A stretch of 64,000 nucleotides of DNA from Desulfobacteraceae bacterium (GTDB lineage: Bacteria; Desulfobacterota; Desulfobacteria; Desulfobacterales; JAABTS01). How positions within the stretch are numbered: the first letter of the stretch is position 1; the number at the start of each line of letters is the position of its first letter. The position numbers and the translations under genes were made by a program. Shown piece after piece: positions 1 through 64,000 of the stretch. Location of the stretch: assembly GCA_011389735.1 (NCBI GenBank), contig JAABTS010000004.1:3245-67244 (forward strand), given 5' to 3'. The notes under the pieces were generated by a model that saw nothing but the letters and a program-made list of their open reading frames with translations, did not search any database and had not been told where the DNA came from.

Positions 1-132
1 AAGATACGGATCATATATCGATGATGCGAAATAAATAATCGCTTTGACGTCAAAGCCCTGAAATTTCGTTTGAAGTTCCCCGGCGGCGGAAACCGGGTCG
101 GTTTGTAATGTGTATCCAGCGGCGGCTTTCAT
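1..132 (-). CDS. 5' part of a probable FIST-domain signal-transduction protein (runs off window start)
   Basis: Manual translation from ATG at 132: MKAAAGYTLQTDPVSAAGELQTKFQGFDVKAIIYFASSIYDPYL. 'IYFASSxYD' is typical of FIST N-termini. RBS GAAAGGAAGG upstream. Confidence 0.55.
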   Translation of the reverse strand, partial: MKAAAGYTLQTDPVSAAGELQTKFQGFDVKAIIYFASSIYDPYL

Positions 133-147
133 AAACGCCTTCCTTTC

Positions 148-358
148 ATAAGGTTTTCATAAATTAATTTCACAAGGCGGCGGCCCATTGAGCATATTAT
201 AAGCGGTTCAAATATTGAATTTCAGTGCGTTATCGGTCCGAGACGTACGCCTTACATTATCTCCTCCCTCTATCCTTCTGGAATGTAATATCTGAAAAGC
301 CATGTTCGTATATCACGGAGCCGACAATACAGTGAAATTTGATTTCCGGAAGTATATA
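148..358 (-). mobile_element. Family A MITE (reverse) with a nested A' variant at about 198-303
   Basis: Ends GGTTTTCATAAATTAATTTCAC...GTGAAATTTGATTTCCGGAAGTATATA. The inner 105-bp copy closely matches 54101-54205. Confidence 0.75.
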
Positions 359-389
359 AAACCTTTTTTTCAAACTGTATTGCCCGGAA

Positions 390-590
390 CTAACTCATTA
401 CACCGGTGTTCCGGGCGATCTGTTCGACTTTTTGCAGTACCGCGGGATCGTCAACAGTTGTGTAATCGAATTTATCGGGATCGATTCCTTTAAGAATGAG
501 TTTTGTTCTGGTGATTGTGGCGAGAGTCGGGTCGCCACCGGATCGTTTTTCAATGATTTCATCGATAAGCTTTCTTGTGCGTCCTCTCAT
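390..590 (-). CDS. Small conserved hypothetical protein of the type found beside FIST/MCP genes
   Basis: 66 aa, motif IDEIIEKRSGGDP...TRTKLILKGIDPDKF...DDP. Co-oriented upstream of the FIST-like ORF. Confidence 0.65.
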   Translation of the reverse strand: MRGRTRKLIDEIIEKRSGGDPTLATITRTKLILKGIDPDKFDYTTVDDPAVLQKVEQIARNTGVMS

Positions 591-628
591 TTATCTGAAC
601 ACCCCGTTGTTTATCAGGTTACATGCGC

Positions 629-720
629 ATAACGCCTTCCGGAAATAAAATCCCTCAGCGTTGTCGGACCAGGATATGCCAACAGTCCCGCCGCCTTGTG
701 AAATTTAAATTTTGAAAACC
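629..720 (+). mobile_element. Family A MITE, internally deleted
   Basis: GCCTTCCGGAAATAAAAT...CCGCCTTGTGAAATTTAAATTTTGAAAACC. Confidence 0.65.
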
Positions 721-971
721 CGCACACATTTTCCATGCAAGCTATACGGATTTGCATTGCGGATTTAATACATACGCAAAGTAAAAATAAATTTTCGGAC
801 GGCCCAATACAATTTTCAGCGTTAAACTTAATTTAATTCAAAAGATAATTCACCTTCAATATAAAAGTCAAGAATAAAACAATACTCGTTCAGGTTTGGA
901 TTCATTTATGCAATGATTATATCTCTTCTCGCCTCCGAAACAAATTTTGCCTGATATATCAAGCAGTTTGC

Positions 972-1262
972 TATATGCTTCCGGAAACCAAATTTCACTG
1001 TGTCGCCGGCCCTGGATATACGAGTAGGGGCCTGGTTCTAAGTTCGGCCATAATTTTTCTGGTTGCTCCGGAGCGCCAAAGTCGGAGACTGCGCTTCGTA
1101 AGTCGCGGGTTACAAACCCGCTCAGAGCAAGAGACCCGCTCGGAGGGGGTTTGCAACCCCCGGCTTACTCCGGCGCTCTGGCCGATCTTAGAATCAAGCC
1201 CTACGAGTAGTATGATCCCGGGCCTGCCGCTTGGTGAAATTTAAATTCTGAAAACCTTTATA
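972..1262 (+). mobile_element. Family A MITE interrupted by a family B element
   Basis: A left half 972-1027 and right half 1202-1262 flank the B insertion. Confidence 0.8.
1028..1201 (+). mobile_element. Family B MITE (174 bp) with REP-like hairpin cargo
   Basis: TIRs GGGCCTGGTTCTAAGTTCGGCCA / TGGCCGATCTTAGAATCAAGCCC. Flanking direct repeat TACGAGTA(G) at 1019-1027 and 1202-1210. Near-identical to 6220-6393. Confidence 0.85.
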
Positions 1263-1402
1263 TTCGGTTACGGCCCGGCGTAAGGGGCGGACTCATTTAC
1301 ATGTTCGAAGGAAACGCATGTTGATTTTTTTCTGTTTTAATGTTTTATTCAGTCCTGTTGTTTTCTTGAGCTTGTAATCGTGCTACAGTTTTGCAGATAT
1401 TA

Positions 1403-1621
1403 TATAGATTTTCAAGCATCCTTCATAAACCCAGGAAAGTGGTTGACACTTTCCAAGTCGGGATCGGGATCGGGATCCCGATTTTGATGAAACTGTAAAC
1501 AAGAAATGAAGGATGCCCATTTTCAGGAATTAAATTTCACCAGGCGGGGCGCCCGAGATAACACTGTTCGTATGTCCCAGGCCGTCAACTCAGTGAAATT
1601 GAATTTCCGGAAGGCGATATA
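1403..1621 (-). mobile_element. Family A MITE whose terminal repeat is split by a family C element
   Basis: Removing 1415-1525 restores the A end TATAGATTTTCAGGAATTAAATTTCAC. Confidence 0.75.
1415..1517 (+). mobile_element. Family C MITE (short variant)
   Basis: TIR GCATCCTTCAT/ATGAAGGATGC. Flanks GATTTTCA / CATTTTCA (7 of 8 match). GGGATC hexamers inside. Confidence 0.75.
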
Positions 1622-1640
1622 ATCCACTTAGGAAAAGGAG

Positions 1641-2408
1641 ATGTACATGAAAGGAAGAAGAGCACCGCTGTTATACGTTATTCCCTTAATTCTGATTTCT
1701 CTGTGCGGTATTGCACACGCTGACGAAATAACACTGACGAGTTGCGACTGGGAACCCTACACGGGAGAAAATATGCCGGGCTATGGGTTCACCGCTGAAA
1801 TTATCGACAGAGCGATGAAACGGGTCGGCCATAAAGTGACCTTCGTATTTTATCCCTGGAAAAGAGCCGTGTACGAAACAAAAAAAGGCCGGGTTCACGG
1901 CGCGTTTTCCGCCTACCACAGCAAGGAGAGGGCCGAGACCTTCGCTTTGTCGGAACCTTACGCCTTCAGTCAGTTGATGCTGTGCGCCAAAAAGGGAAGG
2001 GAAGTCATCTATAATTCTATCGAGGATTTAAGGCCGTATCGAATCGGTGTGGTTGCAGGGTATGCGAATACAGCGGAAATTGACGGCGCGCATTATTTGA
2101 CAAAAGATGAAGCGCCGTCGGATCTGTTAAACATCAAAAAATTGCTGACGAACCGGGTTGACTTGATTGTAGTCGACCGCTATGTAGCCGTTTATCATGT
2201 TAAAAATTCCGCAGCCATTGAATACACTGTCAATGATATTGATTTTATTGAACCGCCGCTAAAAAAACAGCCCATCTATATCATGTTTTCCAGGGCCGTC
2301 CCCGGATATCAACGCTACGTAGCGGATTTCAACAAAGGGCTCGAGCTTGTGAAGGCGGACGGAAGTATCGGCAACATTATGGAAAAGTACGGATTTTTCA
2401 ATCAGTGA
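1641..2408 (+). CDS. Periplasmic substrate-binding protein (SBP family 3-like)
   Basis: Signal peptide, DWEPY...GF..EI, YPWKRA, GRV/NRVDL motifs. RBS AAGGAG. Confidence 0.85.
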   Translation: MYMKGRRAPLLYVIPLILISLCGIAHADEITLTSCDWEPYTGENMPGYGFTAEIIDRAMKRVGHKVTFVFYPWKRAVYETKKGRVHGAFSAYHSKERAETFALSEPYAFSQLMLCAKKGREVIYNSIEDLRPYRIGVVAGYANTAEIDGAHYLTKDEAPSDLLNIKKLLTNRVDLIVVDRYVAVYHVKNSAAIEYTVNDIDFIEPPLKKQPIYIMFSRAVPGYQRYVADFNKGLELVKADGSIGNIMEKYGFFNQ

Positions 2409-2556
2409 CGCCTGTAAACGCTCAAAACGTTTTAATCGCATACGTTATTGTTAACAGCGACCAGTTCGCTTTTCGCAAGGTTTTTAGAACATGGTAAAGG
2501 CTATAGCGGCCTGGCGGGCACGCCTGTCATTGCGAACATCAGGGGAGGGGCGGCAA

Positions 2557-3000
2557 ATGAAAGCGGCCGGGATAAACATTGCGGCGCTATCGGCGCTCTT
2601 GGTTTGTATCGGATGCGTCGGTCCGAATTTGTCGGCGGTGGAATGGATTCAGCGGGGCTCGGAATTCGAAAAGGAGGGCCGTTACGCCGCTGCGGCGAAA
2701 GCCTACACGAAGGCGTTGAACAAGGATCCCGGCGATGCGAACGTTTATATGTATCGCGGTTTGGTGTACACCATGCTCGGAAAATGGGAGCGGGGGATCG
2801 CGGATCTGACGACCGCTCTGAAAATCAAGCCGGACAGCGCCCTTTTTTATACCATACGGGGAATCATGCGATTCGACCACGGGGATTTTGAAAAGGCGGT
2901 TGAAGATGCGGAACAGGCGACCCGGCTAGATCCGGAAAGCTATAAAACGTTCCGCCGGGATATGGAAACCGAAATCCGTAAACTGAAGCATAAAAAATAA
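2557..3000 (+). CDS. TPR-repeat protein, probable lipoprotein
   Basis: Hydrophobic N-terminus with CIGC lipobox-like site. TPR motifs (AYTKAL..DP..ANVYMYRG). Confidence 0.75.
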   Translation: MKAAGINIAALSALLVCIGCVGPNLSAVEWIQRGSEFEKEGRYAAAAKAYTKALNKDPGDANVYMYRGLVYTMLGKWERGIADLTTALKIKPDSALFYTIRGIMRFDHGDFEKAVEDAEQATRLDPESYKTFRRDMETEIRKLKHKK

Positions 3001-3182
3001 GGGCTTGGTTCTATCTTCGGCCATTTCTTCTTGCATGAAAACTCTCACAGGGGCACAGAGGCACAGAGGCGCAAAGGTTAAAAAATTATTCATTGCGCCC
3101 CGGTGACTTTGTGAGATTTCTTTATTAAACAGCAAGCGGGCGTAGATTGGATATTCTAATGGCCGATCTTAGAACCAACCCC
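3001..3182 (+). mobile_element. Family B MITE with GGCACAGA octamer cargo
   Basis: TIRs GGGCTTGGTTCTATCTTCGGCCAT / ATGGCCGATCTTAGAACCAACCCC. Exact 8-bp duplication AAAAATAA at 2993-3000 and 3183-3190. Confidence 0.85.
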
Positions 3183-3244
3183 AAAAATAAAGCCGGCCCG
3201 ACCTGCAGGTTTTAAGAAATTTATTTTTTTCTGTAGAACCCGGA

Positions 3245-4270
3245 TCATTCAAAATATGGCTTCAACACGCCGGCGATATCTTCAGGATAAGCCATACAAA
3301 GCGTTTCATTGTACAAGTTTCTCAAAGCGCCGATATCCGGAGTTCCCAGGGCCGGATTGAAAAAGGTGCGAGGCGAAAAGAGAATATGAAAACGGGTGAA
3401 CTCATCTGTCTCGGCGCCGGTGAAAAAGTTCAGATTGAAGCTGTAGATTCCCATGTCGTCGTAAGCGGCCATCGCCCTGGTCAGGCCCAGGCCGATATCG
3501 AATAGATCCTGATTCGTCAGATCCAGGGTCGACGCCGCGCCTTCGACCACCCCCAGCACATCGCCCGCCACGCCGAACGGGGCATAGGCCGAAAGCCATG
3601 TGGTTCGTCCGGTTTTCCCGAGAAATCTCTCACCTGAATTTGTTTCCGATTGAATCAGATCTTCCCAGTAATTCGACCCGTTTTGATCTTGATACCGTTT
3701 TGCGGCGATGAGTTCTTCAACCATGATATTCGGAGCCGACGCAGATGAAAACACCTGCAAATGGGGATGGATCAGCGAGCTTCCGGACACCGGCATATAG
3801 TTCCAGTTAACGAGATAATACACCGCTTCGTGATGCTTCAAATCCCTCACCCGCCGAAAAAAGGACATCGCCAGGCTGAATCCCCGGCCGATTAAATCCG
3901 CCGTTATTTCAGTCATGGGGATGTAATGTCTCGCTCCCAGAGTCGCAACCGCACTAAGGCAGTCATACGGGGCGAGGTTAGGAAACAAAACCATGTCATC
4001 CAGTGTCAAACGGCCTTCAGGGATGATTTCCGGAGGAAAATGAGGCGTTACCTCAAAAATACGTTCCGCGCAAAATGGACAATTGGTTTCAGTTCCGGCC
4101 GTCATTTTTTCAAAATCGGGCTTGGGCCATGAAAGCTTCATGAAATGGCATATTCGAGCGGTTCTGCCGGTGAGCGGATCTTTCCGGATTTCACTCGGAA
4201 TTGACCGCCGCTCCATGTTTTTTAGCGGATTTAAAAGAACGGTTTCTTTTTTTAAAGCTTCGAATTCCAT
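3245..4270 (-). CDS. Galactose-1-phosphate uridylyltransferase-like (GalT/HIT superfamily) protein
   Basis: EIRKDPLTG, CPFC, FPNLAPY and SGSSLIHPHLQ motifs. Start moved to MEFEAL after RBS GGGAGG. Confidence 0.8.
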   Translation of the reverse strand: MEFEALKKETVLLNPLKNMERRSIPSEIRKDPLTGRTARICHFMKLSWPKPDFEKMTAGTETNCPFCAERIFEVTPHFPPEIIPEGRLTLDDMVLFPNLAPYDCLSAVATLGARHYIPMTEITADLIGRGFSLAMSFFRRVRDLKHHEAVYYLVNWNYMPVSGSSLIHPHLQVFSSASAPNIMVEELIAAKRYQDQNGSNYWEDLIQSETNSGERFLGKTGRTTWLSAYAPFGVAGDVLGVVEGAASTLDLTNQDLFDIGLGLTRAMAAYDDMGIYSFNLNFFTGAETDEFTRFHILFSPRTFFNPALGTPDIGALRNLYNETLCMAYPEDIAGVLKPYFE

Positions 4271-4309
4271 GACCCCTCCCCTTAAAATGTCCGACATCGG
4301 TTATAGCTA

Positions 4310-4410
4310 TAGCCTTCCGGAAATTGAATTTCCCTGCGTAATCGGCCCGGGATATCCGAATCGTATGATCCCGATTCGCCGCCTGGTGAAATTTAATCTC
4401 TGAAAACCTA
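4310..4410 (+). mobile_element. Family A MITE, complete short form (101 bp)
   Basis: TA|TAGCCTTCCGGAAATTGAATTTC...GTGAAATTTAATCTCTGAAAACCTA|TA. Confidence 0.85.
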
Positions 4411-4435
4411 TAGGAAAAATAATCTTCCGGGTCAA
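4407..4435 (-). promoter_or_regulatory. Putative sigma70 promoter for the galT-like gene; -10 formed by the MITE end
   Basis: Minus strand TTGACC-N17-TATAGG. Confidence 0.4.
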
Positions 4436-4494
4436 GACGGGATTGCAAATATTTCCAAAATTATGGATTAATATTCCAATTTTTTAACTTCGCC

Positions 4495-4523
4495 TTGAAA
4501 TTTGAGCGATCGTTCAATATGAT
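4495..4523 (+). promoter_or_regulatory. Sigma70 promoter of the acyl-CoA dehydrogenase gene with a palindromic operator in the spacer
   Basis: TTGAAA-N17-TATGAT. The spacer holds TTGAGCGATCGTTCAA (4502-4517), a TetR-like palindrome. Confidence 0.6.
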
Positions 4524-4556
4524 ATACTGGGTTTCGGATATCATGGGGGTTGGTTA

Positions 4557-4663
4557 TAGAGCCTTCCGGAAATCAAATTTCGCTGGGTTGTCGGCCTGGG
4601 ATATACGAAATTGTATTATCCAGGGCCGGCCGTATTGTGAAATTTCATTTCTGAAAGGCTATA
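4557..4663 (+). mobile_element. Family A MITE, short form
   Basis: GCCTTCCGGAAATCAAATTTC...GTGAAATTTCATTTCTGAAAGGCTATA. Confidence 0.8.
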
Positions 4664-4788
4664 GCGTTTGAACGAAAAGTCTTAAAATACGGCTCTGAGC
4701 GGGTGTTTGTAACCCGAGTGCCCCCTCTCGCGGCAAACGGGGATTGCAAATCCCCAGGGAGCGTGAGGAGGTTTTCGTTCAGCCGCAA
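4662..4788 (+). mobile_element. Family D element (TIR-bounded, REP-like hairpins inside)
   Basis: Ends GCGTTTGAACGAAAA / TTTTCGTTCAGCCGC. Core GCTCTGAGCGGG..TTTGTAACCCG...GGGGATTGCAAATCCCC is repeated at 8471, 26761 and partly at 11757 and 18784. Confidence 0.7.
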
Positions 4789-4823
4789 TATATCAATTAT
4801 CAATTCAATATTAAGGAGGTCGT

Positions 4824-6092
4824 ATGTACGATTTTTTGCTGACGCCGGAAGAAAGGGAATTGAAGAAAGAAGTGCGGAAATACGTTCGTGAGGAGATCAC
4901 TGGCGATTTTCTGAGAAAGATGGATAAAAACGAAATCATCTATCCGAATGAATTTGTTCAACGGCTTGCCGAATTGGGGTTGCGTGGAATACGGTTTCCC
5001 AAAAAATACGGCGGCCGGGAAATGAGCTGGGTCGCCGATGTGGCCGCCACCGAAGAAATCGGGTGTTTGGGGATGGCCTTGGGATGCGCGTTCGTGATGC
5101 CGTCCATTGTCGGAGAAGCATTGAACATGTTCGGAACCGAAGAACAAAAAGAAAAATATCTTGCGCCATACATCAAGGGCGAATTGATCGCCGCCGAAGC
5201 GCTGACCGAACCCCGCGGCGGTTCTGATTTTTTCGGGGCCATGACCAGAGCGGAACTCAAAGGCGACCACTTTGTGCTGAACGGTATGAAACGGTTTGTG
5301 GTGGGAGCTGAAGGGGCTGATTTTTTTCTGGTGTATTGCAGAACCAATTTGGATCCCGATGCGCACAAATACCAGCGGCTGAGTCTGCTGGTGGTGGAAC
5401 GGGGTCCCGGCGTGGAAACGGAATATCTGTATGGTCTCATGGGCTGCCGGGGGGGCGGCACTGGACGGCTGGTGTTTCGGAATGTGAAAGTTCCCAGGGA
5501 AAATCTGATCGGCGAACTACACGGAGGCGCTCTGTGTTTTCATCAGATGATGATCCCCGAGCGGCTTACATCGGCGGCCGGATGCCTCGGCGTATGGGGG
5601 GCTCTCGATCTGGCGGTTCGGTATTCCAACCAGAGACGAACATTCGGCAAGGAGATTCGCAATTACCAGGGAGTGAGTTTCAATGTGGCCGATTCCATCA
5701 CCCAGCTTGACGCAGCCCGGTCGATCACCTACATGGCGGCCCGGGCCGTGGATGAAAACTATTCCAATGTCCGAAGAATCGTCAGCGAGGCCAAACGGTT
5801 CGCCACGGAATCCGCATGGGAGGTAGTGAATAACGCCATGCAGATTATGGGAGGCATCGGCTATACGGATGTGTATCCTATAGAACGTTCTCTCCGGGAC
5901 ACCCGGCTGGGCATGATCTGGACGGGCACCAGCGAAATCATGAATCTCATGATTCAACACGAGTATTATAACGAAGTTCTCAGTCCGGCTTACGACCGCC
6001 GGAAAATGGAGGAGGACGCCATGAATCCGGATGAAAGCGAACGGTGCTACTCCGATGAAGACATGGAGAGGGTTTTTGGAGGCGAGCTGTAG
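4824..6092 (+). CDS. Acyl-CoA dehydrogenase
   Basis: ALTEPRGGSD, LNGMKRFV, R..FGKEI, AMQIMGGIGY, IWTGTSEI. RBS AAGGAGGT. Confidence 0.93.
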   Translation: MYDFLLTPEERELKKEVRKYVREEITGDFLRKMDKNEIIYPNEFVQRLAELGLRGIRFPKKYGGREMSWVADVAATEEIGCLGMALGCAFVMPSIVGEALNMFGTEEQKEKYLAPYIKGELIAAEALTEPRGGSDFFGAMTRAELKGDHFVLNGMKRFVVGAEGADFFLVYCRTNLDPDAHKYQRLSLLVVERGPGVETEYLYGLMGCRGGGTGRLVFRNVKVPRENLIGELHGGALCFHQMMIPERLTSAAGCLGVWGALDLAVRYSNQRRTFGKEIRNYQGVSFNVADSITQLDAARSITYMAARAVDENYSNVRRIVSEAKRFATESAWEVVNNAMQIMGGIGYTDVYPIERSLRDTRLGMIWTGTSEIMNLMIQHEYYNEVLSPAYDRRKMEEDAMNPDESERCYSDEDMERVFGGEL

Positions 6093-6097
6093 GAAGA

Positions 6098-6576
6098 CCG
6101 CTTTTCATAAATTAATTTCACAAAGCGGCCGGCCCGGGATCATTCTATAGCTTTTCAGATAATTAATTTCACTGCGTTGTCGGCGCGGGGATATACGAAT
6201 TTTATTATGTTGAATGTTGGGGCTTGGTTCTAATTTCGGCCATAATTTCTCGGGTTGCTCCGGAGCGCCAAAGCCGGAGACTGCGCTTCGTAAGTCGCGG
6301 GTTACAAACCCGCTCAGAGCAAGAGACCCGCTCAGAGGGGGTTTGCAACCCCCGGCTTACCCTGGCGCTCTGGCCGATCTTAGAATCAAGCCCGAATGTT
6401 GAATGTGAATTTCCCCCATTTAGCATTTAACATTTAGCATTCAACATAAATAATTTAGCATTGAACACAAAATTCAACAATTTCGGGCCTGCCGCCTTAT
6501 GAAATTTAATTCCTGAAAAACTATATTCTTGTATCCCGGGCCGGCGACACGCTGAAATTAAATTATCTGAAAGGCC
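6098..6576. mobile_element. Triple-nested MITE: A(-) contains long A(+) 6148-6523, which contains B 6220-6393
   Basis: Inner A is flanked by TA (6146-47, 6524-25). B is flanked by GAATGTTG (6212-19, 6394-6401). The outer halves rejoin into a short A. Confidence 0.85.
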
Positions 6577-6592
6577 GGAGGTTTCTCGAAAT

Positions 6593-6883
6593 TCAAATTT
6601 GAGATAGCCGGTCCGCAATTCTGATAGCGAAAACCTTTACCGGTTCGGGTCCGAAATGAGGATGCGTTATGGTTTTGACGGTATAACCGGCCCAGGGTTT
6701 GATCAAGGTTTTAGACATGTCTCCTGTGGACGGATATCCGCATAAGAGGTGGATTTCATCGTACTCCCGGCTCAACCGTTTTTCCCAATACGGCTTTACC
6801 AAACGGTATTCTTCGGTTTTTTCACCGTTCCGGATTTGATCGAAATATTCTTTTTTCAAGTTGAGCCGGAGTATCCTTTTCAT
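6593..6883 (-). CDS. ASCH/PUA-domain protein
   Basis: L.LKKEYFDQIRNGEKTEEYR carries the ASCH GxKxxExR motif. Confidence 0.85.
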   Translation of the reverse strand: MKRILRLNLKKEYFDQIRNGEKTEEYRLVKPYWEKRLSREYDEIHLLCGYPSTGDMSKTLIKPWAGYTVKTITHPHFGPEPVKVFAIRIADRLSQI

Positions 6884-6942
6884 ATGATTTTCTGATTTTC
6901 GCGTTATCATTTTTCAGCAATTCGGATTTCTTGATCTCTAAC

Positions 6943-7132
6943 TACAGGTTTTCAGATATTACATTTCAGAAGGCTCGAGGGAGGAGATAATAGGCATCTT
7001 TCATAAATGCTGATAAATAGTTTACACTTCCCAAATAGGTATGGGTATCGAATTATTACGATCCCGATCCCGATCCCGATCCCGATTTTGATGAAACTGT
7101 AAACAAGAAATGAAGGATGCCGGAAGACTATA
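6943..7132. mobile_element. A' remnant with family C element (6993-7121, 129 bp)
   Basis: C TIRs GGCATCTTTCAT / ATGAAGGATGCC, near-identical to 45682-45810. Left flank is half an A'; right flank is only the A tip GGAAGACTATA. Confidence 0.8.
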
Positions 7133-7175
7133 TAAATACGGATTTTATAGTCCAGGGGCAAAGAGGTTATATAAA

Positions 7176-7727
7176 ATGGAAGGCCACCACCTGATATTGG
7201 GGGAACTCACCGATTTTCTAACCGGAAAAACCCTGATCGACACTCATGACGAACGTTTGCGGCAGGAGATATCCCGTTTGCTGGTTGAAGCCAAAGGATA
7301 CGGCAAACATGAGATTCAAAGCGCCTGCGAACTCGTTGTTCGTGCGGGAGGCAAACGGGCCGTCACGCCTGTTGCATTTATTATCGAAATCGAGGAAAAG
7401 GTCCGAATGATCATCAAGTACGGGCCGGGATCGCTTGTTACGCGCAGGCGGCCTTCACTGGCGGCGTCCCGGCTGTTCAAGCGATATCAAATTCCGGTCG
7501 TGGTTGTGACCAACGGGGTGGACGCCGAGATTTTGGACGGTGAAAACGGAGCCTTGCTGTTCGAAGGATTGGACAATATTCCGGCCAGGGAAAAGCTGAT
7601 AGAAATGACGGCCGCCGCATCATATGAAACCATCGATGAAAAAAGGGCTGAAAAAGAATCCGGAATTGTATTCGCTTATGAAATCGACGGCGCCTGTCCC
7701 TGCGATGACACTGTTTGCAGGTTATAA
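7176..7727 (+). CDS. Stand-alone type I restriction enzyme HsdR N-terminal-like domain protein
   Basis: DFLTG...DTHDER.RQ...L...KGY and VVVTNG..AE motifs; C-terminal CPCDDTVC. Confidence 0.6.
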   Translation: MEGHHLILGELTDFLTGKTLIDTHDERLRQEISRLLVEAKGYGKHEIQSACELVVRAGGKRAVTPVAFIIEIEEKVRMIIKYGPGSLVTRRRPSLAASRLFKRYQIPVVVVTNGVDAEILDGENGALLFEGLDNIPAREKLIEMTAAASYETIDEKRAEKESGIVFAYEIDGACPCDDTVCRL

Positions 7728-7790
7728 ACGGCCATTCACAAAGCCCCTGGGATAGAGCGCCTGATTAAAATGAAACGGTATTGAGACGAA

Positions 7791-8303
7791 ATGAGCATGA
7801 CCGATCACGATCATCATATGTCCCAGGCACTTGAACTTGCTGAAAAAGCGCTGGCGGTCGGCGAATTTCCGGTCGGATGCGTGATTGTCCAAAAAAACGA
7901 AATCATCGCGACAGGGGTTCGAACCGGAACCGCCGGCAAACAAGTCAACGAGATCGACCACGCGGAAATCCTGGCGCTGAAAAATCTTTCCCAAACACAA
8001 CAAAGCCTTGGGAAACATAAAATCACCTTGTATTCCACAATGGAACCGTGCTTGATGTGTTACGGCGCCATTCTTCTTAGCAGTGTCGATGTAATTGTAT
8101 ATGCTTACGAAGATGCTATGGGCGGTGGAACTTCCTGTCCGCTGACCCTTTTACCGCCGCTTTACCGGAATCGTTCCATTGAAATTATTCCCGGAGTGAT
8201 GAGAGACCGGAGCCTTCGACTCATGAAACAATTCTTCGGCGACCCGGAAAACGAGTATTGGAAAAGCAGCTTTCTCGCCGAATACACGTTAAGCCGGGAG
8301 TGA
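7791..8303 (+). CDS. Nucleoside/tRNA adenosine deaminase (TadA-like)
   Basis: GEFPVGCVIV, HAE and TMEPCLMC zinc motifs. Confidence 0.85.
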   Translation: MSMTDHDHHMSQALELAEKALAVGEFPVGCVIVQKNEIIATGVRTGTAGKQVNEIDHAEILALKNLSQTQQSLGKHKITLYSTMEPCLMCYGAILLSSVDVIVYAYEDAMGGGTSCPLTLLPPLYRNRSIEIIPGVMRDRSLRLMKQFFGDPENEYWKSSFLAEYTLSRE

Positions 8304-8470
8304 AACGTAATCGATTCCAAAACCAAAAAAACTCTATTCACAAAATAAATCGCTAAAAGGGTTGCATCGTATAAGTCGATCAGGTTAAACAATGCCGACG
8401 CTTGTTTTTTCATGCGGCGTCCTGTTTTGGCTGTAAATATCATAAACTATTGAATTTCAAATCAACCAAT

Positions 8471-8545
8471 GCTCTGAGCGGTTTTGTAAACCACGTGTCT
8501 CTCTCGCGGACAACGGGGGTTGCAAATCCTCTGGGGAGCGAGAGA
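8471..8545 (+). repeat. Family D core (no TIRs)
   Basis: GCTCTGAGCGGTTTTGTAAACC...CTCTCGCGG..AACGGGGGTTGCAAATCC. Confidence 0.65.
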
Positions 8546-8597
8546 AATTTTAAAACAATTTGCCATGCTTGGCATTGATTGAACAAAAGAGGGGAAC

Positions 8598-9467
8598 ATG
8601 CATTACGAAGGAAACATTATCAGGCCGCCCAGCGAAGCGAACAGCATTCTGCTTCAGGCGACCGTCGGCTGTTCGCATAATAAATGCACGTTTTGCGGCG
8701 CTTATAAAGGCGAGCGGTTCAAGATTAAAAAAGACGATATCATTATGGCGGATATTGAATACGCCGCGGCTCATTTCCAGCGGATGCGCCGTTTATTCAT
8801 CTGCGACGGGGACGCGCTGATCATTCCCCAGGCCAGATTGTTGAATATTTTAAAGGCGATCGAGGAGCGCCTGCCCTGGGTGACTCGTGTCGGCGTTTAC
8901 GCCAACACCAAAGGAATCAAAATGAAAACGCCCGAAGAGCTGGCGGAACTTCGTGAACACGGGCTAAAAATCGCATACATGGGGCTTGAAACCGGCGACG
9001 ATGAAACTCTGGCCGCCATAAAAAAAGGCGCCGACAAGGCTAAAATGATTGAAATGGGCCGGAAGATGAAAGCGGCGGGGATCAAACTATCGATCACCGT
9101 TCTTTTGGGGATTGCGGGCCGGTCGAGATCCAAAATCCACGCCGTGGAAACGGGAAGAACGCTGACGGAAATCGATCCCGATTACGTAGGCGCCTTGAGC
9201 GTGATGCTCATCCCGGGAACTCCGCTTCACGACGATTACCAAACCGGAAATTTCACCTTGATCGAACCGGATGAAATGCTCCGGGAACTTAGAATCATGA
9301 TCGAACGGACGGATTTGACAGGCGGGCTTTTTCATGCGAACCACGCCTCAAATTACCTGCCTATCAGAGCGAGGATGCCGAAAGACAAGCAAGCGACTCT
9401 GGATTTGATCGACAGCGCCCTGTCGGGGGAAATCGGTTTGAAACCTGAATGGATGAGAGCTTTGTAG
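8598..9467 (+). CDS. Radical SAM protein
   Basis: YEGNIIRPPSEA N-terminus, CxxxCxxC (CSHNKCTFC), GLETG, NHASNY. Confidence 0.9.
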   Translation: MHYEGNIIRPPSEANSILLQATVGCSHNKCTFCGAYKGERFKIKKDDIIMADIEYAAAHFQRMRRLFICDGDALIIPQARLLNILKAIEERLPWVTRVGVYANTKGIKMKTPEELAELREHGLKIAYMGLETGDDETLAAIKKGADKAKMIEMGRKMKAAGIKLSITVLLGIAGRSRSKIHAVETGRTLTEIDPDYVGALSVMLIPGTPLHDDYQTGNFTLIEPDEMLRELRIMIERTDLTGGLFHANHASNYLPIRARMPKDKQATLDLIDSALSGEIGLKPEWMRAL

Positions 9468-9672
9468 TTTTTTAGAAATCTAATTTCACAAGGCGGCGGG
9501 CCCGGGATTGTTGCATTTTGTGTTGAATGATGAATTATTTATGTTGAATGCTAAATGTTAAATGCTAAATGAGGGGCGCTCACATTCAACATTCAACATT
9601 CAACATTCAACATAATATAATTCTTATATCCCCGGGCCGACAAAGCAGTGAAATTAATTATCTGAAAAGCTA
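9465..9672 (-). mobile_element. Family A MITE, long form with heptamer repeats
   Basis: Both A TIRs; (TTCAACA)4 and TGCTAAA/TGTTAAA heptamers. The terminal TAG doubles as the stop codon of the upstream CDS. Confidence 0.8.
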
Positions 9673-9717
9673 TATCAACTTGAATACGGAAATATTATGG
9701 AAGGAGAGATTGGAAAG

Positions 9718-11736
9718 ATGACGGAAACAAATTGTCTGTACGCGGAACGTGATGTCCGTTGCGTCAACCTGATTCGGACGTTGTCCATAGACGCCATTCA
9801 GAAGGCTAATTCAGGGCATCCGGGAGCGCCGATGGGGCTGGCGCCCGCAGCTTACGTACTATGGACCCGGATCATGAATCATAATCCGGAAAATCCGGAA
9901 TGGGTCAACCGGGACCGGTTTGTGTTGTCCGGAGGCCATGCGTCCATGTTGCTTTACAGCATGTTATATCTGACGGGATATGATTTGAATCTGGAAGATC
10001 TCCGGAATTTCAGGCAATTGGGAAGTAAAACACCGGGCCATCCGGAATACGACGCGACGCCTGGGGTTGAAACCACCACCGGCCCTCTTGGACAGGGGAT
10101 CGCCAACGCGGTAGGTTTTGCAATCGCCGAACGTTATATGAGTACTCTGTATAACCGGGACGGCCGTGAAATTATCGATCATTACACATATGTCATGTGC
10201 GGGGACGGCGACATGATGGAGGGAGTGTCATCGGAAGCCGTTTCGCTTGCGGGACATCTCGGCCTGGGAAAACTGATCTGCATCTATGACGACAATGAAA
10301 TATCCATCGAAGGCAAAACCGAAATCACTTTTACCGAAAACGTCAAGGCTCGGTTCGAAGCCTGCGGATGGGGAACTATCGAAGTTCCGGACGGCAACGA
10401 CCTGGAAGTGATTCACAAGGCGCTGGCGGAGGCCGGGCGTGACAAAAACCGGCCCACGCTTGTGCTTTTGAAAACTCAGATCGCCTATGGCAGCCCCAAT
10501 AAGCAGGGTTCGGAAAAAGCCCACGGTTCCCCGCTCGGAGAAGAAGAAGTGCGGCTCACCAAGAAAAATCTGGGGTTTCCCGAAGACCGTCAATTCTACG
10601 TCCCTGACGAATTGCTGGCCGTTTTCAGGGAATGCGTCGGCAAAGGAGCCGCCGCTGAAACTGAATGGCGAAAAACATTCGATGAACTTCAAAAATTGTA
10701 CCCGAATCTCATCAAACGATTCCAAAAAGCCTTGAAAAGAGAACTTCCGGACGATTGGGCGTCGGATTTACCGGTGTTCGAGCCGGGGGATGCTGTCGCC
10801 ACAAGATCCGCATCGGGTAAGGCGATAAACGCGGTTGCGGAAAAGATTCCTTTTTTGATCGGCGGATCGTCGGATCTGGCCCCTTCCAACAACACGCTGG
10901 TCGCGTCTTCTCACGATTTTCAGAAAAACGCCTGGGACGGCGGAAATATTCGTTTCGGCGTCCGGGAACATGCGATGGGCGGTGTCCTGAACGGCATGGC
11001 GCTGTACAAAGGGTTGATTCCATACGGAGGCACATTCCTGGTGTTTTCCGATTATATGCGGCCGGCGATCCGGCTGGCGGCGCTCATGGAACTGCCTGTG
11101 ATTTATGTGTTCACTCACGACAGCATCGCCGTCGGAGAGGACGGCCCCACCCATCAGCCGGTGGAACATACGGCGGCGTTGAGATCGATTCCGGGGCTGA
11201 CCGTAATTCGACCGGCCGACGCATCTGAAACAATCACGGCCTGGGAATATGCGGTGGAAAACACCCACGGCCCCACGGCTCTGATATTGAGCCGGCAAAA
11301 ACTCCCGGTGCTGGACCGAACCCGTTACGGTTCCGCCGATTTACTCAAAAAAGGCGGATATGTTTTGGAAAACGCTGAAAAAAAGCCGGACATCATCCTG
11401 ATCGCCACGGGATCGGAAGTCCATATCGCGCTTGAAGCGGCGGAGGCGTTGAAACAGAAGGCAATCGAGGTTCGAACCGTGAACATGCCCTCTTGGGAAC
11501 TGTTCGAAAAATCACCCAAAGATTATCAAGACTCCGTTCTTCCGCCTGACGTGAAGCACCGAATCGCAGTGGAGGCGGGCGTCGGCATGGGATGGGAACG
11601 GTATACGGGGGACTCCGAATCCGTTATCTGCATGAATTCCTTTGGGGCGTCGGGCCCCGGCGGGGAAGTTATGAAAAAATTCGGATTCACCGCCGGCGCT
11701 ATCGTCGAAAAAGCCCTTGAAATCATGGAGAAATAA
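9718..11736 (+). CDS. tkt: Transketolase
   Basis: ANSGHPG, NRDRFVLS.GH, TTGPLGQG, GDGD..EG, THDSI.VGEDGPTHQP. Confidence 0.97.
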   Translation: MTETNCLYAERDVRCVNLIRTLSIDAIQKANSGHPGAPMGLAPAAYVLWTRIMNHNPENPEWVNRDRFVLSGGHASMLLYSMLYLTGYDLNLEDLRNFRQLGSKTPGHPEYDATPGVETTTGPLGQGIANAVGFAIAERYMSTLYNRDGREIIDHYTYVMCGDGDMMEGVSSEAVSLAGHLGLGKLICIYDDNEISIEGKTEITFTENVKARFEACGWGTIEVPDGNDLEVIHKALAEAGRDKNRPTLVLLKTQIAYGSPNKQGSEKAHGSPLGEEEVRLTKKNLGFPEDRQFYVPDELLAVFRECVGKGAAAETEWRKTFDELQKLYPNLIKRFQKALKRELPDDWASDLPVFEPGDAVATRSASGKAINAVAEKIPFLIGGSSDLAPSNNTLVASSHDFQKNAWDGGNIRFGVREHAMGGVLNGMALYKGLIPYGGTFLVFSDYMRPAIRLAALMELPVIYVFTHDSIAVGEDGPTHQPVEHTAALRSIPGLTVIRPADASETITAWEYAVENTHGPTALILSRQKLPVLDRTRYGSADLLKKGGYVLENAEKKPDIILIATGSEVHIALEAAEALKQKAIEVRTVNMPSWELFEKSPKDYQDSVLPPDVKHRIAVEAGVGMGWERYTGDSESVICMNSFGASGPGGEVMKKFGFTAGAIVEKALEIMEK

Positions 11737-11756
11737 TACTGCAAATGTTGAAACCA

Positions 11757-11937
11757 CTGTTCTGAGCGGGTTTGCTCACCACAAGGTTAAAGGTTACAGG
11801 GTGCAGGCTTTTTCATAATTATGGTTCTAACCTGCCCCCCTTATCGGGATCGGGATCGGGATCGAAATTGAATCCTTCGATAACGATCCCGATCCCGATC
11901 CCGATCCAAATGAACCTGCCCCCTGCCCCCTTTAACC
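11757..11937. repeat. Composite repeat: D fragment, heptamer-type palindrome E, and GATCCC hairpin module
   Basis: GGTTAAAGG...CAGGGTGCAGG is inverted to CCTGCCCCCTGCCCCCTTTAACC. The hexamer hairpin 11841-11912 is bracketed by AACCTGCCCCC direct repeats. Confidence 0.7.
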
Positions 11938-11978
11938 TTGGGAGCGGTTGAACGGCGCCGACATTCAACATAATAACT

Positions 11979-14069
11979 TTACGCCTTGCGGATTTTCACG
12001 CTCGGAAACTGATCCACGTTGGTATGGGGCAGAAAAAGCGCCGACGTGAATTCGTCCATGAATTGATTGTTGTTGCTGAAATCGATATAGGTCATGCCGT
12101 TCGAGATCTGTATGGCTTCTTTTCGGTATTCTTCGGAAAGCAGGGCCATGTATGCGCCGGCGACTGAGCTGTTGCCCAGGTACTGAAATTTATTCCGGTC
12201 GATATCCGGCAGCAGGCCGATGGCGACCGCCCGGTCGATATTGAGATACCGGCCGAATCCGCCGGTGATGACAATTTTTTCAACCATTGAGAAATCCAGG
12301 CCCGCCTGGTTGAGAAGCACGGTGAACCCTGCATAAACCGCCCCTTTGCTTCTAATGATATTGTCAATATCGGATTCGGTAAAAACAATATCCGCATCCA
12401 TTGCGGTCTTGTCTGCAAATTCCAGAATATACGCGGTTTCATCGTTCTCTCGTTTTATTCTAGGATGGCTTGAATCCACGGCGTATTTACCTTGCTGATC
12501 AATGATTCCGGCGAGCATCATTTCGGCGATCAGATCGATCATGCCGGAACCACAGACACCGCGCGGCAAAACGTTTCCCACGGTCGAATAATTTGGATTC
12601 AGCGTTTCGTGATCGATTTTAACCATCTCGACAGCGCCTTCTTCCGCACGCATTCCCCATCGCACGCCGCCGCCCTCGAAGGCCGGCCCGGCTGAACAGG
12701 AGGCCGTCATGAGCCAGTCTTTGTTTCCCAGAACGATTTCGCCGTTCGTCCCCACATCGATGAACAGTGTCAACGGTTCTTCACGATGAAATCCCGCGTA
12801 AATCATGCCGGACACGATATCACCGCCCACATAGCCCGCCGGCCCGGGCATGACAAACACAGCCGCAGCGGGGTTGATTTTGAGTCCCACCTCGTCGCCT
12901 CGGAGGATCGGAAATTGTGAAACCGTGGGTATGTAAGGTTCGCGGCGGATATAACGGGGTTCGATTTTCAGCAATAGATGCAGCATGGTGGTGTTCCCGG
13001 AAAGCGCCGCATTTCTGATCCGGCGGTAATCGGCTCCGGCTGCGTCCAGCGTTTCATTGATAAGGCCGTTGATTGTCGCCAGCACCATATTGCCCAGTTT
13101 TTTAACGCCGTCCTTCTCGGCGCATACGATTCGGTTGATCACGTCGTCGCCGCAGGCCGCCTGACGGTTGTGGCCGGCTCCGGCGGCCAGCACCGTCCCG
13201 TCCTCCATATCCGTCAGATAAACCACCACAGACGTGGTTCCGATATCAACAGCGATCCCCAGCGGTTTGGTTCTCTTGTTTTTCGGCTCAACATGCAAAA
13301 CTTCATGAGAACATTTTTTTTTCATCACATAGGCGGTGACATTCCAGTCGTCGTCTCTCATGACATTGGCCAGATCCCTCATGACTCCCAGCCCCATGCT
13401 AAGCCGGTCAACATCGCAGCCCTCTGTTTTTTTCAGTTCCCGTATCAGACGATCCAGGTCGCTTACCGAATCTTCCATCGTGGGCGGCGTCAATTCAAGA
13501 GGGATTTCCAGCAGCATGGGCGTGATTTCAGGTACGAGTCCTTTGAGCCGGTCGGTTACGTCTTTACCCATGCCTGCGATTTTGAGCTTTTTTTCCAGGG
13601 TTTCTTCGGGTATTTTCACTCTTACATCGCCATGAACAGTACTCCGGCAAGCCAGTACATAATTTTTCCCTTTTTCCCGTTCATCGAGCAGAGACGTGGG
13701 TGTTGTTTTTATATCTCCGGATTCGAGTATCAGTTTGCATTTGCCGCACGAGCCTTTTCCGTTGCAAGACGCATTCAAGGCTACATCCGCAGCCTGGGCC
13801 GCTTGCAGGAGAGTGTCGCCTTCATTTACGACCGCCTCCTTGTTGTCCGGCATAAATACGACTTTATGGGTTTTGAGCGCCGCCTCCTCTTCACGCCGCC
13901 GCTCCTCTCTTTTTTTCTCCTTGTGCATAAACCATATGGGACAGGCCGACCGAAATTTGCAGTAAATTTCAGGATCACGGCAATGAGCGCATTCGTCGCA
14001 CATATAAACGTTATGTTTCATGCAAATATTGCTGGTTTCACGATCCGGATGATTGACGCATTTTCCCAT
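11979..14069 (-). CDS. RACo/ASKHA corrinoid-activation ATPase with 2Fe-2S domain (DUF4445)
   Basis: CNGKGSCGKC ferredoxin, VDIGTT, G.DVINRI, YVGGDI, IDVGTNGE, SAGPAFEG, GVCGSG. Confidence 0.92.
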   Translation of the reverse strand: MGKCVNHPDRETSNICMKHNVYMCDECAHCRDPEIYCKFRSACPIWFMHKEKKREERRREEEAALKTHKVVFMPDNKEAVVNEGDTLLQAAQAADVALNASCNGKGSCGKCKLILESGDIKTTPTSLLDEREKGKNYVLACRSTVHGDVRVKIPEETLEKKLKIAGMGKDVTDRLKGLVPEITPMLLEIPLELTPPTMEDSVSDLDRLIRELKKTEGCDVDRLSMGLGVMRDLANVMRDDDWNVTAYVMKKKCSHEVLHVEPKNKRTKPLGIAVDIGTTSVVVYLTDMEDGTVLAAGAGHNRQAACGDDVINRIVCAEKDGVKKLGNMVLATINGLINETLDAAGADYRRIRNAALSGNTTMLHLLLKIEPRYIRREPYIPTVSQFPILRGDEVGLKINPAAAVFVMPGPAGYVGGDIVSGMIYAGFHREEPLTLFIDVGTNGEIVLGNKDWLMTASCSAGPAFEGGGVRWGMRAEEGAVEMVKIDHETLNPNYSTVGNVLPRGVCGSGMIDLIAEMMLAGIIDQQGKYAVDSSHPRIKRENDETAYILEFADKTAMDADIVFTESDIDNIIRSKGAVYAGFTVLLNQAGLDFSMVEKIVITGGFGRYLNIDRAVAIGLLPDIDRNKFQYLGNSSVAGAYMALLSEEYRKEAIQISNGMTYIDFSNNNQFMDEFTSALFLPHTNVDQFPSVKIRKA

Positions 14070-14109
14070 TTTTATTTAACTCCCGTCATGAATTTTCAGA
14101 GATTTCAGT

Positions 14110-14250
14110 TTACAAGCAGGCGGCGGGGATAAACCGCCCGAACGCCTGATTATTGTTTTTCGGTTTTATAGCCCATGGGCAATTTTTTGAAACGGCCGCC
14201 GCGCCGGTGAGCGCCGTAACTTTCAAGAAGTTTCGCCTGTTTATCCCCAT
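14110..14250 (-). pseudogene. Orphan twin-arginine signal peptide ORF (46 aa), probable remnant
   Basis: RBS AGGAGG then MGINRRNFLKVTALTGAAAVSK, followed by an early stop. Confidence 0.5.
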
Positions 14251-14364
14251 ATGACCTCCTGTTCCCATAGGTAAAAAATTAATGGCCGGCCGTAATCTCC
14301 GCTTGCCACAAAATATCGGACACAATATCCATCCAGGGTTCGTGAAATGAAGCCTGTTTGATTT

Positions 14365-14604
14365 TCAAGCGCCCTGCGTGGTCTTTCTGATTACGATTCG
14401 AAATCTTCCTTCCCAGGGCGGTTCAAACGCTTCGGAAATCAATTCATAATCCGCCGCCGGCAAAATGATTTTCAAATCCTCGTATACATCGATTTCATCA
14501 CCAATGATCTCCATCTCATCGCCGGCGTCCATTTTGGCGAAACGGTTGACCACCTCCAGCATGGAAAACGGTGTCAGCGTATTTCTTAAATCAAATGAAT
14601 GCAT
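14365..14604 (-). CDS. TusA/SirA-like small protein (lacks the CPxP cysteine)
   Basis: FDLRNTLTPFSML...MDAGDEMEII...FRIVIRK matches the TusA pattern. Confidence 0.65.
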   Translation of the reverse strand: MHSFDLRNTLTPFSMLEVVNRFAKMDAGDEMEIIGDEIDVYEDLKIILPAADYELISEAFEPPWEGRFRIVIRKTTQGA

Positions 14605-14668
14605 CTGTTGTTTCCGTTTCCCCTTTAATTGTATGCTTCCCGGCCCGCCGGCTCGTAAAACCAAATTT

Positions 14669-15325
14669 CTAAAAACCCTGTAATTGTATCGCCTGATCCG
14701 TCAACAGCGATTTGAAACGGTCCAGGGTTATCGGATACGGTTGAATCGGAATTCCCATCCAGTCGGAATATTCGAGGAATTCCTCCGGTTTTTCAGCCAT
14801 GCATTGATCCACATATCCGATTCCGTCCAGAACAACTGCGCCGCCGGTGTGACGGGGGAAATTCTCATTGGCGATTCCTTTGTCCCATCCTTTGAATACG
14901 TCCTCCCGAAATTCGATCCAGCCGGGCGTCATCCACCAGACCTTTTCGCCTCCGGCCACTTCCATGCCGATTTTTTCCCGTTCCGCCTCATCGGCGAGCA
15001 TATCCATACAATGCGTGGCCTGAATCCGGCACACCCCGGGCCCCTCTTCCTCGATGATGTTTTGCATGACTCGAGTGGGTTCATTCACATTGACATAACA
15101 GTATTTCCCGCCATACACGACAATGACTTTGCCGGTTTTTTCCTTCGCTTTACGGATACTCTTTACAAGCCTCCGCTCCAGTTCAGGGATGTCCTGATGA
15201 AGTCCCGGTTTTGTGTAAAATATGCTGTGCGCGTCCAAAAAGCCTTCCTTTTTCAAATAATTCAGCTCAAGACTCATTGTCCCGCAGGCAACGATAGCGA
15301 TGTCCGAAAACGTTACAGTGTCCAT
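14669..15325 (-). CDS. DUF1638-domain protein
   Basis: IVACG, PGLH, VVYG..C, HCMDML, WMTPGW motifs; typical RACo neighbour. Confidence 0.8.
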   Translation of the reverse strand: MDTVTFSDIAIVACGTMSLELNYLKKEGFLDAHSIFYTKPGLHQDIPELERRLVKSIRKAKEKTGKVIVVYGGKYCYVNVNEPTRVMQNIIEEEGPGVCRIQATHCMDMLADEAEREKIGMEVAGGEKVWWMTPGWIEFREDVFKGWDKGIANENFPRHTGGAVVLDGIGYVDQCMAEKPEEFLEYSDWMGIPIQPYPITLDRFKSLLTDQAIQLQGF

Positions 15326-15436
15326 GTGAATTCCTCCTTGAAATCCCGATACGAATGAATTGCGCTGCAGGCCGGATTCAAATTCTTCCCGGCGATTTGA
15401 AACGCGCCCCGGTTCAGCTCATAACGCTTCATGAAA

Positions 15437-15453
15437 AGCAAGATCGGCGCCGA
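15437..15453 (-). promoter_or_regulatory. Sigma54 (-24/-12) promoter for the DUF1638-TusA-RACo operon
   Basis: Minus strand TCGGCGCCGATCTTGCT = GG-N10-GC with TTGC. Confidence 0.7.
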
Positions 15454-15589
15454 TTTGAAACGGAAATTTTTGTTTCAAGGTTGGTAAAACGAAATATCTT
15501 ATTTTAACAGATATTTAATATGGCCAGGAAATGCAAATGGATAAAAAAAGATAGAGGAAAGTATTTCCACATTGTGTTTTACATGTTCA

Positions 15590-15632
15590 AATGTTAATTT
15601 GATGAACACATCATATGTTTATTTTTTGAACA
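15590..15632. promoter_or_regulatory. Putative tandem upstream activator sites for the adjacent bEBP
   Basis: TGTTAATTTGATGAACA and TGTTTATTTTTTGAACA, about 140-180 bp upstream of the sigma54 site. Confidence 0.5.
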
Positions 15633-15645
15633 CAAAGGGAGAAGA

Positions 15646-17061
15646 ATGGATCATCATAACCTTAACACCTACTGGAAAACGGTTGTGGATACAATCCAGG
15701 ACGGCGTCATGATCGTTAACCCTCAAGGCGCGATTATTTCGGTCAATCGTGGTTTTGAGGAAATCACCGGTTATAAGCGCGGGGAAGTTTTGGGTAAATC
15801 CTGTTCAATTTTGAAATGCAATTCCTGTGAGTTTGTTCGGAATGCGTCGGAATGTCATTATTGCGTTATGTTCAAGCAGGGAACGCTCAACAAACAGCAA
15901 TGTGTTGTAACTCACAGGGACGGCCGCGCGGTACACATCGTGAAAAATGCATCTGTATTGAAAAACGACGACGGTGAAATTTTCGGCGCCGTGGAGACCA
16001 TGACCGATGTTACGGATCTGGTCGAGAAGGAGACCCAGATTAAAATCTACCGGCAAGAATTGGGAGCCGAAGATCGATTTTACGGGATGATCGGCGTGTC
16101 GGAGAAAATGCGGCGGGTGTTTGAACTGATATCCAATGCGTCCCGGTCTGAAGCGCCGGTGATTATTTACGGGGAAAGCGGTACGGGCAAGGAACTCGTG
16201 GCCCGGGCGATTCATGAAATCAGCCTGCGGAAAAAAGGGCCGTATATTAAGGTGAATTGCGCCGCTTTAAACGAATCACTTCTGGAAAGCGAGCTTTTCG
16301 GGCATGTCAAGGGTGCGTTTACTGGAGCGCACCGGGATCGAGAAGGCCGTTTTCAGTCCGCCCACGAAGGAGACATTTTTTTGGATGAAATCGGCGATCT
16401 GCCGATATCGACTCAGGTGAAACTGCTTCGGGTTCTGGAAGACAAAGTTGTGGAACGGGTGGGAGACAATACGCCGATTCGTGTGGATGCGCGTATTATT
16501 TCCGCCACCAACCGTAACCTCCCGGAATTGATCGACCAGGGCCGGTACCGGGAGGATTTTTTCTACCGCATCAATGTCATCCCGATCCAGGCGCCGCCGC
16601 TCAGGGAAAGGACAGAAGACATTCCCGTCCTGATCCGGTCGTTCTTTAACCGGACGCGGCTTTCCAGCGGGCGAAGCCAAATTGAAAGTATTTCCAACGA
16701 AGCTCTGGAAATCCTGACCCATTATCACTGGCCGGGGAATATCCGGGAACTGAAAAGCGCATTTGAATTCGCTTTCGTAGCCTGCCGTGGGAACACGATC
16801 ACGCCTGAACATTTGCCTTTCAATATCACGACAGGCGACAAACCCCTCAGACGGGACATCGCCATATCCAGGAATCTGGATGAAATCAAAAAGCAACGGC
16901 TAATCCAGGCTATGGAATCGACCGGCGGCAATCAATCCCGGGCTGCCCGACAACTTGGCCTTTCACGAACCAGCGTGTGGAATCAAATGAAACGTTTCAA
17001 TTTGAATGCCGGGCAATTCAAACCAAAACCGGATACCGGAGGCGGAATGATCCGGAATTAA
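15646..17061 (+). CDS. Sigma54-dependent transcriptional activator (PAS-AAA+-Fis HTH)
   Basis: GESGTGKE, ESELFGHVKGAFTGA, FLDEIG, WPGNIREL, GGNQSRAARQLG. Confidence 0.95.
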   Translation: MDHHNLNTYWKTVVDTIQDGVMIVNPQGAIISVNRGFEEITGYKRGEVLGKSCSILKCNSCEFVRNASECHYCVMFKQGTLNKQQCVVTHRDGRAVHIVKNASVLKNDDGEIFGAVETMTDVTDLVEKETQIKIYRQELGAEDRFYGMIGVSEKMRRVFELISNASRSEAPVIIYGESGTGKELVARAIHEISLRKKGPYIKVNCAALNESLLESELFGHVKGAFTGAHRDREGRFQSAHEGDIFLDEIGDLPISTQVKLLRVLEDKVVERVGDNTPIRVDARIISATNRNLPELIDQGRYREDFFYRINVIPIQAPPLRERTEDIPVLIRSFFNRTRLSSGRSQIESISNEALEILTHYHWPGNIRELKSAFEFAFVACRGNTITPEHLPFNITTGDKPLRRDIAISRNLDEIKKQRLIQAMESTGGNQSRAARQLGLSRTSVWNQMKRFNLNAGQFKPKPDTGGGMIRN

Positions 17062-17519
17062 AATTCCTTTGCAGCTTCCTTGAATGATTTTTGCAATGAA
17101 TTATAGCTCTTTAAAAAACCACTTTTCACATCTTCCCAGGCTTTGGCGGAACTATGCCGGATACCGCCATACCATTCGGCCAGTTCATTACGCTGCTTGC
17201 GAATTTTTTTTAACGTTTTTGTTGCATTTTTTCGTGCGGCTTCGTCCATTTCGCTCCATTTCCGGTCGATTCGGCTTTCCAGCCGCTCGATATTCGCATC
17301 CAGTTCTTCGATCACCGCTTTTACATCTTTCACGGTTTCCCGGCGCTGTTCAGCGGAATATTTTTTTATGGCCTCAAGAGCCTCCTTTGTTTCCTGCTTG
17401 ACTTCTTCGAAATTAGTATTCCGTTGGTCCGCGAAAACAGACGCTCCAATAAAGAAAAGAATCAGCGATACAATGGCCGCTGGAACGATAAAAAAACGAT
17501 GTTGCGAATCAAAAGTCAT
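17058..17519 (-). CDS. Exported alpha-helical hypothetical protein
   Basis: Signal peptide; coiled coil ending SAKAWEDVKSGF; RBS AGGAGA. Confidence 0.7.
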   Translation of the reverse strand: MTFDSQHRFFIVPAAIVSLILFFIGASVFADQRNTNFEEVKQETKEALEAIKKYSAEQRRETVKDVKAVIEELDANIERLESRIDRKWSEMDEAARKNATKTLKKIRKQRNELAEWYGGIRHSSAKAWEDVKSGFLKSYNSLQKSFKEAAKEF

Positions 17520-17541
17520 GTTGTCTCCTTTCTGAAATCTT

Positions 17542-17636
17542 AATGTTGAATGTGAGTCCCCCCATTTAGCAATCGACACAAAATGCAACGATCCCGGGCC
17601 GGCAACCTGTTGAGATTTAATTTTCAGAGGACAATA
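17542..17636 (+). mobile_element. Partial long family A element (right half)
   Basis: TGTTGAATGTGAGTCCCCCCATTTAGCA...CCCGGGCC...GAGATTTAATTTTCAG. Confidence 0.6.
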
Positions 17637-17650
17637 TCCATATTTTTTAA

Positions 17651-18041
17651 GGGCCTGGTTCTATCTTCGGCCATTTTCATTTATCGGGATCGGGTTCGAA
17701 ACTGAATCCTTCGATAACGATCCCGATCCCGATCCCGATCCCGATCCCGATTTGGATTCAAAAACTTCAAGCCCAATCACTAAACTGATGGCTGAAGTTA
17801 TAGCTTTTCAGATAATTAATTTCATTTCGTTGTCGGCCCGGGGATATACGAATTTTATTATGTTGGATGTTGGATGTTGAATGTTGGATGTGAGTCCCCC
17901 CATTTAGCATTTAACATTTAGCATTCAACATAAATAATTTAGCATTCAACATAAATAATTTAGCATTGAACACATAATTCAACAATCCAGCGCCCGCCGC
18001 CTTATGAAATTTAATTCCTGAAAAGCTATAGAACCAATACC
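17651..18041 (+). mobile_element. Family B MITE with GATCCC cargo; right TIR interrupted by long family A (17801-18028)
   Basis: 8-bp duplication TTTTTTAA (17643-50, 18042-49). GAAGT-TA-[A]-TA-GAACC restores the B TIR. Confidence 0.88.
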
Positions 18042-18065
18042 TTTTTTAATCCTATCAATCCGATA

Positions 18066-18569
18066 TTAATTGGTCCGGGAAGTGTTGATTTCTTCAAACG
18101 CCGCCTGGATCGCCTTTTCATCTTCATGGCTGAGAGATGTTTGAATAACTTTGCCTTTATACCGGCTCAGTTCTTCGAGGACTTTATCCGTAGGCGCTTT
18201 TCGCACCAGGATAAACAAGGCGGATGTCCCGGGCTGAAGCGTTTCGGACAATTCTTTCATGAACCGGTCGTCTATGCCGACGTCGGACAGAGTTCCGGCT
18301 ACGGCTCCGGCCGCGGCTCCGGCCGCTGCGCCTACTAAAGGACTCATGAAAATAAGTCCGATCAATGTTCCCCAGAATGTTCCGGCGATTGTTCCCTGAG
18401 CGGTAAGGTGATGCATTTGATTGAGCTTCACCTTGCCGTCCTCATTTTTTACGGCTACAACCGCATCCTCCAAATCCACCATATATGTACGTTGCATCTG
18501 AATCAGTTCCACTTTTACCATTTCAGCCTCGTTCGGATCGTCAAATCCGATTACGATCAAATCACTCAT
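18066..18569 (-). CDS. DUF1269-domain membrane protein
   Basis: MSDLIVIGF, LEDAVV, G.FWG.LIG, DVGIDDRF, LQPGTSALF, TSLS. Confidence 0.88.
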   Translation of the reverse strand: MSDLIVIGFDDPNEAEMVKVELIQMQRTYMVDLEDAVVAVKNEDGKVKLNQMHHLTAQGTIAGTFWGTLIGLIFMSPLVGAAAGAAAGAVAGTLSDVGIDDRFMKELSETLQPGTSALFILVRKAPTDKVLEELSRYKGKVIQTSLSHEDEKAIQAAFEEINTSRTN

Positions 18570-18931
18570 TGAATTTTTCCTTTCTTTGTTTGTCGATGAT
18601 TCGAAACCCTATCGCCGTCGCAGTTTTTTTCATATACGCATTTCCCAGTATATGGTTCAGGGGATATATGTATTCCCCGGCGTTTAACCGTTTTTACGTT
18701 TTAATCGATCGCGGTTATCCTTGGCGGCTGAGTCATGGTTGACTAATATCGGCGATTATGACAGATATGGCTTTTCAGGTAATCAGTGCTTGAACGAAAA
18801 ACCGCAAAGTATGGCTCTGATCGGGTTTATAACTGGTCTGGTCAAGCTTTTGTGTCGCAGGCGTAAGAGCTTTCCGGCGTGGAAACGCCGGACGGCGTAA
18901 ATAAGACTGAAACCGATTATGGAGATTTAAA

Positions 18932-20305
18932 ATGCAAAATGCAATGGACACCGTTCAAAAACAACGTGAATTTTTTTTGACCCATACGACAAAAGACGTA
19001 TCGTTTAGAAAAAGGAATCTTGAAAAGCTGTTGGATGGTGTTACAAGGTATGAATCTAAAATTTTTGACGCGCTCCATGCGGATCTTCACAAGCACAAGT
19101 TTGAGGCGTATGGAACCGAAATCGGGATGGTTCGCGAGGAGCTGAAGTATCAAATCAAGCACATCGGAAAATTCGCCCGTCCAAAGCGGGTAATGACAGA
19201 CCTGCTTAATTTCCCCGGTTCCGGCCGGATATACCCTCAGCCGTATGGCGTGGTGTTGATTATTGCGCCCTGGAATTACCCTTTCCAGCTCCTTATGAAT
19301 CCACTTATCGGGGCCGTAGCCGCCGGAAATTGCGCCGTTTTGAAACCCGCCGGGTATTCCGGGCGCACAAGCGCGGTTATTCAAGAATTGATCAGAGAAT
19401 GCTTTGATGACAAATATATCGCTGTATTCACCGGCGGCCGGGAAGTGAACCAAATGCTTCTTGAAGAGCGGTATGACGCTGTTTTTTTTACCGGCTCCCC
19501 GTCGTTAGGAAAAATCGTGATGGAAAAAGCCGCCCGCCATGTAACTCCGGTGATCCTTGAACTGGGCGGCAAAAGCCCTTGTATTGTCGATTACGACGCC
19601 GATATCGACGTTTCCGCGCGACGAATCGTATTCGGCAAATTTCTTAACGCAGGCCAGACATGTATCGCTCCCGACTATTGTTTTGCTCATAAAACGATCA
19701 AAACCGAATTGCTGGAAAAAATGAAGGCGTATATCAAGGAGTTCTATTCCGATGATCCAGGGAGCAGCGAACATTACGGACGAATCATCAATGCGCGGCG
19801 TTTTGAAACCCTTTCCGATCTGATGAAATGTGGGACGGTTTATACCGGAGGCGGAAAGGACGCACGGTCGCTGTACATAGAACCCACTATTCTGACGAAC
19901 ATCGCGCCTGAAGATCGGATCATGCAAGAGGAAATTTTCGGACCGATTCTTCCTGTAATGGAATTTGAACAGCTCGACGACGTGATAAAATTTATCAACG
20001 AACGCGAACGACCTCTGGCGCTCTATTATTTCTCCAAAAGCAGAGGCAGGCGGGATAAGGTCATCGATCAAACGACGGCAGGCGGCGGTTGTATCAACGA
20101 CACCATGATGCATCTGAGCAACCCGTCGCTTCCATTCGGCGGCGTCGGGCTCAGCGGCATGGGCAGGTATCACGGCAAATACAGTTTCGAAGCCTTCAGC
20201 CATTATCGTTCGGTGCTTATAAAACCGTTTTACGGTGATAACCCGATCAGGTACGCTCCCTATCGCGATTCATGGTTGGCCGTTTTGAAAAAAATTTTCG
20301 GTTGA
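18932..20305 (+). CDS. Aldehyde dehydrogenase (ALDH3-like)
   Basis: PWNYP, FTGS, LELGGKSP, NAGQTC, EEIFGP, PFGGVG.SG. Confidence 0.95.
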   Translation: MQNAMDTVQKQREFFLTHTTKDVSFRKRNLEKLLDGVTRYESKIFDALHADLHKHKFEAYGTEIGMVREELKYQIKHIGKFARPKRVMTDLLNFPGSGRIYPQPYGVVLIIAPWNYPFQLLMNPLIGAVAAGNCAVLKPAGYSGRTSAVIQELIRECFDDKYIAVFTGGREVNQMLLEERYDAVFFTGSPSLGKIVMEKAARHVTPVILELGGKSPCIVDYDADIDVSARRIVFGKFLNAGQTCIAPDYCFAHKTIKTELLEKMKAYIKEFYSDDPGSSEHYGRIINARRFETLSDLMKCGTVYTGGGKDARSLYIEPTILTNIAPEDRIMQEEIFGPILPVMEFEQLDDVIKFINERERPLALYYFSKSRGRRDKVIDQTTAGGGCINDTMMHLSNPSLPFGGVGLSGMGRYHGKYSFEAFSHYRSVLIKPFYGDNPIRYAPYRDSWLAVLKKIFG

Positions 20306-20390
20306 AGCCGACGGATTGTTCGGTGTGAATCGTTGAAGGGGATGGTTTCCCGGAATTTTTTTTAGATGCTATTATAACGGTAAATCCGGT

Positions 20391-21320
20391 TTATTCGTAT
20401 ATGACCTGATTGCCGCCCGCTTTTTTGGCGCTTTCGACCAGGGCGAGGGTTTTCAATATCAGTTCGGCTACTTCTTCGTCGCAATGGCTGCCGATCCCAC
20501 CGGATACGGTGATTTCCAATTCTTTGGGATAACGGTTGCTCCGTTCGATCATGGTTTTGATCCGTTGAGCTGTGATCATCGCATTGCGGCCTTTCGTGTT
20601 CGGCATGATCGCCAGAAACGTTTCCGTATTGTATCTGCCGATGATATCGACTTCTCTGAGTTCCTTTATAATGGTGTTCGCTGTTTTGGCGACAACTTCA
20701 TCGCTGATTTCGTGGCCGTAGAGGTCCGTGATGGTTTTTAGGTGGTCAACCTCGAAGAGAATAATGGACAGATCTTTTGCATACCGGGATGCTTCGGCGA
20801 TTTCTTCGGTCAGACGTTCGATAATATAATTCCGGCTGAAAAGTTCGGTCAGGGGATCGATTATCGAAACCCGTTCCAGTTCTTTTGACAGAATATTCTT
20901 TTCGCGTATCAGTTTCAGAAAATTGAGGTGATTGGCGAGTTTGGCCGAAAGTTCCGAAAATACGGCGGGTTTCATTATGTAATCAGCGGCTCCGTTTTTG
21001 AAAAGGGTTTCAATCGTATCGGCGTCGAATTCCGGTATCATAAAGAGAACCGGAATATTCTTCGACCCCGCTATGGATTTGAAACGTTCGCATAGATTGA
21101 CGCCTTCCAGGCCGGAAATGTTCATATCGGAGATGATTAGATCCGGAACGGCGTTATCCATTGCCGCGACCAGCTCATTCCCATTCCCGGCGAACGCAAC
21201 CAGGTAGTTGTTTTTTTTAAGGATATTGCTTAACTGGCGCAGGTTCGCCGGATCTCCGTCCACAATTAGAACAAGTGGTGGATCGGGTGTTTCGCTTTCG
21301 TAACAATTCATTGTAACCAT
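20391..21320 (-). CDS. Response regulator with degenerate GGDEF domain
   Basis: REC domain, DPLT linker, YGH; the GGDEF site reads GRYNTETF. Confidence 0.85.
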   Translation of the reverse strand: MVTMNCYESETPDPPLVLIVDGDPANLRQLSNILKKNNYLVAFAGNGNELVAAMDNAVPDLIISDMNISGLEGVNLCERFKSIAGSKNIPVLFMIPEFDADTIETLFKNGAADYIMKPAVFSELSAKLANHLNFLKLIREKNILSKELERVSIIDPLTELFSRNYIIERLTEEIAEASRYAKDLSIILFEVDHLKTITDLYGHEISDEVVAKTANTIIKELREVDIIGRYNTETFLAIMPNTKGRNAMITAQRIKTMIERSNRYPKELEITVSGGIGSHCDEEVAELILKTLALVESAKKAGGNQVIYE

Positions 21321-21576
21321 TCTTCCGCCTTTTAACGTGTTTATATACGGATTTGATCGTCAGTACAATAATTTCATATATATTCCATTTTTTCAAGAAT
21401 GAAATCAATGGGGGAAATCGGTAAATGATCGAATCGGTTGTTGAAAAAATGGCGGGTCTTATCTGATTTTTAATGAATCCCGTGTGTTAAGGTGGGAAAT
21501 AATAATAATGGTTGACTCTGATTGAAAGAACGACTAATTTGAGAGGGGAGTTCCGGGGAACGTTCACGTAATGATC

Positions 21577-21744
21577 GGGATTGATTCTAACTTCGGCCAT
21601 TTTCATTTATCGGTATCAGTATCGCTATCGCTATCGGGATCGGGATCGGGATCGGGATCGAGATCGGGATCGGAATCGACCTTGAATCCTCCGATCCCGA
21701 TCCCGATTTGGATGCTTCGATTGGCCGAAGATAGAACCAGGCCG
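21577..21744. mobile_element. Family B MITE with GGGATC/GATCCC hexamer cargo
   Basis: TIRs GGGATTGATTCTAACTTCGGCCA / TGGCCGAAGATAGAACCAGGCC. Duplication TAATGATC at 21569-76 and 21745-52. Confidence 0.85.
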
Positions 21745-21807
21745 TAATGATCCGGCGCGAGGTGGTTCCAGGAGCAATACCTGAAAAGGAAATCGATAGG
21801 TGATCGG

Positions 21808-22749
21808 ATGGATGAACAAAAGCTCAAAAGAATCCTTGCGGGCCATAAAATCTGGCTGGAAACGGAAGCGCGAGGCGGCGAACGCGCATTATTGAAAGGG
21901 GCGGATCTTACCGGCGCTGATTTGATGCGCGCCAATCTTCAACGCGCTGATCTACGGAATGTCGTGCTTCAAAACGCCAATTTGCAGGAAGCCAATCTTC
22001 AGGAGGCGAATTTGAAAAACGCGGATTTGAAAAACGCGGATCTTCGAATCGCCTATCTCCGGTTGAGCAATCTTAACGGCGCCGACCTTGAAAGAGCGAA
22101 TTTACGAGGCGCCGATCTATGGGTGTCTGATCTATCGAACGCCAATTTGAAAGAAGCCAATCTAAGGGAGGCCAACCTCCAGGAATCCAATCTGAAAGGC
22201 GCCGTTCTGGAAGGCGCCAACCTGAAATTCGTAAAACTGACCAGATCGACGTATGACCAGATTCCCGAAACAGTTAAATCAGTCTTTGCAAAAAGCTGGC
22301 ATGTTATCGGTGCGGATGAGGCCGAAGATGACGAGGTCGAACAGTTTATCGATTTCCCATTGGCGCAGCGCAGTTCCGTCATTCGGATTCTGGAGGATTT
22401 CGCCGGCGCCCTCGACCAGCGATTCACCGATCAACCAGGAGTTATCCGAATTTCGTTTCAGGGAGAAAAGGTTTTTTTGGCCGTAGATCCGGCTGACGGA
22501 GAAAGAGTGATTATTGAAAACTATCTGAAGATCGATGAAGCCCCTCGGTCCGGTGAAGGTGGGGTTTTTATCGACATGTCGGCCGCTGAAAACGGAAACG
22601 CCGCTCCTGTGTCCCATGAACAGCCGTCTTTGGACATTGTTTCCGATATCGAAAGCAGGCTCAAACGGATCAAGCGACTTTATGACGACGGGCTGATAAC
22701 CCGAGAGGAATTGACCCGTAAGCGCGCAGCGCTTCTGGAGCGGCTATAG
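21808..22749 (+). CDS. Pentapeptide-repeat protein with C-terminal SHOCT domain
   Basis: More than 20 A(N/D)Lxx repeats; RLKRIKRLYDDGLITREEL..KRA.LL. Confidence 0.88.
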   Translation: MDEQKLKRILAGHKIWLETEARGGERALLKGADLTGADLMRANLQRADLRNVVLQNANLQEANLQEANLKNADLKNADLRIAYLRLSNLNGADLERANLRGADLWVSDLSNANLKEANLREANLQESNLKGAVLEGANLKFVKLTRSTYDQIPETVKSVFAKSWHVIGADEAEDDEVEQFIDFPLAQRSSVIRILEDFAGALDQRFTDQPGVIRISFQGEKVFLAVDPADGERVIIENYLKIDEAPRSGEGGVFIDMSAAENGNAAPVSHEQPSLDIVSDIESRLKRIKRLYDDGLITREELTRKRAALLERL

Positions 22750-22850
22750 TCTTCCGGAAATTTGTTTTCACCGCGTTTCCGATGCGGTATAAACCAACCG
22801 AATTGAGCCGGAACCGCCGTTTTGTGAAATCAAATTTCTGAAAACCATAT
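22747..22850 (+). mobile_element. Family A MITE, diverged
   Basis: TA|TAGTCTTCCGGAAATT...GTGAAATCAAATTTCTGAAAACC. The TAG is the upstream gene's stop codon. Confidence 0.7.
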
Positions 22851-22960
22851 AAGATCATGTTTTCATTTCGTAAAATGATTTTATCGACTTTTCGGAGCCG
22901 CCGCCGGGCCGCCGGTCTTCAATCAATGACCGCTTTCCTTGCCGGCAAAGGAGGATAAAA

Positions 22961-25900
22961 ATGCGATACATCCTTATAATGTTCGGGATAATGTTCGGGC
23001 TTTTACCATTCGGGGCGGCCATGTTTTCCGGCGCCGCTCATGCGGCGATTTCCTTATCGGAAAGAGCGGCGTTGATCCGCATTTACGAACAGACCAACGG
23101 CGACGGATGGATCGACAGGAGCGGATGGAAGGAAGGGAATCTCGATTCAGACGGTTTTGCGTTATCAGGAACCGAACACGAATGGAACGGCGTATACATT
23201 GAAGAAGATCATGTGACCGCCCTTTTTCTGGGGAGCAACAATCTCACCGGAACCGTTTCCTCAATGGCCGGCCTTCCATATCTCAAACATATCGATTTTT
23301 CTTACAACTCTCTGTCCGGCGAAATCCCGTCCGATCTGGCCGATATATCCGGCCTCGAGCATATCGATTTTACAAGCAACGCGTTCAGCGGCAGGGTACC
23401 CCCGGGAAACACCGGATTGACCGGCCTGACCTACCTGTCCCTCGGCGACAATCAGCTTCAGGGAGAAATCCCGCCGGGAATCGGGAATCTCGCTCAATTA
23501 ACCGTTTTAAATTTAAGTTTCAACGCCTTTAGCGGGGCGATTCCATCAGGAATCGGAAACATGGCGGCGCTCGAATACCTTTCTCTTTCCAACAACGCTC
23601 TTACCGGCGCCGTTCCGGCGGATATCGGCCAATGCGCCCGGCTGGTCGAGCTGGATCTGAGCAACAACCGTTTGACCGGTTCGATCCCCGAAAACCTCTA
23701 TAATTTAGGGAACCTGCAATATTTTTCCGTTTACGAAAATCAGTTGACCGGCGGAATTTCAAGCAGCATCGGCAATCTGGCCAATCTGAACACACTGTAT
23801 ATTTGCTGCAATTCTTTTGAAGGGCCGCTTCCCGAAACGCTGGGAAATTTAACCAACCTGGAGCGTCTGCACGCCTACGAAAACCGGTTCAGCGGGCCGA
23901 TCCCGTCGAGACTGGGAAATCTAACCAATCTTATCGATTGTTATCTGACCGATAACCAGTTTTCCGGAAGTCTTCCGCCTGAGCTGGGAAATTTAAAAAA
24001 ACTCGAGACGCTCGAAGTGTACAACAATTCCCTGTCCGGTGAAATTCCTTCGTCTTTGGGGGAACTGACATCTCTAAAACGGCTCGATCTGGACTTGAAC
24101 CGGTTTGAGGGGAGTATCCCCGCATCTTTGGGTAACCTGGCGAACCTTGAAGGGCTATATATTTCACGAAACGCCCTGACCGGAACTATTCCCCGGGAAA
24201 TCGGAAAGCTGAAGAAACTCGAGTTTCTGAAACTCCACGATAACGCCATTGAAGGCGCGATTCCGGAGGCTATTGGGAATCTGAGCAGTCTAAAAACTTT
24301 ATCGCTCTACAACAATTCGCTTACCGGCCGAATCCCGCCCGCCATCGGAAATCTGACCGGTCTGGAAATTTTATACCTATGCTGCAACGCCCTTACCGGC
24401 CCCATCCCTCCGGAAATCGGAAACCTGCCGAACCTTCAGGAAATGCATGTTTTCGACAACGCTCTGTCCGGCGCCATTCCTCCCGAAATCGGGAATCTAA
24501 CCCGTCTCGTGGAATTGAAAGCCGGCGGGAACGCTCTGACAGGAGAGATACCGTCCGAAATCGGAAAACTGACCAGTCTGTCCAGCCTTATTCTGAATGA
24601 CAATCAACTGACCGGAAACGTTCCGGAGTCGTTCATGAACCTGACCCGCATTCAAGAAGGCGAACTCAATCTTTGCGGCAATGATTTAAGCTCGACGGAC
24701 ACGAATTTGAACGATTTTCTGGATTCCAAACACGGATACGACTGGCTGGAATGTCAAAAAACAGATGACGGCGGAGAGGACGATTTTTATATCAACGGAC
24801 TGATCGTCAACATACATCATCCGGACGGCTCCTTTACAACTCGAATATACGTCTGCGGCCTGTTTCCCGAGCCCGTGGAATCGCTTTCCGTCGCCGGGCC
24901 TTCGGGAGATCCGCTTTTTGATCTGAATTCCATCGGCCGGGACGAAAACAGCGATTGCTATGTTGGAAAATTGAACGGGCGTCCCGAGCCGGGCGAATAT
25001 TCGTTTTCCGTGTCCGGAGCCGGAAAACAATTTTACGAAAAAGAAATATACGAAGCCGGCGTCATGCCCGTCCCCGATCCCGCATCCATGACGCCTGCCG
25101 ATGGCGTCCATACCGGCTCCGATGTTCCTGAATTCACCTGGGCGCCGGTCGATTACGGCCAGCCGACTTATTACCGGGTTGAAATCATGGATCAAAACAA
25201 CAGAACGGTCTACATTTCAGACCCCCTTGACAACGTTTTGTCCCACACGGTCCCTGACTGGGCCCTCGAACCGGGCCGGCCTTATTCATGGCGTCTTATC
25301 GTAGCGGACGCGCCTGACCATCGAACAGCGCCGCACCAATCCAGAAGCGCCTGGATCAATTTTACCAGCGGATTGTCAGATCAGGACGAAATTCCGAAAC
25401 CCAGGGTTTTGGGACCCGGCTATAACGCGCTGTTCCAGGGAGGGGCTGTGACATTGAGCGTCGACGGCGCTCCCATAGAGGCGCACGGCGTCAAGGCAAG
25501 GTGGAAAATCCGGCGGTTCGACAGGGGATATGCGTGCCCTGACTGTGATTACGACCCGGAGATCGATCAAACAACTGCATCCGCATCCCTGACTGTTCAG
25601 GATAGTTTGATATTGAATATGAAATATGCGTGGAAAGTAAGATTTGAATATGATGAAAACCATTATTCGGAATGGTCGGAAGAGCGGTCTTTTCTTTATG
25701 GGGAACTCACCAGGGACGCCCACGGCGTCATCCCCGGCGGCGCCGGAATCGAGAATTTCGATATGATATCGGCAGTTTGCTGGCCTGATGATCCATATTC
25801 CAATTACGTTTTCGGATCGGCCGTGACGGATTATGAACACAATTTCAGGATCGGAACCTATGATCCGGAAAATGACTGGTACAAGGTGTTCGGTTCCGGT

Positions 25901-26443
25901 GAATTTATTGTTAAACCGGGCGTTTCCATGTGGTTTCTGTCCCGCGCCGATTTCAACGTCGTGTTCACCGGGGTTCGGGTCAGCACGGAGGTCGATATTG
26001 AAGTGGATTTGAAAAGGGGATGGAACATGATCGCCTGTCCGAATCCGGAGAACTATGAGTGGGCGTCCGTCAAAGTCGTTCAATATGTGGATGGCTCGAA
26101 GGATGAAATTCGGCGGAACCCGGTTTACATCGGAGATCCGGGGGCCGCTGATTTGATCAGGAATGCGGAATACTGGGAGTGGAACAACGGCGCCTATTTA
26201 GCCATGCAATCCGGCGTTCTTTACGCCCGCAACGGTTACTGGACGAATGCGTCGGCGGATCATGTTTCTCTGCGTTTTACTCGCGAAGCCCGTATTGCCG
26301 CTCTCGCCGGCGCCGAATTTCGGAAGCCTCGCCGGTCCGCGCAACGGGACGGCGAAAGCCCTCCGCCCCCCATGAACAGTCTGAATGAAAATTTAAAGGA
26401 TGATATCGGCGGATGCTTTTTAAACACGCTTCAGGAACGCTGA
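22961..26443 (+). CDS. Secreted leucine-rich-repeat protein (plant-type 24-aa LRRs) with C-terminal GGCF motif
   Basis: Signal peptide, ERAAL...TNG..W cap, about 20 LxxLxLxxNxLxGxIP repeats, beta-rich C-terminal half, ends GGCFLNTLQER. Confidence 0.9.
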   Translation: MRYILIMFGIMFGLLPFGAAMFSGAAHAAISLSERAALIRIYEQTNGDGWIDRSGWKEGNLDSDGFALSGTEHEWNGVYIEEDHVTALFLGSNNLTGTVSSMAGLPYLKHIDFSYNSLSGEIPSDLADISGLEHIDFTSNAFSGRVPPGNTGLTGLTYLSLGDNQLQGEIPPGIGNLAQLTVLNLSFNAFSGAIPSGIGNMAALEYLSLSNNALTGAVPADIGQCARLVELDLSNNRLTGSIPENLYNLGNLQYFSVYENQLTGGISSSIGNLANLNTLYICCNSFEGPLPETLGNLTNLERLHAYENRFSGPIPSRLGNLTNLIDCYLTDNQFSGSLPPELGNLKKLETLEVYNNSLSGEIPSSLGELTSLKRLDLDLNRFEGSIPASLGNLANLEGLYISRNALTGTIPREIGKLKKLEFLKLHDNAIEGAIPEAIGNLSSLKTLSLYNNSLTGRIPPAIGNLTGLEILYLCCNALTGPIPPEIGNLPNLQEMHVFDNALSGAIPPEIGNLTRLVELKAGGNALTGEIPSEIGKLTSLSSLILNDNQLTGNVPESFMNLTRIQEGELNLCGNDLSSTDTNLNDFLDSKHGYDWLECQKTDDGGEDDFYINGLIVNIHHPDGSFTTRIYVCGLFPEPVESLSVAGPSGDPLFDLNSIGRDENSDCYVGKLNGRPEPGEYSFSVSGAGKQFYEKEIYEAGVMPVPDPASMTPADGVHTGSDVPEFTWAPVDYGQPTYYRVEIMDQNNRTVYISDPLDNVLSHTVPDWALEPGRPYSWRLIVADAPDHRTAPHQSRSAWINFTSGLSDQDEIPKPRVLGPGYNALFQGGAVTLSVDGAPIEAHGVKARWKIRRFDRGYACPDCDYDPEIDQTTASASLTVQDSLILNMKYAWKVRFEYDENHYSEWSEERSFLYGELTRDAHGVIPGGAGIENFDMISAVCWPDDPYSNYVFGSAVTDYEHNFRIGTYDPENDWYKVFGSGEFIVKPGVSMWFLSRADFNVVFTGVRVSTEVDIEVDLKRGWNMIACPNPENYEWASVKVVQYVDGSKDEIRRNPVYIGDPGAADLIRNAEYWEWNNGAYLAMQSGVLYARNGYWTNASADHVSLRFTREARIAALAGAEFRKPRRSAQRDGESPPPPMNSLNENLKDDIGGCFLNTLQER

Positions 26444-26591
26444 TTTGCGGAGCCGGTCCGGGCTGTTCACGCTTTTAAATCCTTGTTGGCGCCCGGTTCC
26501 GTCCAATCACGAATTGTTTTTTGGCCGCTCAATATCACTAATAACTTACCAGATGTATTGACATTTTTATAAAAAAGTGTGATATCCGAGT

Positions 26592-26935
26592 TATAGTCTT
26601 CCGGAAATTTAATTTCACTGCGTTGTCGGCCCGGGATATACTAAATTTATTATGTTGGATGTTGGATGTTGGATGTTGAATGTTGGATGTTGAATGTTGA
26701 ATGTTGGATGTAGGATGTTGAATTTGAGTGCCCCATTTAACATTTAACATTTGGAATTACTGCTCTGAGCGGGTTTGTAACCCGCGTCTACCCTCTCGCG
26801 GCCAACGGGGATTACAAATCCCCTTGGAGCGTGAGGAGGTTTTCGTTCATCCACTAATTATGCTGAATGTTGGATGTTGAATGTGATTGCCCCATTTAAC
26901 ATTTAGCATCTAACATTTAACATTTTTTAACATTT
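26592..26935 (+). mobile_element. Long family A remnant with 10 heptamer repeats and an inserted D core (26761-26856)
   Basis: A left TIR; (TGTTGRA)10 at 26653-26722; D core with right TIR TTTTCGTTCATCCACTA. Confidence 0.75.
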
Positions 26936-26984
26936 TTTTATAAAATTCAGGCTTTAACGGAAATACGCATCAACACGGGCGCCT

Positions 26985-29900
26985 ATGAAATCACACGACC
27001 TTCAGATACAAGAGTTGACCTGTTTACTCGAAATTTCAAGGCTCATTGAAGATCCGTATCAATCGACCGATGAAATTTTGCAAAAGACGGCGGAAACGAT
27101 TCCGAATGCATGGCGCGAACCTGAATCGATCTCGGTATGCGTCAGTACCGGCGGCAACGTATTTCAATCCTCCGGTTTCACCGAGTCCGACGAATATCGT
27201 AAATTTGATATTTCAGTGGACGGCGAACCGGCCGGTGCGATTGAACTTTTTTCAGCGGGAACCGGAGGCGTTGAGCGGATCGATCGACGTGGTGATTTTA
27301 TTGCCTCCGTGGCCGGCAGGTTGACTCGGTTTATCGAGAGCAGGCGGATTCAAGAAGCGCTTCACCGGTACCATGACCATCTTGAAATGCAAATGGCCGA
27401 AACCAATGAGGAACTCAAGAGGGAAATCGAAGACCGGAAAAAAGCTGAAGAAACGCTCAAATATCGTAATCAGGAGCTGAAACTGATCAATCAGGCGGCC
27501 CGGTCTTTCAATTCCGTGCTCGATCTGAACAAAGTCCTTGAAACCGTTATGGAAGAGGTGCGGTGTTCCATGAACGTCGTCGGCACGTCGGTCTGGCTGG
27601 TCGATCAGGATACCGGCGATTTAGTCTGCCGTCATGCGACCGGGCCCAAAGGGCGTATTGTCGAAAGCCTTCGCCTCAAACGCGGCGAGGGAATCGTCGG
27701 ATGGACCCTTGTGAACGCCAAAAGCCTCATTGTATCGGACGCTCAAAAAGACGCCCGCCATATGACCAACCTGAAGGGCGAACTTGGCATGGAGCTGAGA
27801 TCGATTCTTTGCACGCCCTTATGGAGCGGCGAGACACCTATCGGCGTCCTTCAAATTGTGGATACGGAACCCAACCGGTTCGAAGAAACCCATTTGATGA
27901 TGCTCGACGCTCTGGCCGCTTCAGCCGCGATCGCCATTGACAATGCAAGGCTGTTCAAGCAGGCGCGGGATGAAATCGATGATCGGAAAAAAATCGAAAA
28001 GATTCTGCAGGAAAGCGAGAAACGATATCGGGTCACTTTTGAAAACGCGCCTGTAGGAATTTGTCAAATTTCGACTGAAGGCCGTTTTTTGTGGGCGAAC
28101 CCAAAATTCGGAGATATCCTGGATTACCCTCCGGATGAACTGAAAGGCGCCGTTGTCGAGGACATCGTACATGCAGGGGACAGGGGCCGGTTCGTTGATA
28201 TCGATACAAAAATCCCGTTTTCAAAGGAATTTCGGTTCATCCGGAAAAACGGGACGTTCATTTGGGGGAGACTAAATTCAGCTCCGGTGACCGACGCCGA
28301 CAATCGTGTTTCTTATTCCATTACGGTTCTGGAGGACATTTCCCGGCAGAAAGAAGCCGAAGTGAAATTGATCGCCAGCAAGGAAAAATACCGCTCCATT
28401 CTGGCGAATATCGAAGAAGGGTATTTTGAGGTTGACACCGGCGGAAATATTAGATTTATCAACGATTCCATCGGTAAAATACTTGACTGCCCGGTGGACG
28501 CGCCTGTCGGAAAAAATTTAAAAGAGTTCATGGACGCCAAAAATGCGGAAATCGTTTTTGAAACCTTCAATTATGTTTTTCATACGGGGCGCCCGGAACA
28601 GGGGCTCGAATTCGAACTCATATCGACCCAGGGCGATACGCGGTATGTGGAAACATCGGTGGCCGTGATTATTGATGAAACCGGCGAGCGCACCGGTTTG
28701 AGGGGCGTTTTAAGGGATATCGGCGACCGGAAACAAGTGGAAACCATGGCCCGGGACAAGGCGATGGCGGAAACCGCCACCCGCGCCAAAAGCCAGTTCC
28801 TGGCCTGTATGAGCCATGAAATCAGAACTCCGCTCAACGGAATCGTCGGCATGACCGAATTGATTCTGGAAACGGATCTGGACGAATATCAAGCCAATCT
28901 GATTCATATTCTGCTCTCCGAAACCAACTCCTTATTGTCCATCATCGATGACATCCTGGACTTTTCCAAGATTGAAGCCGGTAAACTGGAACTCGAAGAA
29001 CTGACATTCGATCTGCGGAAGATGATTAACGGCATGGTCACAAGCCTCGCTGTCAGAGCGTCTCAAAAAGGGCTTCATCTGGATTGTGAATTGTCCCCGG
29101 AAATTCCGGATTATCTTGTGGGCGATCCGGGAAGAATCAGGCAGGTGCTGATCAATCTGGCCGGAAACGCTTTAAAATTCACTTATGAGGGAACTATCCA
29201 CATCAAGGTGGAAGTCGCCGAAGCATCCGGAGAGCAAATCAAGCTCAAATTTTTTGTCAAGGACACCGGAATCGGGATCGCCGAGAATAAAACCGGCAAA
29301 ATATTCGAAAGTTTCACCCAGGCCGACGGTTCGACGACCCGGCGCTTCGGCGGAAGCGGACTGGGAACGGCCATATCCAAACAACTGGTCGAATTGATGG
29401 GCGGAGAAATCGGCGTTCAAAGCAAGCTCAACGAAGGAAGCACTTTCTGGTTCACTGTAGCCCTGAAAAAAGCGGAGCCTCCGGGTTCCGTCGAAACCGG
29501 TGAAGCCGCTTCGCCGTCCCATGAATTGAAATCCTTGGAAGACGCCGTTACGAGCAAACCGGCCGAGGAGGGAAGCGGAGGCTATCGAATCCTTCTGGTC
29601 GAAGACGCGATTATCAATCAGCAAGTCGCCATGTTGCATCTGAGAAATTCGGGCTACTGGGTGGATATTGCGGAAAACGGCGAAAAAGGCGTGAATGCGT
29701 TTAGCAAAGAACATTATGATTTGATTTTGATGGATATCGAGATGCCTTTGGTTGACGGTTTCGAGGCCACTAAGCGAATCCGGGAAATTGAACGAAATTC
29801 AACCCAAAACCGGCCTGAATCCGCCGGCGTCCCGATCATCGGAATCACCGCGCACGCCATTAAAGAATGTAAGGAAAAATGCCTTGCGTCGGGAATGAAC

Positions 29901-30380
29901 GATTATATCGCCAAACCCGTCAAGCGGTTGCAATTGTTGAGCATGGTTAAAAAATGGCTGCCGTCGTCAGGTTCCGAACCGGTTTCCGGGGAAAGCGCTT
30001 CGGAATCGGAAACCTCCGGCGAGACCGATACGCCTATTGATTACGCTCATGCAGTCGGCGAATTTATGGATGATGAAGATGCGTTGCTGGATATTCTGGA
30101 TAAATTCGTACACGACGCCCAAGAAACCATAGAGATGCTCCGGGTCGCCTTGAAGGAAGAAAACAGCCGGAAAATCAAACAAATGTCCCATAAGTTGAAA
30201 GGGTCGGCGGCCAACCTGACCGCTCACCAGCTCTCGAACATTGCCCGGGATCTTGAAAAATCATCGGGTTTGGGGGACTTTGAACAGGCGTGGGATGCGC
30301 ACCGCCGGCTTGAAAGGGAGTATGCACGGCTAAGCAGCTTTGTCGACGATTTATACAAAACAAAAATATTATATGAATAA
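26985..30380 (+). CDS. Hybrid sensor histidine kinase (GAF, 2 PAS, HisKA, HATPase, REC, Hpt)
   Basis: MSHEIRTPLNG, NLAGNALKFT, DTGIG, GGSGLG, LMDIEMP, SHKLKGSA. Confidence 0.95.
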   Translation: MKSHDLQIQELTCLLEISRLIEDPYQSTDEILQKTAETIPNAWREPESISVCVSTGGNVFQSSGFTESDEYRKFDISVDGEPAGAIELFSAGTGGVERIDRRGDFIASVAGRLTRFIESRRIQEALHRYHDHLEMQMAETNEELKREIEDRKKAEETLKYRNQELKLINQAARSFNSVLDLNKVLETVMEEVRCSMNVVGTSVWLVDQDTGDLVCRHATGPKGRIVESLRLKRGEGIVGWTLVNAKSLIVSDAQKDARHMTNLKGELGMELRSILCTPLWSGETPIGVLQIVDTEPNRFEETHLMMLDALAASAAIAIDNARLFKQARDEIDDRKKIEKILQESEKRYRVTFENAPVGICQISTEGRFLWANPKFGDILDYPPDELKGAVVEDIVHAGDRGRFVDIDTKIPFSKEFRFIRKNGTFIWGRLNSAPVTDADNRVSYSITVLEDISRQKEAEVKLIASKEKYRSILANIEEGYFEVDTGGNIRFINDSIGKILDCPVDAPVGKNLKEFMDAKNAEIVFETFNYVFHTGRPEQGLEFELISTQGDTRYVETSVAVIIDETGERTGLRGVLRDIGDRKQVETMARDKAMAETATRAKSQFLACMSHEIRTPLNGIVGMTELILETDLDEYQANLIHILLSETNSLLSIIDDILDFSKIEAGKLELEELTFDLRKMINGMVTSLAVRASQKGLHLDCELSPEIPDYLVGDPGRIRQVLINLAGNALKFTYEGTIHIKVEVAEASGEQIKLKFFVKDTGIGIAENKTGKIFESFTQADGSTTRRFGGSGLGTAISKQLVELMGGEIGVQSKLNEGSTFWFTVALKKAEPPGSVETGEAASPSHELKSLEDAVTSKPAEEGSGGYRILLVEDAIINQQVAMLHLRNSGYWVDIAENGEKGVNAFSKEHYDLILMDIEMPLVDGFEATKRIREIERNSTQNRPESAGVPIIGITAHAIKECKEKCLASGMNDYIAKPVKRLQLLSMVKKWLPSSGSEPVSGESASESETSGETDTPIDYAHAVGEFMDDEDALLDILDKFVHDAQETIEMLRVALKEENSRKIKQMSHKLKGSAANLTAHQLSNIARDLEKSSGLGDFEQAWDAHRRLEREYARLSSFVDDLYKTKILYE

Positions 30381-30399
30381 AACACACTGGAGGCGCGAG

Positions 30400-30801
30400 A
30401 TGAACATCCTGGCTGTGGACGATGATTTCGTCAGTAGAAAAAAAATGAACCTGATCCTGTCCGCCTATGGCCGGTGCGATGTCGCCATGAACGGCGCCGA
30501 ATGCATTGAAGCGTTCAACATGGCCCATGAAGAAGGCGATCCGTATGACCTGATCACGATGGATGTTCAAATGCCGGGCATAAACGGTATCGAAACCGTG
30601 CAAAGAATTCGGGAATGGGAAAAGCAACATGGCGTCCCTCTCGGAAAAGGCGTCAAAATAATCATGGTGACCGTCAAGGAAGACGCCGCAACGGTTTTTT
30701 CCTCGTTTCGGGAAGGATGCGAGGCGTATGTGTCAAAACCGTTTACAAGGGAGTCTCTTGAAAAAGCTATAGCGGGTTTACAATTTTCAAAGGAGAAGTG
30801 A
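30400..30801 (+). CDS. Single-domain response regulator (CheY-like)
   Basis: ILAVDDD, LITMDVQMP, IMVT, KPF. RBS GGAGG. Confidence 0.9.
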   Translation: MNILAVDDDFVSRKKMNLILSAYGRCDVAMNGAECIEAFNMAHEEGDPYDLITMDVQMPGINGIETVQRIREWEKQHGVPLGKGVKIIMVTVKEDAATVFSSFREGCEAYVSKPFTRESLEKAIAGLQFSKEK

Positions 30802-30893
30802 CAGCGAATTGGGCCGTTTCGCGGGCGATTCCGAATTACGTCCCGAAGAATTACGTCCCGAACCGGAAAAATAAATTTCTTCCCTGATCCGGC

Positions 30894-30922
30894 TTGACAT
30901 AAAAACATCTTTATCCTATAGT
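30894..30922 (+). promoter_or_regulatory. Sigma70 promoter whose -10 is the end of a family A MITE
   Basis: TTGACA-N17-TATAGT. Confidence 0.6.
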
Positions 30923-31030
30923 TTTCCGGAAATTCAATTTTACTGCGTTGTGGGACCGGGTATACATAATTTTATTATGTTGGATGTTGGATGTTGAATG
31001 TTGAATGTTGGATGTTGGATGTTGAATGTT
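30917..31030 (+). mobile_element. Left half of long family A with (TGTTGRA)7
   Basis: A left TIR; heptamers at 30978-31026. Confidence 0.75.
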
Positions 31031-31074
31031 TTTTGATTTATTTGAACGTATAAAAACTGAATAGAGAAAAGCAT

Positions 31075-32505
31075 ATGAAAAATCTTGAAAATCTAAGAGA
31101 CCGAATCATCAACAGGGTAAAAATCAACTTGCGCGATTTGCCGGTTGATGTGGACGCCTATCTTCGAGACCTGGTTTCCCTGGAACAATTGATCAAATTC
31201 TATGCATTTTACGGTATCTGGTCCAATCATTCGATTCATTTTCATTTCAGCAACAGCAACCTCGCAGGCAGTTATTTCATGGGCAGGACCAAGGTGGATA
31301 ATTCGATTATCTATAAATGCGATGTGCGGGGCGATGAGCTGAAAGAAAAAGGGAGCAAGCTGGAAACGGAAGGGATCACCCTGAAAATGGAAGAGGATGA
31401 AACCATCTGGATCAAAGACAGCATTCTGGTGAAAACGCTTGTTCATAATTTTTCCCACAACCCTGAGAAACCGGAACTGTTTTTGATCAAAAGAACCGCA
31501 GCCATGCCTTACGCCAATATTCACGGATCTCCGGTCGAAGGTTGTCTGCTGGAGCCTTTCAGCACCGTGGATCTGACAAGCCTCCATAATTGCAGGATCG
31601 GGACTTACACCTACGTTCAGGTCGGTAAATTGTCCCATCAGGAGGTGGAATCCGGCAAAATCTGGATCAAAGTCAAGGATGCGTTCGATTTTAACTACAC
31701 TTTTCCCAAAGATGTGTTGAAGAAAAAATATATTGCATTTCAACCAGGCAAAGGCGCTATGGGCATGTTCATGGATTTTGTCGAGGACCGGAAAATCGAT
31801 TTCCAGAAATTATACAATGTGGTTCATCTGGATTCCCCGATTCCTGAAATCCCCCCCGGCGCATCGATTAACCGCTACAGCGTCTGGAAGGGGAACAACG
31901 ACATCGGGCGGAACGTTCTTGTAGCGCAACGGGCGTACCTGGAATGTTCCCATCTCGGTGACGGCGCAAACGCCCAGGAAAATTGCTATATCGGCTATTC
32001 CCATCTGGAAGGATTTAACGTGACGGCTCACGGAGCCACCATTATCCACGCCAATCTCGGGAAAAAAGTGTTTGTCGGCTTCAATTGTTTTCTGAGAGGA
32101 AATGACGATCGAACCATCACCATTGGGGAACAGAGTATCGTAATGCCTCACACGATCATCGATTTGACCGAACCGGTCGTCGTACCCGGCAACCACCTTA
32201 TCTGGGGCTATATCCGGAATCAGGACGACTTGAAGGAAAACAGCATTCCGCTCGATAAATTGTCGCGCGTCAAAGGCCAAATTTCCATCGGCGGCATGAC
32301 GTTCAATGGAGACGGGAATGTATTGGTGGAAGCCTTTCGACACCGGATCGATCATATTCTGGAAGCCAACGGAGCTTATTTTGACGGAGAAGAAGAAGGC
32401 AAAGGCCACGCCCAGAAAGGCCAGGATATCTCCTTCAACATTATCCAGCCATATCCGCGAGGCCACCTGAAGGGGCTTTATCCGTCCATCGATATCGAAC
32501 CATAG
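31075..32505 (+). CDS. Left-handed beta-helix (hexapeptide) transferase / gamma-carbonic-anhydrase-like protein
   Basis: NAQENC, VTAHGA, LGKKVFVGFN, IGEQSIVMPH hexapeptide-type repeats. Confidence 0.65.
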   Translation: MKNLENLRDRIINRVKINLRDLPVDVDAYLRDLVSLEQLIKFYAFYGIWSNHSIHFHFSNSNLAGSYFMGRTKVDNSIIYKCDVRGDELKEKGSKLETEGITLKMEEDETIWIKDSILVKTLVHNFSHNPEKPELFLIKRTAAMPYANIHGSPVEGCLLEPFSTVDLTSLHNCRIGTYTYVQVGKLSHQEVESGKIWIKVKDAFDFNYTFPKDVLKKKYIAFQPGKGAMGMFMDFVEDRKIDFQKLYNVVHLDSPIPEIPPGASINRYSVWKGNNDIGRNVLVAQRAYLECSHLGDGANAQENCYIGYSHLEGFNVTAHGATIIHANLGKKVFVGFNCFLRGNDDRTITIGEQSIVMPHTIIDLTEPVVVPGNHLIWGYIRNQDDLKENSIPLDKLSRVKGQISIGGMTFNGDGNVLVEAFRHRIDHILEANGAYFDGEEEGKGHAQKGQDISFNIIQPYPRGHLKGLYPSIDIEP

Positions 32506-32713
32506 ATCATCTCATGTCCGGAAATCGGTTTTAACAGAATTTTCGGCCCGCCGCACATCCGATGAAATCCGCCGGCCTTTGAAACAGTCTATTTATATAT
32601 CACAGGCCGGCGACACTCCGACATTCCATTTACGGAAGGCCATATAGTCCTCCGGGGATGGAATTTCTGAAAATCTATAACAAAAGAATCAGCCTTAAAA
32701 GACAGGAATTCTT

Positions 32714-34117
32714 ATGGAAACGGTAATTACACGATTTGCGCCCAGCCCGACAGGTTATTTGCATATCGGAGGCGCCAGGACGGCTTTGTTTAACTGGCTG
32801 TACGCCCGAAATCGGAACGGAAAATTTATTCTGCGAATTGAAAATACGGATTTACAAAGATCCACCAAAGAATCGACCGAGGCTATTTTTGAGGGCCTGA
32901 CATGGCTGGGAATTGATTGGGACGAAGGGCCCTATTTTCAAACCGACCGGTTCGATCTTTATAAAGAATACGCCCAAAAGCTGTTTGACGCCGGACGCGC
33001 CTATTATTGCCGGTGTACTCCCGAAGAACTTGAGGCCAAACGGAAAATTTCCCTGGAACGGGACGGCAAGGTCAAATATGACGGGACTTGCCGGGGCAAG
33101 GAGCTTTCGCCCGGCGATGACACGGTGCTTCGGTTCGCCGCTGATCCTTCGGGAAACACGCCGTTGAACGACAAGGTCAAAGGCGGAATTATTTTTAACA
33201 ATGAAGATATCGATGATTTTATCATCTTGCGGCGGGACGGGACTCCGACTTATAATTTCGCTGTCGTTATCGACGATGTGACAATGAACGTCAACACCGT
33301 CATCCGGGGGGACGACCATGTCAGCAACACTCCCAAACAGATTCAGATTTACAAGGCTTTAGGGGCGGCCGTTCCTGCATTCGCTCATGCGCCGATGGTT
33401 CTTGGAAAGGATAAATCCCGCCTGAGTAAGCGGCACGGCGCCATGTCCGTAACCGCTTACCGGGAGATGGGGTATCTTCCCGAAGCCCTGATTAACTATC
33501 TGGTGCGCCTGGGGTGGTCATACGGCGATCAAGAGTTTTTTACCCGCGGCGATTTAATCGAAAAATTCAGCCTGGAACACATCGGGAGATCGGCCGGCGT
33601 GTTCGATCCGGATAAACTGCTGGCCCTGAACGGTGAACATATCCGATCCACTCCCGTTTCGGAACTCGCCGAACGGCTGATCCCGTTTCTTGAAAAACGG
33701 GGGATTCATGAAACGCCGGGACCGTATCTCGAAAAAGCGGTGGAAACGCTGGTTCAACGCAGCAAGACCCTCGAAGAAATGGCGGAAAGCGCTGTTTTTT
33801 ATTTTTCGGACACGGTCGCCTATGACGAAAAAGCCGCGGCCAAATGTTTGAAGCCCGATGCAGCCGAACCGGTTCGGGTTCTTATCGAACGTCTCGAAGA
33901 TATGGAAGATTTCGATGAAAAATCGCTCGAAGACGCGTTCAAGGATGTCATGGAAAAAACCGGCCTGAAGCTGGGAAAAATCGCTCAACCCGTGCGCGTG
34001 GCGCTGACCGGAAGAACCGCAAGCCCCGGTATTTTCGAAATCGTCGGCATTCTGGGAAAAGACAAAGTGATTCGGCGGCTATCGGACGCCCTTGAGTTTA
34101 TAGAATCATCATCTTAA
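32714..34117 (+). CDS. gltX: Glutamate--tRNA ligase
   Basis: TRFAPSPTGYLHIGG, VIRGDDH..NT, RLSKRHG. Confidence 0.96.
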   Translation: METVITRFAPSPTGYLHIGGARTALFNWLYARNRNGKFILRIENTDLQRSTKESTEAIFEGLTWLGIDWDEGPYFQTDRFDLYKEYAQKLFDAGRAYYCRCTPEELEAKRKISLERDGKVKYDGTCRGKELSPGDDTVLRFAADPSGNTPLNDKVKGGIIFNNEDIDDFIILRRDGTPTYNFAVVIDDVTMNVNTVIRGDDHVSNTPKQIQIYKALGAAVPAFAHAPMVLGKDKSRLSKRHGAMSVTAYREMGYLPEALINYLVRLGWSYGDQEFFTRGDLIEKFSLEHIGRSAGVFDPDKLLALNGEHIRSTPVSELAERLIPFLEKRGIHETPGPYLEKAVETLVQRSKTLEEMAESAVFYFSDTVAYDEKAAAKCLKPDAAEPVRVLIERLEDMEDFDEKSLEDAFKDVMEKTGLKLGKIAQPVRVALTGRTASPGIFEIVGILGKDKVIRRLSDALEFIESSS

Positions 34118-34123
34118 ACCTGA

Positions 34124-34418
34124 AGTTCTTCAGGAATTAAATTTCATAAGGCGGCAGGCGCGGATTGTTGAATTTTGTGTTCAATGCTAAATTATTTATG
34201 TTGAATGCTAAATGTTAAATGCTAAATGGGGGACTCGCATTCAACATCCAAAATTCAACATTCAACATAATAAAATTCGTATACCCCCGGGCCGACAACG
34301 CAATGAAATTAATTATCTGAAAAGCTATAAATGGGGGAATCACATTCAACATTCAACATTCAACATTCGTATATCCCCGGGCCGGCAAAACACTGAAATA
34401 TTATTTCCGGAAGTCTGT
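34124..34418 (-). mobile_element. Long family A (34124-34327) plus adjacent partial copy overlapping the tesB 3' end
   Basis: Both TIRs and TTCAACA heptamers. The second copy ends ...GAAATATTATTTCCGGAAGTCTGT. Confidence 0.8.
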
Positions 34419-35300
34419 CGCTTTCGGCTTATATCGAATCAACCCTTCCTGAGTGGTTGAAGCGACAAGCCTGCCGTCCCTGGTGAAGATGTTCCCGTGA
34501 TTCAGGCCCCTTGCGCGGCAGGCGCTCGGGCTTTCCATTGCGTAAAGAAGCCATTCGTCCATGCGGAAATCCCGGTGAAACCACATCCCGTGGTCCAGGC
34601 TGGCGACCTGCATTTCCGGTTCCCAAAAGGTGTGGCCGTGAGGATACAATGATGTGGCCACCAGCCCGAAATCCGACGCATAAGCCAGCATATATTTGTG
34701 AACCGCGATATCCTCCGGCATTTTATCGATTGTTTTGAACCACAGATACCTGAACGGCTTTTCTTTTTTGGGCGCAAACGGATTCACCGGGTTCACCGGG
34801 CGAATTTCAATGGGCTTTTCGCAAATAAATTTGTCCCGGATACTTTGTGGAATTTTATCTTTCACTTCTCGCGCCATTTCCAGTTCGGATCGAAGTCCTT
34901 CCGGGCCTGGGACGTCCGGCGTCGCCGCAGAATGGTCGAATCCGTCTTCATCGATTTGAAACGAGGCAGACATGGAAAATATGGGTCTGCCTTTTTGAAT
35001 CGCCACGACGCGGCGGGTAGTGAAACTGCGGCCGTCCCGGATACAATCCACTTTATAGACGATCGGCCGGGCAGGATCGCCGGGCCGTAAAAAATATGCA
35101 TGAAGGCTGTGAGCTCCCCGGTCTTTCGGGACTGTGTAAGATGCGGCGGAAAGAGCCTGCCCCAGCACCTGGCCTCCGAAAATGGCCCCGAATCCAAGAT
35201 CCTGGCTACGGCCTCGAAAAATCGTTTCCTCGATCTTTTCAAGCTTCAACACATCCAGCAGCTCATCCAACACGTTTTTGACGGGAACACATTCTTCCAT
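34401..35300 (-). CDS. tesB: Acyl-CoA thioesterase II
   Basis: FGGQVLGQAL, HSLHAYFLRPGD, RDGRSF, LAYASD, ASLDH.MWFH, QEGLIR. Confidence 0.95.
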   Translation of the reverse strand: MEECVPVKNVLDELLDVLKLEKIEETIFRGRSQDLGFGAIFGGQVLGQALSAASYTVPKDRGAHSLHAYFLRPGDPARPIVYKVDCIRDGRSFTTRRVVAIQKGRPIFSMSASFQIDEDGFDHSAATPDVPGPEGLRSELEMAREVKDKIPQSIRDKFICEKPIEIRPVNPVNPFAPKKEKPFRYLWFKTIDKMPEDIAVHKYMLAYASDFGLVATSLYPHGHTFWEPEMQVASLDHGMWFHRDFRMDEWLLYAMESPSACRARGLNHGNIFTRDGRLVASTTQEGLIRYKPKATDFRK

Positions 35301-35336
35301 ATTGATCGATTCCTCCTGTAAATCCGTATATTTTCA

Positions 35337-35441
35337 TATAGCCTTCCGAAAATTAAGTTTCACTGCTTTGTCGGCCCGGAATATGCGACAGTATTATACC
35401 AGGCCGGCCGACTTGTGAAATTGTAATTTTTGTAAAACCAT
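35337..35441 (+). mobile_element. Family A MITE, short form
   Basis: TATAGCCTTCCGAAAATTAAGTTTCAC...GTGAAATTGTAATTTTTGTAAAACC. Confidence 0.75.
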
Positions 35442-35672
35442 TGTCAATCCCACAGGTTCGGGACAATGACATATTGTCCCGAATCAAAATGACCGGGTGC
35501 GGCCACGATGTCAAGAACAAAAATGAAAAGCCGAAGGCGGAATGCGTCCGGTTTTTGTGTAACCGGCTTTTCTGTTTACCTGATTGCCGATTAATGATAA
35601 AAACGCCGAATGATCTCGTTACTGAACATAGGGTAGCAGGCTTTCAGAAAATTTACCGAATAAAGGGTTATT

Positions 35673-36782
35673 ATGATCACCTCGCATATCTTTAATTTTG
35701 AAAATTCCCGAAAGATGGAACTATTGGCGTCTGATTCCGTTCATCTGGCCGTCACCTCGCCGCCTTATCCCATGATCGAAATGTGGGATGATTCGTTTAT
35801 CGCTCAGGAACCGAAAATCAAGAAAGCATTTTCAGAAAAAAATCCCATCCAGGTATTTGAGATGATGCACGGCCTTCTCGATGAAGTATGGGAGGATCTG
35901 TACCGGGTTCTTGTGGACGGCGGAATCGCATGTATCAATATCGGCGACGCCGTCCGCACGGTGAACGACCGTTTTCACCTTTTCCCGAACCACGCCAGGA
36001 TTTTATCGGCCATGGTGGAACTCGGTTTTACTCCGCTTCCCGCGGTTATCTGGCGAAAACAAACAAACGCTCCAAACAAATTCATGGGATCGGGAATGTT
36101 TCCGGCGGGCGCCTATGTAACTTTGGAACATGAATATATACTCATTTTCAGGAAAGGCGAAAAGAGGATGTTCAGCAAAAGCGAAGGCGTTCCGAACCGT
36201 CGGACGAGCGCCTTTTTTTGGGAAGAACGTAACAACTGGTTTTCCGATGTATGGTTCGATTTGAAAGGCGCGGTTCAGAAAATCGACAAAGACGCCAAAC
36301 GCAAGCGAAGCGGCGCGTATCCGTTTGAACTGCCTTACCGGTTGATAAATATGTATTCCTTGTATGGCGATGTTGTGCTGGATCCTTTCGCGGGCACGGG
36401 AACGACGGCCTGCGCCGCCGCCGCTACGGCCAGAAACAGCGTTAATTACGAAATCGAAGGCGGTTTCAAGGCGCTGATCGAATCAAAAATAAAAGAGAGT
36501 GTTCACTCCGGAGCCCGGCGTCTTCTGCAACGGCTGACCGAGCACGGACGGTTTATATCCGGCCGTGTCGATGCTGAAAAACCAGTCAAGCATATCAATA
36601 AACCGTTGGGGTATCCGGTCGTGACAAGACAGGAATCGGAACAAATGTTCTATTGCCCTGTCGGTGTTCAGGTTAAGGACGATTTTATGTTCAATGTCGA
36701 TTATCGTACACTCTCTACGGAATCATTGCCTTATGAGCTCAAAAAACACGTGAAAACAGATTCGGGAATCGACGATAAATAA
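35673..36782 (+). CDS. Site-specific DNA methyltransferase (beta class, N4C/N6A), orphan
   Basis: VTSPPY precedes VLDPFAGTGTT. Confidence 0.9.
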   Translation: MITSHIFNFENSRKMELLASDSVHLAVTSPPYPMIEMWDDSFIAQEPKIKKAFSEKNPIQVFEMMHGLLDEVWEDLYRVLVDGGIACINIGDAVRTVNDRFHLFPNHARILSAMVELGFTPLPAVIWRKQTNAPNKFMGSGMFPAGAYVTLEHEYILIFRKGEKRMFSKSEGVPNRRTSAFFWEERNNWFSDVWFDLKGAVQKIDKDAKRKRSGAYPFELPYRLINMYSLYGDVVLDPFAGTGTTACAAAATARNSVNYEIEGGFKALIESKIKESVHSGARRLLQRLTEHGRFISGRVDAEKPVKHINKPLGYPVVTRQESEQMFYCPVGVQVKDDFMFNVDYRTLSTESLPYELKKHVKTDSGIDDK

Positions 36783-36829
36783 CCAGAAGGCCGTTTTTTT
36801 TCAAATCAGGTCATGTGAAAGGATAACCA

Positions 36830-37168
36830 ATGCGGAAAAACAGCCCCGGCGCAGGCGGAATCGTCGACCGGCGATGCCGTTTTCATCACGACCGTGAAGC
36901 CGCGGCCCGCTGTCCTGAATGCGGAATGTTTTACTGTCGTGAATGTGTGACCGAACATCGAAACCGGGTGTTATGCGCTGATTGTCTGAGCAAGATGGAT
37001 ACGGCTGAAGGGGCGGGAGAACGACGGGGAATCAACCGTCTTTTCAAGGCGGTCGCACTGGTCTTGAGTTTTCTGACCATATGGCTGTTTTTCCATTATT
37101 TAGGGCGAGCCCTGACGTTGACGCCCACCGAATTCCATCGTGAATCGCTATGGGAAATGACCGAATGA
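36830..37168 (+). CDS. B-box-like zinc-finger membrane protein
   Basis: CxxH..REA.ARCPEC...CREC...LCADC plus one TM helix. Confidence 0.75.
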   Translation: MRKNSPGAGGIVDRRCRFHHDREAAARCPECGMFYCRECVTEHRNRVLCADCLSKMDTAEGAGERRGINRLFKAVALVLSFLTIWLFFHYLGRALTLTPTEFHRESLWEMTE

Positions 37169-38838
37169 AATCAGCGGCCCGGATAAAACCAACCTCGACG
37201 GAAACAGGCCCTTTCAAGCTGATCGATGAGGCCGTCAATCTGATCAAGTTTGCGCCCTCGCTTCTTTTACCCTACTACATCGGAAGCCTTCCGTTCGTTT
37301 TGGGATTGCTCTATTTTATCGAGGATATGAGCCGAAGCGCGTTCGCCGCGGACTATTGTTCCGCCGCATCGCTTGGAATGGCCTTATTGTTCGTCTGGAT
37401 GAAAACATGGCAATCAGTTTATTCGAATTCTATCCATCGCCGGTTACGGCGAGCGGTTGAAAACCCGGGCGTCTTCAAACGATTCCGAACCGCAGTAAAT
37501 CAAACCATCGTTCAAGTCGGCGGTATTGTCATATTGCCTGTTTCAGCGCTTTTTTGCATCCCGTTTGCATGGTGCTATGCATTTTATCAGAACGTCGGAG
37601 CCCTTGACGACGGTTCCAAGGATGGCGTCAGGAGCCTGATTCGGGAATCGATCCGCCAATCGAAAACAAATCCCCGGCAAAACCATCTTTTAATCTTCAT
37701 ATTTGGTGTTTTCTGCGTATTCGTATTTCTGAACATCGCCGTTACGATCTTCATGCTCCCGCAATTGCTCAAGAAATTTTTCGGCGCCGAAACCATGTTC
37801 ACCATGTCGGGATTTAACATTTTTAACACGACCTTCTGGGCGGTCGCTGTTTCGCTCACTTATCTTTTGGCTGATCCGCTAATAAAAACCGTATACGCCT
37901 TGCGTTGTTTTTATGGGGTGTCGATTGAAACCGGAGAGGATCTCGAGGCGGAACTGGAACGCGTCCAACGCGCTTCGAAACAGGCGGTGCCGGTTTTGGC
38001 GGCGCTTTTGATACTGGCCGCTGTTTCCGCTCCCGAAGCGGCTGCGAATCATGCGGCTGCTTCGGAAAAATCCGTTCGCATATCGCCTGACGCCCTGGAT
38101 CGATCCATTGAACACGTTATCGGCCGGAAAGAATATGCATGGCGTATTCCTCGGGATCAAGTCAAAAAACCGGATGAACCCTCCAGCTTTGGCGTTACGC
38201 TTATCCGGTGGGCCGGCGGGATCGTAAAAAAAACCGTTCGCTTTATCGGAAATATCGTTGACTCCATCAACAACTGGATGAAGGATCTGTTTCCGGAACG
38301 GGCGCCTCCCAATAAAAACGGGTCAGGGGTAAACTGGGCAACGTCCGTCAACACGCTGCTGTATCTACTGGCGGGCGTTTTTCTGATTGCCTTGCTTTTT
38401 CTTGTTATCAAGGAGATGCGGCAAAAAAAGGATGAAAACGTATCCGCCGCGGTGTATGCTGAAAGCCGCAGGCCGGATCTGAGTGATGAAAACGTGGCGG
38501 CCGACGTTTTGCCGGCCGACGGATGGTTTGCCCTGGCGAAAGAATTGCTGGAATCAGGATCATACAGGTTCGCCGTTCGAGCCCTGTACCTGGGCGCTAT
38601 CGCTTACCTTGCAGACAATCGGCTGATTATCTCCGCCGATTATAAATCCAACCGCGAATACACGGCGGAATTGAAAAGGCGCGCGCACGGCCGGGAACCA
38701 CTGATCGACCTGTTTGTGTCCCAGGTGAATTTTTTTGAAAAGGCGTGGTACGGTGAATACGAGGTTTCCCGGACGGATGCGCTAATGTTTGAAGAAAATC
38801 ACCGGCGCTTGACGGAGATGGTTTCGGAATCGGCCTGA
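37165..38838 (+). CDS. Multi-pass membrane protein with C-terminal DUF4129-like domain
   Basis: Several TM helices; A.R.LYL...L...KSNREY...FEKAWYG. ATGA overlap with the upstream gene. Confidence 0.75.
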   Translation: MKSAARIKPTSTETGPFKLIDEAVNLIKFAPSLLLPYYIGSLPFVLGLLYFIEDMSRSAFAADYCSAASLGMALLFVWMKTWQSVYSNSIHRRLRRAVENPGVFKRFRTAVNQTIVQVGGIVILPVSALFCIPFAWCYAFYQNVGALDDGSKDGVRSLIRESIRQSKTNPRQNHLLIFIFGVFCVFVFLNIAVTIFMLPQLLKKFFGAETMFTMSGFNIFNTTFWAVAVSLTYLLADPLIKTVYALRCFYGVSIETGEDLEAELERVQRASKQAVPVLAALLILAAVSAPEAAANHAAASEKSVRISPDALDRSIEHVIGRKEYAWRIPRDQVKKPDEPSSFGVTLIRWAGGIVKKTVRFIGNIVDSINNWMKDLFPERAPPNKNGSGVNWATSVNTLLYLLAGVFLIALLFLVIKEMRQKKDENVSAAVYAESRRPDLSDENVAADVLPADGWFALAKELLESGSYRFAVRALYLGAIAYLADNRLIISADYKSNREYTAELKRRAHGREPLIDLFVSQVNFFEKAWYGEYEVSRTDALMFEENHRRLTEMVSESA

Positions 38839-38977
38839 TTGATAAGAAAGGATTAATAAAAAAGGATGAACGAGCAGGGCAATGCATGATCCTTTCTTAT
38901 AAATCCTTTTTTATATAAAATCCGTATAGCTGATCGACCGGCCGGAAAGATAATCAAGGGGAATAATATGCAAAACA

Positions 38978-39295
38978 GTGGTAGGGCCGTCCCTACGCGG
39001 CGGCCGTTCAAGGGGCATTCATAAAACCGCATGAATTTTGGGGGTGGCCAATCCGTTATGGGCCCGAGAATATACCTGTGGTAGGGCCGTCCCTACGCGG
39101 CGACCGTTCAAGGGGCATTCATAACACCGCATGGATTTTGGGGATGGCCAACCCGTTATGGGCCCGAATATACCTGTGGTAGGGCCGTCCCTACGCGGCG
39201 GCCGTTCAGGGGGCATTCATAACACCGCATGGATTTTGGGGGTGGTCAACCCGTTATGGACCCGAACATACCCGCCACGTAGGGCGGGTCTACCA
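38978..39295. repeat. Tandem array of three 98-100-bp GTAG-type REP units closed by an inverted REP
   Basis: Units start GTGGTAGGGCCGTCCCTACGCGGCG at 38978, 39078 and 39176. Terminal CCGCCACGTAGGGCGGGTCTACCA. Confidence 0.85.
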
Positions 39296-39302
39296 TATGA
39301 AT

Positions 39303-39683
39303 TCATTCGGTTTTTTCTCTCAATCCGGCTGCGATATTGAGGTTGATATCGATGATCATGTTGAGTTTTTCCGGGTTTTCCGGGTCGGCCATGATTTCAA
39401 AAATCCGCCGGTCCACAAATGCGCTTAATTGAAGGATGTTCACCTTGAGCTGGTCGGGGAGAGGATTGTCTTCTTTGGACAATGCCGCCTGAAAAAAGCT
39501 CCACACCCGCTGATTGAATTTAAGCGCCGATAAAAGTCGTTCTTTGCGGCCTTCGGCTCGCCAGTCGTCCCGGCATTCTTTCAAGCGAACGGCCGCTTTG
39601 GTCAAAGCCGCGGCTTCCAGCTCCCTGGGCGACATGCCGCCCATCCCCGCGGTTTCATACGCCTCGATCGGATTCTTTCGCAT
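39303..39683 (-). CDS. flaF: Flagellar biosynthesis regulator FlaF
   Basis: SPRELEA.AL, AL.FNQRVW, DNPLP..LK.NI..L..FV, IDIN.NIAAGL. Confidence 0.88.
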   Translation of the reverse strand: MRKNPIEAYETAGMGGMSPRELEAAALTKAAVRLKECRDDWRAEGRKERLLSALKFNQRVWSFFQAALSKEDNPLPDQLKVNILQLSAFVDRRIFEIMADPENPEKLNMIIDINLNIAAGLREKTE

Positions 39684-40062
39684 GAGCGATCAATTCCTGT
39701 TCCCGTTCAATAAGCGTTTTGGCCAGTTTTAACGCCTGGTAATAATCCGCGGCGAGGATTCTGCCGCTGATCCGGTCGATCAATCCGAGCAGGCCCGGCG
39801 CAGCCTGAACCACTTCCCGCACCAATTCCCAATACCCTTTATGATGCCTGAGCAAATTGGGTTCGTCCACATACATCATCTGGATCATAAAATAAATCTT
39901 CCGGCAGGGGGAATCCGCCTCATCGGGGCTCATGATATCCCCCTGCCTAAGGATCGTGGTTTTGTTTTCAATGATGAATTCAGCGCTCCGAGGCCCGTTG
40001 GTGATCACGGCGCCTCCCAGAATCAACCGTTCATCAGGCTTTAATTGAAGTTTGAGCGGCAT
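39655..40062 (-). CDS. flbT: Flagellin translational regulator FlbT
   Basis: MPLKLQLKP.ER....GAVITNG, ILR..DIM...A.SP...IYF.IQMMY, YYQALK...LI..E. Confidence 0.9.
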   Translation of the reverse strand: MPLKLQLKPDERLILGGAVITNGPRSAEFIIENKTTILRQGDIMSPDEADSPCRKIYFMIQMMYVDEPNLLRHHKGYWELVREVVQAAPGLLGLIDRISGRILAADYYQALKLAKTLIEREQELIAHAKESDRGV

Positions 40063-40175
40063 CGGTCTGAATCTCGGTGAATGTTTCTTCGCTATACAAT
40101 TCTTCAGGCCTTTCCTGAAACGGTTCGGAAGATATTTCCGTTTGAAATTTCATCGTCACGACGATTTCAGACCGG

Positions 40176-40994
40176 TTATCGAAACAAGGAGAGGACCGAC
40201 TGCGCCGCCTCCGCCGACAAACTCAACGCTGTAAGCCCGAGCTGCTGTCTGGTTTGCAGCATGAGCATGTTGGCGCCTTCTTCGTTTGTATCCGCCAGCG
40301 TCAGATTATCAGCGCCTGTGGTGAGCGTGTTGATCATGTTTGTTGTGAAATCCTGGCGGACACTGATGACACTCAGATTCGTGGATAAAGCCGCTGCTTC
40401 GGTTCTTAAAGTACCAAGGGCTACGTTTAAACCATCTACTGCGGCGTCAATATCCCCATCCGTTGTCCAAGTATTTACTGCAGTGTCAATGTTGAGATCC
40501 TGATGATATCTGGCGTCAAACCCTTCAATTGTAATCGAGCTGTTCCCATTTTCGTCAAAATCAACATCCAATGAGCTATTTCTGAGAAAATTGACGCCTT
40601 TGTAGCCCGAGTCATTTGCAATATAGTTTATTTGTTTCAGCAAAGCATCAAATTGATCCGCCAAAGCCGCTCTGGCGTCTGCGTCCCCGGCGCGTGCGGC
40701 TTGAGCAAGGCCTTTTCCCGCTTCAATAAGCCCGGTAATGGAATCGATGCCATGATTAGCTGCTTCAATGGTTTGCACCGCTTCTCCCATTGCATCTTTC
40801 AGTGCTGAAAGATCAGATGCTCTGGACATTAGGTCTTTTGCGGCAAAAAAATTGACCGGATCATCAGAGACTGAATTCACCCGTTTCCCGGTGCTGAGTC
40901 GTTCCTGGGTCCTATCCAACAATTTCGCGGTGTTCTGAAGACTGATCAGGTTGCTCTTCATTCCCGCGGTCAGGGAAATGTCACTTATAGCCAT
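40176..40994 (-). CDS. Short flagellin (272 aa)
   Basis: LQNT......TQERLSTGKRVNS..DDP; C-terminal GADNLTLAD.NEEGANML.LQTRQQL...ALS....QSVL.LF. Confidence 0.92.
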   Translation of the reverse strand: MAISDISLTAGMKSNLISLQNTAKLLDRTQERLSTGKRVNSVSDDPVNFFAAKDLMSRASDLSALKDAMGEAVQTIEAANHGIDSITGLIEAGKGLAQAARAGDADARAALADQFDALLKQINYIANDSGYKGVNFLRNSSLDVDFDENGNSSITIEGFDARYHQDLNIDTAVNTWTTDGDIDAAVDGLNVALGTLRTEAAALSTNLSVISVRQDFTTNMINTLTTGADNLTLADTNEEGANMLMLQTRQQLGLTALSLSAEAAQSVLSLFR

Positions 40995-41262
40995 GGTTAT
41001 TCTCCTTTTCTAGGGGTTATCGGCAATTCTTGCCTTTTTTATGCTCCATAATTTCAATCATTAAAAATCAATCCGTCGTTTTTATCCCTCCTTTCTTTTT
41101 TTATCTCGCTTTCAATTTCATTATTGGTCGAAACCCGGAAAACCTTTAGAAAAATTTTAAACATTTTGACTACCCGGCAAGGTTTTGGTATCTTTCATAG
41201 ATTGACATTATACGTTCAATTAGCCGAACCATCAACAACAATAAAACGTACAGGAGGGGAAT

Positions 41263-41484
41263 ATGAGCGGGGAAAAGACCGAACACAGCCATGAAGAATT
41301 GCAAAAGCGGATTAAATTGCTTGAAGAACGAGTCAGGGCGCTTGAAGAAATGGGAGGCGCATGCGTGTTCGACGAATGCGAAATTCACGAAGTCAATATT
41401 TACAGGTATCCAGTAGATGATGACATGGACACGGACTGGGATGAAGAGGATGATTTTGAGGGCGGGCGGGATATCCCGTTTTAA
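41263..41484 (+). CDS. Small acidic hypothetical protein
   Basis: RBS GGAGGG; short coiled coil and D/E-rich tail ending DIPF. Confidence 0.55.
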   Translation: MSGEKTEHSHEELQKRIKLLEERVRALEEMGGACVFDECEIHEVNIYRYPVDDDMDTDWDEEDDFEGGRDIPF

Positions 41485-41513
41485 TTCCCTTCCATGACAC
41501 TTCAAATTTTATC

Positions 41514-41542
41514 TTGACTTGCATTCGAACACGTTGTATTAT
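41514..41542 (+). promoter_or_regulatory. Sigma70 promoter of tRNA-Gln
   Basis: TTGACT-N17-TATTAT. Confidence 0.75.
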
Positions 41543-41555
41543 CTCGGCTTGTTTT

Positions 41556-41629
41556 TGAGGGATCGTCTAGCGGCAGGACGACGGGTTCTGGCCCCGTTAA
41601 CCCAGGTTCGAATCCTGGTCCCTCAGCCA
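41556..41629 (+). tRNA. tRNA-Gln (anticodon CTG)
   Basis: Acceptor arm TGAGGGA/TCCCTCA, anticodon arm ACGGG-TTCTGGC-CCCGT, GGTTCGAATCC, encoded CCA. Confidence 0.96.
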
Positions 41630-41639
41630 CAAACAACCC

Positions 41640-41686
41640 AAGGGCTATGAAGAACCAGAACAATCCTTCATAGCCCTTTTTATTTT
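41640..41686 (+). terminator. Intrinsic terminator after the tRNA
   Basis: AAGGGCTATGAAG...CTTCATAGCCCTT followed by a T-run. Confidence 0.75.
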
Positions 41687-41711
41687 CAACCGTTTTTCAT
41701 TTCAACCTGTC

Positions 41712-42407
41712 ATGAACATGCAAAATTCTTTTCAGTCCGGCGTTGTCGCCAATTTACCGGTGTCTCTGAGCGTTGCGGCTTACGGCGGAGTTCTCGGCGT
41801 TCTTGCGGCCCAGAAAGGATTGACCGGTCTCGAACTGCTGGCCATGAACCTGATGGTGTTCGCGGGGTCGGCCCAATTCGTAATCGTGGAGATGTGGACC
41901 CGATCTCTTCCGATCTTCGAAATTACGCTCGCCGTGCTGGCGGTAAATATGCGTTATCTTTTGATCGGCGCATCTTTAAAACCGGTTTTTTCGGGCCAGC
42001 CGCTTCGCAGAAAACTTTACATCATGCATTTTGTGGCCGACGAAAACTGGGCGGTCACGATGGCGGCGCATCGAAAAGGAAAAGCGACCATCTGGTTTTT
42101 GTTCGGCGGCGGATTGTGTTTGATCACGTTCTGGTGCGCCGGGACTCTTTCAGGCCACGGCCTTGGGAGTTTTATTCAGAATCCGGAAACCTATGCCATG
42201 GACTTCGCTTTTATCGCCGTTTTCACGGCTCTGGCGGTAAGCCTGTGGCGAGGCAAGCAGGATCTGCTTCCCTGGATCATCGCCGCGGGCCTCGCCGTGG
42301 CCACTGAAAAACTGATTCCCGGCAAATGGTACATCATCACGGGCGGTGTTGGAGGAGCGTTGATCAGCGCGATTCAACACACGAGGACGGGAGACGAAGC
42401 AAAATGA
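41712..42407 (+). CDS. azlC: AzlC-family branched-chain amino acid exporter
   Basis: VFAGSAQF, VNMRYLL, DENWA, MDFAF.A.F.AL. Confidence 0.9.
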   Translation: MNMQNSFQSGVVANLPVSLSVAAYGGVLGVLAAQKGLTGLELLAMNLMVFAGSAQFVIVEMWTRSLPIFEITLAVLAVNMRYLLIGASLKPVFSGQPLRRKLYIMHFVADENWAVTMAAHRKGKATIWFLFGGGLCLITFWCAGTLSGHGLGSFIQNPETYAMDFAFIAVFTALAVSLWRGKQDLLPWIIAAGLAVATEKLIPGKWYIITGGVGGALISAIQHTRTGDEAK

Positions 42408-42709
42408 CGATTTCAAGCGGTCAGGCGTTGATTTGCATTGCCATGGCGGCTGCGGTGACCTATGCGTTGCGCGCGGGAGGCCTGCTGCTGTCTGAAAAAA
42501 TACCGGACACCGGCCGGTTGAAATCCTTCATGGACGCGCTTCCGGGAACGATTCTACTTTCTCTTGTGGCGCCGGGAATTCTTTCCGCCGGTTTCTGGGG
42601 AATCCTGGCCTCCGTAGCGGTCGTCATTTGCGTCCGGAAAACGGGCAACCTCTTTTTATCCATGATGATCGGAGTTCTGATCGTGGCTGTTCAGCGCAAT
42701 GTTTTATAA
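42404..42709 (+). CDS. azlD: AzlD-family membrane protein
   Basis: MAAAVTYALR.GG, ALPGTIL.SLVAP. ATGA overlap with azlC. Confidence 0.85.
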   Translation: MTISSGQALICIAMAAAVTYALRAGGLLLSEKIPDTGRLKSFMDALPGTILLSLVAPGILSAGFWGILASVAVVICVRKTGNLFLSMMIGVLIVAVQRNVL

Positions 42710-42732
42710 AAACGTTTTGGCATGAAATGAAC

Positions 42733-43058
42733 TATAGCTTTTCAGACAATTAATTTCATCGCGTTGTCGGCCCGTGGATATACGAGTTATGTTGAGTGAG
42801 GTTGGAGGTTTCAGGGTACAGGGTGCAGGGTTTTTCATAATTATGGTTCTATAGCTTTTCAGATAATTAATTTCACTGCGTTGTCGGCCCGGGGTATACG
42901 AATTTTATTATGTTGAATGTTGAATGTTGAATGTTGAATGTTGAATGTTGAATGTTGAATGCGAATCCCCCATTTAGCATTTAACATTCAACATTCAACA
43001 CAAAATGCAACGCTCCCGGGCCTGCCGCCTTGTGAAATTGAATTCCTGAAAAACTATA
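42733..43058 (+). mobile_element. A left half + E fragment + complete long family A (42852-43056)
   Basis: Complete A flanked by TA (42850-51, 43057-58), inserted at GGTTC-TA; (TGTTGAA)7 at 42911-42959. Confidence 0.82.
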
Positions 43059-43107
43059 CTAAGGCGCGCCAAATGGCGTTTAATATTCTTTTTCGAGCAA
43101 GCTTCAG

Positions 43108-44082
43108 TCAGGTATTCCCGTAGGGCTTTCCCAAAGCGGCGGGAGCGTTTCCGGAAATCAGTTTCAGGAAAAATTGAGTCCGGCTCGATACATCGGCGTC
43201 CCCGGTTTTTTTTTGAGCGTAAGAGATAAACAGGAGCGTAAAAATCATCAGGGGAAAGGGCGCTGTCTGGAACACTTGAGACGGAATAGACGGGAACCAG
43301 TTTTGAAAATAAATGCCCATGACTTGCAGGAATGCAAATAAATACGCTCCGCAGGCCGCCTTGACCGGATGCCATCCGCCGAAAATCACCAGCGCCAGAG
43401 CTATCCAGCCGGTTCCTTCGGCTCCCTGAGGCCGGCCCCATCCGGGCTTGGCCGACAGAGAAAACAACGCGCCCGCAAGCCCCACGAGAAGACCTCCGCA
43501 GATAGTGTAAAACAATCTCAATTTTTTTGGATCGATTCCCCGGGCGTACGAGGCCTCGGGATGTTCCCCCACGGATCGAAGTTCCAGGCCGGCCGGGGTT
43601 TTGTATAAAAACCACCATATGACGCCGATCATGATGAGGCTGAAATAAACCGGCAAATTCTGGTTGAACAGGACGGTTCCGAAGAACGGAATTTTTTCGA
43701 GTACGGGGATCGGTAACGGCGGAACCTGGGGACCCTGGAGCCTTGAATAGGGATTGCCCAGAAAATAGGCCAGATCCCGAGCCATCAATGTCAGCACAAA
43801 TCCGACCGCCACCTGGGACCGGTTCAGATATATGCTGAACAGCCCTACAATCAAAGCAATGAGCGCTCCACTGACCGCGCCGCTCAGAAAACCGAGCGCC
43901 AGACTGTTGGTTTCATATGCTGCGACGAAAGCGACCATGGCGCTCAGTAGTATGGAACCGTCAAGCGAAAGGTTGATGACGCCCGATTTTTCGGTCACGG
44001 TTTCTCCCAGAGACGCCAGCACGATTGGAGCGGCTCCGGCGACGACACTCGAAAACAAAAGCGTGATTTCAGATTCGTTCAT
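43108..44082 (-). CDS. ABC transporter permease (nucleoside/simple-sugar type)
   Basis: LGE..TEKSGVINL..DG, LRSVGEHP, G.GWIALALVIFG.W.P. Confidence 0.9.
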   Translation of the reverse strand: MNESEITLLFSSVVAGAAPIVLASLGETVTEKSGVINLSLDGSILLSAMVAFVAAYETNSLALGFLSGAVSGALIALIVGLFSIYLNRSQVAVGFVLTLMARDLAYFLGNPYSRLQGPQVPPLPIPVLEKIPFFGTVLFNQNLPVYFSLIMIGVIWWFLYKTPAGLELRSVGEHPEASYARGIDPKKLRLFYTICGGLLVGLAGALFSLSAKPGWGRPQGAEGTGWIALALVIFGGWHPVKAACGAYLFAFLQVMGIYFQNWFPSIPSQVFQTAPFPLMIFTLLFISYAQKKTGDADVSSRTQFFLKLISGNAPAALGKPYGNT

Positions 44083-45142
44083 TGGAATTCGCCCGTTTTT
44101 GAAACGATTTATGTTTTTCCCGCAAGGCCTGAACCGCCAGAGCCGTCAGCACCAGGGCGCCCTGGATCACGCCGCTCAGCGACGAATCCATTTGGAGCAT
44201 CATGGGAAGCTGGATACTCCCCACGTTCAAACCGGCGAACAACAGCGCAACGCCCACGGACGCCCAAATGTTGTAGTTCGCCAGCATGACGACCAGCAGC
44301 GCCAGATATCCGTAACTTCCTGAAATAGCGGGTATTAATCGATGATACACGCCGCTGACCTGAATCGTTCCCGCAACGCCCGCAAATCCGCCTGCGAACA
44401 GCATGGCCAGAAGCATGTTCTTATCCGGGTTGAGACCGAACAACCGTGATGCGAATGGGTTGGCGCCCACGGCTTTTAAATGGAGTCCTATTTTGGTGTA
44501 GCGCAAAATCAGTGCGGTCAAAACAACGGCGGCGACGGTCAATGAAAATCCCACGGGCGAAATCCGGAAACCTTTTAAGGAACTTAGCCATAACTCTATG
44601 GGAAACAATTCCGTGCCGCTCATGGACGCAATCCCGGGGCGTTTCCAGGGGCCGAAGATCAGCCATAAAATGAAACCCTGGGCGACAAAATTGAGTCCAA
44701 GGCCGGCGAATATTTCGTTCACGCCGCCTCTGGTTTTTAAAAAACCGGCCAGCAGCGCCCACAACCCTCCGCCCACAATTCCAGCCGGAAAAGCCGCGAT
44801 TAAATACATCGTGGGATAGTCCGACGTCATTCCCCATCGCAGCGCCATAGTAGAAAAAACGGCGCCCATCATCATCTGGCCTTCGACGCCGATATTCCAG
44901 AGCCCGATTCTAAAAGTGAACAGCAATCCACAGGCGCATAGCGTCAGCGGTATCCAGGCGTTCAGTGTTTGAGCGATTTTGGTTCCCGATCCGACGGCTC
45001 CTCTGGTAATATAATAGAAGACCTCCAAAGGCGGAGCGCCGGCCGCGATAAGCACCAATGTGGTCAAGAGCGCCACGGTCGCGCCGGTCAGCACAATTCC
45101 GCCAAAAGCCGGGATGAAACGGGATATAACAGTGGATTTCAT
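44069..45142 (-). CDS. ABC transporter permease (nucleoside/simple-sugar type)
   Basis: GLWNIG.EGQ, GVNEI, AVGANP.A, GY. Confidence 0.9.
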   Translation of the reverse strand: MKSTVISRFIPAFGGIVLTGATVALLTTLVLIAAGAPPLEVFYYITRGAVGSGTKIAQTLNAWIPLTLCACGLLFTFRIGLWNIGVEGQMMMGAVFSTMALRWGMTSDYPTMYLIAAFPAGIVGGGLWALLAGFLKTRGGVNEIFAGLGLNFVAQGFILWLIFGPWKRPGIASMSGTELFPIELWLSSLKGFRISPVGFSLTVAAVVLTALILRYTKIGLHLKAVGANPFASRLFGLNPDKNMLLAMLFAGGFAGVAGTIQVSGVYHRLIPAISGSYGYLALLVVMLANYNIWASVGVALLFAGLNVGSIQLPMMLQMDSSLSGVIQGALVLTALAVQALREKHKSFQKRANSNERI

Positions 45143-45588
45143 GTCACAGCGGGGGCGGACAGTTTAAAACGGATTCGCAAAACGGAATCTTCATGGCTAA
45201 CGGAGGTAATCCGAAAAGCGCCTATCCGGCCGGTCGATGTCACATGCGGCCCGATACACGGGCATGCGTCGTAATCTCCGATTCGAACGATCCGAATCGC
45301 CTCGCTCCCGTCGCCGGGCAATCGCCCGAGATCGAAATGCTGTACCGCCTTGTCTTTGTCGATCCATACTTCCTTTACCGGAAGGTCGGCGTCAATCGCC
45401 TGGTTGATCCGATTTTCAATTCGTTCGATTTCAGCCTGAGTTAAATTCCGGTCAAAACGATAATCGCATTTTGATTTTTTCTTCTCGATATGCGCGCTGA
45501 AACATCTTCCGGTCTCGAACAGGTTCACCATGGTGCGGTTTAAAAGATGCTCCGCGGAATGCATTCGGGGATCCATTTGTTTTTTCAT
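45139..45588 (-). CDS. AlaX-S-like free-standing tRNA editing protein
   Basis: MHSAEHLL (HxxxH) and CIGPH (CxxxH); RIV.IGDYD. Confidence 0.8.
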   Translation of the reverse strand: MKKQMDPRMHSAEHLLNRTMVNLFETGRCFSAHIEKKKSKCDYRFDRNLTQAEIERIENRINQAIDADLPVKEVWIDKDKAVQHFDLGRLPGDGSEAIRIVRIGDYDACPCIGPHVTSTGRIGAFRITSVSHEDSVLRIRFKLSAPAVT

Positions 45589-45681
45589 CGAAAATCCAAT
45601 ATTCTTGTTTTTTTTGAACGCTGACGAATTTAATTGCAATGATGAAAATCAAACAGGCCGAAAAAAAGCAAGAAAAAAATC

Positions 45682-45810
45682 GGCGTCTTTCATAAATGCT
45701 GATAAATAGTTTACACTTCCCAAATCGGAATCGGTATCGAATTATTACGATCCCGATCCCGATCCCGATCCCGATTTTGATGAAACTGTAAACAAGAAAT
45801 GAAGGACGCC
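45682..45810 (+). mobile_element. Family C MITE (129 bp)
   Basis: TIRs GGCGTCTTTCAT / ATGAAGGACGCC. Exact 8-bp duplication AAAAAATC (45674-81, 45811-18). Confidence 0.88.
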
Positions 45811-45869
45811 AAAAAATCTATATTTAAATTTTTATCCGTGATGTTTGTCTTTAAGGTCGGCCTGTGATA

Positions 45870-45905
45870 TATAGCCTTCCGGAAATCAAATTTCACAAGG
45901 CGGCA
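45870..45905. mobile_element. Isolated family A terminus
   Basis: TATAGCCTTCCGGAAATCAAATTTCACAAGGCGGC. Confidence 0.65.
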
Positions 45906-45963
45906 AAAAACCGGCCCAAACACCGGCTATGCAAAACTCTATGACGATTCAACAAATATAACC

Positions 45964-48198
45964 ATGCTCGATCCGAAATTAACCAAACTATTGAAAAAAG
46001 CCGCGGGAGCGAAAACTGCGAACAAACCGGGGGCTGACTTTTACCGGAAGGTTTTCGACGCTGTGGAAAAATGTGAGGACTGCCTGATTCCGGTCCGGCC
46101 TGCGCCCGAACGGATTGCGTTAGGGCCGAACCTGATCCGTGAATCGTCGGCGCAAGAAAAACGGATACTGTATGCGGCTCCGGAAAAATCCCTGACCATG
46201 TACCGCCTTTTTACGCTAAAATCGATTTTGGAAATCAGCGCTACGACGATCATTACCCAATCGAGGCGGGAGGTTCATTCCGATTCGCGGCTGACCGTTC
46301 GTTCCTTCGAAGCCCTGGCCGCCGATCTTCCGGATTGTTCCGATTTCGCGGACGTGTTTGTTTTCGATGATATGGAGTATATAGAGGACCGGATCCGCGG
46401 CTCGCACATCGAAGAATGTATCGCCTGCGCCCCCAAAAACGTCTCGCTGATTATGATCATCAATCCGTATTCCAATATTGAAGCCCTGCAATCGGCTCTG
46501 GATCTAATTCGGGAAAAACCTGTGGCGGTTCTAGATCCGGAGTTTGAAAAGTCCAGGATCATCCCCGCTTTTCTATCTTCCGAATGGAACCTGCTTCCTC
46601 TGGCGGACAATCGCAGGATCGCCAATAAAACCAAACGTATTGCAAAGGATACGGAACCGTTCCGGTCTCCGAGATCCGGAAAAACAATCAACACTCTGGC
46701 CTCGAAATTGAGAGACCATGAATTGACGCCGGCCTTGATTCTTTTGAAAATTCCCGGTCATTGCGAATCCGCGGTTGACGAATGCCGGAAAACGGTGGAT
46801 CAGGCCGGCAAGGCCCTGACCGAACCGAGGGTTGCCGCACTGCTGGATCTGAACCCCGAATTGAAGGATCATTCCTATTTACCGCTTTCTCTCGCCAAAC
46901 AGGCGGCGCCCTGCCATGAGGGGCAACATCCTTACTGGCGGGAGCTGGTTGAAATTTTTGTGGCGTACGGCGCCGTCGATATCGTTTTCGCCTCTCCGGA
47001 AAGCGCGGCGGATCTGTCCATCCGTTTCAAATCAGCGGTGTTCTTTGAAATCGGCCAACCCCAGGCGGACTGCGAAAACTGGATAACGCCGCTTCAAACG
47101 GACCGGATCGCCCGGCTGATGAGCGGAACCAAAACGGATCGCACGGCTCTGATGATCGTGCCCCATACCGCGAATATCGACCTGGCGTACTATAAAGATC
47201 TGATAATTGCGCCTTATCGCCAACTGGAACCGTCGTTCGCATGTTCCGGCGCCTCCGTGCTACGGCTTCTGTCCGGCGGAGAATCGGCGGAGAAAACGCC
47301 GGTAAATTCGCTTTCATGGGCCATTCGTCCACAATGGGGCCGTTTTTGCCTGCAATCCTTGCAAAACGGACTTCGGGAAGAACTGGAAAAAGCCCGGTGC
47401 CATGTCCATATCCTCACGGTGAGATCCCTGATCGATCTTCACCTGAAATTGACAAAGGACATCAACCGGCTTGAATATGAGCTGTCGGAAAAGAGATCGA
47501 GCGGCGGCCGTAAAAGCATTCGCCGATCCCTGGAAGACGCCGAACACGCCATGTCTATGCTTCCGTGTGGATCGTGCCCGCATCACGATGTCTGCCATAA
47601 GCGGGGATCGAAAAAGTTCAGAGGGTTGTTGCAGGCCTTTGACGAATCCGCCGACCGTTTGAAAATGTCCGGAGCCGGCCTGGAACTCGAATTCTCACTG
47701 GCGTTGGAATGGCTTCAAGAATTCGGCATGATCGACCACAATCGTCAACCGACGACGTTCGGACGGCTGGGCGCGAAAACCGGAATTCCGTTTCCCCAGT
47801 TTTTATGCCGGGCCCTCAAGGCCGGTAAAATACCCCTTGACGATAAACTCCGAAAAACCGCCGTGCTAAGCGGGTTTCTCGATCCTGTCGCCGCCGGAAA
47901 TCCGGATCTTCGGGACAATATCGGAGAATCCCTTGATCGAGCCGAAAAAGATTACGAAGCGTTGACGCCGGTTATCGATTCAACCCGGGAGCGGTTGTTA
48001 CGATTCGGCATGGCAAAACCAGGGTATTATCTTCAAAATGTCGTTTTCATGCTTGAATATCAGCAGACCGGCGATATCGACGCCGTAGCCGGCAGGCTGG
48101 ATATTTCTATCGGCGGGGCGATTCGGTTTTTGAACATTGCGAAAATTCTGGCCGAAGTCGTAGATTCTTTTGAAACGGTTACTGTTTCTCTTTATTGA
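45964..48198 (+). CDS. Degenerate Ski2/HelY-like SF2 helicase homologue
   Basis: Eroded motifs: YAAPEKSL (Ia), VFDDMEYIED..RG...EE (II), CHEGQHP.WRELVE, IVFASPE (V region). No GxGKT. Confidence 0.65.
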   Translation: MLDPKLTKLLKKAAGAKTANKPGADFYRKVFDAVEKCEDCLIPVRPAPERIALGPNLIRESSAQEKRILYAAPEKSLTMYRLFTLKSILEISATTIITQSRREVHSDSRLTVRSFEALAADLPDCSDFADVFVFDDMEYIEDRIRGSHIEECIACAPKNVSLIMIINPYSNIEALQSALDLIREKPVAVLDPEFEKSRIIPAFLSSEWNLLPLADNRRIANKTKRIAKDTEPFRSPRSGKTINTLASKLRDHELTPALILLKIPGHCESAVDECRKTVDQAGKALTEPRVAALLDLNPELKDHSYLPLSLAKQAAPCHEGQHPYWRELVEIFVAYGAVDIVFASPESAADLSIRFKSAVFFEIGQPQADCENWITPLQTDRIARLMSGTKTDRTALMIVPHTANIDLAYYKDLIIAPYRQLEPSFACSGASVLRLLSGGESAEKTPVNSLSWAIRPQWGRFCLQSLQNGLREELEKARCHVHILTVRSLIDLHLKLTKDINRLEYELSEKRSSGGRKSIRRSLEDAEHAMSMLPCGSCPHHDVCHKRGSKKFRGLLQAFDESADRLKMSGAGLELEFSLALEWLQEFGMIDHNRQPTTFGRLGAKTGIPFPQFLCRALKAGKIPLDDKLRKTAVLSGFLDPVAAGNPDLRDNIGESLDRAEKDYEALTPVIDSTRERLLRFGMAKPGYYLQNVVFMLEYQQTGDIDAVAGRLDISIGGAIRFLNIAKILAEVVDSFETVTVSLY

Positions 48199-48252
48199 TG
48201 TCGCCGTGCTTGAACGCAACGGCGGACGTTTGACAGTCCCGCTCCATTTTGA

Positions 48253-48393
48253 TAAAGGTTTTAATTTCACAAGGCGGCGGGCCTGGGATGCGCCCTGATT
48301 TTTTTTCGGGAGGAAAGCAGCGATTTAAAAATTCGCTGTACATTTATACCCCGGACCGGCGACATAATGAAATTTCATTTCTGAAAACCTGTA
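48253..48393 (-). mobile_element. Family A MITE with a unique internal segment
   Basis: TTAATTTCACAAGGCGGCGGGCC...TGAAATTTCATTTCTGAAAACC. Confidence 0.65.
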
Positions 48394-48477
48394 GAAAACT
48401 GTCGATCGAGAGGAAATATCGCAAACAAACAGACAGTTCATAAGCGATACGGCCGTGAGTCAAATCCGGCCGTCGCA

Positions 48478-49635
48478 ATGCTCGGTTCGCTCCCGCCTCT
48501 CCGGGCCTTAAGCAGCTATTGCCTTGAATTCGCCCTCGCCGCCGCCGATGTTGCGGATGTGGAATTTATGTCGTTTAAACGAATCTATCCGTCGTTTCTG
48601 TACCCCGGCGGAAATCTCCAGGATGATGATACTTTTCCCGGTTTCAGTCATCCGGGATTGCGCGTAAAAAGAAATCTGACATGGTGCAATCCTTTTTCAT
48701 GGATGATCGACGGTTTTTCATCGACCGGGGATTTGCTTCACGCGCAGTGGTGGAGCCTTCCTTTGTGGCCCGTATATTTCGTCATCTGCTCGATTTTCAG
48801 AATTCGTCGAAAACCTGTCGTGTTTACGGTTCATAACGTACATTCCCATGACAAAGCTCCGTTGTTTTCTTTTTTTTCCGGCCTCTTGTTTTTGTTAGGA
48901 AACCGGTTTATCGTCCATTCAAAACGAAACGAGGAACAGATGATCCGGTTTTATGGGATCGATCCGGGCAAAATAGCCGTGATTCCGCATGGAACGCTTG
49001 ATTTTCATGTCAAAAAAGAGGGGGACACGGCAGACGCTAAAGCTGTTCTGGGAATTTCGCCGGCGTCTCGAACCATACTCATGTTCGGCGCCGTCCGGCC
49101 GTATAAAGGCGTTGATACGGCAATTCGCGCATTCGCTGAAACCTTGCGCCGAATTCCGGATTCACGGCTTGTGATCGCCGGCAAATTGTGGGAATCGTGG
49201 GAACCTTACGAAAGAATCGCCGAAGATCTCGGCGTCCGGGATAAAATGATCGTCCACACGGATTATATTCCTTCCGGTGACGTGCATCGGTATTTTGCCG
49301 CGGCCGATCTGGTGATTCTCCCATACCGCCGGTTTGACAGCCAGAGCGGGGTAGGCAACGTAGCCCTGTCGTTCCGGAAGCCGATGATAGTGTCCGATGT
49401 GGGAGGACTGCCTGAATTCGTCGAAGATCGCCGGTATATCGTCCCGCCCGATGATCCCCCGGCGCTGGCCAAAGCTATGGCGGATTGCCTTGACAATCCG
49501 GACGCTTTGCGGCAAATGGCCCGATACGCCCGACAGGTTTCGGAACGATTCGCATGGCCGAAAATCGTTCAGGAAACCCTGGCCGTTTACGATTCGGTGC
49601 TCAGGGACTTTTCTTTTCGAACAGGAAAAAAATAA
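48478..49635 (+). CDS. Glycosyltransferase family 4
   Basis: TVHNV, IPHG, FG.VRPYKG, AD.V.LPY....QSG, SDVGGLPE. Confidence 0.92.
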   Translation: MLGSLPPLRALSSYCLEFALAAADVADVEFMSFKRIYPSFLYPGGNLQDDDTFPGFSHPGLRVKRNLTWCNPFSWMIDGFSSTGDLLHAQWWSLPLWPVYFVICSIFRIRRKPVVFTVHNVHSHDKAPLFSFFSGLLFLLGNRFIVHSKRNEEQMIRFYGIDPGKIAVIPHGTLDFHVKKEGDTADAKAVLGISPASRTILMFGAVRPYKGVDTAIRAFAETLRRIPDSRLVIAGKLWESWEPYERIAEDLGVRDKMIVHTDYIPSGDVHRYFAAADLVILPYRRFDSQSGVGNVALSFRKPMIVSDVGGLPEFVEDRRYIVPPDDPPALAKAMADCLDNPDALRQMARYARQVSERFAWPKIVQETLAVYDSVLRDFSFRTGKK

Positions 49636-50783
49636 TGGGATATTTAAAGGAACTCCTGCCTCAGATGTATCGCTACCGGCTGGCGAAAAACGGCCTGGCC
49701 CATCCCGGAACTCCGATCAACCTGACTTTTTCGGTGACCAATGTCTGCCAGTCGCGATGCAAAACCTGCCGTATCTGGGAACTTTATAAAAAACACCCGG
49801 AAAAACGTTTCGAGGAACTGAAAATCGATGAGATTGAAGCTATCTTCAAATCGATGGGCCACGTTTACATTTTTAATGTCAGCGGAGGCGAACCGTTTTT
49901 GCGCCCGGATTTCAATCGGATTATCGAACTGGCGGCGGACTGTTTGACCCCGGGGATCATCCATATTCCGACCAACGCCATTGCCGCGGATATGGTCGAA
50001 CGAAAAACCGCAACAATAATCCGCTTTTTAAAACGGTTTCACCCGGATATCAAATTGACCGTCAAGCCAAGCCTGGATCATATCGGCGAAAAACATGACG
50101 ACATCCGGGGAATTCCCGGTAATTTCCGGAAGGTCATGAAACTGTACGAACGGTTGAAAACGTATCAATCCGAATATCCCAATCTTCATGTGGAACTCGG
50201 CACAGTCATATCAAGATGGAACGTGTCGGATATCGAAGAAATCGCCGAATACGTGACCGGCCTGGGCGTGGACAGCTATCGAAACGAGATCGCCGAACAA
50301 CGATCTGAAATGTTCAACACGGATTCGGCCGTCACCCCGGATGTCCGGGATTATGAACGCGCAGTTTCTTTTTTTGTGAGCCGAATCCGGAAAAACATGG
50401 CCAATCGAACGTTTTTTCACCGGATAACCAACGCATTCCGGATCGTGTATTACGATCTGGCGGTCCGGATCATGCGGGAAAATCGTCAGGTGATTCCTTG
50501 TTACGCCGGCGTTTCCAATGCGCATATGACTCCCTACGGAGACATATGGCCGTGCTGTACTCTGGGATATGAAAAATCCATGGGAAATCTTCGCGACGCC
50601 GATTATAACTTCAAGCGGATCTGGAACAGCCGGCATGCGGAAGATATCCGCAGATACATTCATGAAGGGCGATGCGCCTGCCCTCTGGCGAATCAGACCT
50701 ACTCGAACATGCTGATGAATATGCCTTCGATGATGAAGGTGTTTCGGGAAATGGCGACGGATGGAAAACGGCCGGGAAAATAA
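49635..50783 (+). CDS. Radical SAM protein with SPASM/Twitch domain
   Basis: CQSRCKTC, SGGEPF, HD.IRG, CYAG......PYGD.WPC...MGN. Confidence 0.9.
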   Translation: MGYLKELLPQMYRYRLAKNGLAHPGTPINLTFSVTNVCQSRCKTCRIWELYKKHPEKRFEELKIDEIEAIFKSMGHVYIFNVSGGEPFLRPDFNRIIELAADCLTPGIIHIPTNAIAADMVERKTATIIRFLKRFHPDIKLTVKPSLDHIGEKHDDIRGIPGNFRKVMKLYERLKTYQSEYPNLHVELGTVISRWNVSDIEEIAEYVTGLGVDSYRNEIAEQRSEMFNTDSAVTPDVRDYERAVSFFVSRIRKNMANRTFFHRITNAFRIVYYDLAVRIMRENRQVIPCYAGVSNAHMTPYGDIWPCCTLGYEKSMGNLRDADYNFKRIWNSRHAEDIRRYIHEGRCACPLANQTYSNMLMNMPSMMKVFREMATDGKRPGK

Positions 50784-51447
50784 GAGCGATAAAAAAACGT
50801 TGCGAAAACGCCGCTTGCTGATTGTTTTTCTTTTTCTGCTGAGCGTTTTGGTATTGTTTTTCAGGCCGATCCTGAAGCAGATGGGACGATTCCTGATTCT
50901 GGACGAACCCCCGGTTACTTCGGACGCCATTGTGGTTCTGTACACCGGAGTCGATTATTATTCACGGTTGATCGAGGCAGCCCGTCTTTATAATGCAAAT
51001 CGGGCAGACTATATCGTCATCAACGGAAATAGAAAATCAGAAGATCTGATCACCCTGGAAAATATGGGTTTTGTCCCTTGCTGTCCCTGGTGGGAAGATT
51101 TTGTAAGGATACTCGAATTGTTTGACGCGCCGGCTGAAAATATCATTTCGGTCAGCGCGGAAGAGGCCTATGATACTGTTTCGGAAGCCGAAAGGGTTGG
51201 AACGGAGTTGATCGAAAGAGGATTTCGGAGTATTATCGTTACGACGAGCAAATACCATACCCGGCGCGCCGGCCATATCTGGAAAGACCGGTTTGCCGGG
51301 GAATTGTCGGTGCGTGTTTCCGCCGCAAAGACGGATCCGTTCGATCCTGACGCATGGTGGACTCAGGGACGGCAAATCAGGTGGGTTTTATCCGAATACG
51401 GCGCATGGGTTTATTATTATTGGAAAAAAATTACGGAACCGTTTTAA
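50761..51447 (+). CDS. YdcF (DUF218) family protein
   Basis: TM helix, DAIVVL, T..EA, VTTSKYHTRRA. Confidence 0.85.
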   Translation: MENGRENKSDKKTLRKRRLLIVFLFLLSVLVLFFRPILKQMGRFLILDEPPVTSDAIVVLYTGVDYYSRLIEAARLYNANRADYIVINGNRKSEDLITLENMGFVPCCPWWEDFVRILELFDAPAENIISVSAEEAYDTVSEAERVGTELIERGFRSIIVTTSKYHTRRAGHIWKDRFAGELSVRVSAAKTDPFDPDAWWTQGRQIRWVLSEYGAWVYYYWKKITEPF

Positions 51448-51460
51448 TGGAGACGAATGT

Positions 51461-52447
51461 ATGAAATATCTGATTACAGGAGCTACGGGATTTGTCGGGC
51501 CATACCTGATTCGGAGGCTGGCCGGAGCCGGACATTTCGCCAGATGCCTTGTGCGTGATCAAAAAAAAGCGGAATATTTGAAGGAATTGCCGGTTGAAAC
51601 GGTTTGGGGCGATATCACCAAACCGGAAACCCTCGACGGAATCGCCGACGGCGTTGACAGGGTGCTCCATCTGGCCACGCTCGGACACATGAGCAATTAC
51701 ACCGTAACTGAATCCATGTTCATGAAAATCAACGTGGAAGGTACGATGAATGTTATGGCCCAAGCGCTGCGATCAGGCGTCAAACGTATTGTGCATTGCA
51801 GTTCGGTGGCGGCGATGGGAATCTGTCCCGAATCGCCCGCCGACGAAACGACTCCATGCCGTCCTCACCATTCCTATGGACGGAGCAAACTTCAGGCGGA
51901 ACAGGAAGTCCTGAAAATGTGCCGGAAAGATGGACTTCCGGCGTCCATCGTCCGGTTTTCAATGGTCTACGGCCCGGGAGATTTCAGGGATATTTTAAGA
52001 ATATCGCGGATGGCCAAAAAATGGTATTTGCCGAAAATCGGAAAGCGGCCGAAGCTGACTCCGCTTATCCATGCTGAAGATGCTGTGGCCGGGCTTTTAC
52101 TTGCGGCTGAGAAAGGAAGCGCCGGTGAAATATATCTGTTGACCAATGAACAATCGGAACCTTTTGACGGAATACTGAAAACCATCCGGGATGCGCTCGG
52201 AATCCAATCCGGTCCGATTTATGTTCCGGAATGGGCGGCCATGGGCGCCGCACGGCTTTGCGAAACAATGTGCCGTCTGGCCGGCAAACCCCCCATTGTA
52301 ACCCGGAAAAATATTGAATCGACCCTGGCCGACAGAGTCTTTTCCATTGACAAGGCAAAGCAGGAACTCGGGTTTAAACCCCGAATCGACCCGGAACCCG
52401 GCTTGAGGGAAACAGTTGAATGGTACATAAAAAAAGGTTGGATATAA
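51461..52447 (+). CDS. NAD-dependent epimerase/dehydratase
   Basis: ITGATGFVG, SS, YGRSK, VYGPG. Confidence 0.92.
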   Translation: MKYLITGATGFVGPYLIRRLAGAGHFARCLVRDQKKAEYLKELPVETVWGDITKPETLDGIADGVDRVLHLATLGHMSNYTVTESMFMKINVEGTMNVMAQALRSGVKRIVHCSSVAAMGICPESPADETTPCRPHHSYGRSKLQAEQEVLKMCRKDGLPASIVRFSMVYGPGDFRDILRISRMAKKWYLPKIGKRPKLTPLIHAEDAVAGLLLAAEKGSAGEIYLLTNEQSEPFDGILKTIRDALGIQSGPIYVPEWAAMGAARLCETMCRLAGKPPIVTRKNIESTLADRVFSIDKAKQELGFKPRIDPEPGLRETVEWYIKKGWI

Positions 52448-52448
52448 T

Positions 52449-53261
52449 ATGAATATGGACGATAAACGCATCGAAACAGAGGTGTTCGGAGTCACCTACG
52501 ACCGTTATGTGCTCATACAATTACATGGTCTTATCGCCGGAGAATTAGGCGTTCGCACTGTGGTCGAAACGCCGAGCCACGGCGCCAAAGCCGCAGGATC
52601 GCTATATTCAATCGGGTTCGGGCTCGCCGGCGCCGATGTAACCCTGGTGAATCCGGAACCTGAAATGATGTATGGCTGGGACGAACTGAACATCAGGGAC
52701 CGGGTAACCACCGTAACGGAAGACAATATCTACCGGACCGGTTTTTCGGATAATACGTTCGACCTGGCCTGGAATTTCGTCACCTGGACCGAGCTGAGCG
52801 ATCCGGCCGCATACCTGGCTGAAATGAAACGCATTTCGAAATCATATGTATTGCTGGTGACCTGTAATAATTTTCAACCCGGTTATCCCTGGCACCGGTT
52901 GCTTCATCTGCTGTTCGGATTTCCGTGGACGCACGGGAATGTAAAATACAACCATATTACGACCGTGCGGAAACTGTTCCGCCGATCCGGAATCGACGTG
53001 ATCGACTACGGCGCCATCGACTCACCCGGCTGGCCCGATCCCAGCGGCCCCAGAGACATACGCCTTCACAGGCGGTTTACCGTCCCCAAAGAAAAACCGG
53101 TCTGGCGAGTTCCCATCATCGATTATGTGAAAAACGATTCATATCCCGGATGGATGAAACGGTTGGGAAAACTGGATATGAAATTCAGGAAAGGCGTTGT
53201 TAAATTGCCGATCAGCCATTTGTTTTACGTGCTGGGGAAAACAAATGACATTAACGGCTGA
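52449..53261 (+). CDS. Class I SAM-dependent methyltransferase-like protein
   Basis: F.DNTFDL.WN....E..DP...L.EMKR.SK; motif I is atypical. Confidence 0.65.
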   Translation: MNMDDKRIETEVFGVTYDRYVLIQLHGLIAGELGVRTVVETPSHGAKAAGSLYSIGFGLAGADVTLVNPEPEMMYGWDELNIRDRVTTVTEDNIYRTGFSDNTFDLAWNFVTWTELSDPAAYLAEMKRISKSYVLLVTCNNFQPGYPWHRLLHLLFGFPWTHGNVKYNHITTVRKLFRRSGIDVIDYGAIDSPGWPDPSGPRDIRLHRRFTVPKEKPVWRVPIIDYVKNDSYPGWMKRLGKLDMKFRKGVVKLPISHLFYVLGKTNDING

Positions 53262-53319
53262 TTTGAATCCGATGGCCGGTTTTCAGCCGGTCGGCGTGGA
53301 AGTATCGCTTACATTTAGT

Positions 53320-53650
53320 CTCCCATTCGACAGTGGTAGGTATACGAAAACAGGAAAGCTGCGCCATTCAAGGGTTACAGTCTTGCACAAATGTGGTGTA
53401 GCGCCTGCAAATTTAGGAAGCGATTTTGAAAGCCCGGACTTTTTGGGGTGGGTCTATTTTCAGCTTTTTAAGTATGTAGCGCTGAGTTTTCGTCAATTTT
53501 GTGTACTTTAGTATATGCCCGTCTTTATGTAAAATTTTTCTGAATGGAGACTTATAATTGAATAATCTGGGTAAAGAACATGGGAAAACACAGTGTGTAT
53601 GAGATTCCTGAAATAACAACCGAACAATCGTTTGCACCCGATGGGAACTC
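53320..53650 (-). mobile_element. IS remnant, probably IS1634 family (transposase C-terminus only)
   Basis: AT-rich. Minus-strand KYTKLTKTQRYILKKLKIDPP resembles IS1634 C-termini. Candidate end CTCCCATTCGACAG. Confidence 0.45.
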
Positions 53651-53683
53651 CGCTGTTTTTCAAAGACAATTAAGGAAGAGTTT

Positions 53684-53831
53684 ATGCCAATAATTTCAAA
53701 ATTTTTTGGGATAATTATAAGAATGTTTTAAGATGAACATAATCCTCCCTCCTCATTTTCATGCGGAGTATCAAGAGAATAAAGCAGTGTTTGACTTAAA
53801 TGGAAATATGCTGAAAGGAGATTTGAAATAA
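53684..53831 (+). pseudogene. DUF4160-family (toxin-like) pseudogene
   Basis: MPIISKFFGIIIRMF*DEHNPP, frameshift, PHFHAEYQENKAVFDLNGNMLKGDLK*. Confidence 0.75.
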
Positions 53832-53932
53832 CCATTTCAAAAAGAAGGCGACCTGGAAGCGCTAAAGGAATTCTTAAGATTCTATTCGATGATGACGAAC
53901 ATCTTAATGACTTCAAGGGATACATGCCATGA
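53832..53932 (+). pseudogene. 3' fragment of an antitoxin gene
   Basis: RRRPGSAKGILKILFDDDEHLNDFKGYMP*; ATGA overlap with vapC. Confidence 0.65.
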
Positions 53933-54117
53933 ATGTTTTGTTCGATACTCAGGCGCTTCTTTGGTTTCTGCTTGATGATTCACGGTTGAGTGAAAATGCA
54001 CGGGAAAGCATTGTTTCTACAGGTGGACTGATTTTTGTCAGTCCTGCAAGCCTTTGGGAGATTGCAATAAAAATAAGCATAGGTAAGTATGCGCAACCTG
54101 CCCTTTTCAGATATTAA
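53929..54117 (+). pseudogene. vapC: VapC PIN toxin truncated at a family A' MITE
   Basis: LFDTQALLW...D.RLS...VSPASLWEIAIK...GK; only 62 aa. Confidence 0.8.
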
Positions 54118-54205
54118 ATTTCAGTGTGTTATCGGTCGGAGATATACGATTTGTATTATCTCTTCCCTCTATCTTTCTGAAATGTAAAATCTGAAAACCA
54201 ATATA
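54101..54205 (+). mobile_element. Family A' MITE
   Basis: TTTTCAGATATTAAATTTCAG...CTGAAATGTAAAATCTGAAAA. Confidence 0.75.
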
Positions 54206-54264
54206 CCATGAGACCGGCTTGACATATCACAAGATCTTTGATTTTTTATAAAAGGCGTTGGAAT

Positions 54265-55758
54265 ATGAAAATGTTCAATGTGAAACTCGGGTTGATGTCC
54301 AGGATTAATTTGCTTTGCCTGTTGATTCTGGTTTGTTTTTCAGTGGTTCTCATCTGGATCCACGTGCAGATAAGAACAAAACTATACGAGCAAAAATGTA
54401 TTAAAACGCGCCATGTGGTGGAATCGGTTTACGGTATTCCGAAATATTATCATCATCAGGCGGAATCAGGGAACATGTCTGTCGAGGCGGCGAAGCGAAT
54501 GAGCGCCGATGTGATCCGGGCCCTTAGATATGAGGGGGGCGAATATTTCTGGATTAACGATTCCACGGGTTTTATGGTGATGCATCCGATTGAAAAAGCG
54601 GGCCTGGATCAAAGGAATACGATCGGCCTGGAAGATGTAAACGGAAAAAAAATCATTCAGGGGATGGTGGACGTATGCAAGGCAAAAGGCGAGGGGTTCG
54701 TGGATTATGAGTGGCCGAAGCCGGGCAGAGCCGGGCCGGAACCGAAAATTTCCTACGTAAAATTGTTCCCGGAATGGGACTGGATTATCGGTTCCGGGAT
54801 TTATGTGGATGATATTGAAACGGAAATCAGGCAGAGCGCCGTTTATGTCGGCGTTGTAATATTCATTTTGATGATTTTTGTTTTTTCGGTTTCGGTATTT
54901 TTATCAAAATCGATATCCAGACGGGTTTACCGGGTTGCGAAGGGGATTTTTTTCGGCGCCGAGCAGGTGGCGGCGGCGTCAGAGGAGACTGCGTCCACGA
55001 GTCAGGAATTGACCGCCAGCGCCAATGAGCAGGCCGCAGCCATCGAAGAAACGTCGGCGGCCCTGGAGGAAATATCCGCTATGATCCGGGAGACATCCCA
55101 TTTGACTAAAGGGGCTGATGCGCTGATGAACGAAAATATCAGGGAAAGCGCCTCTTCTTTGACCAGTCTGATTGAATTGATGAAGGTTTTGTCCAGCACG
55201 GAAAAGGACGGCGCAGAAATGGAACGGATCATCAAAATGATCGATGAAATTGCATTTCAAACCAATCTTTTGTCCTTAAATGCGGCCGTGGAGGCGGCTC
55301 GGGCCGGGGAATCCGGGGCGGGGTTCGCCGTCGTGGCCGACGAAGTGAGAAATCTGGCGTTACGAACCACCTCCGCGGCTGATGAAACCCAGAACCTGCT
55401 CGCCAACACCGGTGAACAGATCAGGCTGGCGTCGGATTATATCAAAAAAATCAATGAAGATTTCAACACCATTATTGAAACAGCCACTTCCATCGGTGAG
55501 AAAACGTCTTCCATTACCGCCGCCGCCAACGAACACGCCAAAGGGGTGCAGCAGATCGGCCAGGCCATGAGCGATATTGAAAAAGGCGCTCAAAGGGTGG
55601 CGTCGTCGTCTGAGCAGACAGCGGCGTCATCCCAAGAGTTGAGCGCCCAGGCAATGGAAATGAAGCAATTTGTCGAGGAACTGCTCATCACCATTCGAGG
55701 CTCCGGAGCGGCTAAAATCCTGGAACGAGAAAAATTCCTTGAAAAAGCCGGCTCCTAA
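54265..55758 (+). CDS. Methyl-accepting chemotaxis protein with Cache_2 sensor
   Basis: LRY...[49 protein letters not shown]. Confidence 0.95.
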
Positions 55759-57080
55759 ACCTTGAAAAAGCTTTCATCGAATTCAGGCCGATCCTGATAT
55801 CGGGCCATAAAAAATCCCGGCAATTGATCGATCTGGTTGAAAAGTCCTTCATCCACCGGAATTCCGGCCTGGCGCAAGGCTTTCAAGACATCCTTGGGAT
55901 CGGGCGGACATCCTTTAACGGGAATCATTTCCTTGATATCCGGATGATCCTTGTTGGCCTTGTACATGCATTTTCCGAGAAGAATCGTTTTCTCCATTCC
56001 CGGAGTGGGCGTCATTTGTTTTCCGGTCAAAATTTCGACGTTGTTCCAGGGTTCCCCCTTCCAGGCGAATTTAATCGCTGACAGAACGACTCCGTTCAAT
56101 GCGGAACAATAGGTACACATGGAAAGGTCGTATTTGCGGTAAAACAGGCCTTTGATTCCCTGTTTGGCCATGGGGGCGGGCATAACGCCCTCGTCCGTTT
56201 TGCTGTATGCAAAATCATATTCATGATAGGCCGCCAGTTCTTCGATTGATTCGCCGGCGATATCGATGTCGGACATGTCCACGGGGCGTTTTCGACCGGC
56301 CGCCGCATGCGCCAGGTGCGGCACGTTTGCGGGGTCGTGCCCAAGTATACGGCATCCGGCCAGATCCGCCGATAAAATATCCCAGGATGCGATCAAGATG
56401 TTTTTGCGATGCATTTTGCCGTCGAACGCAGGGCCCCGCTCCAGGGAGTAGATACCGTCGATCAGCGTGAAAATGGGCGGGGTTTTGTCCGCCAGCCGGC
56501 TGACATAGAAATTGAGATCTTTTTCCGGGTCCGCGCTGTGGCATTTTTTTCTTGACGGAATATTGATCGTTCCTTTCAGATTTTTTATCCCGAGGCTCAC
56601 CATGGTCTGGTTATGGGATTTGAGAACAGGAAGATCGATCACAAAATCACTGTTCAGCATGTCCGTGTTGAAACTCAATTCAATACCGTCTCCGAGATCC
56701 ACTTTTTCAAACGGCCTTTCCATGACATTGACGGCTTTGACTCCATACCGTTTTTCCAGTTCCTTGTATCCCAGCGTTTCAAAAGCATGCGCGGGCGTTT
56801 CTTTATCTTTTGCCGAGGCCGTCACCACGCCTTCGCCGATGGTGATATCATCAATCCCTTTATCTTTCAGCAGTACAACCATGTCATGAATGACACGCGA
56901 CGTGGTGATAACGCCCCATTTGGGGAATGGAACGGACTTCGTCCAAAATACGATGTTCGGCTTGATGAATATTTTTGATCCCGAAGAAATCCGATCCAGC
57001 CCCCCGGCCATCCCGACCGCTTTTTTGACTGATTCGAGGGGCTCTTCATATCGAACAATCGCAACCGTGTGTTTTTGCAT
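55755..57080 (-). CDS. DUF362-domain Fe-S protein
   Basis: IKPN, I.IGEG, PVLKSH....[11 protein letters not shown]; C-terminal CTYC/GKC/GCPP. Confidence 0.85.
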
Positions 57081-57137
57081 GTCTCCTCCTTTAAAAAAAC
57101 TCGCTAAAAATATTTTAAGATTTTGAAATCAAAAGGA

Positions 57138-58397
57138 TCATTTTGCATAATGGCGCCATACGAGAACAGCAAGGAAAACCGTAACCGGCAACAGCGTAAA
57201 AAACGCTCGCTTATAAAACCGGTAAGCGGAACGGAGCGTATCTATGGATTCATTCGGGGATTCATTCGGGGATTCATTCGGAATATCCAAGCGCGTTGAG
57301 TTTATAAAGCGTTCAATTTCCATGGCTTTTACGCGGCGGCCGTTGGCTTTCAAGGCCGTGATACTTTTTTTTAAATTTTTTAACGCTGCTTTTTCTTTCC
57401 CTGCCGTATCAATCTTTCCCTCGCCGTATAAGGCCTTGATATTGAGGAAGCGGCCATAAGCGCTGTCGGCTTCCCTCGCGCTTTTCTCGGATTCCGCTTT
57501 TTCCAGGCGTTTTTGAGCTTCAATGGTTTTATTCAGTTCCGACAAAGTCCTTTCAACAGACGAAATATATTTAAGGATCTGTTCTTTTCTGTTTTCGTCG
57601 CCGATATCGTCAAATAGATTCGAATAACGTTCCAACGCTTCTTTCTGGCGAATCAGGGATTGGCTGTTGGATGGCTCGGCCTTTGTCGCCTTGAAATCCT
57701 GAAAAACGCCATGAACCTGGTTCAGGATGAAGCCCGACGCCCGGCGGCTGACCCGATCTATTTCTTTCCATGCCAATGTCAGCGAGTTACGAAGATTTTG
57801 AACCGATTCTCCGATAAACGGTTCTTCTTTTAAACCGATATATGCAGATTCGATTTCCCGAAGCTGAGCCCGCATTTTGGAGAGTTTCTTGAGCGATTCA
57901 ATCGATTGGGTTTCGTTTTTCGGCATTTCGATTTCGGAGTTGTCGATTCGTTTTCGAACCATATAGGCGGCCAGGGCGAGATCATCGGCTTTGACGGCTT
58001 TTTTGTGAAGATTTTCGTAAAGGGTTCGTTTTCGATTGAAAATTGCTATCAGGTCATCGTCCTTCAATGCGTTCAGCGCTGCGGTGATCATGACTTCAAG
58101 GCGGCTTTTACAGGACTTGTAACTTTCATAAGTGTCATGATCCGCCTGCTCACGATCCATATAAAGGCCGCCCTTGTTTTTTATCATGAGCGCGGCGTTG
58201 AACAAATACGGCAAGTGCGCCTGGATTTCCCCCCGGTTGTGGAATTCGACGATTTCACGAATATTTTTTTCCATGGTTCCAATCACTGCATCGGGAATTG
58301 TTTTTTTATCGGACGATAAGAACCCGTCATTGATTCTGGCCTGAATGATTTTATCCAGTTCGTTTTCGAGACGAATGTGTTTTTTTTTTTGATTCAT
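57138..58397 (-). CDS. Hypothetical alpha-helical protein with C-terminal membrane anchor
   Basis: 419-aa ORF, coiled-coil character, C-terminal TM (AFFTLLPVTVFLAVLVW). Confidence 0.75.
   Translation of the reverse strand: MNQKKKHIRLENELDKIIQARINDGFLSSDKKTIPDAVIGTMEKNIREIVEFHNRGEIQAHLPYLFNAALMIKNKGGLYMDREQADHDTYESYKSCKSRLEVMITAALNALKDDDLIAIFNRKRTLYENLHKKAVKADDLALAAYMVRKRIDNSEIEMPKNETQSIESLKKLSKMRAQLREIESAYIGLKEEPFIGESVQNLRNSLTLAWKEIDRVSRRASGFILNQVHGVFQDFKATKAEPSNSQSLIRQKEALERYSNLFDDIGDENRKEQILKYISSVERTLSELNKTIEAQKRLEKAESEKSAREADSAYGRFLNIKALYGEGKIDTAGKEKAALKNLKKSITALKANGRRVKAMEIERFINSTRLDIPNESPNESPNESIDTLRSAYRFYKRAFFTLLPVTVFLAVLVWRHYAK
57246..57281. repeat. In-frame 12-bp tandem repeat x3 (PNES)
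   Basis: (GGATTCATTCGG)3. Confidence 0.85.
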
Positions 58398-58503
58398 TGT
58401 AATGAGGTGAATATGAGCGAAAAAAAAGGTTCATCAGCGGCGTTCGTTTTCACAAACGGCGCTTTCCATAAAGATCCGGATAAGGGGGATGATAAAAAAT
58501 GGT

Positions 58504-59400
58504 TTATGAACAGGCGGATTCCTCCAAATGCGACCCGGGCCGGTCGTATGAACGTTGTGCCGGTTCGGGAAATGTGGATCTGCAAGATCTGACACGTTCC
58601 TGAAATTCACAGATCCGGTTGTTGTGACGATCGACCAGTTTATCGATCTTTCGTTTCATGGACCATGAATATCCGTGTTTCGCCAGACGGTTCAGGATAC
58701 GGAATCCCGCCCGTAATTCGGCGGTCAACGCTGTGATCCGTTTTTTTCTGATGTTGATGTCGAGCGTCGTGTCATTCAGGGGCGCATCGATGACGTCCGA
58801 AAGCTTATCTGAGTTTCTGTCGTCGCATTTTCCCGAAAATTTCGATTTTACTGTTGATTCGAATTCTCTCATGGTTTCAAAAGTTTGGTTCAAGGATTGT
58901 ATTTTTTCATCTCTGGAGGCGTTGAACATGATAAACGAGGGGCGGTTTTCGAGCCTTTCCCGAATGATCGACAACAAGGCCCCGGCCTCCTCGAGAGACG
59001 CCCGATGCTCTCCCAGAAGTTTCCGCACCCTGTCCGATCTTTGAACCGCCGTTTTTACGATATCGATTTCATCCCCGATTTCCATCAGCAATTCGGCTTG
59101 CTGTTGTTTCATGGACCGGGTATAAAAACGGGTCAACCCGTTTTTGTCTTCGGTCTCCGATGAAAGCCCCGCGATTGAATTCAGCGTCAACGCGATAACG
59201 GCGTGGATACGGTTCGCTTCGGCGTCGATCTCTTTTTGGATGAATTCAGTTTCCATACTCCCGGTTTCCGGTCGTCTTTTTTTCAGCATAGAGGATTTTG
59301 GGCCGTGAATACAGAATTCCACGAATTTGAAAAATGTGTCCGCGTTTATTTGTCTGACGGAATCACCGATTTGTTGAAGTGTCGCCGTTGTTTCGGTCAT
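58504..59400 (-). CDS. Hypothetical alpha-helical protein
   Basis: 298-aa ORF with GAGG RBS, 13 bp after the upstream gene. Confidence 0.72.
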   Translation of the reverse strand: MTETTATLQQIGDSVRQINADTFFKFVEFCIHGPKSSMLKKRRPETGSMETEFIQKEIDAEANRIHAVIALTLNSIAGLSSETEDKNGLTRFYTRSMKQQQAELLMEIGDEIDIVKTAVQRSDRVRKLLGEHRASLEEAGALLSIIRERLENRPSFIMFNASRDEKIQSLNQTFETMREFESTVKSKFSGKCDDRNSDKLSDVIDAPLNDTTLDINIRKKRITALTAELRAGFRILNRLAKHGYSWSMKRKIDKLVDRHNNRICEFQERVRSCRSTFPEPAQRSYDRPGSHLEESACS

Positions 59401-59413
59401 GACGCGCTTTTCC

Positions 59414-60589
59414 TCAAGTCCTTTTTTCCACGACGGTTTTGAATTCCTCCCGGTTATCCTCCAATTGATCCATCCGTATCTGGTCGTTTTTGCGGTAAAT
59501 ATCCTCGGCTTCTTTCAAGGCGCTGTATTCCATCTGCCATTGGGGGCTGGACGTGATTTGATCCCCGATCAAAGACGCGTAACGTCCAAGCACTCGATTG
59601 CCGTCATCAATGCTTTCGACAATTGTGATCATGGACTGGGTCACCTTGGCTACGCCTGAACAAATTTGAGACACATTGTCAACGGCGATTTTCATGTGCC
59701 CGGCGCCTTCGGCGAATTTATCGACCATATTGACATGTATGTCGCCTCGTTCCTTGAAATCGTTAATCAGCTTTCGATAGCTTTTCAGAGCCGCCTGGTA
59801 TTTAACGCCCATATCGATATTGGTTTTATACTTCAATTCCATGCTCTGGCTGTCTCTTAGCTCCATTTCAAGATGATCCCGGATTTTTTCCACTTCGGCG
59901 AAACGGTCATGGATGGGAGACATGGATTCGTGAATGGGAACGAGTTCTTGTAACTGGGTTTCAAGTTCGCGGCTGTGGGCGATCTGTGCGTTATAGGCTT
60001 TCCGGTCGCTGTGGATCTGGTCGGTGAACGTGTCGCTGACTTCAGTCAGGTTTTTGACAATATGGTCCACGTCCAGCACTGTCTTTCTAAGCCCCTTGTT
60101 AAGGCCTTTCAAGCTGTTGATATAATTTTCGATCATGGTGCGGAATTCCGAAACCACAACCTCGTCAGGCTCCTTGGGAACTTCCTTCCGGATGATTTCG
60201 TAGTCCGTGTAGGTTTCCATTTCCTGTTTTTTCAGCCCGGTTTTGACCAGAAGTTTATCCAATCCCTTATAGGATACAGGACGCTCTTTTTTTTTCGGTA
60301 TTTTTTCTTCAACGACTTTTTTGGTACGGGATGCGATGATTCCTTTTATTCCGTCTTCGATCACTTTGATCTCGTCAACAATATTTTGAAGATTCGAGGC
60401 GTCAAAGGAATTGGAAAGAACAATGCCCTGTTGCGTCAAATCAGCCGCAGGGACTCTGGCTTCGGCCGGTTCGAGTTTGCTGACCAACGACGCCGGTTTA
60501 TTGCTATCTTTCCTGCGGTGACGTTCAAGAATGCCGTCAATACGATCGTCTTCCTCTGATTGAACGGTGTCTTTATATTCCTCTGCCAT
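59414..60589 (-). CDS. Coiled-coil protein, possibly a remote TelA/KlaA homologue
   Basis: 391 aa from MAEEYK (RBS AGGAGG); all-helical pattern. The family call is by eye only. Confidence 0.6.
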   Translation of the reverse strand: MAEEYKDTVQSEEDDRIDGILERHRRKDSNKPASLVSKLEPAEARVPAADLTQQGIVLSNSFDASNLQNIVDEIKVIEDGIKGIIASRTKKVVEEKIPKKKERPVSYKGLDKLLVKTGLKKQEMETYTDYEIIRKEVPKEPDEVVVSEFRTMIENYINSLKGLNKGLRKTVLDVDHIVKNLTEVSDTFTDQIHSDRKAYNAQIAHSRELETQLQELVPIHESMSPIHDRFAEVEKIRDHLEMELRDSQSMELKYKTNIDMGVKYQAALKSYRKLINDFKERGDIHVNMVDKFAEGAGHMKIAVDNVSQICSGVAKVTQSMITIVESIDDGNRVLGRYASLIGDQITSSPQWQMEYSALKEAEDIYRKNDQIRMDQLEDNREEFKTVVEKRT

Positions 60590-60772
60590 TTGATTCCTCC
60601 TCATGATTCTTATTCTTAGAAACAAAATTCCTTTTATACCTGATGAATTATTCAGGGTCAATATTCAAATTCAGGTTCCATGGCCTTTGATATTATGATA
60701 TGGTTCGATTCTTTCAAGATTGTATCAAGCATGAGGTGATAATCATTTCGAAAGCTGAAAGAAGCGACATGC

Positions 60773-61789
60773 ATGATTGAGCGACGTTCCGAAATATTTC
60801 ATAAAAACGGCCCTCTACTCGATGTCCGGGATTTAAAAATTCATTTTCCGATTACGGGAGGCGTGTTCCGACGGAGAATCGGGACGGTGTACGCGGTGGA
60901 CGGTGTTTCCTTGAGTGTCGCGCCGGGCGAAACGCTGGGGATCGTCGGCGAGTCCGGGTGCGGTAAAACCACTGTCGGGAGATCGATCCTCGGACTTTAT
61001 CAACCGTCTGCTGGCGACATTTGGTTCAAAGGCGTGAATGTGGCTGAATTGAGCCGCAAAAAAATCAGAACGATCCGGCGGAACATGCAGATGATTTTTC
61101 AGGACCCTTATGAATCGCTCGATTCCAGGCAAACAATCGGATCCATACTCGAAGAACCTTTTGTAATCCACAAAATCGGAACCAAAGCCGAGAGAAAAGA
61201 CTGTGTTTCCATGCTTCTGGAACGAGTGGGCCTTTCGATGGACGCTGTTTCAAAATACCCTCATGAATTCAGCGGCGGTCAGCGGCAAAGAATCGGCATT
61301 GCAAGGGCGATCGCCCTTAGACCTGAATTGGTGGTCTGCGATGAACCTGTATCGGCGCTGGACGTATCCATCCAGTCTCAGATTTTGAACCTGCTTCTCG
61401 ATCTGCAAAACGAGATGAACATGTCGTATGTTTTCATTACCCACGACCTGTCTATTGTAAAGCATATGTCGGATTTCATAGCGGTCATGTATCTGGGGAA
61501 AATCGTCGAATATGCGCACGCCGAAGATCTTTATAAAAACCCGTTCCATCCGTACACCAAAAACTTGATCGCATCGATCCCCAAGCCTGATCCTTTTGTT
61601 GAAAAAGAACGATATCCGTTGAGCGGCGAGGCTCCGTCGCCGATCCATCCGCCGTCAGGATGCCATTTTCATCCGCGATGTCCCGCCGCGGTTCAAAAAT
61701 GTATGATCGATAGTCCCGTATTGACGGATTTCGGGCGAAACGGCGACGCCCATTTCGCCGCCTGTCATCGGGTTTTGCCGGGCCGATGA
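60773..61789 (+). CDS. Oligopeptide/dipeptide ABC ATP-binding protein (OppF/DppF type)
   Basis: [36 protein letters not shown]. Confidence 0.93.
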
Positions 61790-63162
61790 GATGCGGTGGA
61801 ATTCTCTTCCCGGCTGTTTTCCGGATCGATGAACTCTTCCGGAATCGTTTTTTTTGCTTTTGCGCCCAGTTGTTTCAGCGCTTCCACTCTGTTCACCAGG
61901 TTTCCTTTGCCTTTGCACAGTTTTTGAACAGCGTCCCCATGCGCTTTTTGAGCGGCCTCCAATTTGTTTCCGACATCCGACAGATCGTTGATAAAACCGG
62001 CGAATTTATCATACAATGCGCCGGCCCGGGCTGCGATCTCCGCGACATTCCGGTTTTGTTGATCCTGACGCCAGAATCCATGAATCATTTTCAGAATCGC
62101 AAAAAGATTAGTGGGGCTGGTCAATAAAATCCGCCTTTCACCGGCGTAGTCCCAGAGGGATTCATCGTGGCGGACGGCTAAAAAGTAGGCCGGTTCGACA
62201 GGAAGGAACATCATGACATACTCAATGGTCGTAATGCTTTCGATATCCTGGTATTTTTTTCCGCTGAGATCGTCGATATGCTTTTTCACCGCTCTGATAT
62301 GGTCTTTCAGCGCTTTTTCCCGTTCAGGGCCGTCTTCGGCCGAACAATACCGCTCATACGCATTCAACGATACTTTTGAATCGACGATGATATTCCGGTC
62401 GTCCGGAAACCGGATCACCACGTCCGGTTGAAGCCCTTTCCCGTCCGCCTGTCGATATCGTTCCTGTACAAAATATTCTCTACCTTTGACAAGGCCGGAC
62501 TTCTCGAGGATGCTTTCCAGAATCAGCTCCCCCCAGGTTCCTCGGGTCTTTGATTCGTATTTGAGAGCCCGGGTCAGATTTTCAGCTTCCTTCCCGATTC
62601 TCTGATTCAGAGCAGCCAGATTTTGGATTTCGGTTCGAAGCAGCAACCGTTCCTTCGACGCTTTATCCTGGGTGTCTTCGATACGTTTCTGAAATTCCGC
62701 CATCCTTTCCCTTACCGGAGATAAAACGCCTTTGACGCCGGTAAGATTTTGCTCTGTGAATTTTCGGGTGGTTTCTTCCAGGATGCCGTTGGCCAGATTT
62801 TGGAATTCCGCCTGGAATTGTTCTTTTAATTTTCCTGCTTCATGTCTTTTTTCCTCATGTTTTTCCATCAAATGTTCATACGCCGTATTCAGGGCGGCGA
62901 TTTGAGATGTCAGATCGATAACGGCGGATTCTTTTTCCCGGAGCGTTTTGTTCAAGGATTCAACCTCGGCCGCCGCCGACCGGTAACGTTCTTCAAGGAC
63001 GGATTTTTCGATGCTGATATCGTTGACGGCGGATTCCAGATCCCGGATACGGTTTTCAAGAAGGGTCCGGCCATTTATCTGTCTTGCGATCAGTATGACA
63101 AGCGTTGACAGTATCCCGCCGAAAAGGCCGAGAATGATCAATTGAAGGGTGTTGGGAGTCAC
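61765..63162 (-). CDS. rmuC: DNA recombination protein RmuC
   Basis: N-terminal TM and coiled coil, RG.WGE..LE..LE.SGL, PDV, VDSKVSL, SPT.L, GKGNL. Confidence 0.92.
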   Translation of the reverse strand: MTPNTLQLIILGLFGGILSTLVILIARQINGRTLLENRIRDLESAVNDISIEKSVLEERYRSAAAEVESLNKTLREKESAVIDLTSQIAALNTAYEHLMEKHEEKRHEAGKLKEQFQAEFQNLANGILEETTRKFTEQNLTGVKGVLSPVRERMAEFQKRIEDTQDKASKERLLLRTEIQNLAALNQRIGKEAENLTRALKYESKTRGTWGELILESILEKSGLVKGREYFVQERYRQADGKGLQPDVVIRFPDDRNIIVDSKVSLNAYERYCSAEDGPEREKALKDHIRAVKKHIDDLSGKKYQDIESITTIEYVMMFLPVEPAYFLAVRHDESLWDYAGERRILLTSPTNLFAILKMIHGFWRQDQQNRNVAEIAARAGALYDKFAGFINDLSDVGNKLEAAQKAHGDAVQKLCKGKGNLVNRVEALKQLGAKAKKTIPEEFIDPENSREENSTASHRPGKTR

Positions 63163-63275
63163 GATTCTTTTATTGTTCGGGCGTGGCGGAGATACGGAAG
63201 TCCATTGAAGGGAACAGGCGTTTGCATTCGTCCCGGATCGCCGGGGACGTCGGCTCATTGGCCGCGCCTGGTTTT

Positions 63276-64000
63276 TTATTTATGGTCATAGGTGATAACG
63301 CCTATCCAATCCTCTTCCGGCGGGTTTCTTTTCAAGTGTTCGATCCGTTCAAGATATATTTTTGAAACTTTATCTCCGGGAACGATTTCCAACACCATAT
63401 TCATATTCTTGACGGCGGCGCCCCAATCTCTTTTTCGATAGGCCGAAAGCGCGGATTTAAAAATTTGAACGGCTTCTATCGTTTCATCCGAAAGGCTTTC
63501 ACGGTATCCCATAAGTTCGTAAAGGGTCACAATATCTCTTTTGCCTTTTACCTGAACAAGATCCAATTCCCTGAGTACAAATTGATCGTCCAATCGATTG
63601 GCCGTAAATTGGCTCAAGATGATTTCAACGGCGTAATGTTTCGTCAATCCTTCCAATCGTGAAGCGAGGTTGACGGCGTCTCCAACAATGGTGTAATCCA
63701 TGAACTCGTCGCTTCCCAGGTTGCCGACTGTGACGATTCCGGTGTTAACCCCGAACCCGGCGTGTAAATGTTCGATGCCTCGTATTTCCTTTTCATCCCG
63801 CATACGCCTGAGAGAATCTCGCATATCCAGAGCGGCTTCGGCGGCTTTGATCGGATGATCGTCATAATGGACAGGCGCCCCGAAAAAGGCCATGATCGCA
63901 TCTCCCATCAACTTGTCAAGCGTTCCGTCGTATTTGAAAACTACAGGTATCATGGCGGAAAAATACGAATTAAGCAAAAAGCCGGTGTCTTTAGCGCCGA
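63276..64000 (-). CDS. Class III adenylate/guanylate cyclase, 3' part, with TPR-like tail
   Basis: GTLDK.MGDAIMAFFGAP, VGNLGS, YT.VGDAVNLASRLE, VKGK. Confidence 0.92.
   Translation of the reverse strand, partial: GAKDTGFLLNSYFSAMIPVVFKYDGTLDKLMGDAIMAFFGAPVHYDDHPIKAAEAALDMRDSLRRMRDEKEIRGIEHLHAGFGVNTGIVTVGNLGSDEFMDYTIVGDAVNLASRLEGLTKHYAVEIILSQFTANRLDDQFVLRELDLVQVKGKRDIVTLYELMGYRESLSDETIEAVQIFKSALSAYRKRDWGAAVKNMNMVLEIVPGDKVSKIYLERIEHLKRNPPEEDWIGVITYDHK

What the first reader, a model, noticed from the sequence alone, without database searches (positions are those of the whole stretch)
148..54205. Family A: a TA-duplicating ~100/~210-bp MITE with about 20 copies in 64 kb
Seen: consensus ends TAGCYTTYCRGAWATTAATTTCAC...GTGAAATTTAATTYCTGAAAARCTA in most long intergenic spaces. 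There are short (about 101-105 bp), long (about 205-230 bp, heptamer-filled) and A' subtypes. At 17799-18030 the element splits a family B TIR as GAAGT-TA-[A]-TA-GAACC, showing both the exact ends and TA duplication; 6146-6525 and 42850-43058 agree. Known: TA duplication typifies IS630/Tc1-mariner-mobilised MITEs (Correia, RUP, ERIC). Inference: at this density there could be more than 1000 copies genome-wide, and I do not recognise the family.
Basis: partly seen in the sequence, partly recalled or inferred. Interest (0 to 1): 0.72.

Follow-up and report, generated by a model that had tools for sequence, protein, structure and literature searches.

The report
Very abundant TA-targeting miniature transposon family
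The window is peppered with copies of a roughly 105-bp (or roughly 210-bp) non-coding "miniature transposon" that occurs at more than a thousand places in this sulfate-reducer-type genome; it is a new family of a well-known kind of selfish DNA, not a new kind of system.

Summary
A profile built from window copies finds 2195 hits merging into 1156 blocks (121,444 bp, 1.86% of the 6.52-Mb assembly); the window holds 24 blocks. Copies are about 105 bp, or 150-270 bp with an internal heptamer hairpin. They carry about 25-nt terminal inverted repeats and end TATAG...CTRTA.

Four nested insertions with paralogous empty sites, plus 17799-18030, show duplication of exactly TA.

The ends match (23-24 of 26-27 positions) the ends of IS630-family insertion sequences in Desulfonema magnum and in metagenomes. 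One D. magnum MITE carries one end of each type.

No such transposase is in this assembly.

Short copies are old (median 83% to consensus) and long ones younger (92%). 382 of 407 lie outside ORF calls, without orientation bias.

Among 400 other same-order genomes sampled, the next highest motif counts are 76, 20 and 8, against 421 here.

Verdict: a new, exceptionally abundant, apparently orphaned IS630-type MITE.

The parts
148..360 (-). Family A copy (minus orientation) split in its centre by the A' copy at 207-303
   Evidence: Solo right end 151-186(-) and solo left end 304-353(-) flank the pair 207-303; sequence
207..303 (+). A' subtype copy nested in the centre of 148-360
   Evidence: Left-right pair, 97 bp
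633..721 (+). Short copy, degenerate termini
   Evidence: Pair, 89 bp
972..1260 (+). Short copy carrying a nested family B element (about 1024-1201) flanked by a 9-bp direct repeat
   Evidence: Pair, 287 bp; sequence; D19
1520..1621 (-). Short copy
   Evidence: Pair, 100 bp
4308..4412 (+). Short copy, full length, TATAG...CTATA
   Evidence: Pair, 105 bp, model 1-56 and 1-50
4557..4663 (+). Short copy
   Evidence: Pair
6097..6575 (-). Host A copy split at its central TA by the element 6146-6525
   Evidence: Solo ends 6099-6143(-) and 6524-6575(-); three uninterrupted paralogues with a single TA
6146..6525 (+). Long copy, TA-flanked, itself carrying a nested family B element (about 6216-6393)
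   Evidence: Pair, 380 bp
6943..6991 (-). Solo right end
9463..9674 (-). Long copy; its terminal TAG is the stop codon of ORF 8598-9467
   Evidence: Pair, 210 bp; ORF list; in the syntenic G033 contig the aligned parts of the two genes (ending 4005, starting 3932) lie about 70 bp apart
14632..14677 (+). Solo right end
17591..17633 (-). Solo left end
17799..18030 (+). Long copy inserted at the TA of a family-B-type terminal repeat: GAAGT-TA-[element]-TA-GAACC
22745..22850 (+). Short copy, diverged
   Evidence: Pair, 102 bp
26592..26960 (+). Long-type left end followed by heptamer arrays and a nested hairpin element; no recognisable right end
   Evidence: Solo left end 26592-26643, 60.5 bits; sequence
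30917..31030 (+). Left end plus heptamer array, truncated
   Evidence: Solo left end; D3
32590..32644 (-). Solo left end
34125..34329 (-). Long copy
   Evidence: Pair, 205 bp
34343..34418 (-). Heptamers plus solo left end
35337..35441 (+). Short copy
   Evidence: Pair, 102 bp
42733..42849 (+). Left end of a variant with a GGGTGCA-type heptamer interior, cut off by the next element
   Evidence: Solo left end 42733-42785
42850..43058 (+). Long copy with 8 tandem heptamers, TA-flanked
   Evidence: Pair, 209 bp
45870..45904 (-). Solo end (terminal repeat only)
48250..48393 (-). 134-144-bp variant with a different centre
   Evidence: Pair 48260-48393
54098..54205 (+). A' subtype copy
   Evidence: Solo left call 54103-54149; as a single-sequence query it finds 209 hits genome-wide, ordinary A copies possibly among them

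Best explanation
Family A is a non-autonomous DNA transposon (MITE) derived from, and moved in trans by, an IS630-family (DDE_3) transposase of the clade found in Desulfonema magnum and in many sediment and soil metagenomes.

Inferred from that family's known chemistry: the transposase binds the roughly 25-nt terminal inverted repeats, cuts the element out and pastes it into a TA dinucleotide, which ends up on both sides.

Shown here: the terminal repeats, the TA duplication, nesting into the loops of other repeats, and homology of the ends to IS630-family IS ends.

The family amplified in at least two waves, an old short form and a younger long form whose interior is an expandable heptamer hairpin. 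It reached more than 1000 loci and survives almost only between genes.

Inferred, less certain: the cognate transposase has been lost from this genome, so most or all copies are now immobile fossils.
For: Structure: among 407 well-bounded copies the conserved unit is TATAG...CTRTA. The outer T, A are 89% and 94% conserved on the left and 90% and 85% on the right, and composition is background beyond them. Lengths peak at 102-105 bp.

TA duplication: 8 of 13 paralogous filled/empty pairs overlap by exactly 2 bp. These are 4 distinct good elements, for example C127:156-378 against C118 with 96.7% identical flanks, and one of the 8 is a tandem artefact. 17799-18030 sits in a B-type end.

Partner clade: the D. 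magnum IS is 1326 bp, TA-flanked, with 26-nt terminal repeats 92% complementary. Its protein scores 174.3 bits on NF033545 against a cut-off of 100, and 91.5 bits on PF13358. It has two copies at 100% and 99% identity. A 104-bp D. magnum MITE carries the A-type end on one side and, on the other, an end identical at 26 of 26 positions to the IS end. In metagenome relatives, IS ends differ from the A-type 27-mer at 2-5 of 26 specified positions, as in L149, L151, L084 and L083.

Selfish-DNA behaviour: 382 of 407 copies lie outside ORF calls in a genome called 83.7% coding. Orientation in tandem spacers is 118 same against 101 opposite.

Lineage-specific insertion: 0 family A hits in 12 loci of three other genomes that are syntenic or similar to window genes.

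Age: short copies have median identity 0.83 to consensus. Long copies have 0.92, and 13 of 48 are at least 0.95.
Against: No transposase of the matching clade is in the assembly. PF13358 finds one locus (L001) whose own ends are unrelated. 67 clade transposases give 0 tblastn hits at E<=0.01. The assembly is a 477-contig draft, 96.9% complete, in which multi-copy IS often fail to assemble, so absence is weak evidence.

The TA duplication rests on paralogous, not allelic, empty sites, and 5 of 13 pairs do not give a 2-bp overlap. Formally a TA-ended element inserting without duplication gives the same picture.

No close relative is held for orthologous empty sites.

Paired columns keep pairing slightly more than shuffles (0.834 against 0.818, sd 0.0014). 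Compensatory double changes number 258 against 145 +/- 10. That could mean selection on the hairpin rather than pure decay, though subfamily structure can also produce it.
Confidence: 0.87

Rival explanations
1. REP/BIME-like palindromic elements spread by a Y1 (RAYT, IS200/IS605-type) transposase rather than by an IS630-type enzyme.
For: The genome has 9 Y1_Tnp (PF01797) matches. The element is a long imperfect palindrome found between genes.
Against: 0 of 9 Y1 loci are flanked on both sides by family A, and only 2 of 9 have one A end within 600 bp. Insertions show a 2-bp TA duplication, whereas IS200/IS605-type insertion makes none (established knowledge). The 25-nt ends match IS630-family IS ends.
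Confidence: 0.03
2. A domesticated or functional hairpin element: RNA or DNA structure under selection, for example an mRNA stabiliser or terminator, a protein-binding site, or a contingency locus through the heptamer array. On this reading its origin as a MITE is only history.
For: The consensus folds to about -52 kcal/mol as RNA on either strand. There is an excess of pair-keeping double changes, 258 against 145 +/- 10. The subterminal stem differs between subfamilies by changes on both arms (consensus comparison). Heptamer arrays vary from 1 to 9 units in long copies and reach 40 units genome-wide. Of the 33 genes whose stop lies in an element, 20 use the terminal TAG as stop codon.
Against: No orientation bias relative to genes, 118 against 101. 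Both strands fold equally. Short copies are heavily decayed (median 83%) with 567 unpaired ends. No Rfam family matches. Relatedness of copies within subfamilies can produce the covariation excess without selection.
Confidence: 0.08
3. Still mobile, moved by the one IS630-family transposase that the assembly does hold (L001, C476) or by a cognate IS that failed to assemble.
For: L001 encodes an intact 454-aa IS630-family protein (NF033545, 172 bits) with TA-flanked 24-27-nt ends. 13 of 48 long copies are at least 95% identical to their consensus. 71 of 940 contig ends carry family A, so repeats do break the assembly.
Against: The L001 ends share at most a short GTTTT..GAAA..TT stretch with family A ends. 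The L001 protein is not hit by any of 67 clade transposases at E<=0.01. No element-precise skipping joint was among the 15 joints listed of 173.
Confidence: 0.25

Closest known systems
RUP (repeat unit of pneumococcus), Streptococcus pneumoniae, proposed to be moved by IS630-Spn1
   Same: About 107 bp, intergenic, with terminal inverted repeats resembling those of an IS630-family IS. Targets contain TA, and it inserts into other mobile elements (passages read in PMC2229807). Family A shows the same logic: about 105 bp, TA, ends matching an IS630-family IS, and nesting in other repeats.
   Different: RUP has 108 copies (PMC2229807 passage) against about 1150 blocks here. The pneumococcus carries the proposed partner IS; this assembly does not. 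The host phylum is unrelated. I did not compare the sequence with RUP directly, because no reference copy was at hand.
IS630-family insertion sequence of Desulfonema magnum (L052:849-2174) and its metagenome relatives (L083, L149, L084 and others)
   Same: Ends begin TATAG and continue with a TTTTCAGA..A/T-rich..TTTCA(C) pattern. They match the family A ends at 23-24 of 26-27 positions and are TA-flanked.
   Different: These are 1.2-1.3 kb and encode a 363-aa transposase. Family A has no coding capacity, and its interior (a GC-rich subterminal stem, or heptamer arrays) is unrelated to the IS interior.
ERIC/IRU of enterobacteria and Correia elements of Neisseria
   Same: Small, TA-ended, palindromic, intergenic repeats with target duplication. 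ERIC reaches 711 copies in Photorhabdus luminescens and Correia more than 120 (PMC10969869, section 3.2 and passages).
   Different: No sequence match of a family A copy in 20,395 E. coli records; that those genomes carry ERIC is recalled. The copy number here exceeds the highest figure in that review section. I did not compare with Correia directly.
The 'Desulfatirhabdium butyrativorans' MAG elements (G031 = G037)
   Same: Same family: full-length profile hits of 65.9-91.4 bits in 10 copies. The consensus is identical at 90 of 106 positions and is closest to the A' subtype.
   Different: 76 motif matches against 421. The sampled copies are 82-97% identical to their own consensus, but they were picked by an exact 21-mer, which favours young copies. 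Host coding DNA is only about 70% identical to the window.

Membership tests
Bacterial MITE (non-autonomous DNA transposon) | Terminal inverted repeats | tested here: met
   About 25-nt ends conserved at both termini in 407 bounded copies
Bacterial MITE (non-autonomous DNA transposon) | Target-site duplication shown by filled against empty sites | tested here: met
   A 2-bp (TA) overlap in 8 of 13 paralogous pairs, which are 4 distinct good elements, plus 17799-18030. These are paralogous, not allelic, sites
Bacterial MITE (non-autonomous DNA transposon) | Small, non-coding, many dispersed copies | tested here: met
   Mode 102-105 bp; 1156 blocks on the 477 contigs
Bacterial MITE (non-autonomous DNA transposon) | Ends homologous to those of an autonomous IS | tested here: met
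   D. magnum IS and metagenome IS; a hybrid-ended D. magnum MITE
IS630/Tc1-mariner-mobilised element | Duplication of a TA dinucleotide | tested here: met
IS630/Tc1-mariner-mobilised element | The matching IS encodes an IS630-family DDE transposase | tested here: met
   NF033545 at 174.3 bits (cut-off 100); PF13358 at 91.5 bits
IS630/Tc1-mariner-mobilised element | Cognate transposase present in the same genome | tested here: not met
   One DDE_3 locus with unrelated ends. tblastn of 1 and then 67 clade proteins: best E 0.019, a chance hit inside a 710-aa ORF, then 0 hits. The assembly is a draft, so this is weak
IS630/Tc1-mariner-mobilised element | Transposase-dependent movement | not testable with these tools
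   Needs a mobilisation assay
REP/RAYT system | Y1 transposase gene flanked by the repeats; no target duplication | tested here: not met
   0 of 9 Y1_Tnp loci are flanked on both sides; TA duplication is present
Described RNA family (Rfam 15) | Match at the family's gathering score | tested here: not met
   Only a tRNA in the window. Sub-threshold hairpin (miRNA-precursor) and snoRNA noise on three copies
ERIC / RUP / Correia (by sequence) | Sequence similarity to the named family | tested here: inconclusive
   No match in E. coli genomes, plasmids or phages. No reference RUP or Correia sequence and no ISfinder were at hand

The most novel reading that the evidence does not exclude
The hairpin is not just a relic. 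Family A, above all the young long form whose heptamer arms pair through G·T on one strand and expand from 1 to 40 units, has been co-opted as a structured, length-variable intergenic element. It could be an RNA or DNA hairpin that tunes neighbouring genes or genome architecture. That would explain why pairing is kept more than chance allows, and why more than 1000 copies persist without their transposase.
Probability: 0.1. Interest if true: 0.6.

Novelty: new member of a known kind. Interest (0 to 1): 0.4.

Why it matters
The count of about 1150 blocks (1.86% of the genome) for a single MITE family exceeds the largest figure given in the copy-number section of a 2024 review of prokaryotic MITEs, which is 711 ERIC copies in Photorhabdus (PMC10969869).

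The family gives a clean, testable pairing of a MITE with an IS630 clade that is widespread in sediment metagenomes: 220 relatives among 364 candidate stretches.

It shows how a transposase-less genome can keep a large fossil population.

For practical annotation of Desulfobacterales MAGs, it explains a good part of the long intergenic spacers and some contig breaks, and the element's terminal TAG supplies stop codons.

It does not reveal a new mechanism.

Tried and rejected
1. Autonomous copy inside this genome. 21 left-right pairs lie 500-10,000 bp apart. I took the 6 of them that are 1.0-1.6 kb long and hold an ORF of at least 278 aa; all 6 hold ordinary genes (binding protein, kinase, FolE2, amidohydrolase, pseudouridine synthase, GGDEF). 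The other 15 were not scanned individually, but they are covered by the genome-wide PF13358 and tblastn searches.

2. The weak tblastn hit at C163 (E 0.019) lies inside a 710-aa ORF and is chance.

3. Orthologous empty sites. The 30 nearest genomes held are only 'same order'. Three genomes reached through loci share about 63-80% DNA identity in genes only, so no base-level empty site could be read. The 12 syntenic or similar loci simply lack family A.

4. Sequencing runs. The first request was unanswered and was repeated unchanged. Nine runs were listed, 8 of them holding part of the stretch, from 4 studies. No RNA holder was listed.

5. Laying Logan contigs of 4 runs on window:1-20000. No element-precise skipping joint was among the 15 joints shown of 173. 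One loose end in X3 at 17800 runs on into the sequence that follows the element, which is an empty form, but the flank is itself a repeat, so it may be a paralogue. Contigs cannot show rare alleles.

6. Rfam at gathering and at E<=1, plasmids, E. coli genomes and phages gave nothing.

7. Papers. 0 hold both 'miniature inverted-repeat transposable' and 'Desulfonema'. Of the 16 papers holding at least 3 of MITE / IS630 / sulfate-reducing / Desulfobacter, 10 were listed, and none of those describes such a family, judged from titles and abstracts.

8. Look-up of earlier findings by sequence gave nothing.

9. TIR-only matches in G009 and G003 have no transposase beside them.

10. L048 in G031 is an ordinary A copy beside a truncated, unrelated DDE_3 fragment.

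11. In L150 the best-matching ends turned out to belong to tiny MITEs beside the IS, not to the IS itself.
Full report
WHAT IS THERE

The window is G000:C341:3245-67244 of a 6.52-Mb, 477-contig draft with 48.8% G+C, rated 96.9% complete.

That is because it describes one subtype. The repeat finder recovers both ends as families of 17 and 13 copies.

A profile built from seven window copies finds 1493 hits genome-wide. Of these, 487 are full length, with lengths peaking at 102-105 bp. A rebuilt whole-element profile gives 2195 hits at E<0.01. Separate left-arm and right-arm profiles give 1933 non-overlapping end calls.
- 683 adjacent left-right pairs: 472 are 90-120 bp and 88 are 150-260 bp.
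- 567 unpaired ends.

Merged, this is 1156 blocks covering 121,444 bp, or 1.86% of the assembly. The window holds 24 blocks covering 3147 bp, made of 14 pairs and 14 solo ends. Four of the solo ends are two host copies split by nested insertions. The observation and the extrapolation to more than 1000 copies are confirmed.

ANATOMY

In 407 well-bounded copies the conserved unit begins TATAG and ends CTRTA. Just outside it the composition is background.

The two arms are inverted repeats for about 25 nt. An asymmetric internal loop follows, then an 11-bp GC-rich subterminal stem and a short loop. The consensus folds at about -52 kcal/mol as RNA on either strand.

The left and right arms differ consistently, so copies can be oriented.

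The long form keeps both ends. In the centre it has a run of ATGTTGR heptamers facing a run of CATTYAR heptamers, 1-9 units in 48 copies. Genome-wide there are 169 arrays of at least 3 such heptamers, up to 40 units long, and 123 of them lie within 250 bp of a family A end.

The A' subtype has a different subterminal stem.

TARGET DUPLICATION

I searched the 60-bp left and right flanks of all 407 copies separately against the genome. I kept places where both flanks hit next to each other, which gave 13 filled/empty pairs.
- In 8 pairs the flanks overlap by exactly 2 bp, the TA. One of the 8 is a tandem artefact. The other 7 come from 4 elements: C127:156-378 (two paralogues, flanks 84-97% identical), window 6146-6525 (three paralogues), C457:20986-21090 and C30:11398-11642.
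- The other 5 pairs gave overlaps or gaps of 0, +2, +2, +3 and -1 in more divergent paralogues.

Three of the four elements sit at the central TA of another A or A' copy.

The B-type end reads GAAGT-TA-[element]-TA-GAACC, while the other end of the same B-type element reads GGTTCTATC uninterrupted.

42850-43058 is TA-flanked, but I found no clean comparator.

These are paralogous, not allelic, empty sites. As always, 'TA duplicated' and 'TA-ended element inserted without duplication' cannot be told apart from sequence alone.

WHO MOVES IT

This assembly has one DDE_3 locus. It is a two-ORF IS630-family element whose TA-flanked ends are unrelated to family A.

Six left-right pairs 1.0-1.6 kb apart enclose ordinary genes.

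A 21-nt end motif scanned over one genome per species found 18 loci. Ten are in a MAG titled Desulfatirhabdium butyrativorans. The others are in Desulfonema magnum, three further Desulfobacterales or deltaproteobacterial MAGs, a Desulfobacterales bacterium record (HSG2), and one Sumerlaeota bin that looks misbinned.

I then scanned 30 DDE_3 loci from five of those genomes for the end motif. Two D. magnum loci stood out.
- L052 holds a 1326-bp, TA-flanked IS with 26-nt terminal repeats that begin TATAG and run through TTCAGAAAAATAATTTCA.
- Its 363-aa protein matches NF033545 'IS630 family transposase' at 174.3 bits (cut-off 100) and PF13358 at 91.5 bits.
- The chromosome has two copies.
- A 104-bp D. 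magnum MITE (in L015) has the family A type of end on one side. Its other end is identical at 26 of 26 positions to the IS end.

Relatives of this transposase are common in metagenomes: 220 confirmed among 364 candidate stretches, with 80 kept. Complete elements of 1246-1342 bp there (L083, L149, L084, L151) have TA-flanked ends that differ from the A-type 27-mer at only 2-5 of 26 specified positions.

More distant members (41-45% protein identity; L044, L049) share only the outer TATAG..TTT.A.GAAAA part.

Family A therefore carries the ends of this IS630 clade.

None of 67 clade proteins hits this assembly at E<=0.01. The D. magnum protein's best hit is a chance match. In a short-read draft this absence is weak evidence.

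HISTORY AND BEHAVIOUR

Short copies are old. Median identity to consensus is 0.83, and only 22 of 299 have a neighbour at 0.95 or more.

Long copies are younger. Median identity is 0.92, and 13 of 48 are at 0.95 or more.

With a crude ORF-based gene call (83.7% coding), 382 of 407 copies lie outside ORFs. The other 25 fall in ORF calls.
- 219 lie in tandem spacers, with orientation 118 the same as the genes and 101 opposite.
- 107 lie in divergent spacers.
- 27 lie in convergent spacers.
- 29 lie at contig edges.

Of the 33 genes whose stop lies inside an element, 20 stop at the element's own terminal TAG. ORF 8598-9467 in the window is one of them.

Paired columns stay paired slightly more often than in shuffles (0.834 against 0.818, sd 0.0014), with 258 pair-keeping double changes against 145 +/- 10. 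Subfamily relatedness can produce this, so I do not read it as proof of selection.

DISTRIBUTION

With the 21-mer at up to 2 mismatches, this genome has 421 matches and the reversed control has 0.

Among 400 other genomes drawn from the same order, 35 have any match. The highest counts are 76 (the 'Desulfatirhabdium' MAG), 20, 8 and 6.

That MAG has true family A copies at 65.9-91.4 bits. Their consensus is identical at 90 of 106 positions and is closest to A'. Its genes are only about 70% identical in DNA to the window's.

Twelve loci of three genomes that are syntenic or similar to window genes have no family A copy. The insertions are therefore lineage-specific. Whether the family is shared by descent or by transfer stays open.

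RIVALS

A REP/RAYT origin is disfavoured. There are 9 Y1_Tnp loci, but none is bracketed by family A, and insertions duplicate TA.

A described RNA family is excluded at Rfam's thresholds.

A functional, co-opted hairpin cannot be excluded. It has against it the lack of orientation bias and the heavy decay.

COMPARISON WITH WHAT IS KNOWN

The closest described analogue is RUP of the pneumococcus: 107 bp, 108 copies, tied to IS630-Spn1 by similarity of the ends and by TA targets (passages of PMC2229807).

A 2024 review gives 711 ERIC copies in Photorhabdus as its highest bacterial figure in the copy-number section (PMC10969869, section 3.2).

Family A matches nothing in E. coli genomes, plasmids or phages. 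Two full-text searches found no paper on such elements in Desulfonema or Desulfobacter-type bacteria. ISfinder could not be queried.

My work agrees with it. It adds the census, the empty sites, the IS630 partner clade and the distribution.

VERDICT

This is a real, new and exceptionally abundant member of the IS630-mobilised MITE kind. It is probably orphaned in this genome. It is interesting for its numbers and for the clean MITE-IS pairing, not for a new mechanism.

Noticed in passing
window 1024-1201 and 6216-6393; also 17651-18041, 11817-, 21577-: A second MITE family (family B, ends GGGCYTGGTTCTAA...) is nested inside family A copies with 8-9-bp direct repeats at its flanks. A B-ended variant carries GATCCC hexamer arrays.
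   Followed up: partly
G000 genome-wide; window 26664-26760, 42908-42965: ATGTTGR heptamer arrays: 169 arrays of at least 3 units, up to 40 units. 98 perfect arrays of at least 4 units have the unit AACATTC, by far the commonest heptamer tandem in the genome. 123 of the 169 lie next to family A ends.
   Followed up: partly
G000 genome-wide; window 9463-9467: Of the 33 genes whose stop lies inside a family A copy, 20 end exactly at the element's terminal TAG. The element ends carry a ready-made stop codon in one frame.
   Followed up: partly
L001 = G000:C476:16274-19765: The only IS630-family element of the assembly has two ORFs (267 aa with HTH domains, then a 454-aa transposase). Its TA-flanked 24-27-nt ends are unrelated to family A.
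   Followed up: partly
G000:C435:7650-7851 against C374:25874-25998 and C141: The paralogous 'empty' sites read TAAATA where a single TA is expected. This is either a paralogue difference or an excision footprint.
   Followed up: no
window 42733-42849; G000:C217:17269-17534, C251:14013-14263: A family A variant whose interior is a different heptamer hairpin (GGGTGCA-type units) around a GGTTCC core. It may be a third nested element.
   Followed up: no
window 23445-24571: A 72-nt periodic repeat lies inside the 1160-aa ORF 22961-26443 and looks like leucine-rich-repeat-type units (D6).
   Followed up: no
window 38978-39285: Three tandem copies of an about 100-bp unit, 83-86% alike (D12).
   Followed up: no
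L028 and L029: A Desulfobacteraceae MAG contig and a 'Candidatus Sumerlaeota' MAG contig give identical profile hits (48.5 bits, same coordinates). This is probably the same DNA binned into two MAGs.
   Followed up: no
L050/L052 1187-1296; D. magnum chromosome: The D. magnum IS itself carries, near its right end, an about 106-bp hairpin element that recurs elsewhere in that chromosome at 95-96% identity (4 full hits). This is another MITE, nested in the IS.
   Followed up: no

Follow-up and report, generated by a model that had tools for sequence, protein, structure and literature searches.

Ds1, in combination with Ac, is a MITE that is cross-mobilised through common ends alone. Among bacterial insertion sequences, an 8-bp TSD and GG-initial TIRs are found in the ISL3 family, whose members have a size near 1.9 kb, and an 8-bp TSD with GG ends is equally a property of IS1 and IS1595. 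REPINs are not known to have TIRs or TSDs.

For the Stowaway elements, conserved ends with diverse cores have been described in non-autonomous elements (PMC12595863). The repeats analysed in this study, Family B, resemble Stowaway (Tc1/mariner transposases) in being short, non-coding and multicopy, in having both TIRs and TSDs, in their similarity to an autonomous element at the ends only, and in the presence of unrelated cores within a single end type. They differ from it by their bacterial host, their 8-bp TSD, a putative partner that carries DUF6399 and is not an annotated transposase, and cores that are largely local modules. For TIMEs, conserved IRs, diverse cores, mosaic or hybrid derivatives and mobilisation in trans have been described, with 38-40 bp IRs of Tn3 type and 5-bp duplications (PMC4133298). 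Family B shares with TIMEs the conserved IRs, the diverse cores and the mosaics, but has 23-bp ends and 8-bp duplications, and no composite gene capture was seen in it. Finally, one of its cores (type 0) is made of paired REP-like hairpins and is in this respect similar to REPINs, whereas the shell, with its TIRs and TSDs, is unlike the REPIN/RAYT system; the genome has nine Y1_Tnp matches, and only two of these nine Y1 genes have the REP-like hairpin motif within 900 bp.

The earlier note on this DNA had put Family B forward as a candidate for an undescribed system. This part of its proposal is improbable. The association of conserved ends with diverse cores is already described in TIMEs and Stowaway. 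Family B is instructive yet ordinary selfish DNA, and no new category of mobile element is required. Its members are probably non-autonomous MITEs that have the ends of a DUF6399-encoding IS, are mobilised in trans and carry mosaic cores assembled locally.

Family B in the window and in the genome

In the window, that is, the whole 64-kb stretch of DNA analysed, the TIR pattern has nine matches with up to 3 mismatches (1028+/1179-, 3001+/3160-, 6220+/6371-, 17651+ and 21577+/21722-), against none across 100 shuffles. The five elements with common ~23-bp TIRs of the earlier claim are all present. Each element is flanked by an 8-bp duplication of its own, that of the first possibly being 9 bp, and the interiors are of three unrelated types, two further points on which the sequence agrees with what had been claimed. 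All five copies are intergenic, and they measure 168-182 bp, apart from one of 391 bp with a nested insert. No strand is assigned to any of the features given below.

Elements 1 and 3 are of type 0, with a REP-like hairpin core. The first (1028..1201, 174 bp, core folding z -5.0) has its TIRs at 1028-1050 and 1179-1201 and its TSD, TACGAGTA(G), at 1019-1027 and 1202-1210; the latter is 8 bp long if the extra G at 1027 is counted with the TIR, and 9 bp long otherwise. It sits within a short copy of another repeat, Family A, at 972..1262 (approximate ends). Element 3 (6220..6393, 174 bp, core folding z -6.6; TSD GAATGTTG at 6212-6219 and 6394-6401) is also hosted by a Family A copy, which extends from about 6148 to 6523 with TA on both flanks, and the site of its insertion is uninterrupted in the Family A paralogue at 17801-18028. 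Element 2 (3001..3182, 182 bp; TSD AAAAATAA at 2993-3000 and 3183-3190) is of type 3, with a core of CACAGAGG octamers, and starts directly after the stop codon of the ORF at 2491-3000.

The last two elements are of type 1, with a core made of a GGGATC/GATCCC hexamer hairpin. Element 5 occupies 21577..21744 (168 bp; TSD TAATGATC at 21569-21576 and 21745-21752). The right TIR of element 4 is interrupted by a Family A MITE of 228 bp (17801..18028, ends TAGCTTTTCAG...CTGAAAAGCTA), with its TA target at 17799-17800 and 18029-18030, and for this reason the pattern missed it. This TIR is thus in two parts, at 17789-17800 and 18031-18041, and the element extends over 17651..18041 (391 bp with the insert; TSD TTTTTTAA at 17643-17650 and 18042-18049). 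The assembled contigs of the sequencing runs, which break at repeats, gave no empty-site or polymorphism evidence. An 11-letter loose end at 17800 in these contigs resembles the uninterrupted right TIR of element 4, but any paralogue could be the source.

Throughout the genome, 502 TIR matches were found with up to 4 mismatches. They form 163 adjacent +/- pairs, 153 of which span no more than 300 bp and correspond to complete Family B elements of 73-279 bp, devoid of coding capacity. The duplication of 8 bp is exact in 64/153 and has at most 1 mismatch in 83/153; an exact 9-bp TSD is seen in 15/153, and the remaining lengths tested gave 0-1. When the flanks were shifted by 3, 10 or 20 bp, no exact TSD was obtained (0/152). 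The genome-wide enrichment of TSDs, the lack of which had been named beforehand as a reason to abandon the proposal, is thus clearly observed. The target is AT-rich, with 8 bp, sometimes 9, duplicated. The TIR, of 22-23 bp, is composed of the block GGGCTTGgTTCTA, three variable bases and the block TCGGCC(A), and conservation over 302 ends from 151 elements is at least 0.9, falling to ~0.45 past position 23. A 17-nt core pattern has 202 exact matches in this genome, versus none in 40 genomes of the same order.

By their ends, TSDs, copy numbers and core types, the Family B elements are MITEs. Indeed, they are small and non-coding, are bounded by TIRs and a TSD of fixed length, occur in high copy number, and have ends in common with an autonomous element that encodes a putative transposase, an IS located in another genome. 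Moreover, two unrelated cores have been recently mobile: at unrelated loci, three copies of type 1 share 99.3-100% identity although the perfect TSD of each is different, and the 26 pairs of Family B elements that are at least 98% identical include a type-0 subgroup.

DUF6399 insertion sequences with Family B ends

The full-length IS in question was found in a Desulfamplus MAG (L032/L035). It spans 1847 bp (L032:3051-4897), is flanked by the 8-bp TSD AAAAAAAA, and has the TIRs of Family B, one of them with 23/23 identity: its right TIR is that of element 2 of the window (3160-3182). Its single ORF encodes a protein of 562 aa, annotated only as hypothetical, with HTH matches in the N-terminal part and a match to DUF6399 (E 9e-43). 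The MAG carries 12 copies of this IS with 97-100% identity, 10 of which are full-length and without stops. A related element (L077), with a transposase of 51% identity, has the TIR GGGCTTGGTCATAACATCGGCCA, and another one, of 1916 bp, is found on a Ca. Thiodictyon plasmid with related TIRs and the exact 8-bp TSD GTCCAACC. The family has a size of 1.85-1.92 kb and one gene, whose product has a DDE-type core between an HTH at the N-terminus and DUF6399 at the C-terminus. It is seen in Desulfobacterota and one purple sulfur bacterium, and weaker homologues on cyanobacterial plasmids, with 24-25% identity, are candidate members.

We infer that the DUF6399 protein is the enzyme that would mobilise Family B. 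The IS family, with its 23-bp ends and its TSD of 8 bp, would then owe its transposase to this Pfam domain, for which a likely function is thereby proposed. Such a transposase presumably reads the ends only, and any DNA placed between two correctly oriented Family B ends could be moved in trans. Because the ends alone are presumably needed, several unrelated cores may amplify together, side by side in the same genome.

The core of the DUF6399 protein contains the motifs DETF...SD...DxFH...VEGRN, and all of 17 sequences, with identities as low as 22%, have D163, E164, T165, F166, D217, D237, F239, H240, E488, G489, R490 and N491. A weak rve match was obtained for 9 of 16 members. None of the Pfam or NCBIfam IS models passes for this protein, no HMM assigns it to a transposase family, and a PDB profile search returned no sequence relative. 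More than 2800 DUF6399 database proteins are labelled hypothetical, and the only RefSeq name is "DUF6399 domain-containing protein". Our literature searches found no article naming DUF6399 and none on MITEs in Desulfobacterales, and 12-nt words of the TIR retrieved only 3 chance matches to primers.

A similar layout is that of ISL3. The DUF6399 IS shares with this family the 8-bp TSD, GG-initial TIRs, a size near 1.9 kb and the order and spacing of the motifs, D-E-T ... D ... DxFH ... (L/V)EGxN, the ISL3 invariants of parallel spacing being D162, E163, D219, D240, H243, E368 and N371. It differs by the ~250 residues that separate the second D from the E and by the DUF6399 C-terminus. Furthermore, neither PF01610 (DDE_Tnp_ISL3) nor the NCBIfam ISL3 model (transpos_ISL3) matched any of the 22 proteins scanned (E<=1 or E<=0.5), and hhalign of the DUF6399 protein against ISL3 gave a probability of 0.56% and an E of 0.1, with only the SD...DxFH stretch aligned. 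In a language-model atlas, clusters bearing ISL3/IS256 adjoin DUF6399 clusters, an observation that we take as a lead only.

Origin of the cores

Clustering of the 153 elements separated their interiors into 19 core groups, and at least 10 cores are mutually unrelated. Exact 8-bp TSDs are found in each of the six largest types (34/68, 15/26, 3/17, 2/9, 4/5 and 2/5 for types 0 to 5, respectively), which agrees with the claim that each cargo type moved as a unit. The cargo was also said to derive from other repeat classes, and its motifs indeed exist outside the shells: 209 of the 262 GGGATC arrays of the genome lie outside Family B, as do 131 of the 210 exact REP-like hairpin motifs, and the REP-like hairpins of the type-0 core are also present as a free-standing doublet repeat. 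Many of the external GGGATC arrays belong to a second MITE family, Family D, which has its own 8-bp TSD (exact in 76/120) and GGGATC arrays in 84 of 124 copies. The hexamer module is not restricted to Family B, since the Family D MITE at 1416..1518 of the window (TIR GGCATCCTTCAT.../...ATGAAGGATGCC) carries a GGGATC x3 module.

Chimeric Family B elements were found, which combine type 4 with type 1, type 0 with type 2, or one half of type 0 with one half of type 8. Family B elements abut Family A in 18 of 153 cases, versus 2.85 expected (maximum of 10 in 200 simulations), and the nesting is reciprocal, with B inside A (elements 1 and 3) and A inside B (element 4). Among 49 MITEs with Family B ends from other genomes, none has a core in common with this genome. 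As other repeat families of this genome contain the modules too, the cores are local mosaics and are not inherited with the ends. The mosaic evolution of the cores is real, and with at least 10 cores for one end type, reciprocal nesting and shared modules, Family B constitutes a compact natural data set on the origin of MITE cores. Most cores in this genome are long hairpins made of such modules (GGGATC arrays, REP-like hairpins, CnCAGAG octamers), and new ones may arise by recombination or by template switching (abortive gap repair) among these densely nested hairpin repeats.

A more ambitious version of this explanation, which we consider unlikely although worth keeping in mind, is that DUF6399 defines an uncatalogued cross-phylum IS family of ISL3-like layout, the 23-bp shell of which would be universal, with hairpin and tandem-repeat modules passing in this genome among at least two 8-bp-TSD MITE superfamilies (B and D) and free-standing REP-like repeats by a specific hairpin-driven template switching. 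If this were true, modules would really be captured by such a mechanism, in the course of transposition or gap repair, and the mosaics would not be coincidental nested junk.

The earlier note went in another direction, and saw in Family B a dedicated modular system, of an undescribed kind, whose shells actively capture and spread other selfish repeat classes. Several of the above results would fit, namely the modules found identical inside and outside the shells and again in a second shell family, the chimeras, the nesting of Family B with other repeats above chance, and the genome-specific cores. However, an internal TIR remnant is kept in just 2 of the 153 elements, nested composites never exceeded a single copy, a hairpin signal is lacking in types 4, 5, 11, 13, 15 and 16, and the precedents of TIMEs and Stowaway make a special system unneeded. 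We thus hold dedicated capture to be improbable: the shells, the unrelated cores moved as units and the shared modules stand, but not the capture itself. The small number of internal remnants also weakly disfavours capture by two-MITE composites as the source of new cores. Hairpin or short-tandem cores were considered as a family-wide trait and rejected, as external cores have z < -2 in 16/47 cases and exact tandems in 4/47.

Under the preferred reading, mosaic MITEs mobilised in trans, the partner could be sought in the genome of the window itself. No intact IS with exact Family B TIRs is present in the 477-contig assembly, which speaks against this reading. When TIR pairs with up to 7 mismatches and a spacing of 600-4000 bp were collected, 14 candidates for a full-length IS were obtained; all of them lacked a TSD, the best having 3 mismatches, as well as a transposase-like ORF. 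Unpaired or large-pair ends lead into known MITE cores in 180 of 196 cases; of the other 16 ends, 15 were inspected, with ordinary genes alongside, and one is 300 bp from a Y1-like ORF. The sole intact DUF6399 homologue of the genome (C333) has 41% identity and divergent TIRs, which deviate at positions 10-14, well conserved in Family B, and of a closer homologue only 72 residues, interrupted by a stop, remain. PF00872 (IS256) has no match in the genome, and PF01609 matches three fragments at contig ends, which are bounded by unrelated ends. When 7622 ORFs were clustered by k-mers, 43 small clusters resulted, of which only the largest (9 copies) was Pfam-scanned; its weak AAA_14 match led us to reject it as a transposase.

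A partner once resident, and since diverged or lost from the assembly, leads to another explanation, in which all cores would be ordinary internal-deletion derivatives of such cognate ISs, consisting of their subterminal or non-coding DNA. The C333-type IS does yield MITEs of this kind: those at C356 and C367, of 144-145 bp, consist of its right subterminal ~115 bp, with a repeated TTTCGGCCA at the junction. In addition, TGGCCGAAAT and a hairpin resembling type 2 come after a transposase remnant (C421), and in types 0 and 3 the left and right TIRs differ as they do in the IS. However, the similarity of every core type to the TIR-identical IS stops after 22-26 bp. The interiors are thus not recognisable as products of deletion from this IS, and the alignment to one ancestral IS that would have refuted the modular proposal was not obtained. 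Moreover, at least 10 unrelated cores would require as many parental ISs, the core modules are common to repeats other than Family B, and, by eye only, two complete small MITE pairs (L037 and L060) of the genome with 12 IS copies are unmatched to the IS. We give a general origin by internal deletion a slim chance.

Host selection and other transposases

The ends and hairpins could also be maintained by host selection, as terminators or regulatory RNAs, in domesticated elements that are no longer active transposons. The intergenic location of all five window copies and the strong folding of their cores go in this direction, as do 131-bp elements with near-perfect TIRs in Electrothrix, Desulfuromusa and Omnitrophota MAGs, whose 8-bp flanks differ in 8/8 of those listed (4-8 mismatches), the right flanks often being T-rich. 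Nevertheless, in the genome of the window about half of the copies have intact TSDs, and copies with 99-100% identity are found at unrelated sites. The absence of Rfam matches between 900 and 22000 of the window, and of an excess of terminator-like sites near elements 1 and 2, also counts against domestication, which we judge very unlikely. In the region 900-3400, promoter- and terminator-like sites are not above shuffles.

Mobilisation by an IS1- or IS1595-type transposase, the assignment made in the earlier note, has next to no chance of being correct, as the features that suggested it, a TSD of 8 bp and ends starting with GG, are unspecific to those families, PF12762 and PF03400 have no match in the genome although both models match control genomes, and the sole gene-bearing elements found with Family B ends encode DUF6399 proteins.

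Families A, B and D together likely add to the fragmentation of the 6.5-Mb assembly: among the 176 unpaired ends of Family B, 45 point towards a contig end at a distance below 200 bp.

Family B elements in the window and across the genome

The five Family B elements that the earlier note had read in the window, each bounded by the ~23-bp TIR and flanked by its own duplication, are all confirmed from the sequence; the observation is real and was well described. At three mismatches or fewer, the TIR pattern has nine matches in the window and none in 100 shuffles. The target-site duplication (TSD) of el1 (1028-1201) is TACGAGTA, possibly extended to 9 bp (TACGAGTAG) because of an additional G at 1027. 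Those of el2 (3001-3182), el3 (6220-6393), el4 (17651-18041) and el5 (21577-21744) are AAAAATAA, GAATGTTG, TTTTTTAA and TAATGATC, respectively. The pattern missed the right TIR of el4, since it is interrupted at a TA by a 228-bp element (17801-18028) of Family A, a second MITE family. All five elements lie between ORFs.

The window belongs to contig C341 of a 6.52-Mb assembly in 477 contigs, which holds 502 Family B TIR matches (four mismatches or fewer) and 163 adjacent +/- pairs; 153 of these span 73-279 bp and the remaining ten exceed 1 kb. When the TSDs were tabulated genome-wide, as the earlier note had proposed, the 8-bp flanks of the small elements were exact in 64/153 cases and within one mismatch in 83/153, against 0/152 for control flanks displaced by 3, 10 or 20 bp. 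Exact 9-bp flanks were found in 15/153, and lengths of 4-7, 10 and 11 bp gave 0 or 1. The target sites are AT-rich (~NAAWWTTN). Among the unpaired ends, 45 of 176 point to a contig end closer than 200 bp, and the assembly is therefore frequently broken within Family B repeats. Over 302 ends, the majority of positions 1-13 and 17-22 are conserved at 0.9 or above, and conservation collapses to ~0.45 beyond position 23; the common shell is thus exactly the TIR and nothing more.

Core types, their mobility and their origin

Clustering at a coverage of at least 70% sorts the interiors into 19 groups. Type 0, with REP-like hairpins, has 68 copies, el1 and el3 among them; type 1, the GGGATC/GATCCC hairpin, has 26, including el5, and is matched by el4; type 2, a CACCGCAGAG hairpin, has 17; and type 3, made of CACAGAGG octamers, has nine, including el2. 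The others form seven groups, each with 2-5 copies, and eight singletons, among which three are chimeras of other types. The proposal that each cargo type has moved as a unit holds for every major type, since exact 8-bp TSDs occur in each of types 0 to 5 (34/68, 15/26, 3/17, 2/9, 4/5 and 2/5, respectively). Three type-1 copies at unrelated loci are 99.3-100% identical, each with a perfect TSD of its own, and 26 element pairs are at least 98% identical, a type-0 subgroup included. Two unrelated cores have therefore been mobile recently.

The interiors are not recognisable as simple deletion derivatives of the TIR-identical IS described below: similarity to it stops after 22-26 bp for each core type. 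There is further evidence that the cores were put together locally. Of 49 Family-B-ended MITEs from other genomes, none has a core in common with the source genome. The modules themselves recur outside the shells: 209 of the 262 GGGATC arrays in the genome lie away from Family B ends, many of them in Family D, the third of the MITE families (ends GGCATCCTTCAT; 405 end matches; 124 pairs of 88-180 bp). Family D has an 8-bp TSD, exact in 76/120, and is represented in the window at 1416-1518; GGGATC arrays are found in 84 of its 124 copies, and hexamer hairpins of GGGATC or GGTATC are present in the majority. Likewise, 131 of 210 exact occurrences of the REP-like hairpin motif are not in the shells but in a double-hairpin repeat that stands free, and the type-0 core gives 177 HSPs distant from Family B ends, mostly of 75 bp or less. 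This free-standing repeat (GGGGATTTGCAATCCCC ... GCGGGTTACAAACCCGCTCAGAGC, for example C26:12240-12360) has its hairpins in common with the type-0 core.

Family A is abundant (677 BLAST HSPs genome-wide), with ends TAGCTTTTCAG...CTGAAAAGCTA, insertion at TA and short-repeat arrays of AATGTTG and TTTAGCATT; its nesting with Family B is reciprocal. In the window it is found at 17801-18028, about 6148-6523, about 972-1262 and 17560-17636; el1 and el3 are nested in Family A copies, and one Family A copy in el4. Genome-wide, 18/153 Family B elements adjoin Family A, versus 2.85 expected.

The earlier note had inferred a modular system in which the shells capture other selfish repeats. The module sharing is now clearly documented among MITE families of one genome, which is a gain in itself, but there is evidence against a dedicated capture process: an internal TIR remnant is kept in only 2/153 elements, no nested composite was found in more than one copy, and several core types are without any hairpin signal, the external cores folding just modestly. 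As for the REP-like hairpins, the genome has nine Y1_Tnp (IS200/RAYT-like) matches, with such a hairpin within 900 bp of two. Family B is probably a set of ordinary trans-mobilised MITEs rather than a new system. Comparable cases are described for TIMEs, mosaic non-autonomous derivatives with conserved ends over diverse cores (PMC4133298), for Stowaway MITEs, which resemble the autonomous element at their ends only and are cross-mobilised (PMC12595863), and in a 2024 census reporting mobilisation by transposases with the TIR alone in common (PMC11602168).

An IS with Family B ends and its DUF6399 protein

No gene enclosed by a pair of Family B ends, and hence no full-length copy with a transposase gene, was found in the source genome. 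Domain searches there gave no match to IS1595, ISL3, IS256 or IS1, and three unrelated fragments for PF01609. The earlier suggestion of an IS1/IS1595-type enzyme was wrong: both domains are without a match, and the IS whose TIRs do match encodes a DUF6399 protein.

A 17-nt core pattern occurs 202 times in the source genome and in none of 40 genomes of the same order. Scanning a species-genome collection for Family B ends gave at least 69 loci; among the matches listed, the majority come from Desulfobacterales, Desulfamplus and Electrothrix MAGs. Two of the listed loci, in a Desulfamplus sp. MAG, hold an 1847-bp element with ends GGGGTTGGTTCTAAATTCGGCCA and GGGGTTGGTTCTAAGATCGGCCA, an exact TSD (AAAAAAAA) around one copy, and a single ORF of 562 aa. 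Its right end matches the right TIR of el2 at 23/23 positions. This MAG has 12 copies at 97-100% identity, ten of them full-length and uninterrupted. Relatives also favour an IS: a protein 51% identical, in an element with ends GGGCTTGGTCATAACATCGGCCA (L077); a clade of 26-31%-identical proteins with element ends GGCTACCCACCTAAGCCGGGACA; a copy of 1916 bp on the Ca. Thiodictyon syntrophicum plasmid pTs417, which has ends of 23 bp and is flanked by an exact 8-bp TSD (GTCCAACC); and homologues patchily distributed over 17/301 genomes of the order. In three further genomes whose MITEs have Family B ends (76, 10 and 4 pattern matches), the query from the Desulfamplus element found no homologue.

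Pfam places DUF6399 at residues 414-558 of the 562-aa protein (E 9e-43), with N-terminal HTH matches; an rve match is sub-threshold and recurs in 9/16 relatives. NCBIfam IS models gave no match, the best being IS481 at E 0.034. The more than 2800 database relatives (~559 aa), many on ~2-kb contigs, are labelled hypothetical or DUF6399, as are the RefSeq plasmid annotations. Seventeen sequences, down to 22% identity, are invariant at D163-E164-T165-F166, D217, D237-x-F239-H240 and E488-G489-R490-N491; six ISL3 transposases from related genomes are invariant at D162-E163, D219, D240..H243 and E368..N371. The first three motifs agree in order and spacing (54 versus 57 residues in ISL3, and 20 versus 21), which suggests that the protein acts in the manner of an ISL3-type DDE transposase, but hhalign aligns only the SD...DxFH stretch (probability 0.56%), and we therefore do not place it in the ISL3 family. 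The other gain of this analysis is a probable function for DUF6399, as transposase in an IS family that is ISL3-like and unannotated. A literature search found no paper that names DUF6399 or the Family B end sequences.

The source genome itself carries a 1922-bp element of this type (C333:893-2814), whose 537-aa ORF (557-aa open frame) shares 41% identity with the Desulfamplus protein. Its 25-nt ends (GGCGTTGATCATCGTTTCGGCCATT and GGCCTTGATCATCGTTTCGGCCATT) have GG..TTG and TTTCGGCCA in common with Family B and depart from it at positions 10-14, where MITE positions 10-13 are conserved at 0.92 or more. Its own MITEs (C356, C367; 144-145 bp) are plain deletion derivatives with the junction at a repeated TTTCGGCCA. 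A second, opposite-orientation TIR copy (C333, locus L073, 2821-2846; 26 nt, 92% complementary) starts six bases past the right end of the IS; it is probably a neighbouring MITE of the same subfamily, which would explain why the IS is without a matching TSD. Contig C421 retains a remnant of 72 residues, 68% identical to the Desulfamplus protein and with a stop inside; after it come TGGCCGAAAT and a type-2-like hairpin. Given the divergent C333 ends and only this remnant, the near-identical Family B copies would have been made by one of three sources: an unassembled enzyme, a recently lost one, or the C333 protein, if it accepts imperfect ends.

Family B ends in other lineages and further repeats

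Among the matches listed, Family B ends are also seen on contigs from bins assigned to Promethearchaeota, Methanophagaceae, Gammaproteobacteria, Methylomonas, Parabeggiatoa and Omnitrophota (L016, L063, L023, L014, L018, L020, L049, L064), at some with an exact 8-bp TSD (L018, L023); either horizontal spread or mis-binning may account for them. Elements of 131 bp with near-perfect ends occur on Electrothrix, Desulfuromusa and Omnitrophota MAG contigs (L004, L019, L024, L038, L049, L052, L064, L065). Their 8-bp flanks do not match (4-8 mismatches), and the right one is frequently T-rich; these ends may have been kept for a cause other than recent transposition.

Among the long ORFs of the source genome, C374:3012-5039 is repeated most often, making nine copies of up to 676 aa with its eight paralogues; its sole match, to AAA_14, is weak (E 5.7e-4, below the cut-off). 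Contig depth, summed over four metagenome runs, has 20- to 200-fold peaks at window positions ~4600-4760, 6950-7100, 9500-9640 and 11750-11850, which points to additional high-copy repeats in the window; Family A and Family B copies show like peaks in these runs.

Follow-up and report, generated by a model that had tools for sequence, protein, structure and literature searches.

Jiang and Wessler are said to have found in 2001 that plant MITEs prefer other MITEs as targets. Nested prokaryotic elements have been called 'Russian dolls' (PMC3852290), and a review of small bacterial repeats has no 'nested' passage (PMC3184786). REP sequences have been described as targets of insertion sequences, with the idea that they are harmless ones (PMC1525189, PMC12288879). 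The MITEs of Ca. Thiomargarita nelsonii have direct-repeat TATAG ends and were likened to Correia elements, TATA ends being linked to IS630 (PMC4853749). In Microcystis, MITEs make up 1.8% of the genome (PMC2779907), comparable to the family that we call A here. Our searches of the open literature for MITEs in Desulfonema or Desulfobacter* gave nothing relevant. The locus described below is a nest of this ordinary, known kind, formed between MITE families A and B, of which the open literature searched held no description.

The nest lies in a window of 64,000 nt (the whole stretch of DNA analysed; G000:C341:3245-67244) from a 6.52-Mb assembly of 477 contigs with 48.8% G+C and a completeness of 96.9%. 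The window has 31 clusters of sequence that is present at least five times in the genome, which together make up about 10% of its length, and MITE repeats probably also fragment the assembly. On its left the nest is flanked by an acyl-CoA dehydrogenase gene on the forward strand (4824-6092; Pfam Acyl-CoA_dh_N, _M and _1; stop codon 6090-6092), whose closest relatives, at 86% identity or less, are in Desulfobacterales and Desulfobacteraceae MAGs. On its right is a convergent ORF of 105 aa on the reverse strand (6593-6910), for which the ORF list and Pfam gave no confident family. By arithmetic from the coordinates, the spacer between these two convergent gene ends would be only ~21 bp without the nest. 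An Rfam search of 5900-6800 returned sub-threshold matches only (for example tRNA-Sec, at 21.9 bits where 47 bits are required), which we take as chance. The repeats create spurious ORFs, such as the one at 6205-6426.

The initial annotation had described 6098-6576 as three levels of insertion, a short A split by a long A that is itself split by B, and all of its coordinates were borne out by our reading of the sequence. The outermost element is a short A on the reverse strand. Its left portion (6098-6147, arm TTTCACAAAGCGGCCGGCCCGGG) starts 6 bp past the dehydrogenase stop codon, its right portion (6524-6576, arm CCCGGGCCGGCGACACGCTGAAA) fits the short A model, and the two arms form a 34-nt inverted repeat at 79%. 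This element, of ~100 bp, is degenerate; its termini and duplication have decayed, so its exact ends are approximate and it has no recognisable TA ends. A long A on the forward strand (6148-6523) interrupts it at a TA, and one copy of the TA stands on either side of the long A (6146-6147 and 6524-6525). The left portion of long A (6148-6219) consists of the terminal repeat TAGCTTTTCAGATAATTAATTTCA, an arm and the start of a (GAATGTT)n tract, and matches many copies of 94-97% over 72/72 positions. Its right portion (6394-6523) holds the end of the heptamer tract, an inverse (CATTTAG/AACATT) tract, an arm and the terminal repeat.

Within the heptamer tract sits the third element, a 174-bp MITE B on the forward strand (6220-6393), bounded by the terminal repeat GGGCTTGGTTCTAATTTCGGCCA and its inverse and identical to its family consensus at 172/174 positions. 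B is flanked by an exact 8-bp target duplication, GAATGTTG, at 6212-6219 and 6394-6401. It carries a REP-like double hairpin (6276-6362) with 31-nt arms at 84%. The long A::B unit as a whole measures 376 bp, starts with TAGCTTTTCAGATAATTAATTTCA, ends with TGAAATTTAATTCCTGAAAAACTA, and has a 26-nt inverted repeat at 81%.

Empty sites were rebuilt by deleting the guest and one copy of its duplication, the test being whether the host's family model then spans the junction. With long A removed, the short A model matched the outer host with an E-value of 8.8e-24 over model positions 4-101 of 103; with B removed, the long A model matched with an E-value of 1.3e-59. Deletion of B and one GAATGTTG also leaves the heptamer register uninterrupted, and the register-breaking 'GG' is gone. 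Because the 7-bp register is restored in this way, the GAATGTTG duplication is genuine and does not simply follow from the tandem repeat. Other nests that had been reported in the window were upheld as well. B in A at 1028 has a 9-bp duplication, TACGAGTAG, and a host matching with an E-value of 3.2e-30; C in an A terminus at 1415 (C itself at 1416) has a duplication that agrees at 7/8 positions; and the site restored by removing A at 17801 equals a B-type end at 18/22 positions. For A in E at 42852, the restored host matched the long A model (E 3.8e-16), and for this reason we regard E as a variant related to A. The copy-number profile is consistent with the reported A' in A at 198.

Family A was sought with a 50-position terminus model. 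This found 1,305 termini, from which 385 pairs could be formed; 250 pairs span 100-119 bp and represent short A, and 46-48 pairs span 190-270 bp and represent long A. With typical sizes of ~103 bp for short A and ~200-270 bp for long A, these elements are small (<600 bp), non-coding and multi-copy, as MITEs are; long A is the short A backbone with ~120 bp of extra internal sequence that includes a variable heptamer microsatellite. In total the family occupies 127,913 bp (1.96% of the genome), with 88.7% of this sequence in crudely defined non-coding DNA. TA was present on both sides of 136/208 complete pairs. Across 403 termini, positions -2 and -1 were T (83%) and A (85%), and the first bases of the element are TAG. 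Since the restored host of the 17801 copy reads TTAGAA, with a single TA as in B's end, the duplication made by A is a single TA.

The two arms of A are consistently unequal (CACTGCGTTGTCGG vs CACAAGGCGGCAGG), both here and in other genomes. Stack-pairing left 535/1,305 termini (41%) unpaired, 47 of them near contig ends. Inspection of six unpaired termini showed four truncated half-elements that end in or just past the heptamer tract and two with a decayed or divergent second arm; so many half-elements are not accounted for by a simple MITE model. The A-type end (TAGNTTTTCAGAWATTWAATTTCAC, starting TAGNTTTTCAGA...) occurs at no fewer than 61 loci in other genomes, mostly Deltaproteobacteria/Desulfobacterales MAGs, plus Desulfonema magnum. 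Across these genomes the unequal arms are conserved and the middle is variable. A few matches in Bacteroidota and Paenibacillus may be chance.

Duplication of TA is the signature of IS630/Tc1-mariner-type transposases. Among the DDE_3 loci of three genomes with the A-end pattern, we found in D. magnum an intact 1,322-bp element (L155:851-2172) that has TA on both sides, ends TAGATGTTCAGAAAAATAATTTCA and TAGTTTTTCAGAAAAATAATTTCA, and an ORF of 384 aa with HTH_23, HTH_29, HTH_33 and DDE_3 domains. The A terminus model matched this element, the one intact copy inspected and in another genome, with an E-value of 6.5e-4 over positions 1-28, exactly at the element's end. Family A duplicates TA and has ends that correspond to those of this intact element of the IS630 family; it is therefore an IS630-type MITE.

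A cognate transposase was not found in this genome, where the D. magnum protein had 0 matches at E <= 0.01. The sole DDE_3 gene of the genome, on contig C476, was rejected as the source, its 42-nt ends (CTAGTGTCGCGTTTTGAAAG) being unrelated to A. Nor was an autonomous A found here: the ORFs between paired A ends at distances of 0.7-4.5 kb are unrelated and show no recurrent size, and the small contigs hold no transposase flanked by such ends. A collapsed or unassembled insertion sequence is possible in an assembly of 477 contigs that is 96.9% complete. At a SEEP-SRB2 locus (L151), a 23/24 match to the long A end lies beside a DDE_3 gene; we set it aside because it is a mini-palindrome of 46 bp that lacks a clear second end.

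A blast search of the genome with B gave 349 matches, including 70 full-length ones at identities of 82-100%. A profile search gave 315 matches, of which 215 were distinct and 68 full length after de-duplication. Family B covers 23,217 bp. Duplications around these 68 copies were exact in 40 cases by length class (33 of 8 bp, 6 of 9 bp and 1 of 7 bp), had one mismatch in 11, and were absent in 17. Both A and B have the terminal inverted repeats and target-site duplications of MITEs. The 8-bp duplications of B are 73% AT, with positions 2-4 rich in A and positions 5-7 rich in T (AAA/TTT-like), a target pattern that the ends of A (…TTAAATTTCA…) and its heptamer tract fit.

B itself was not found in 40 other genomes of the same order, all 40 of which belong to other families. 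B-type ends (GGGCTTGGTTCTAANTTCGGCCA, starting GGGCTTGGTTCTAA...) occur at 63 or more loci in other genomes, including Electrothrix, Desulfamplus and Desulfuromusa, and a 12.5-Mb Desulfobacterales MAG has 470 matches. At the loci examined, closed pairs of B ends were all MITE-sized (~45-275 bp) with genome-specific cargo, and unpaired ends were followed by unrelated genes. A plasmid collection searched with B's end gave chance-level matches only (Paenibacillus, Limosilactobacillus).

The cargo double hairpin, which the initial annotation had called REP-like, recurs at 261 loci genome-wide: 75 with both B ends, 52 with one and 134 without. Because 134/261 loci have no B ends, the cargo is an independent REP-like repeat that B carries. 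No Rfam family matched it above threshold. The genome has nine Y1_Tnp matches; among six of these loci searched, one, the Y1_Tnp gene at L235:1525-1989, had adjoining cargo, on one side only and ~150-250 bp downstream.

As a candidate parent of B we considered the IS1016 group of the IS1595 family, which is characterised by 7-9-bp duplications and ends starting GGG. B agrees with these features in its 7-, 8- and 9-bp duplications and in ends that start GGGCTTGG. A PF12762 (DDE_Tnp_IS1595) element at L232:1050-2089, the sole one in a genome rich in B-type MITEs, was rejected as the parent; its ends (AGGGGCTATCCATTTCGCTGGCCT) have only short blocks in common with B, and an IS1595 parent is not supported. 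PF12762 had no match in the present genome. End pairs of B lying 1-3 kb apart here enclose ordinary genes (AAA_14/DUF4143, GNAT, OmpA, AbiEii, PIN) and no autonomous B, and none was seen among the loci examined in other genomes.

Nesting gives the relative order directly: it proves that short A preceded long A and that B came after long A. Identity to consensus rises from the outside of the nest inward, from 82/100 (82%) for short A through 187/194 (96.4%) for long A to 172/174 (98.9%) for B, a gradient that fits the outer element being the oldest. The initial annotation had pointed to reciprocal nesting of A and B as a sign that they were active over overlapping periods. Genome-wide, the reciprocity was confirmed: 16/68 full B copies lie in A-family hosts, and 4/213 complete A pairs lie in B-type ends (<=5 mismatches in 22, the 17801 copy included), with 0/213 in a host matched by the whole B model. 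Complete pairs were those of the 385 with both termini starting at model position <=4 and a span of <=420 bp; 16 of these 213 lie in A-family hosts. Reconstruction misses decayed hosts, so all these nest counts are lower bounds. Because the nesting is reciprocal, the A and B superfamilies were each mobile after the other was already present. However, the family medians of identity to consensus, 86% for short A (n=259), 93% for long A (n=46) and 97% for B (n=68), suggest largely successive waves with some overlap, so the inference of shared activity stands only in this weaker form.

Public contigs support parts of the nest. Positions 6496-6971, and with them the 6524-6525 junction, are covered with 0 differences by a 476-bp contig found in two runs of the same study. 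A second study contributes two contigs, one of 276 bp for 5868-6143 (2 differences) and one of 459 bp for 6512-6971 (9 differences). With contigs from two studies covering them, the outer junctions and the junction of the long A right end with the outer arm recur in at least two data sets, among them a variant ~2% diverged. Other copies in public contigs diverge exactly at 6146, 6219/6220, 6393 and 6525. Among the independent contigs listed, none bridges 6147/6148, 6219/6220 or 6393/6394 with at least 31 bases on each side. Some joints in public contigs run from 6219 to 6413-6425 and so leave out 193-205 bp; they belong to other long A copies, which lack B and differ in heptamer number.

Two other histories of the locus have to be weighed against stepwise insertion on the spot. 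The nest might be an artefact, a chimeric path laid through near-identical repeats by a short-read assembly in 477 contigs: the family of every layer has tens to hundreds of near-identical copies, none of the public short contigs spans the locus, and unitigs break at each element border. A chimeric join, however, would produce neither matching duplications at both levels nor two intact restored hosts, and the 476-bp, 459-bp and 276-bp contigs support parts of the structure, although the best-matching data may come from the source sample and so perhaps are not independent. Given the matching duplications and the double host restoration, we consider chimeric assembly unlikely, indeed highly improbable. 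Alternatively, B could have entered long A elsewhere, and the 376-bp composite could then have moved into short A, in which case only two events would have happened here and the inner layers would have been added in another sequence than their positions suggest. The long A ends and the TA flanks are all intact, and an IS630-type transposase could move such a unit. Because the composite keeps intact ends, nesting taken by itself would be compatible with B arriving before or after long A::B entered short A. Against prior assembly of the composite, no other B-in-A copy shares both its duplication and its position, the other B-in-long-A sites being CGTTTTTT, TTGAATGT, GATAAATT and GATTGATA, and identity to the respective consensus is higher for B (98.9%) than for long A (96.4%). 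We regard this order of events as improbable, though less so than an assembly error.

The remaining question is whether nests such as this one are more frequent than chance would make them. Coding DNA was defined greedily from ORF length, so the non-coding estimate is crude: with ORFs of at least 90 aa, 15.2% of the genome is non-coding and A fills 11.5% of that, a share that becomes 17% with a 60-aa cut-off and 9.6% with a 150-aa cut-off. Under a uniform intergenic null, 7.9 cases of B in A are expected against the 16 seen (P 0.004). A target-weighted null, with a matrix from 33 non-A duplications, raises the expectation to 9.5 (P 0.024), and the alternative ORF cut-offs give 11.5 (P 0.10) or 6.6 (P 0.0006). 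B in A is thus 1.4-2.4 times expectation. For A in A, the share of TA sites in non-coding DNA predicts 24-38 cases and 16/213 were found; for A in B, 2.3-3.9 cases are expected and 0 (whole-B model) or 4 (end-only match) were found. Junctions of A in A cluster at short A model positions 49-60. By a count made by eye, 5/8 TA sites of the short A consensus fall at positions 45-60, so no extra preference is needed for this clustering. Triple nests are expected 1.2 times (16 x 16/213) and one was found; pairing of A termini gave only two A-in-A pairs, and only the one at 6098-6576 holds B.

These counts bear on the proposal, made when the nest was first noticed, that the elements serve as safe landing sites for one another. 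On this view the transposases of B-type (perhaps also C-type) elements would prefer A, for example through the AAATTTCA motif in its terminal repeat or the AT-rich heptamer tract, and safe landing would be a selected or mechanistic strategy like that of insertion sequences which home to REP sequences. The 16/68 B copies in A exceed both the 7.9 expected (P 0.004) and the 6.6 expected with the lax ORF cut-off (P 0.0006), 5/16 junctions fall at A-end positions 16-36 of 50, four of them at 16-24 in or beside the AAATTTCA motif, and the C at window position 1416 is also in an A terminus. REP sequences are moreover documented targets of insertion sequences (PMC1525189). Yet the excess falls to 1.4-1.7 times with stricter non-coding DNA or the target-weighted null (P 0.10 and 0.024), the insertion points are scattered over the A end, centre and heptamer tract, 52/68 B copies lie outside A, and neither A in A (16 vs 24-38) nor A in B (0-4 vs 2.3-3.9) is in excess. 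Preferential targeting is in our judgement rather unlikely. The strong site-specific excess that would mark homing to a repeat was not seen, B-in-A sites being scattered and A-in-A and A-in-B showing no excess. With A-in-A and A-in-B nests at or below expectation and B-in-A nests only 1.4-2.4 times above it, the idea of mutual safe landing sites is not sustained. Nesting essentially equals the random intergenic expectation, the outcome that the initial annotation had itself named as counting against its idea, save for a possible bias of B into A of up to twofold. A broader reading is similarly doubtful: that B-type (possibly C-type) MITEs home to A through an AAATTT-like core and the AT-rich microsatellite, and that A and B ends mark superfamilies, not described in the literature searched, that are order-wide, in Desulfobacterales and beyond, with lineage-specific cargo and no resident transposase here.

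We are therefore left with the simpler account, which we hold with considerable confidence: the nest is a series of successive cut-and-paste MITE insertions into a tiny spacer, and nests arise mainly from the density of MITEs, with no landing-site mechanism. Short A, now the most decayed, inserted first, into the spacer between the convergent genes. Long A then inserted at a TA in the central loop of short A, duplicating the TA. B, with its captured REP-like doublet, would have entered the heptamer tract of long A, through 7-9-bp staggered cuts at AT-rich, AAA/TTT-like targets; the exact timing of these last two steps is presumably as given here. The transposases for all three elements would have been supplied in trans, none that fits having been found in this assembly. 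MITEs fill at least a tenth of the non-coding DNA that tolerates insertions, and this would be the main source of nests, with B's taste for AT-rich targets adding a modest bias.

As an example of how nesting allows relative dating in bacteria the locus is of textbook quality, and its genome, which is Desulfobacterales-like and sulfate-reducer-like, carries an unusually heavy MITE load (A alone makes up ~2% of the genome and at least a tenth of its non-coding DNA). The A and B end types are common to many Desulfobacterales genomes. No new principle is needed; dense MITE cover and tolerated intergenic insertion explain the nests.

Among described systems, family A most resembles the Correia elements of Neisseria and the MITEs of Thiomargarita: it is ~100-230 bp long, non-coding and capable of forming hairpins, with long terminal inverted repeats, a TA duplication, ends of the form TA|TAG... 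and hundreds of mostly intergenic copies. Its sequence is unrelated to that of the Thiomargarita MITEs beyond the TATAG start, and presumably the same holds for the Correia elements. Unlike both, it has unequal arms, a heptamer microsatellite in its long form, 41% unpaired termini and no cognate transposase found in this genome. The REP-like cargo of B resembles the REP/REPIN doublets associated with RAYT (Y1) in its paired short GC-rich hairpins and in its presence at 261 loci, of which 134 lack B ends; it differs in that it was seen to adjoin one side of one Y1 gene only and in that, within the nest, the doublet lies inside a MITE bounded by terminal repeats. As with IS1397 and ISPpu9, a mobile element has landed in another intergenic repeat. 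However, those two home strongly to specific sites, whereas here the excess of B in A is at most ~2 times and the sites are scattered. Like the 'Russian doll' nests of plant MITEs and of prokaryotic insertion sequences and MITEs, the locus shows a guest within a host, with duplications and a relative order. It differs from them in having three levels made of MITEs only, in a bacterium, and such nests occur at a frequency near that expected from MITE density, with no clear preference.

More than a third of the family A termini in the genome (535 of 1,305) have no partner. Six of these were looked at, and four proved to be half elements, in which a single arm and its heptamer tract are followed directly by unique DNA. 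Unpaired termini can be seen, for example, at window 30913-31049 and at G000:C396:21049 and G000:C293:1578 elsewhere in the source assembly. The structure of the half elements suggests that the heptamer microsatellite of A is a breakpoint or deletion hotspot.

Variant E (window 42733-42850 and 11790-11830; G000:C163:7254) is another A-related subfamily, with a microsatellite that differs from that of A. Its A-type left arm leads into a G-rich tract of GGGTGCA-like heptamers, and the element ends in …TTTTTCATAATTMTGGYTCTA. Family C, with copies at window 1416-1517, 6995-7125 and 45680-45810, has GGCATCCTTCATAAA and the inverse of this sequence as its termini, shows a duplication of 8 bp and contains a (GATCCC)n hexamer repeat; 11 of its 371 blast hits are full length relative to the window copy. 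This hexamer repeat is also the cargo of two B-type variants, located at window 17654 and 21580.

A single IS630-family element was found genome-wide, at positions 1069-3442 of locus L081 (G000:C476:16274-19765). Its ends are 42 nt each with 90% identity, and it has two ORFs, one of them encoding DDE_3. The element breaks up a type III-E gRAMP (Cas7-11) gene, whose upstream fragment (347 aa; ORF 58-1101 of the locus) covers positions 1186-1524 of the 1636 in NF041225 (E 7.9e-114).

The ORF listing places ORFs of 62-73 aa wholly within the MITE nest (window 6205-6426, 6214-6402, 6224-6430 and 6427-6618). Mechanical ORF lists, and possibly annotations too, will report false genes in these repeats.

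A-type and B-type ends are common to many Thermodesulfobacteriota genomes, with middles that are genome-specific (loci L088-L148 and L161-L223). B-type ends are also borne by contigs that binning assigns to Omnitrophota and Promethearchaeota; either mis-binning or horizontal spread may account for this.

The REP-like doublet carried by B also occurs in the window without B ends, in one copy within a long A and another adjoining a short A (26581-26937 and 4690-4790). Since a further copy lies approximately 150-250 bp downstream of one Y1_Tnp gene (L235:1525-1989), the doublet and this transposase may constitute a REPIN/RAYT system.
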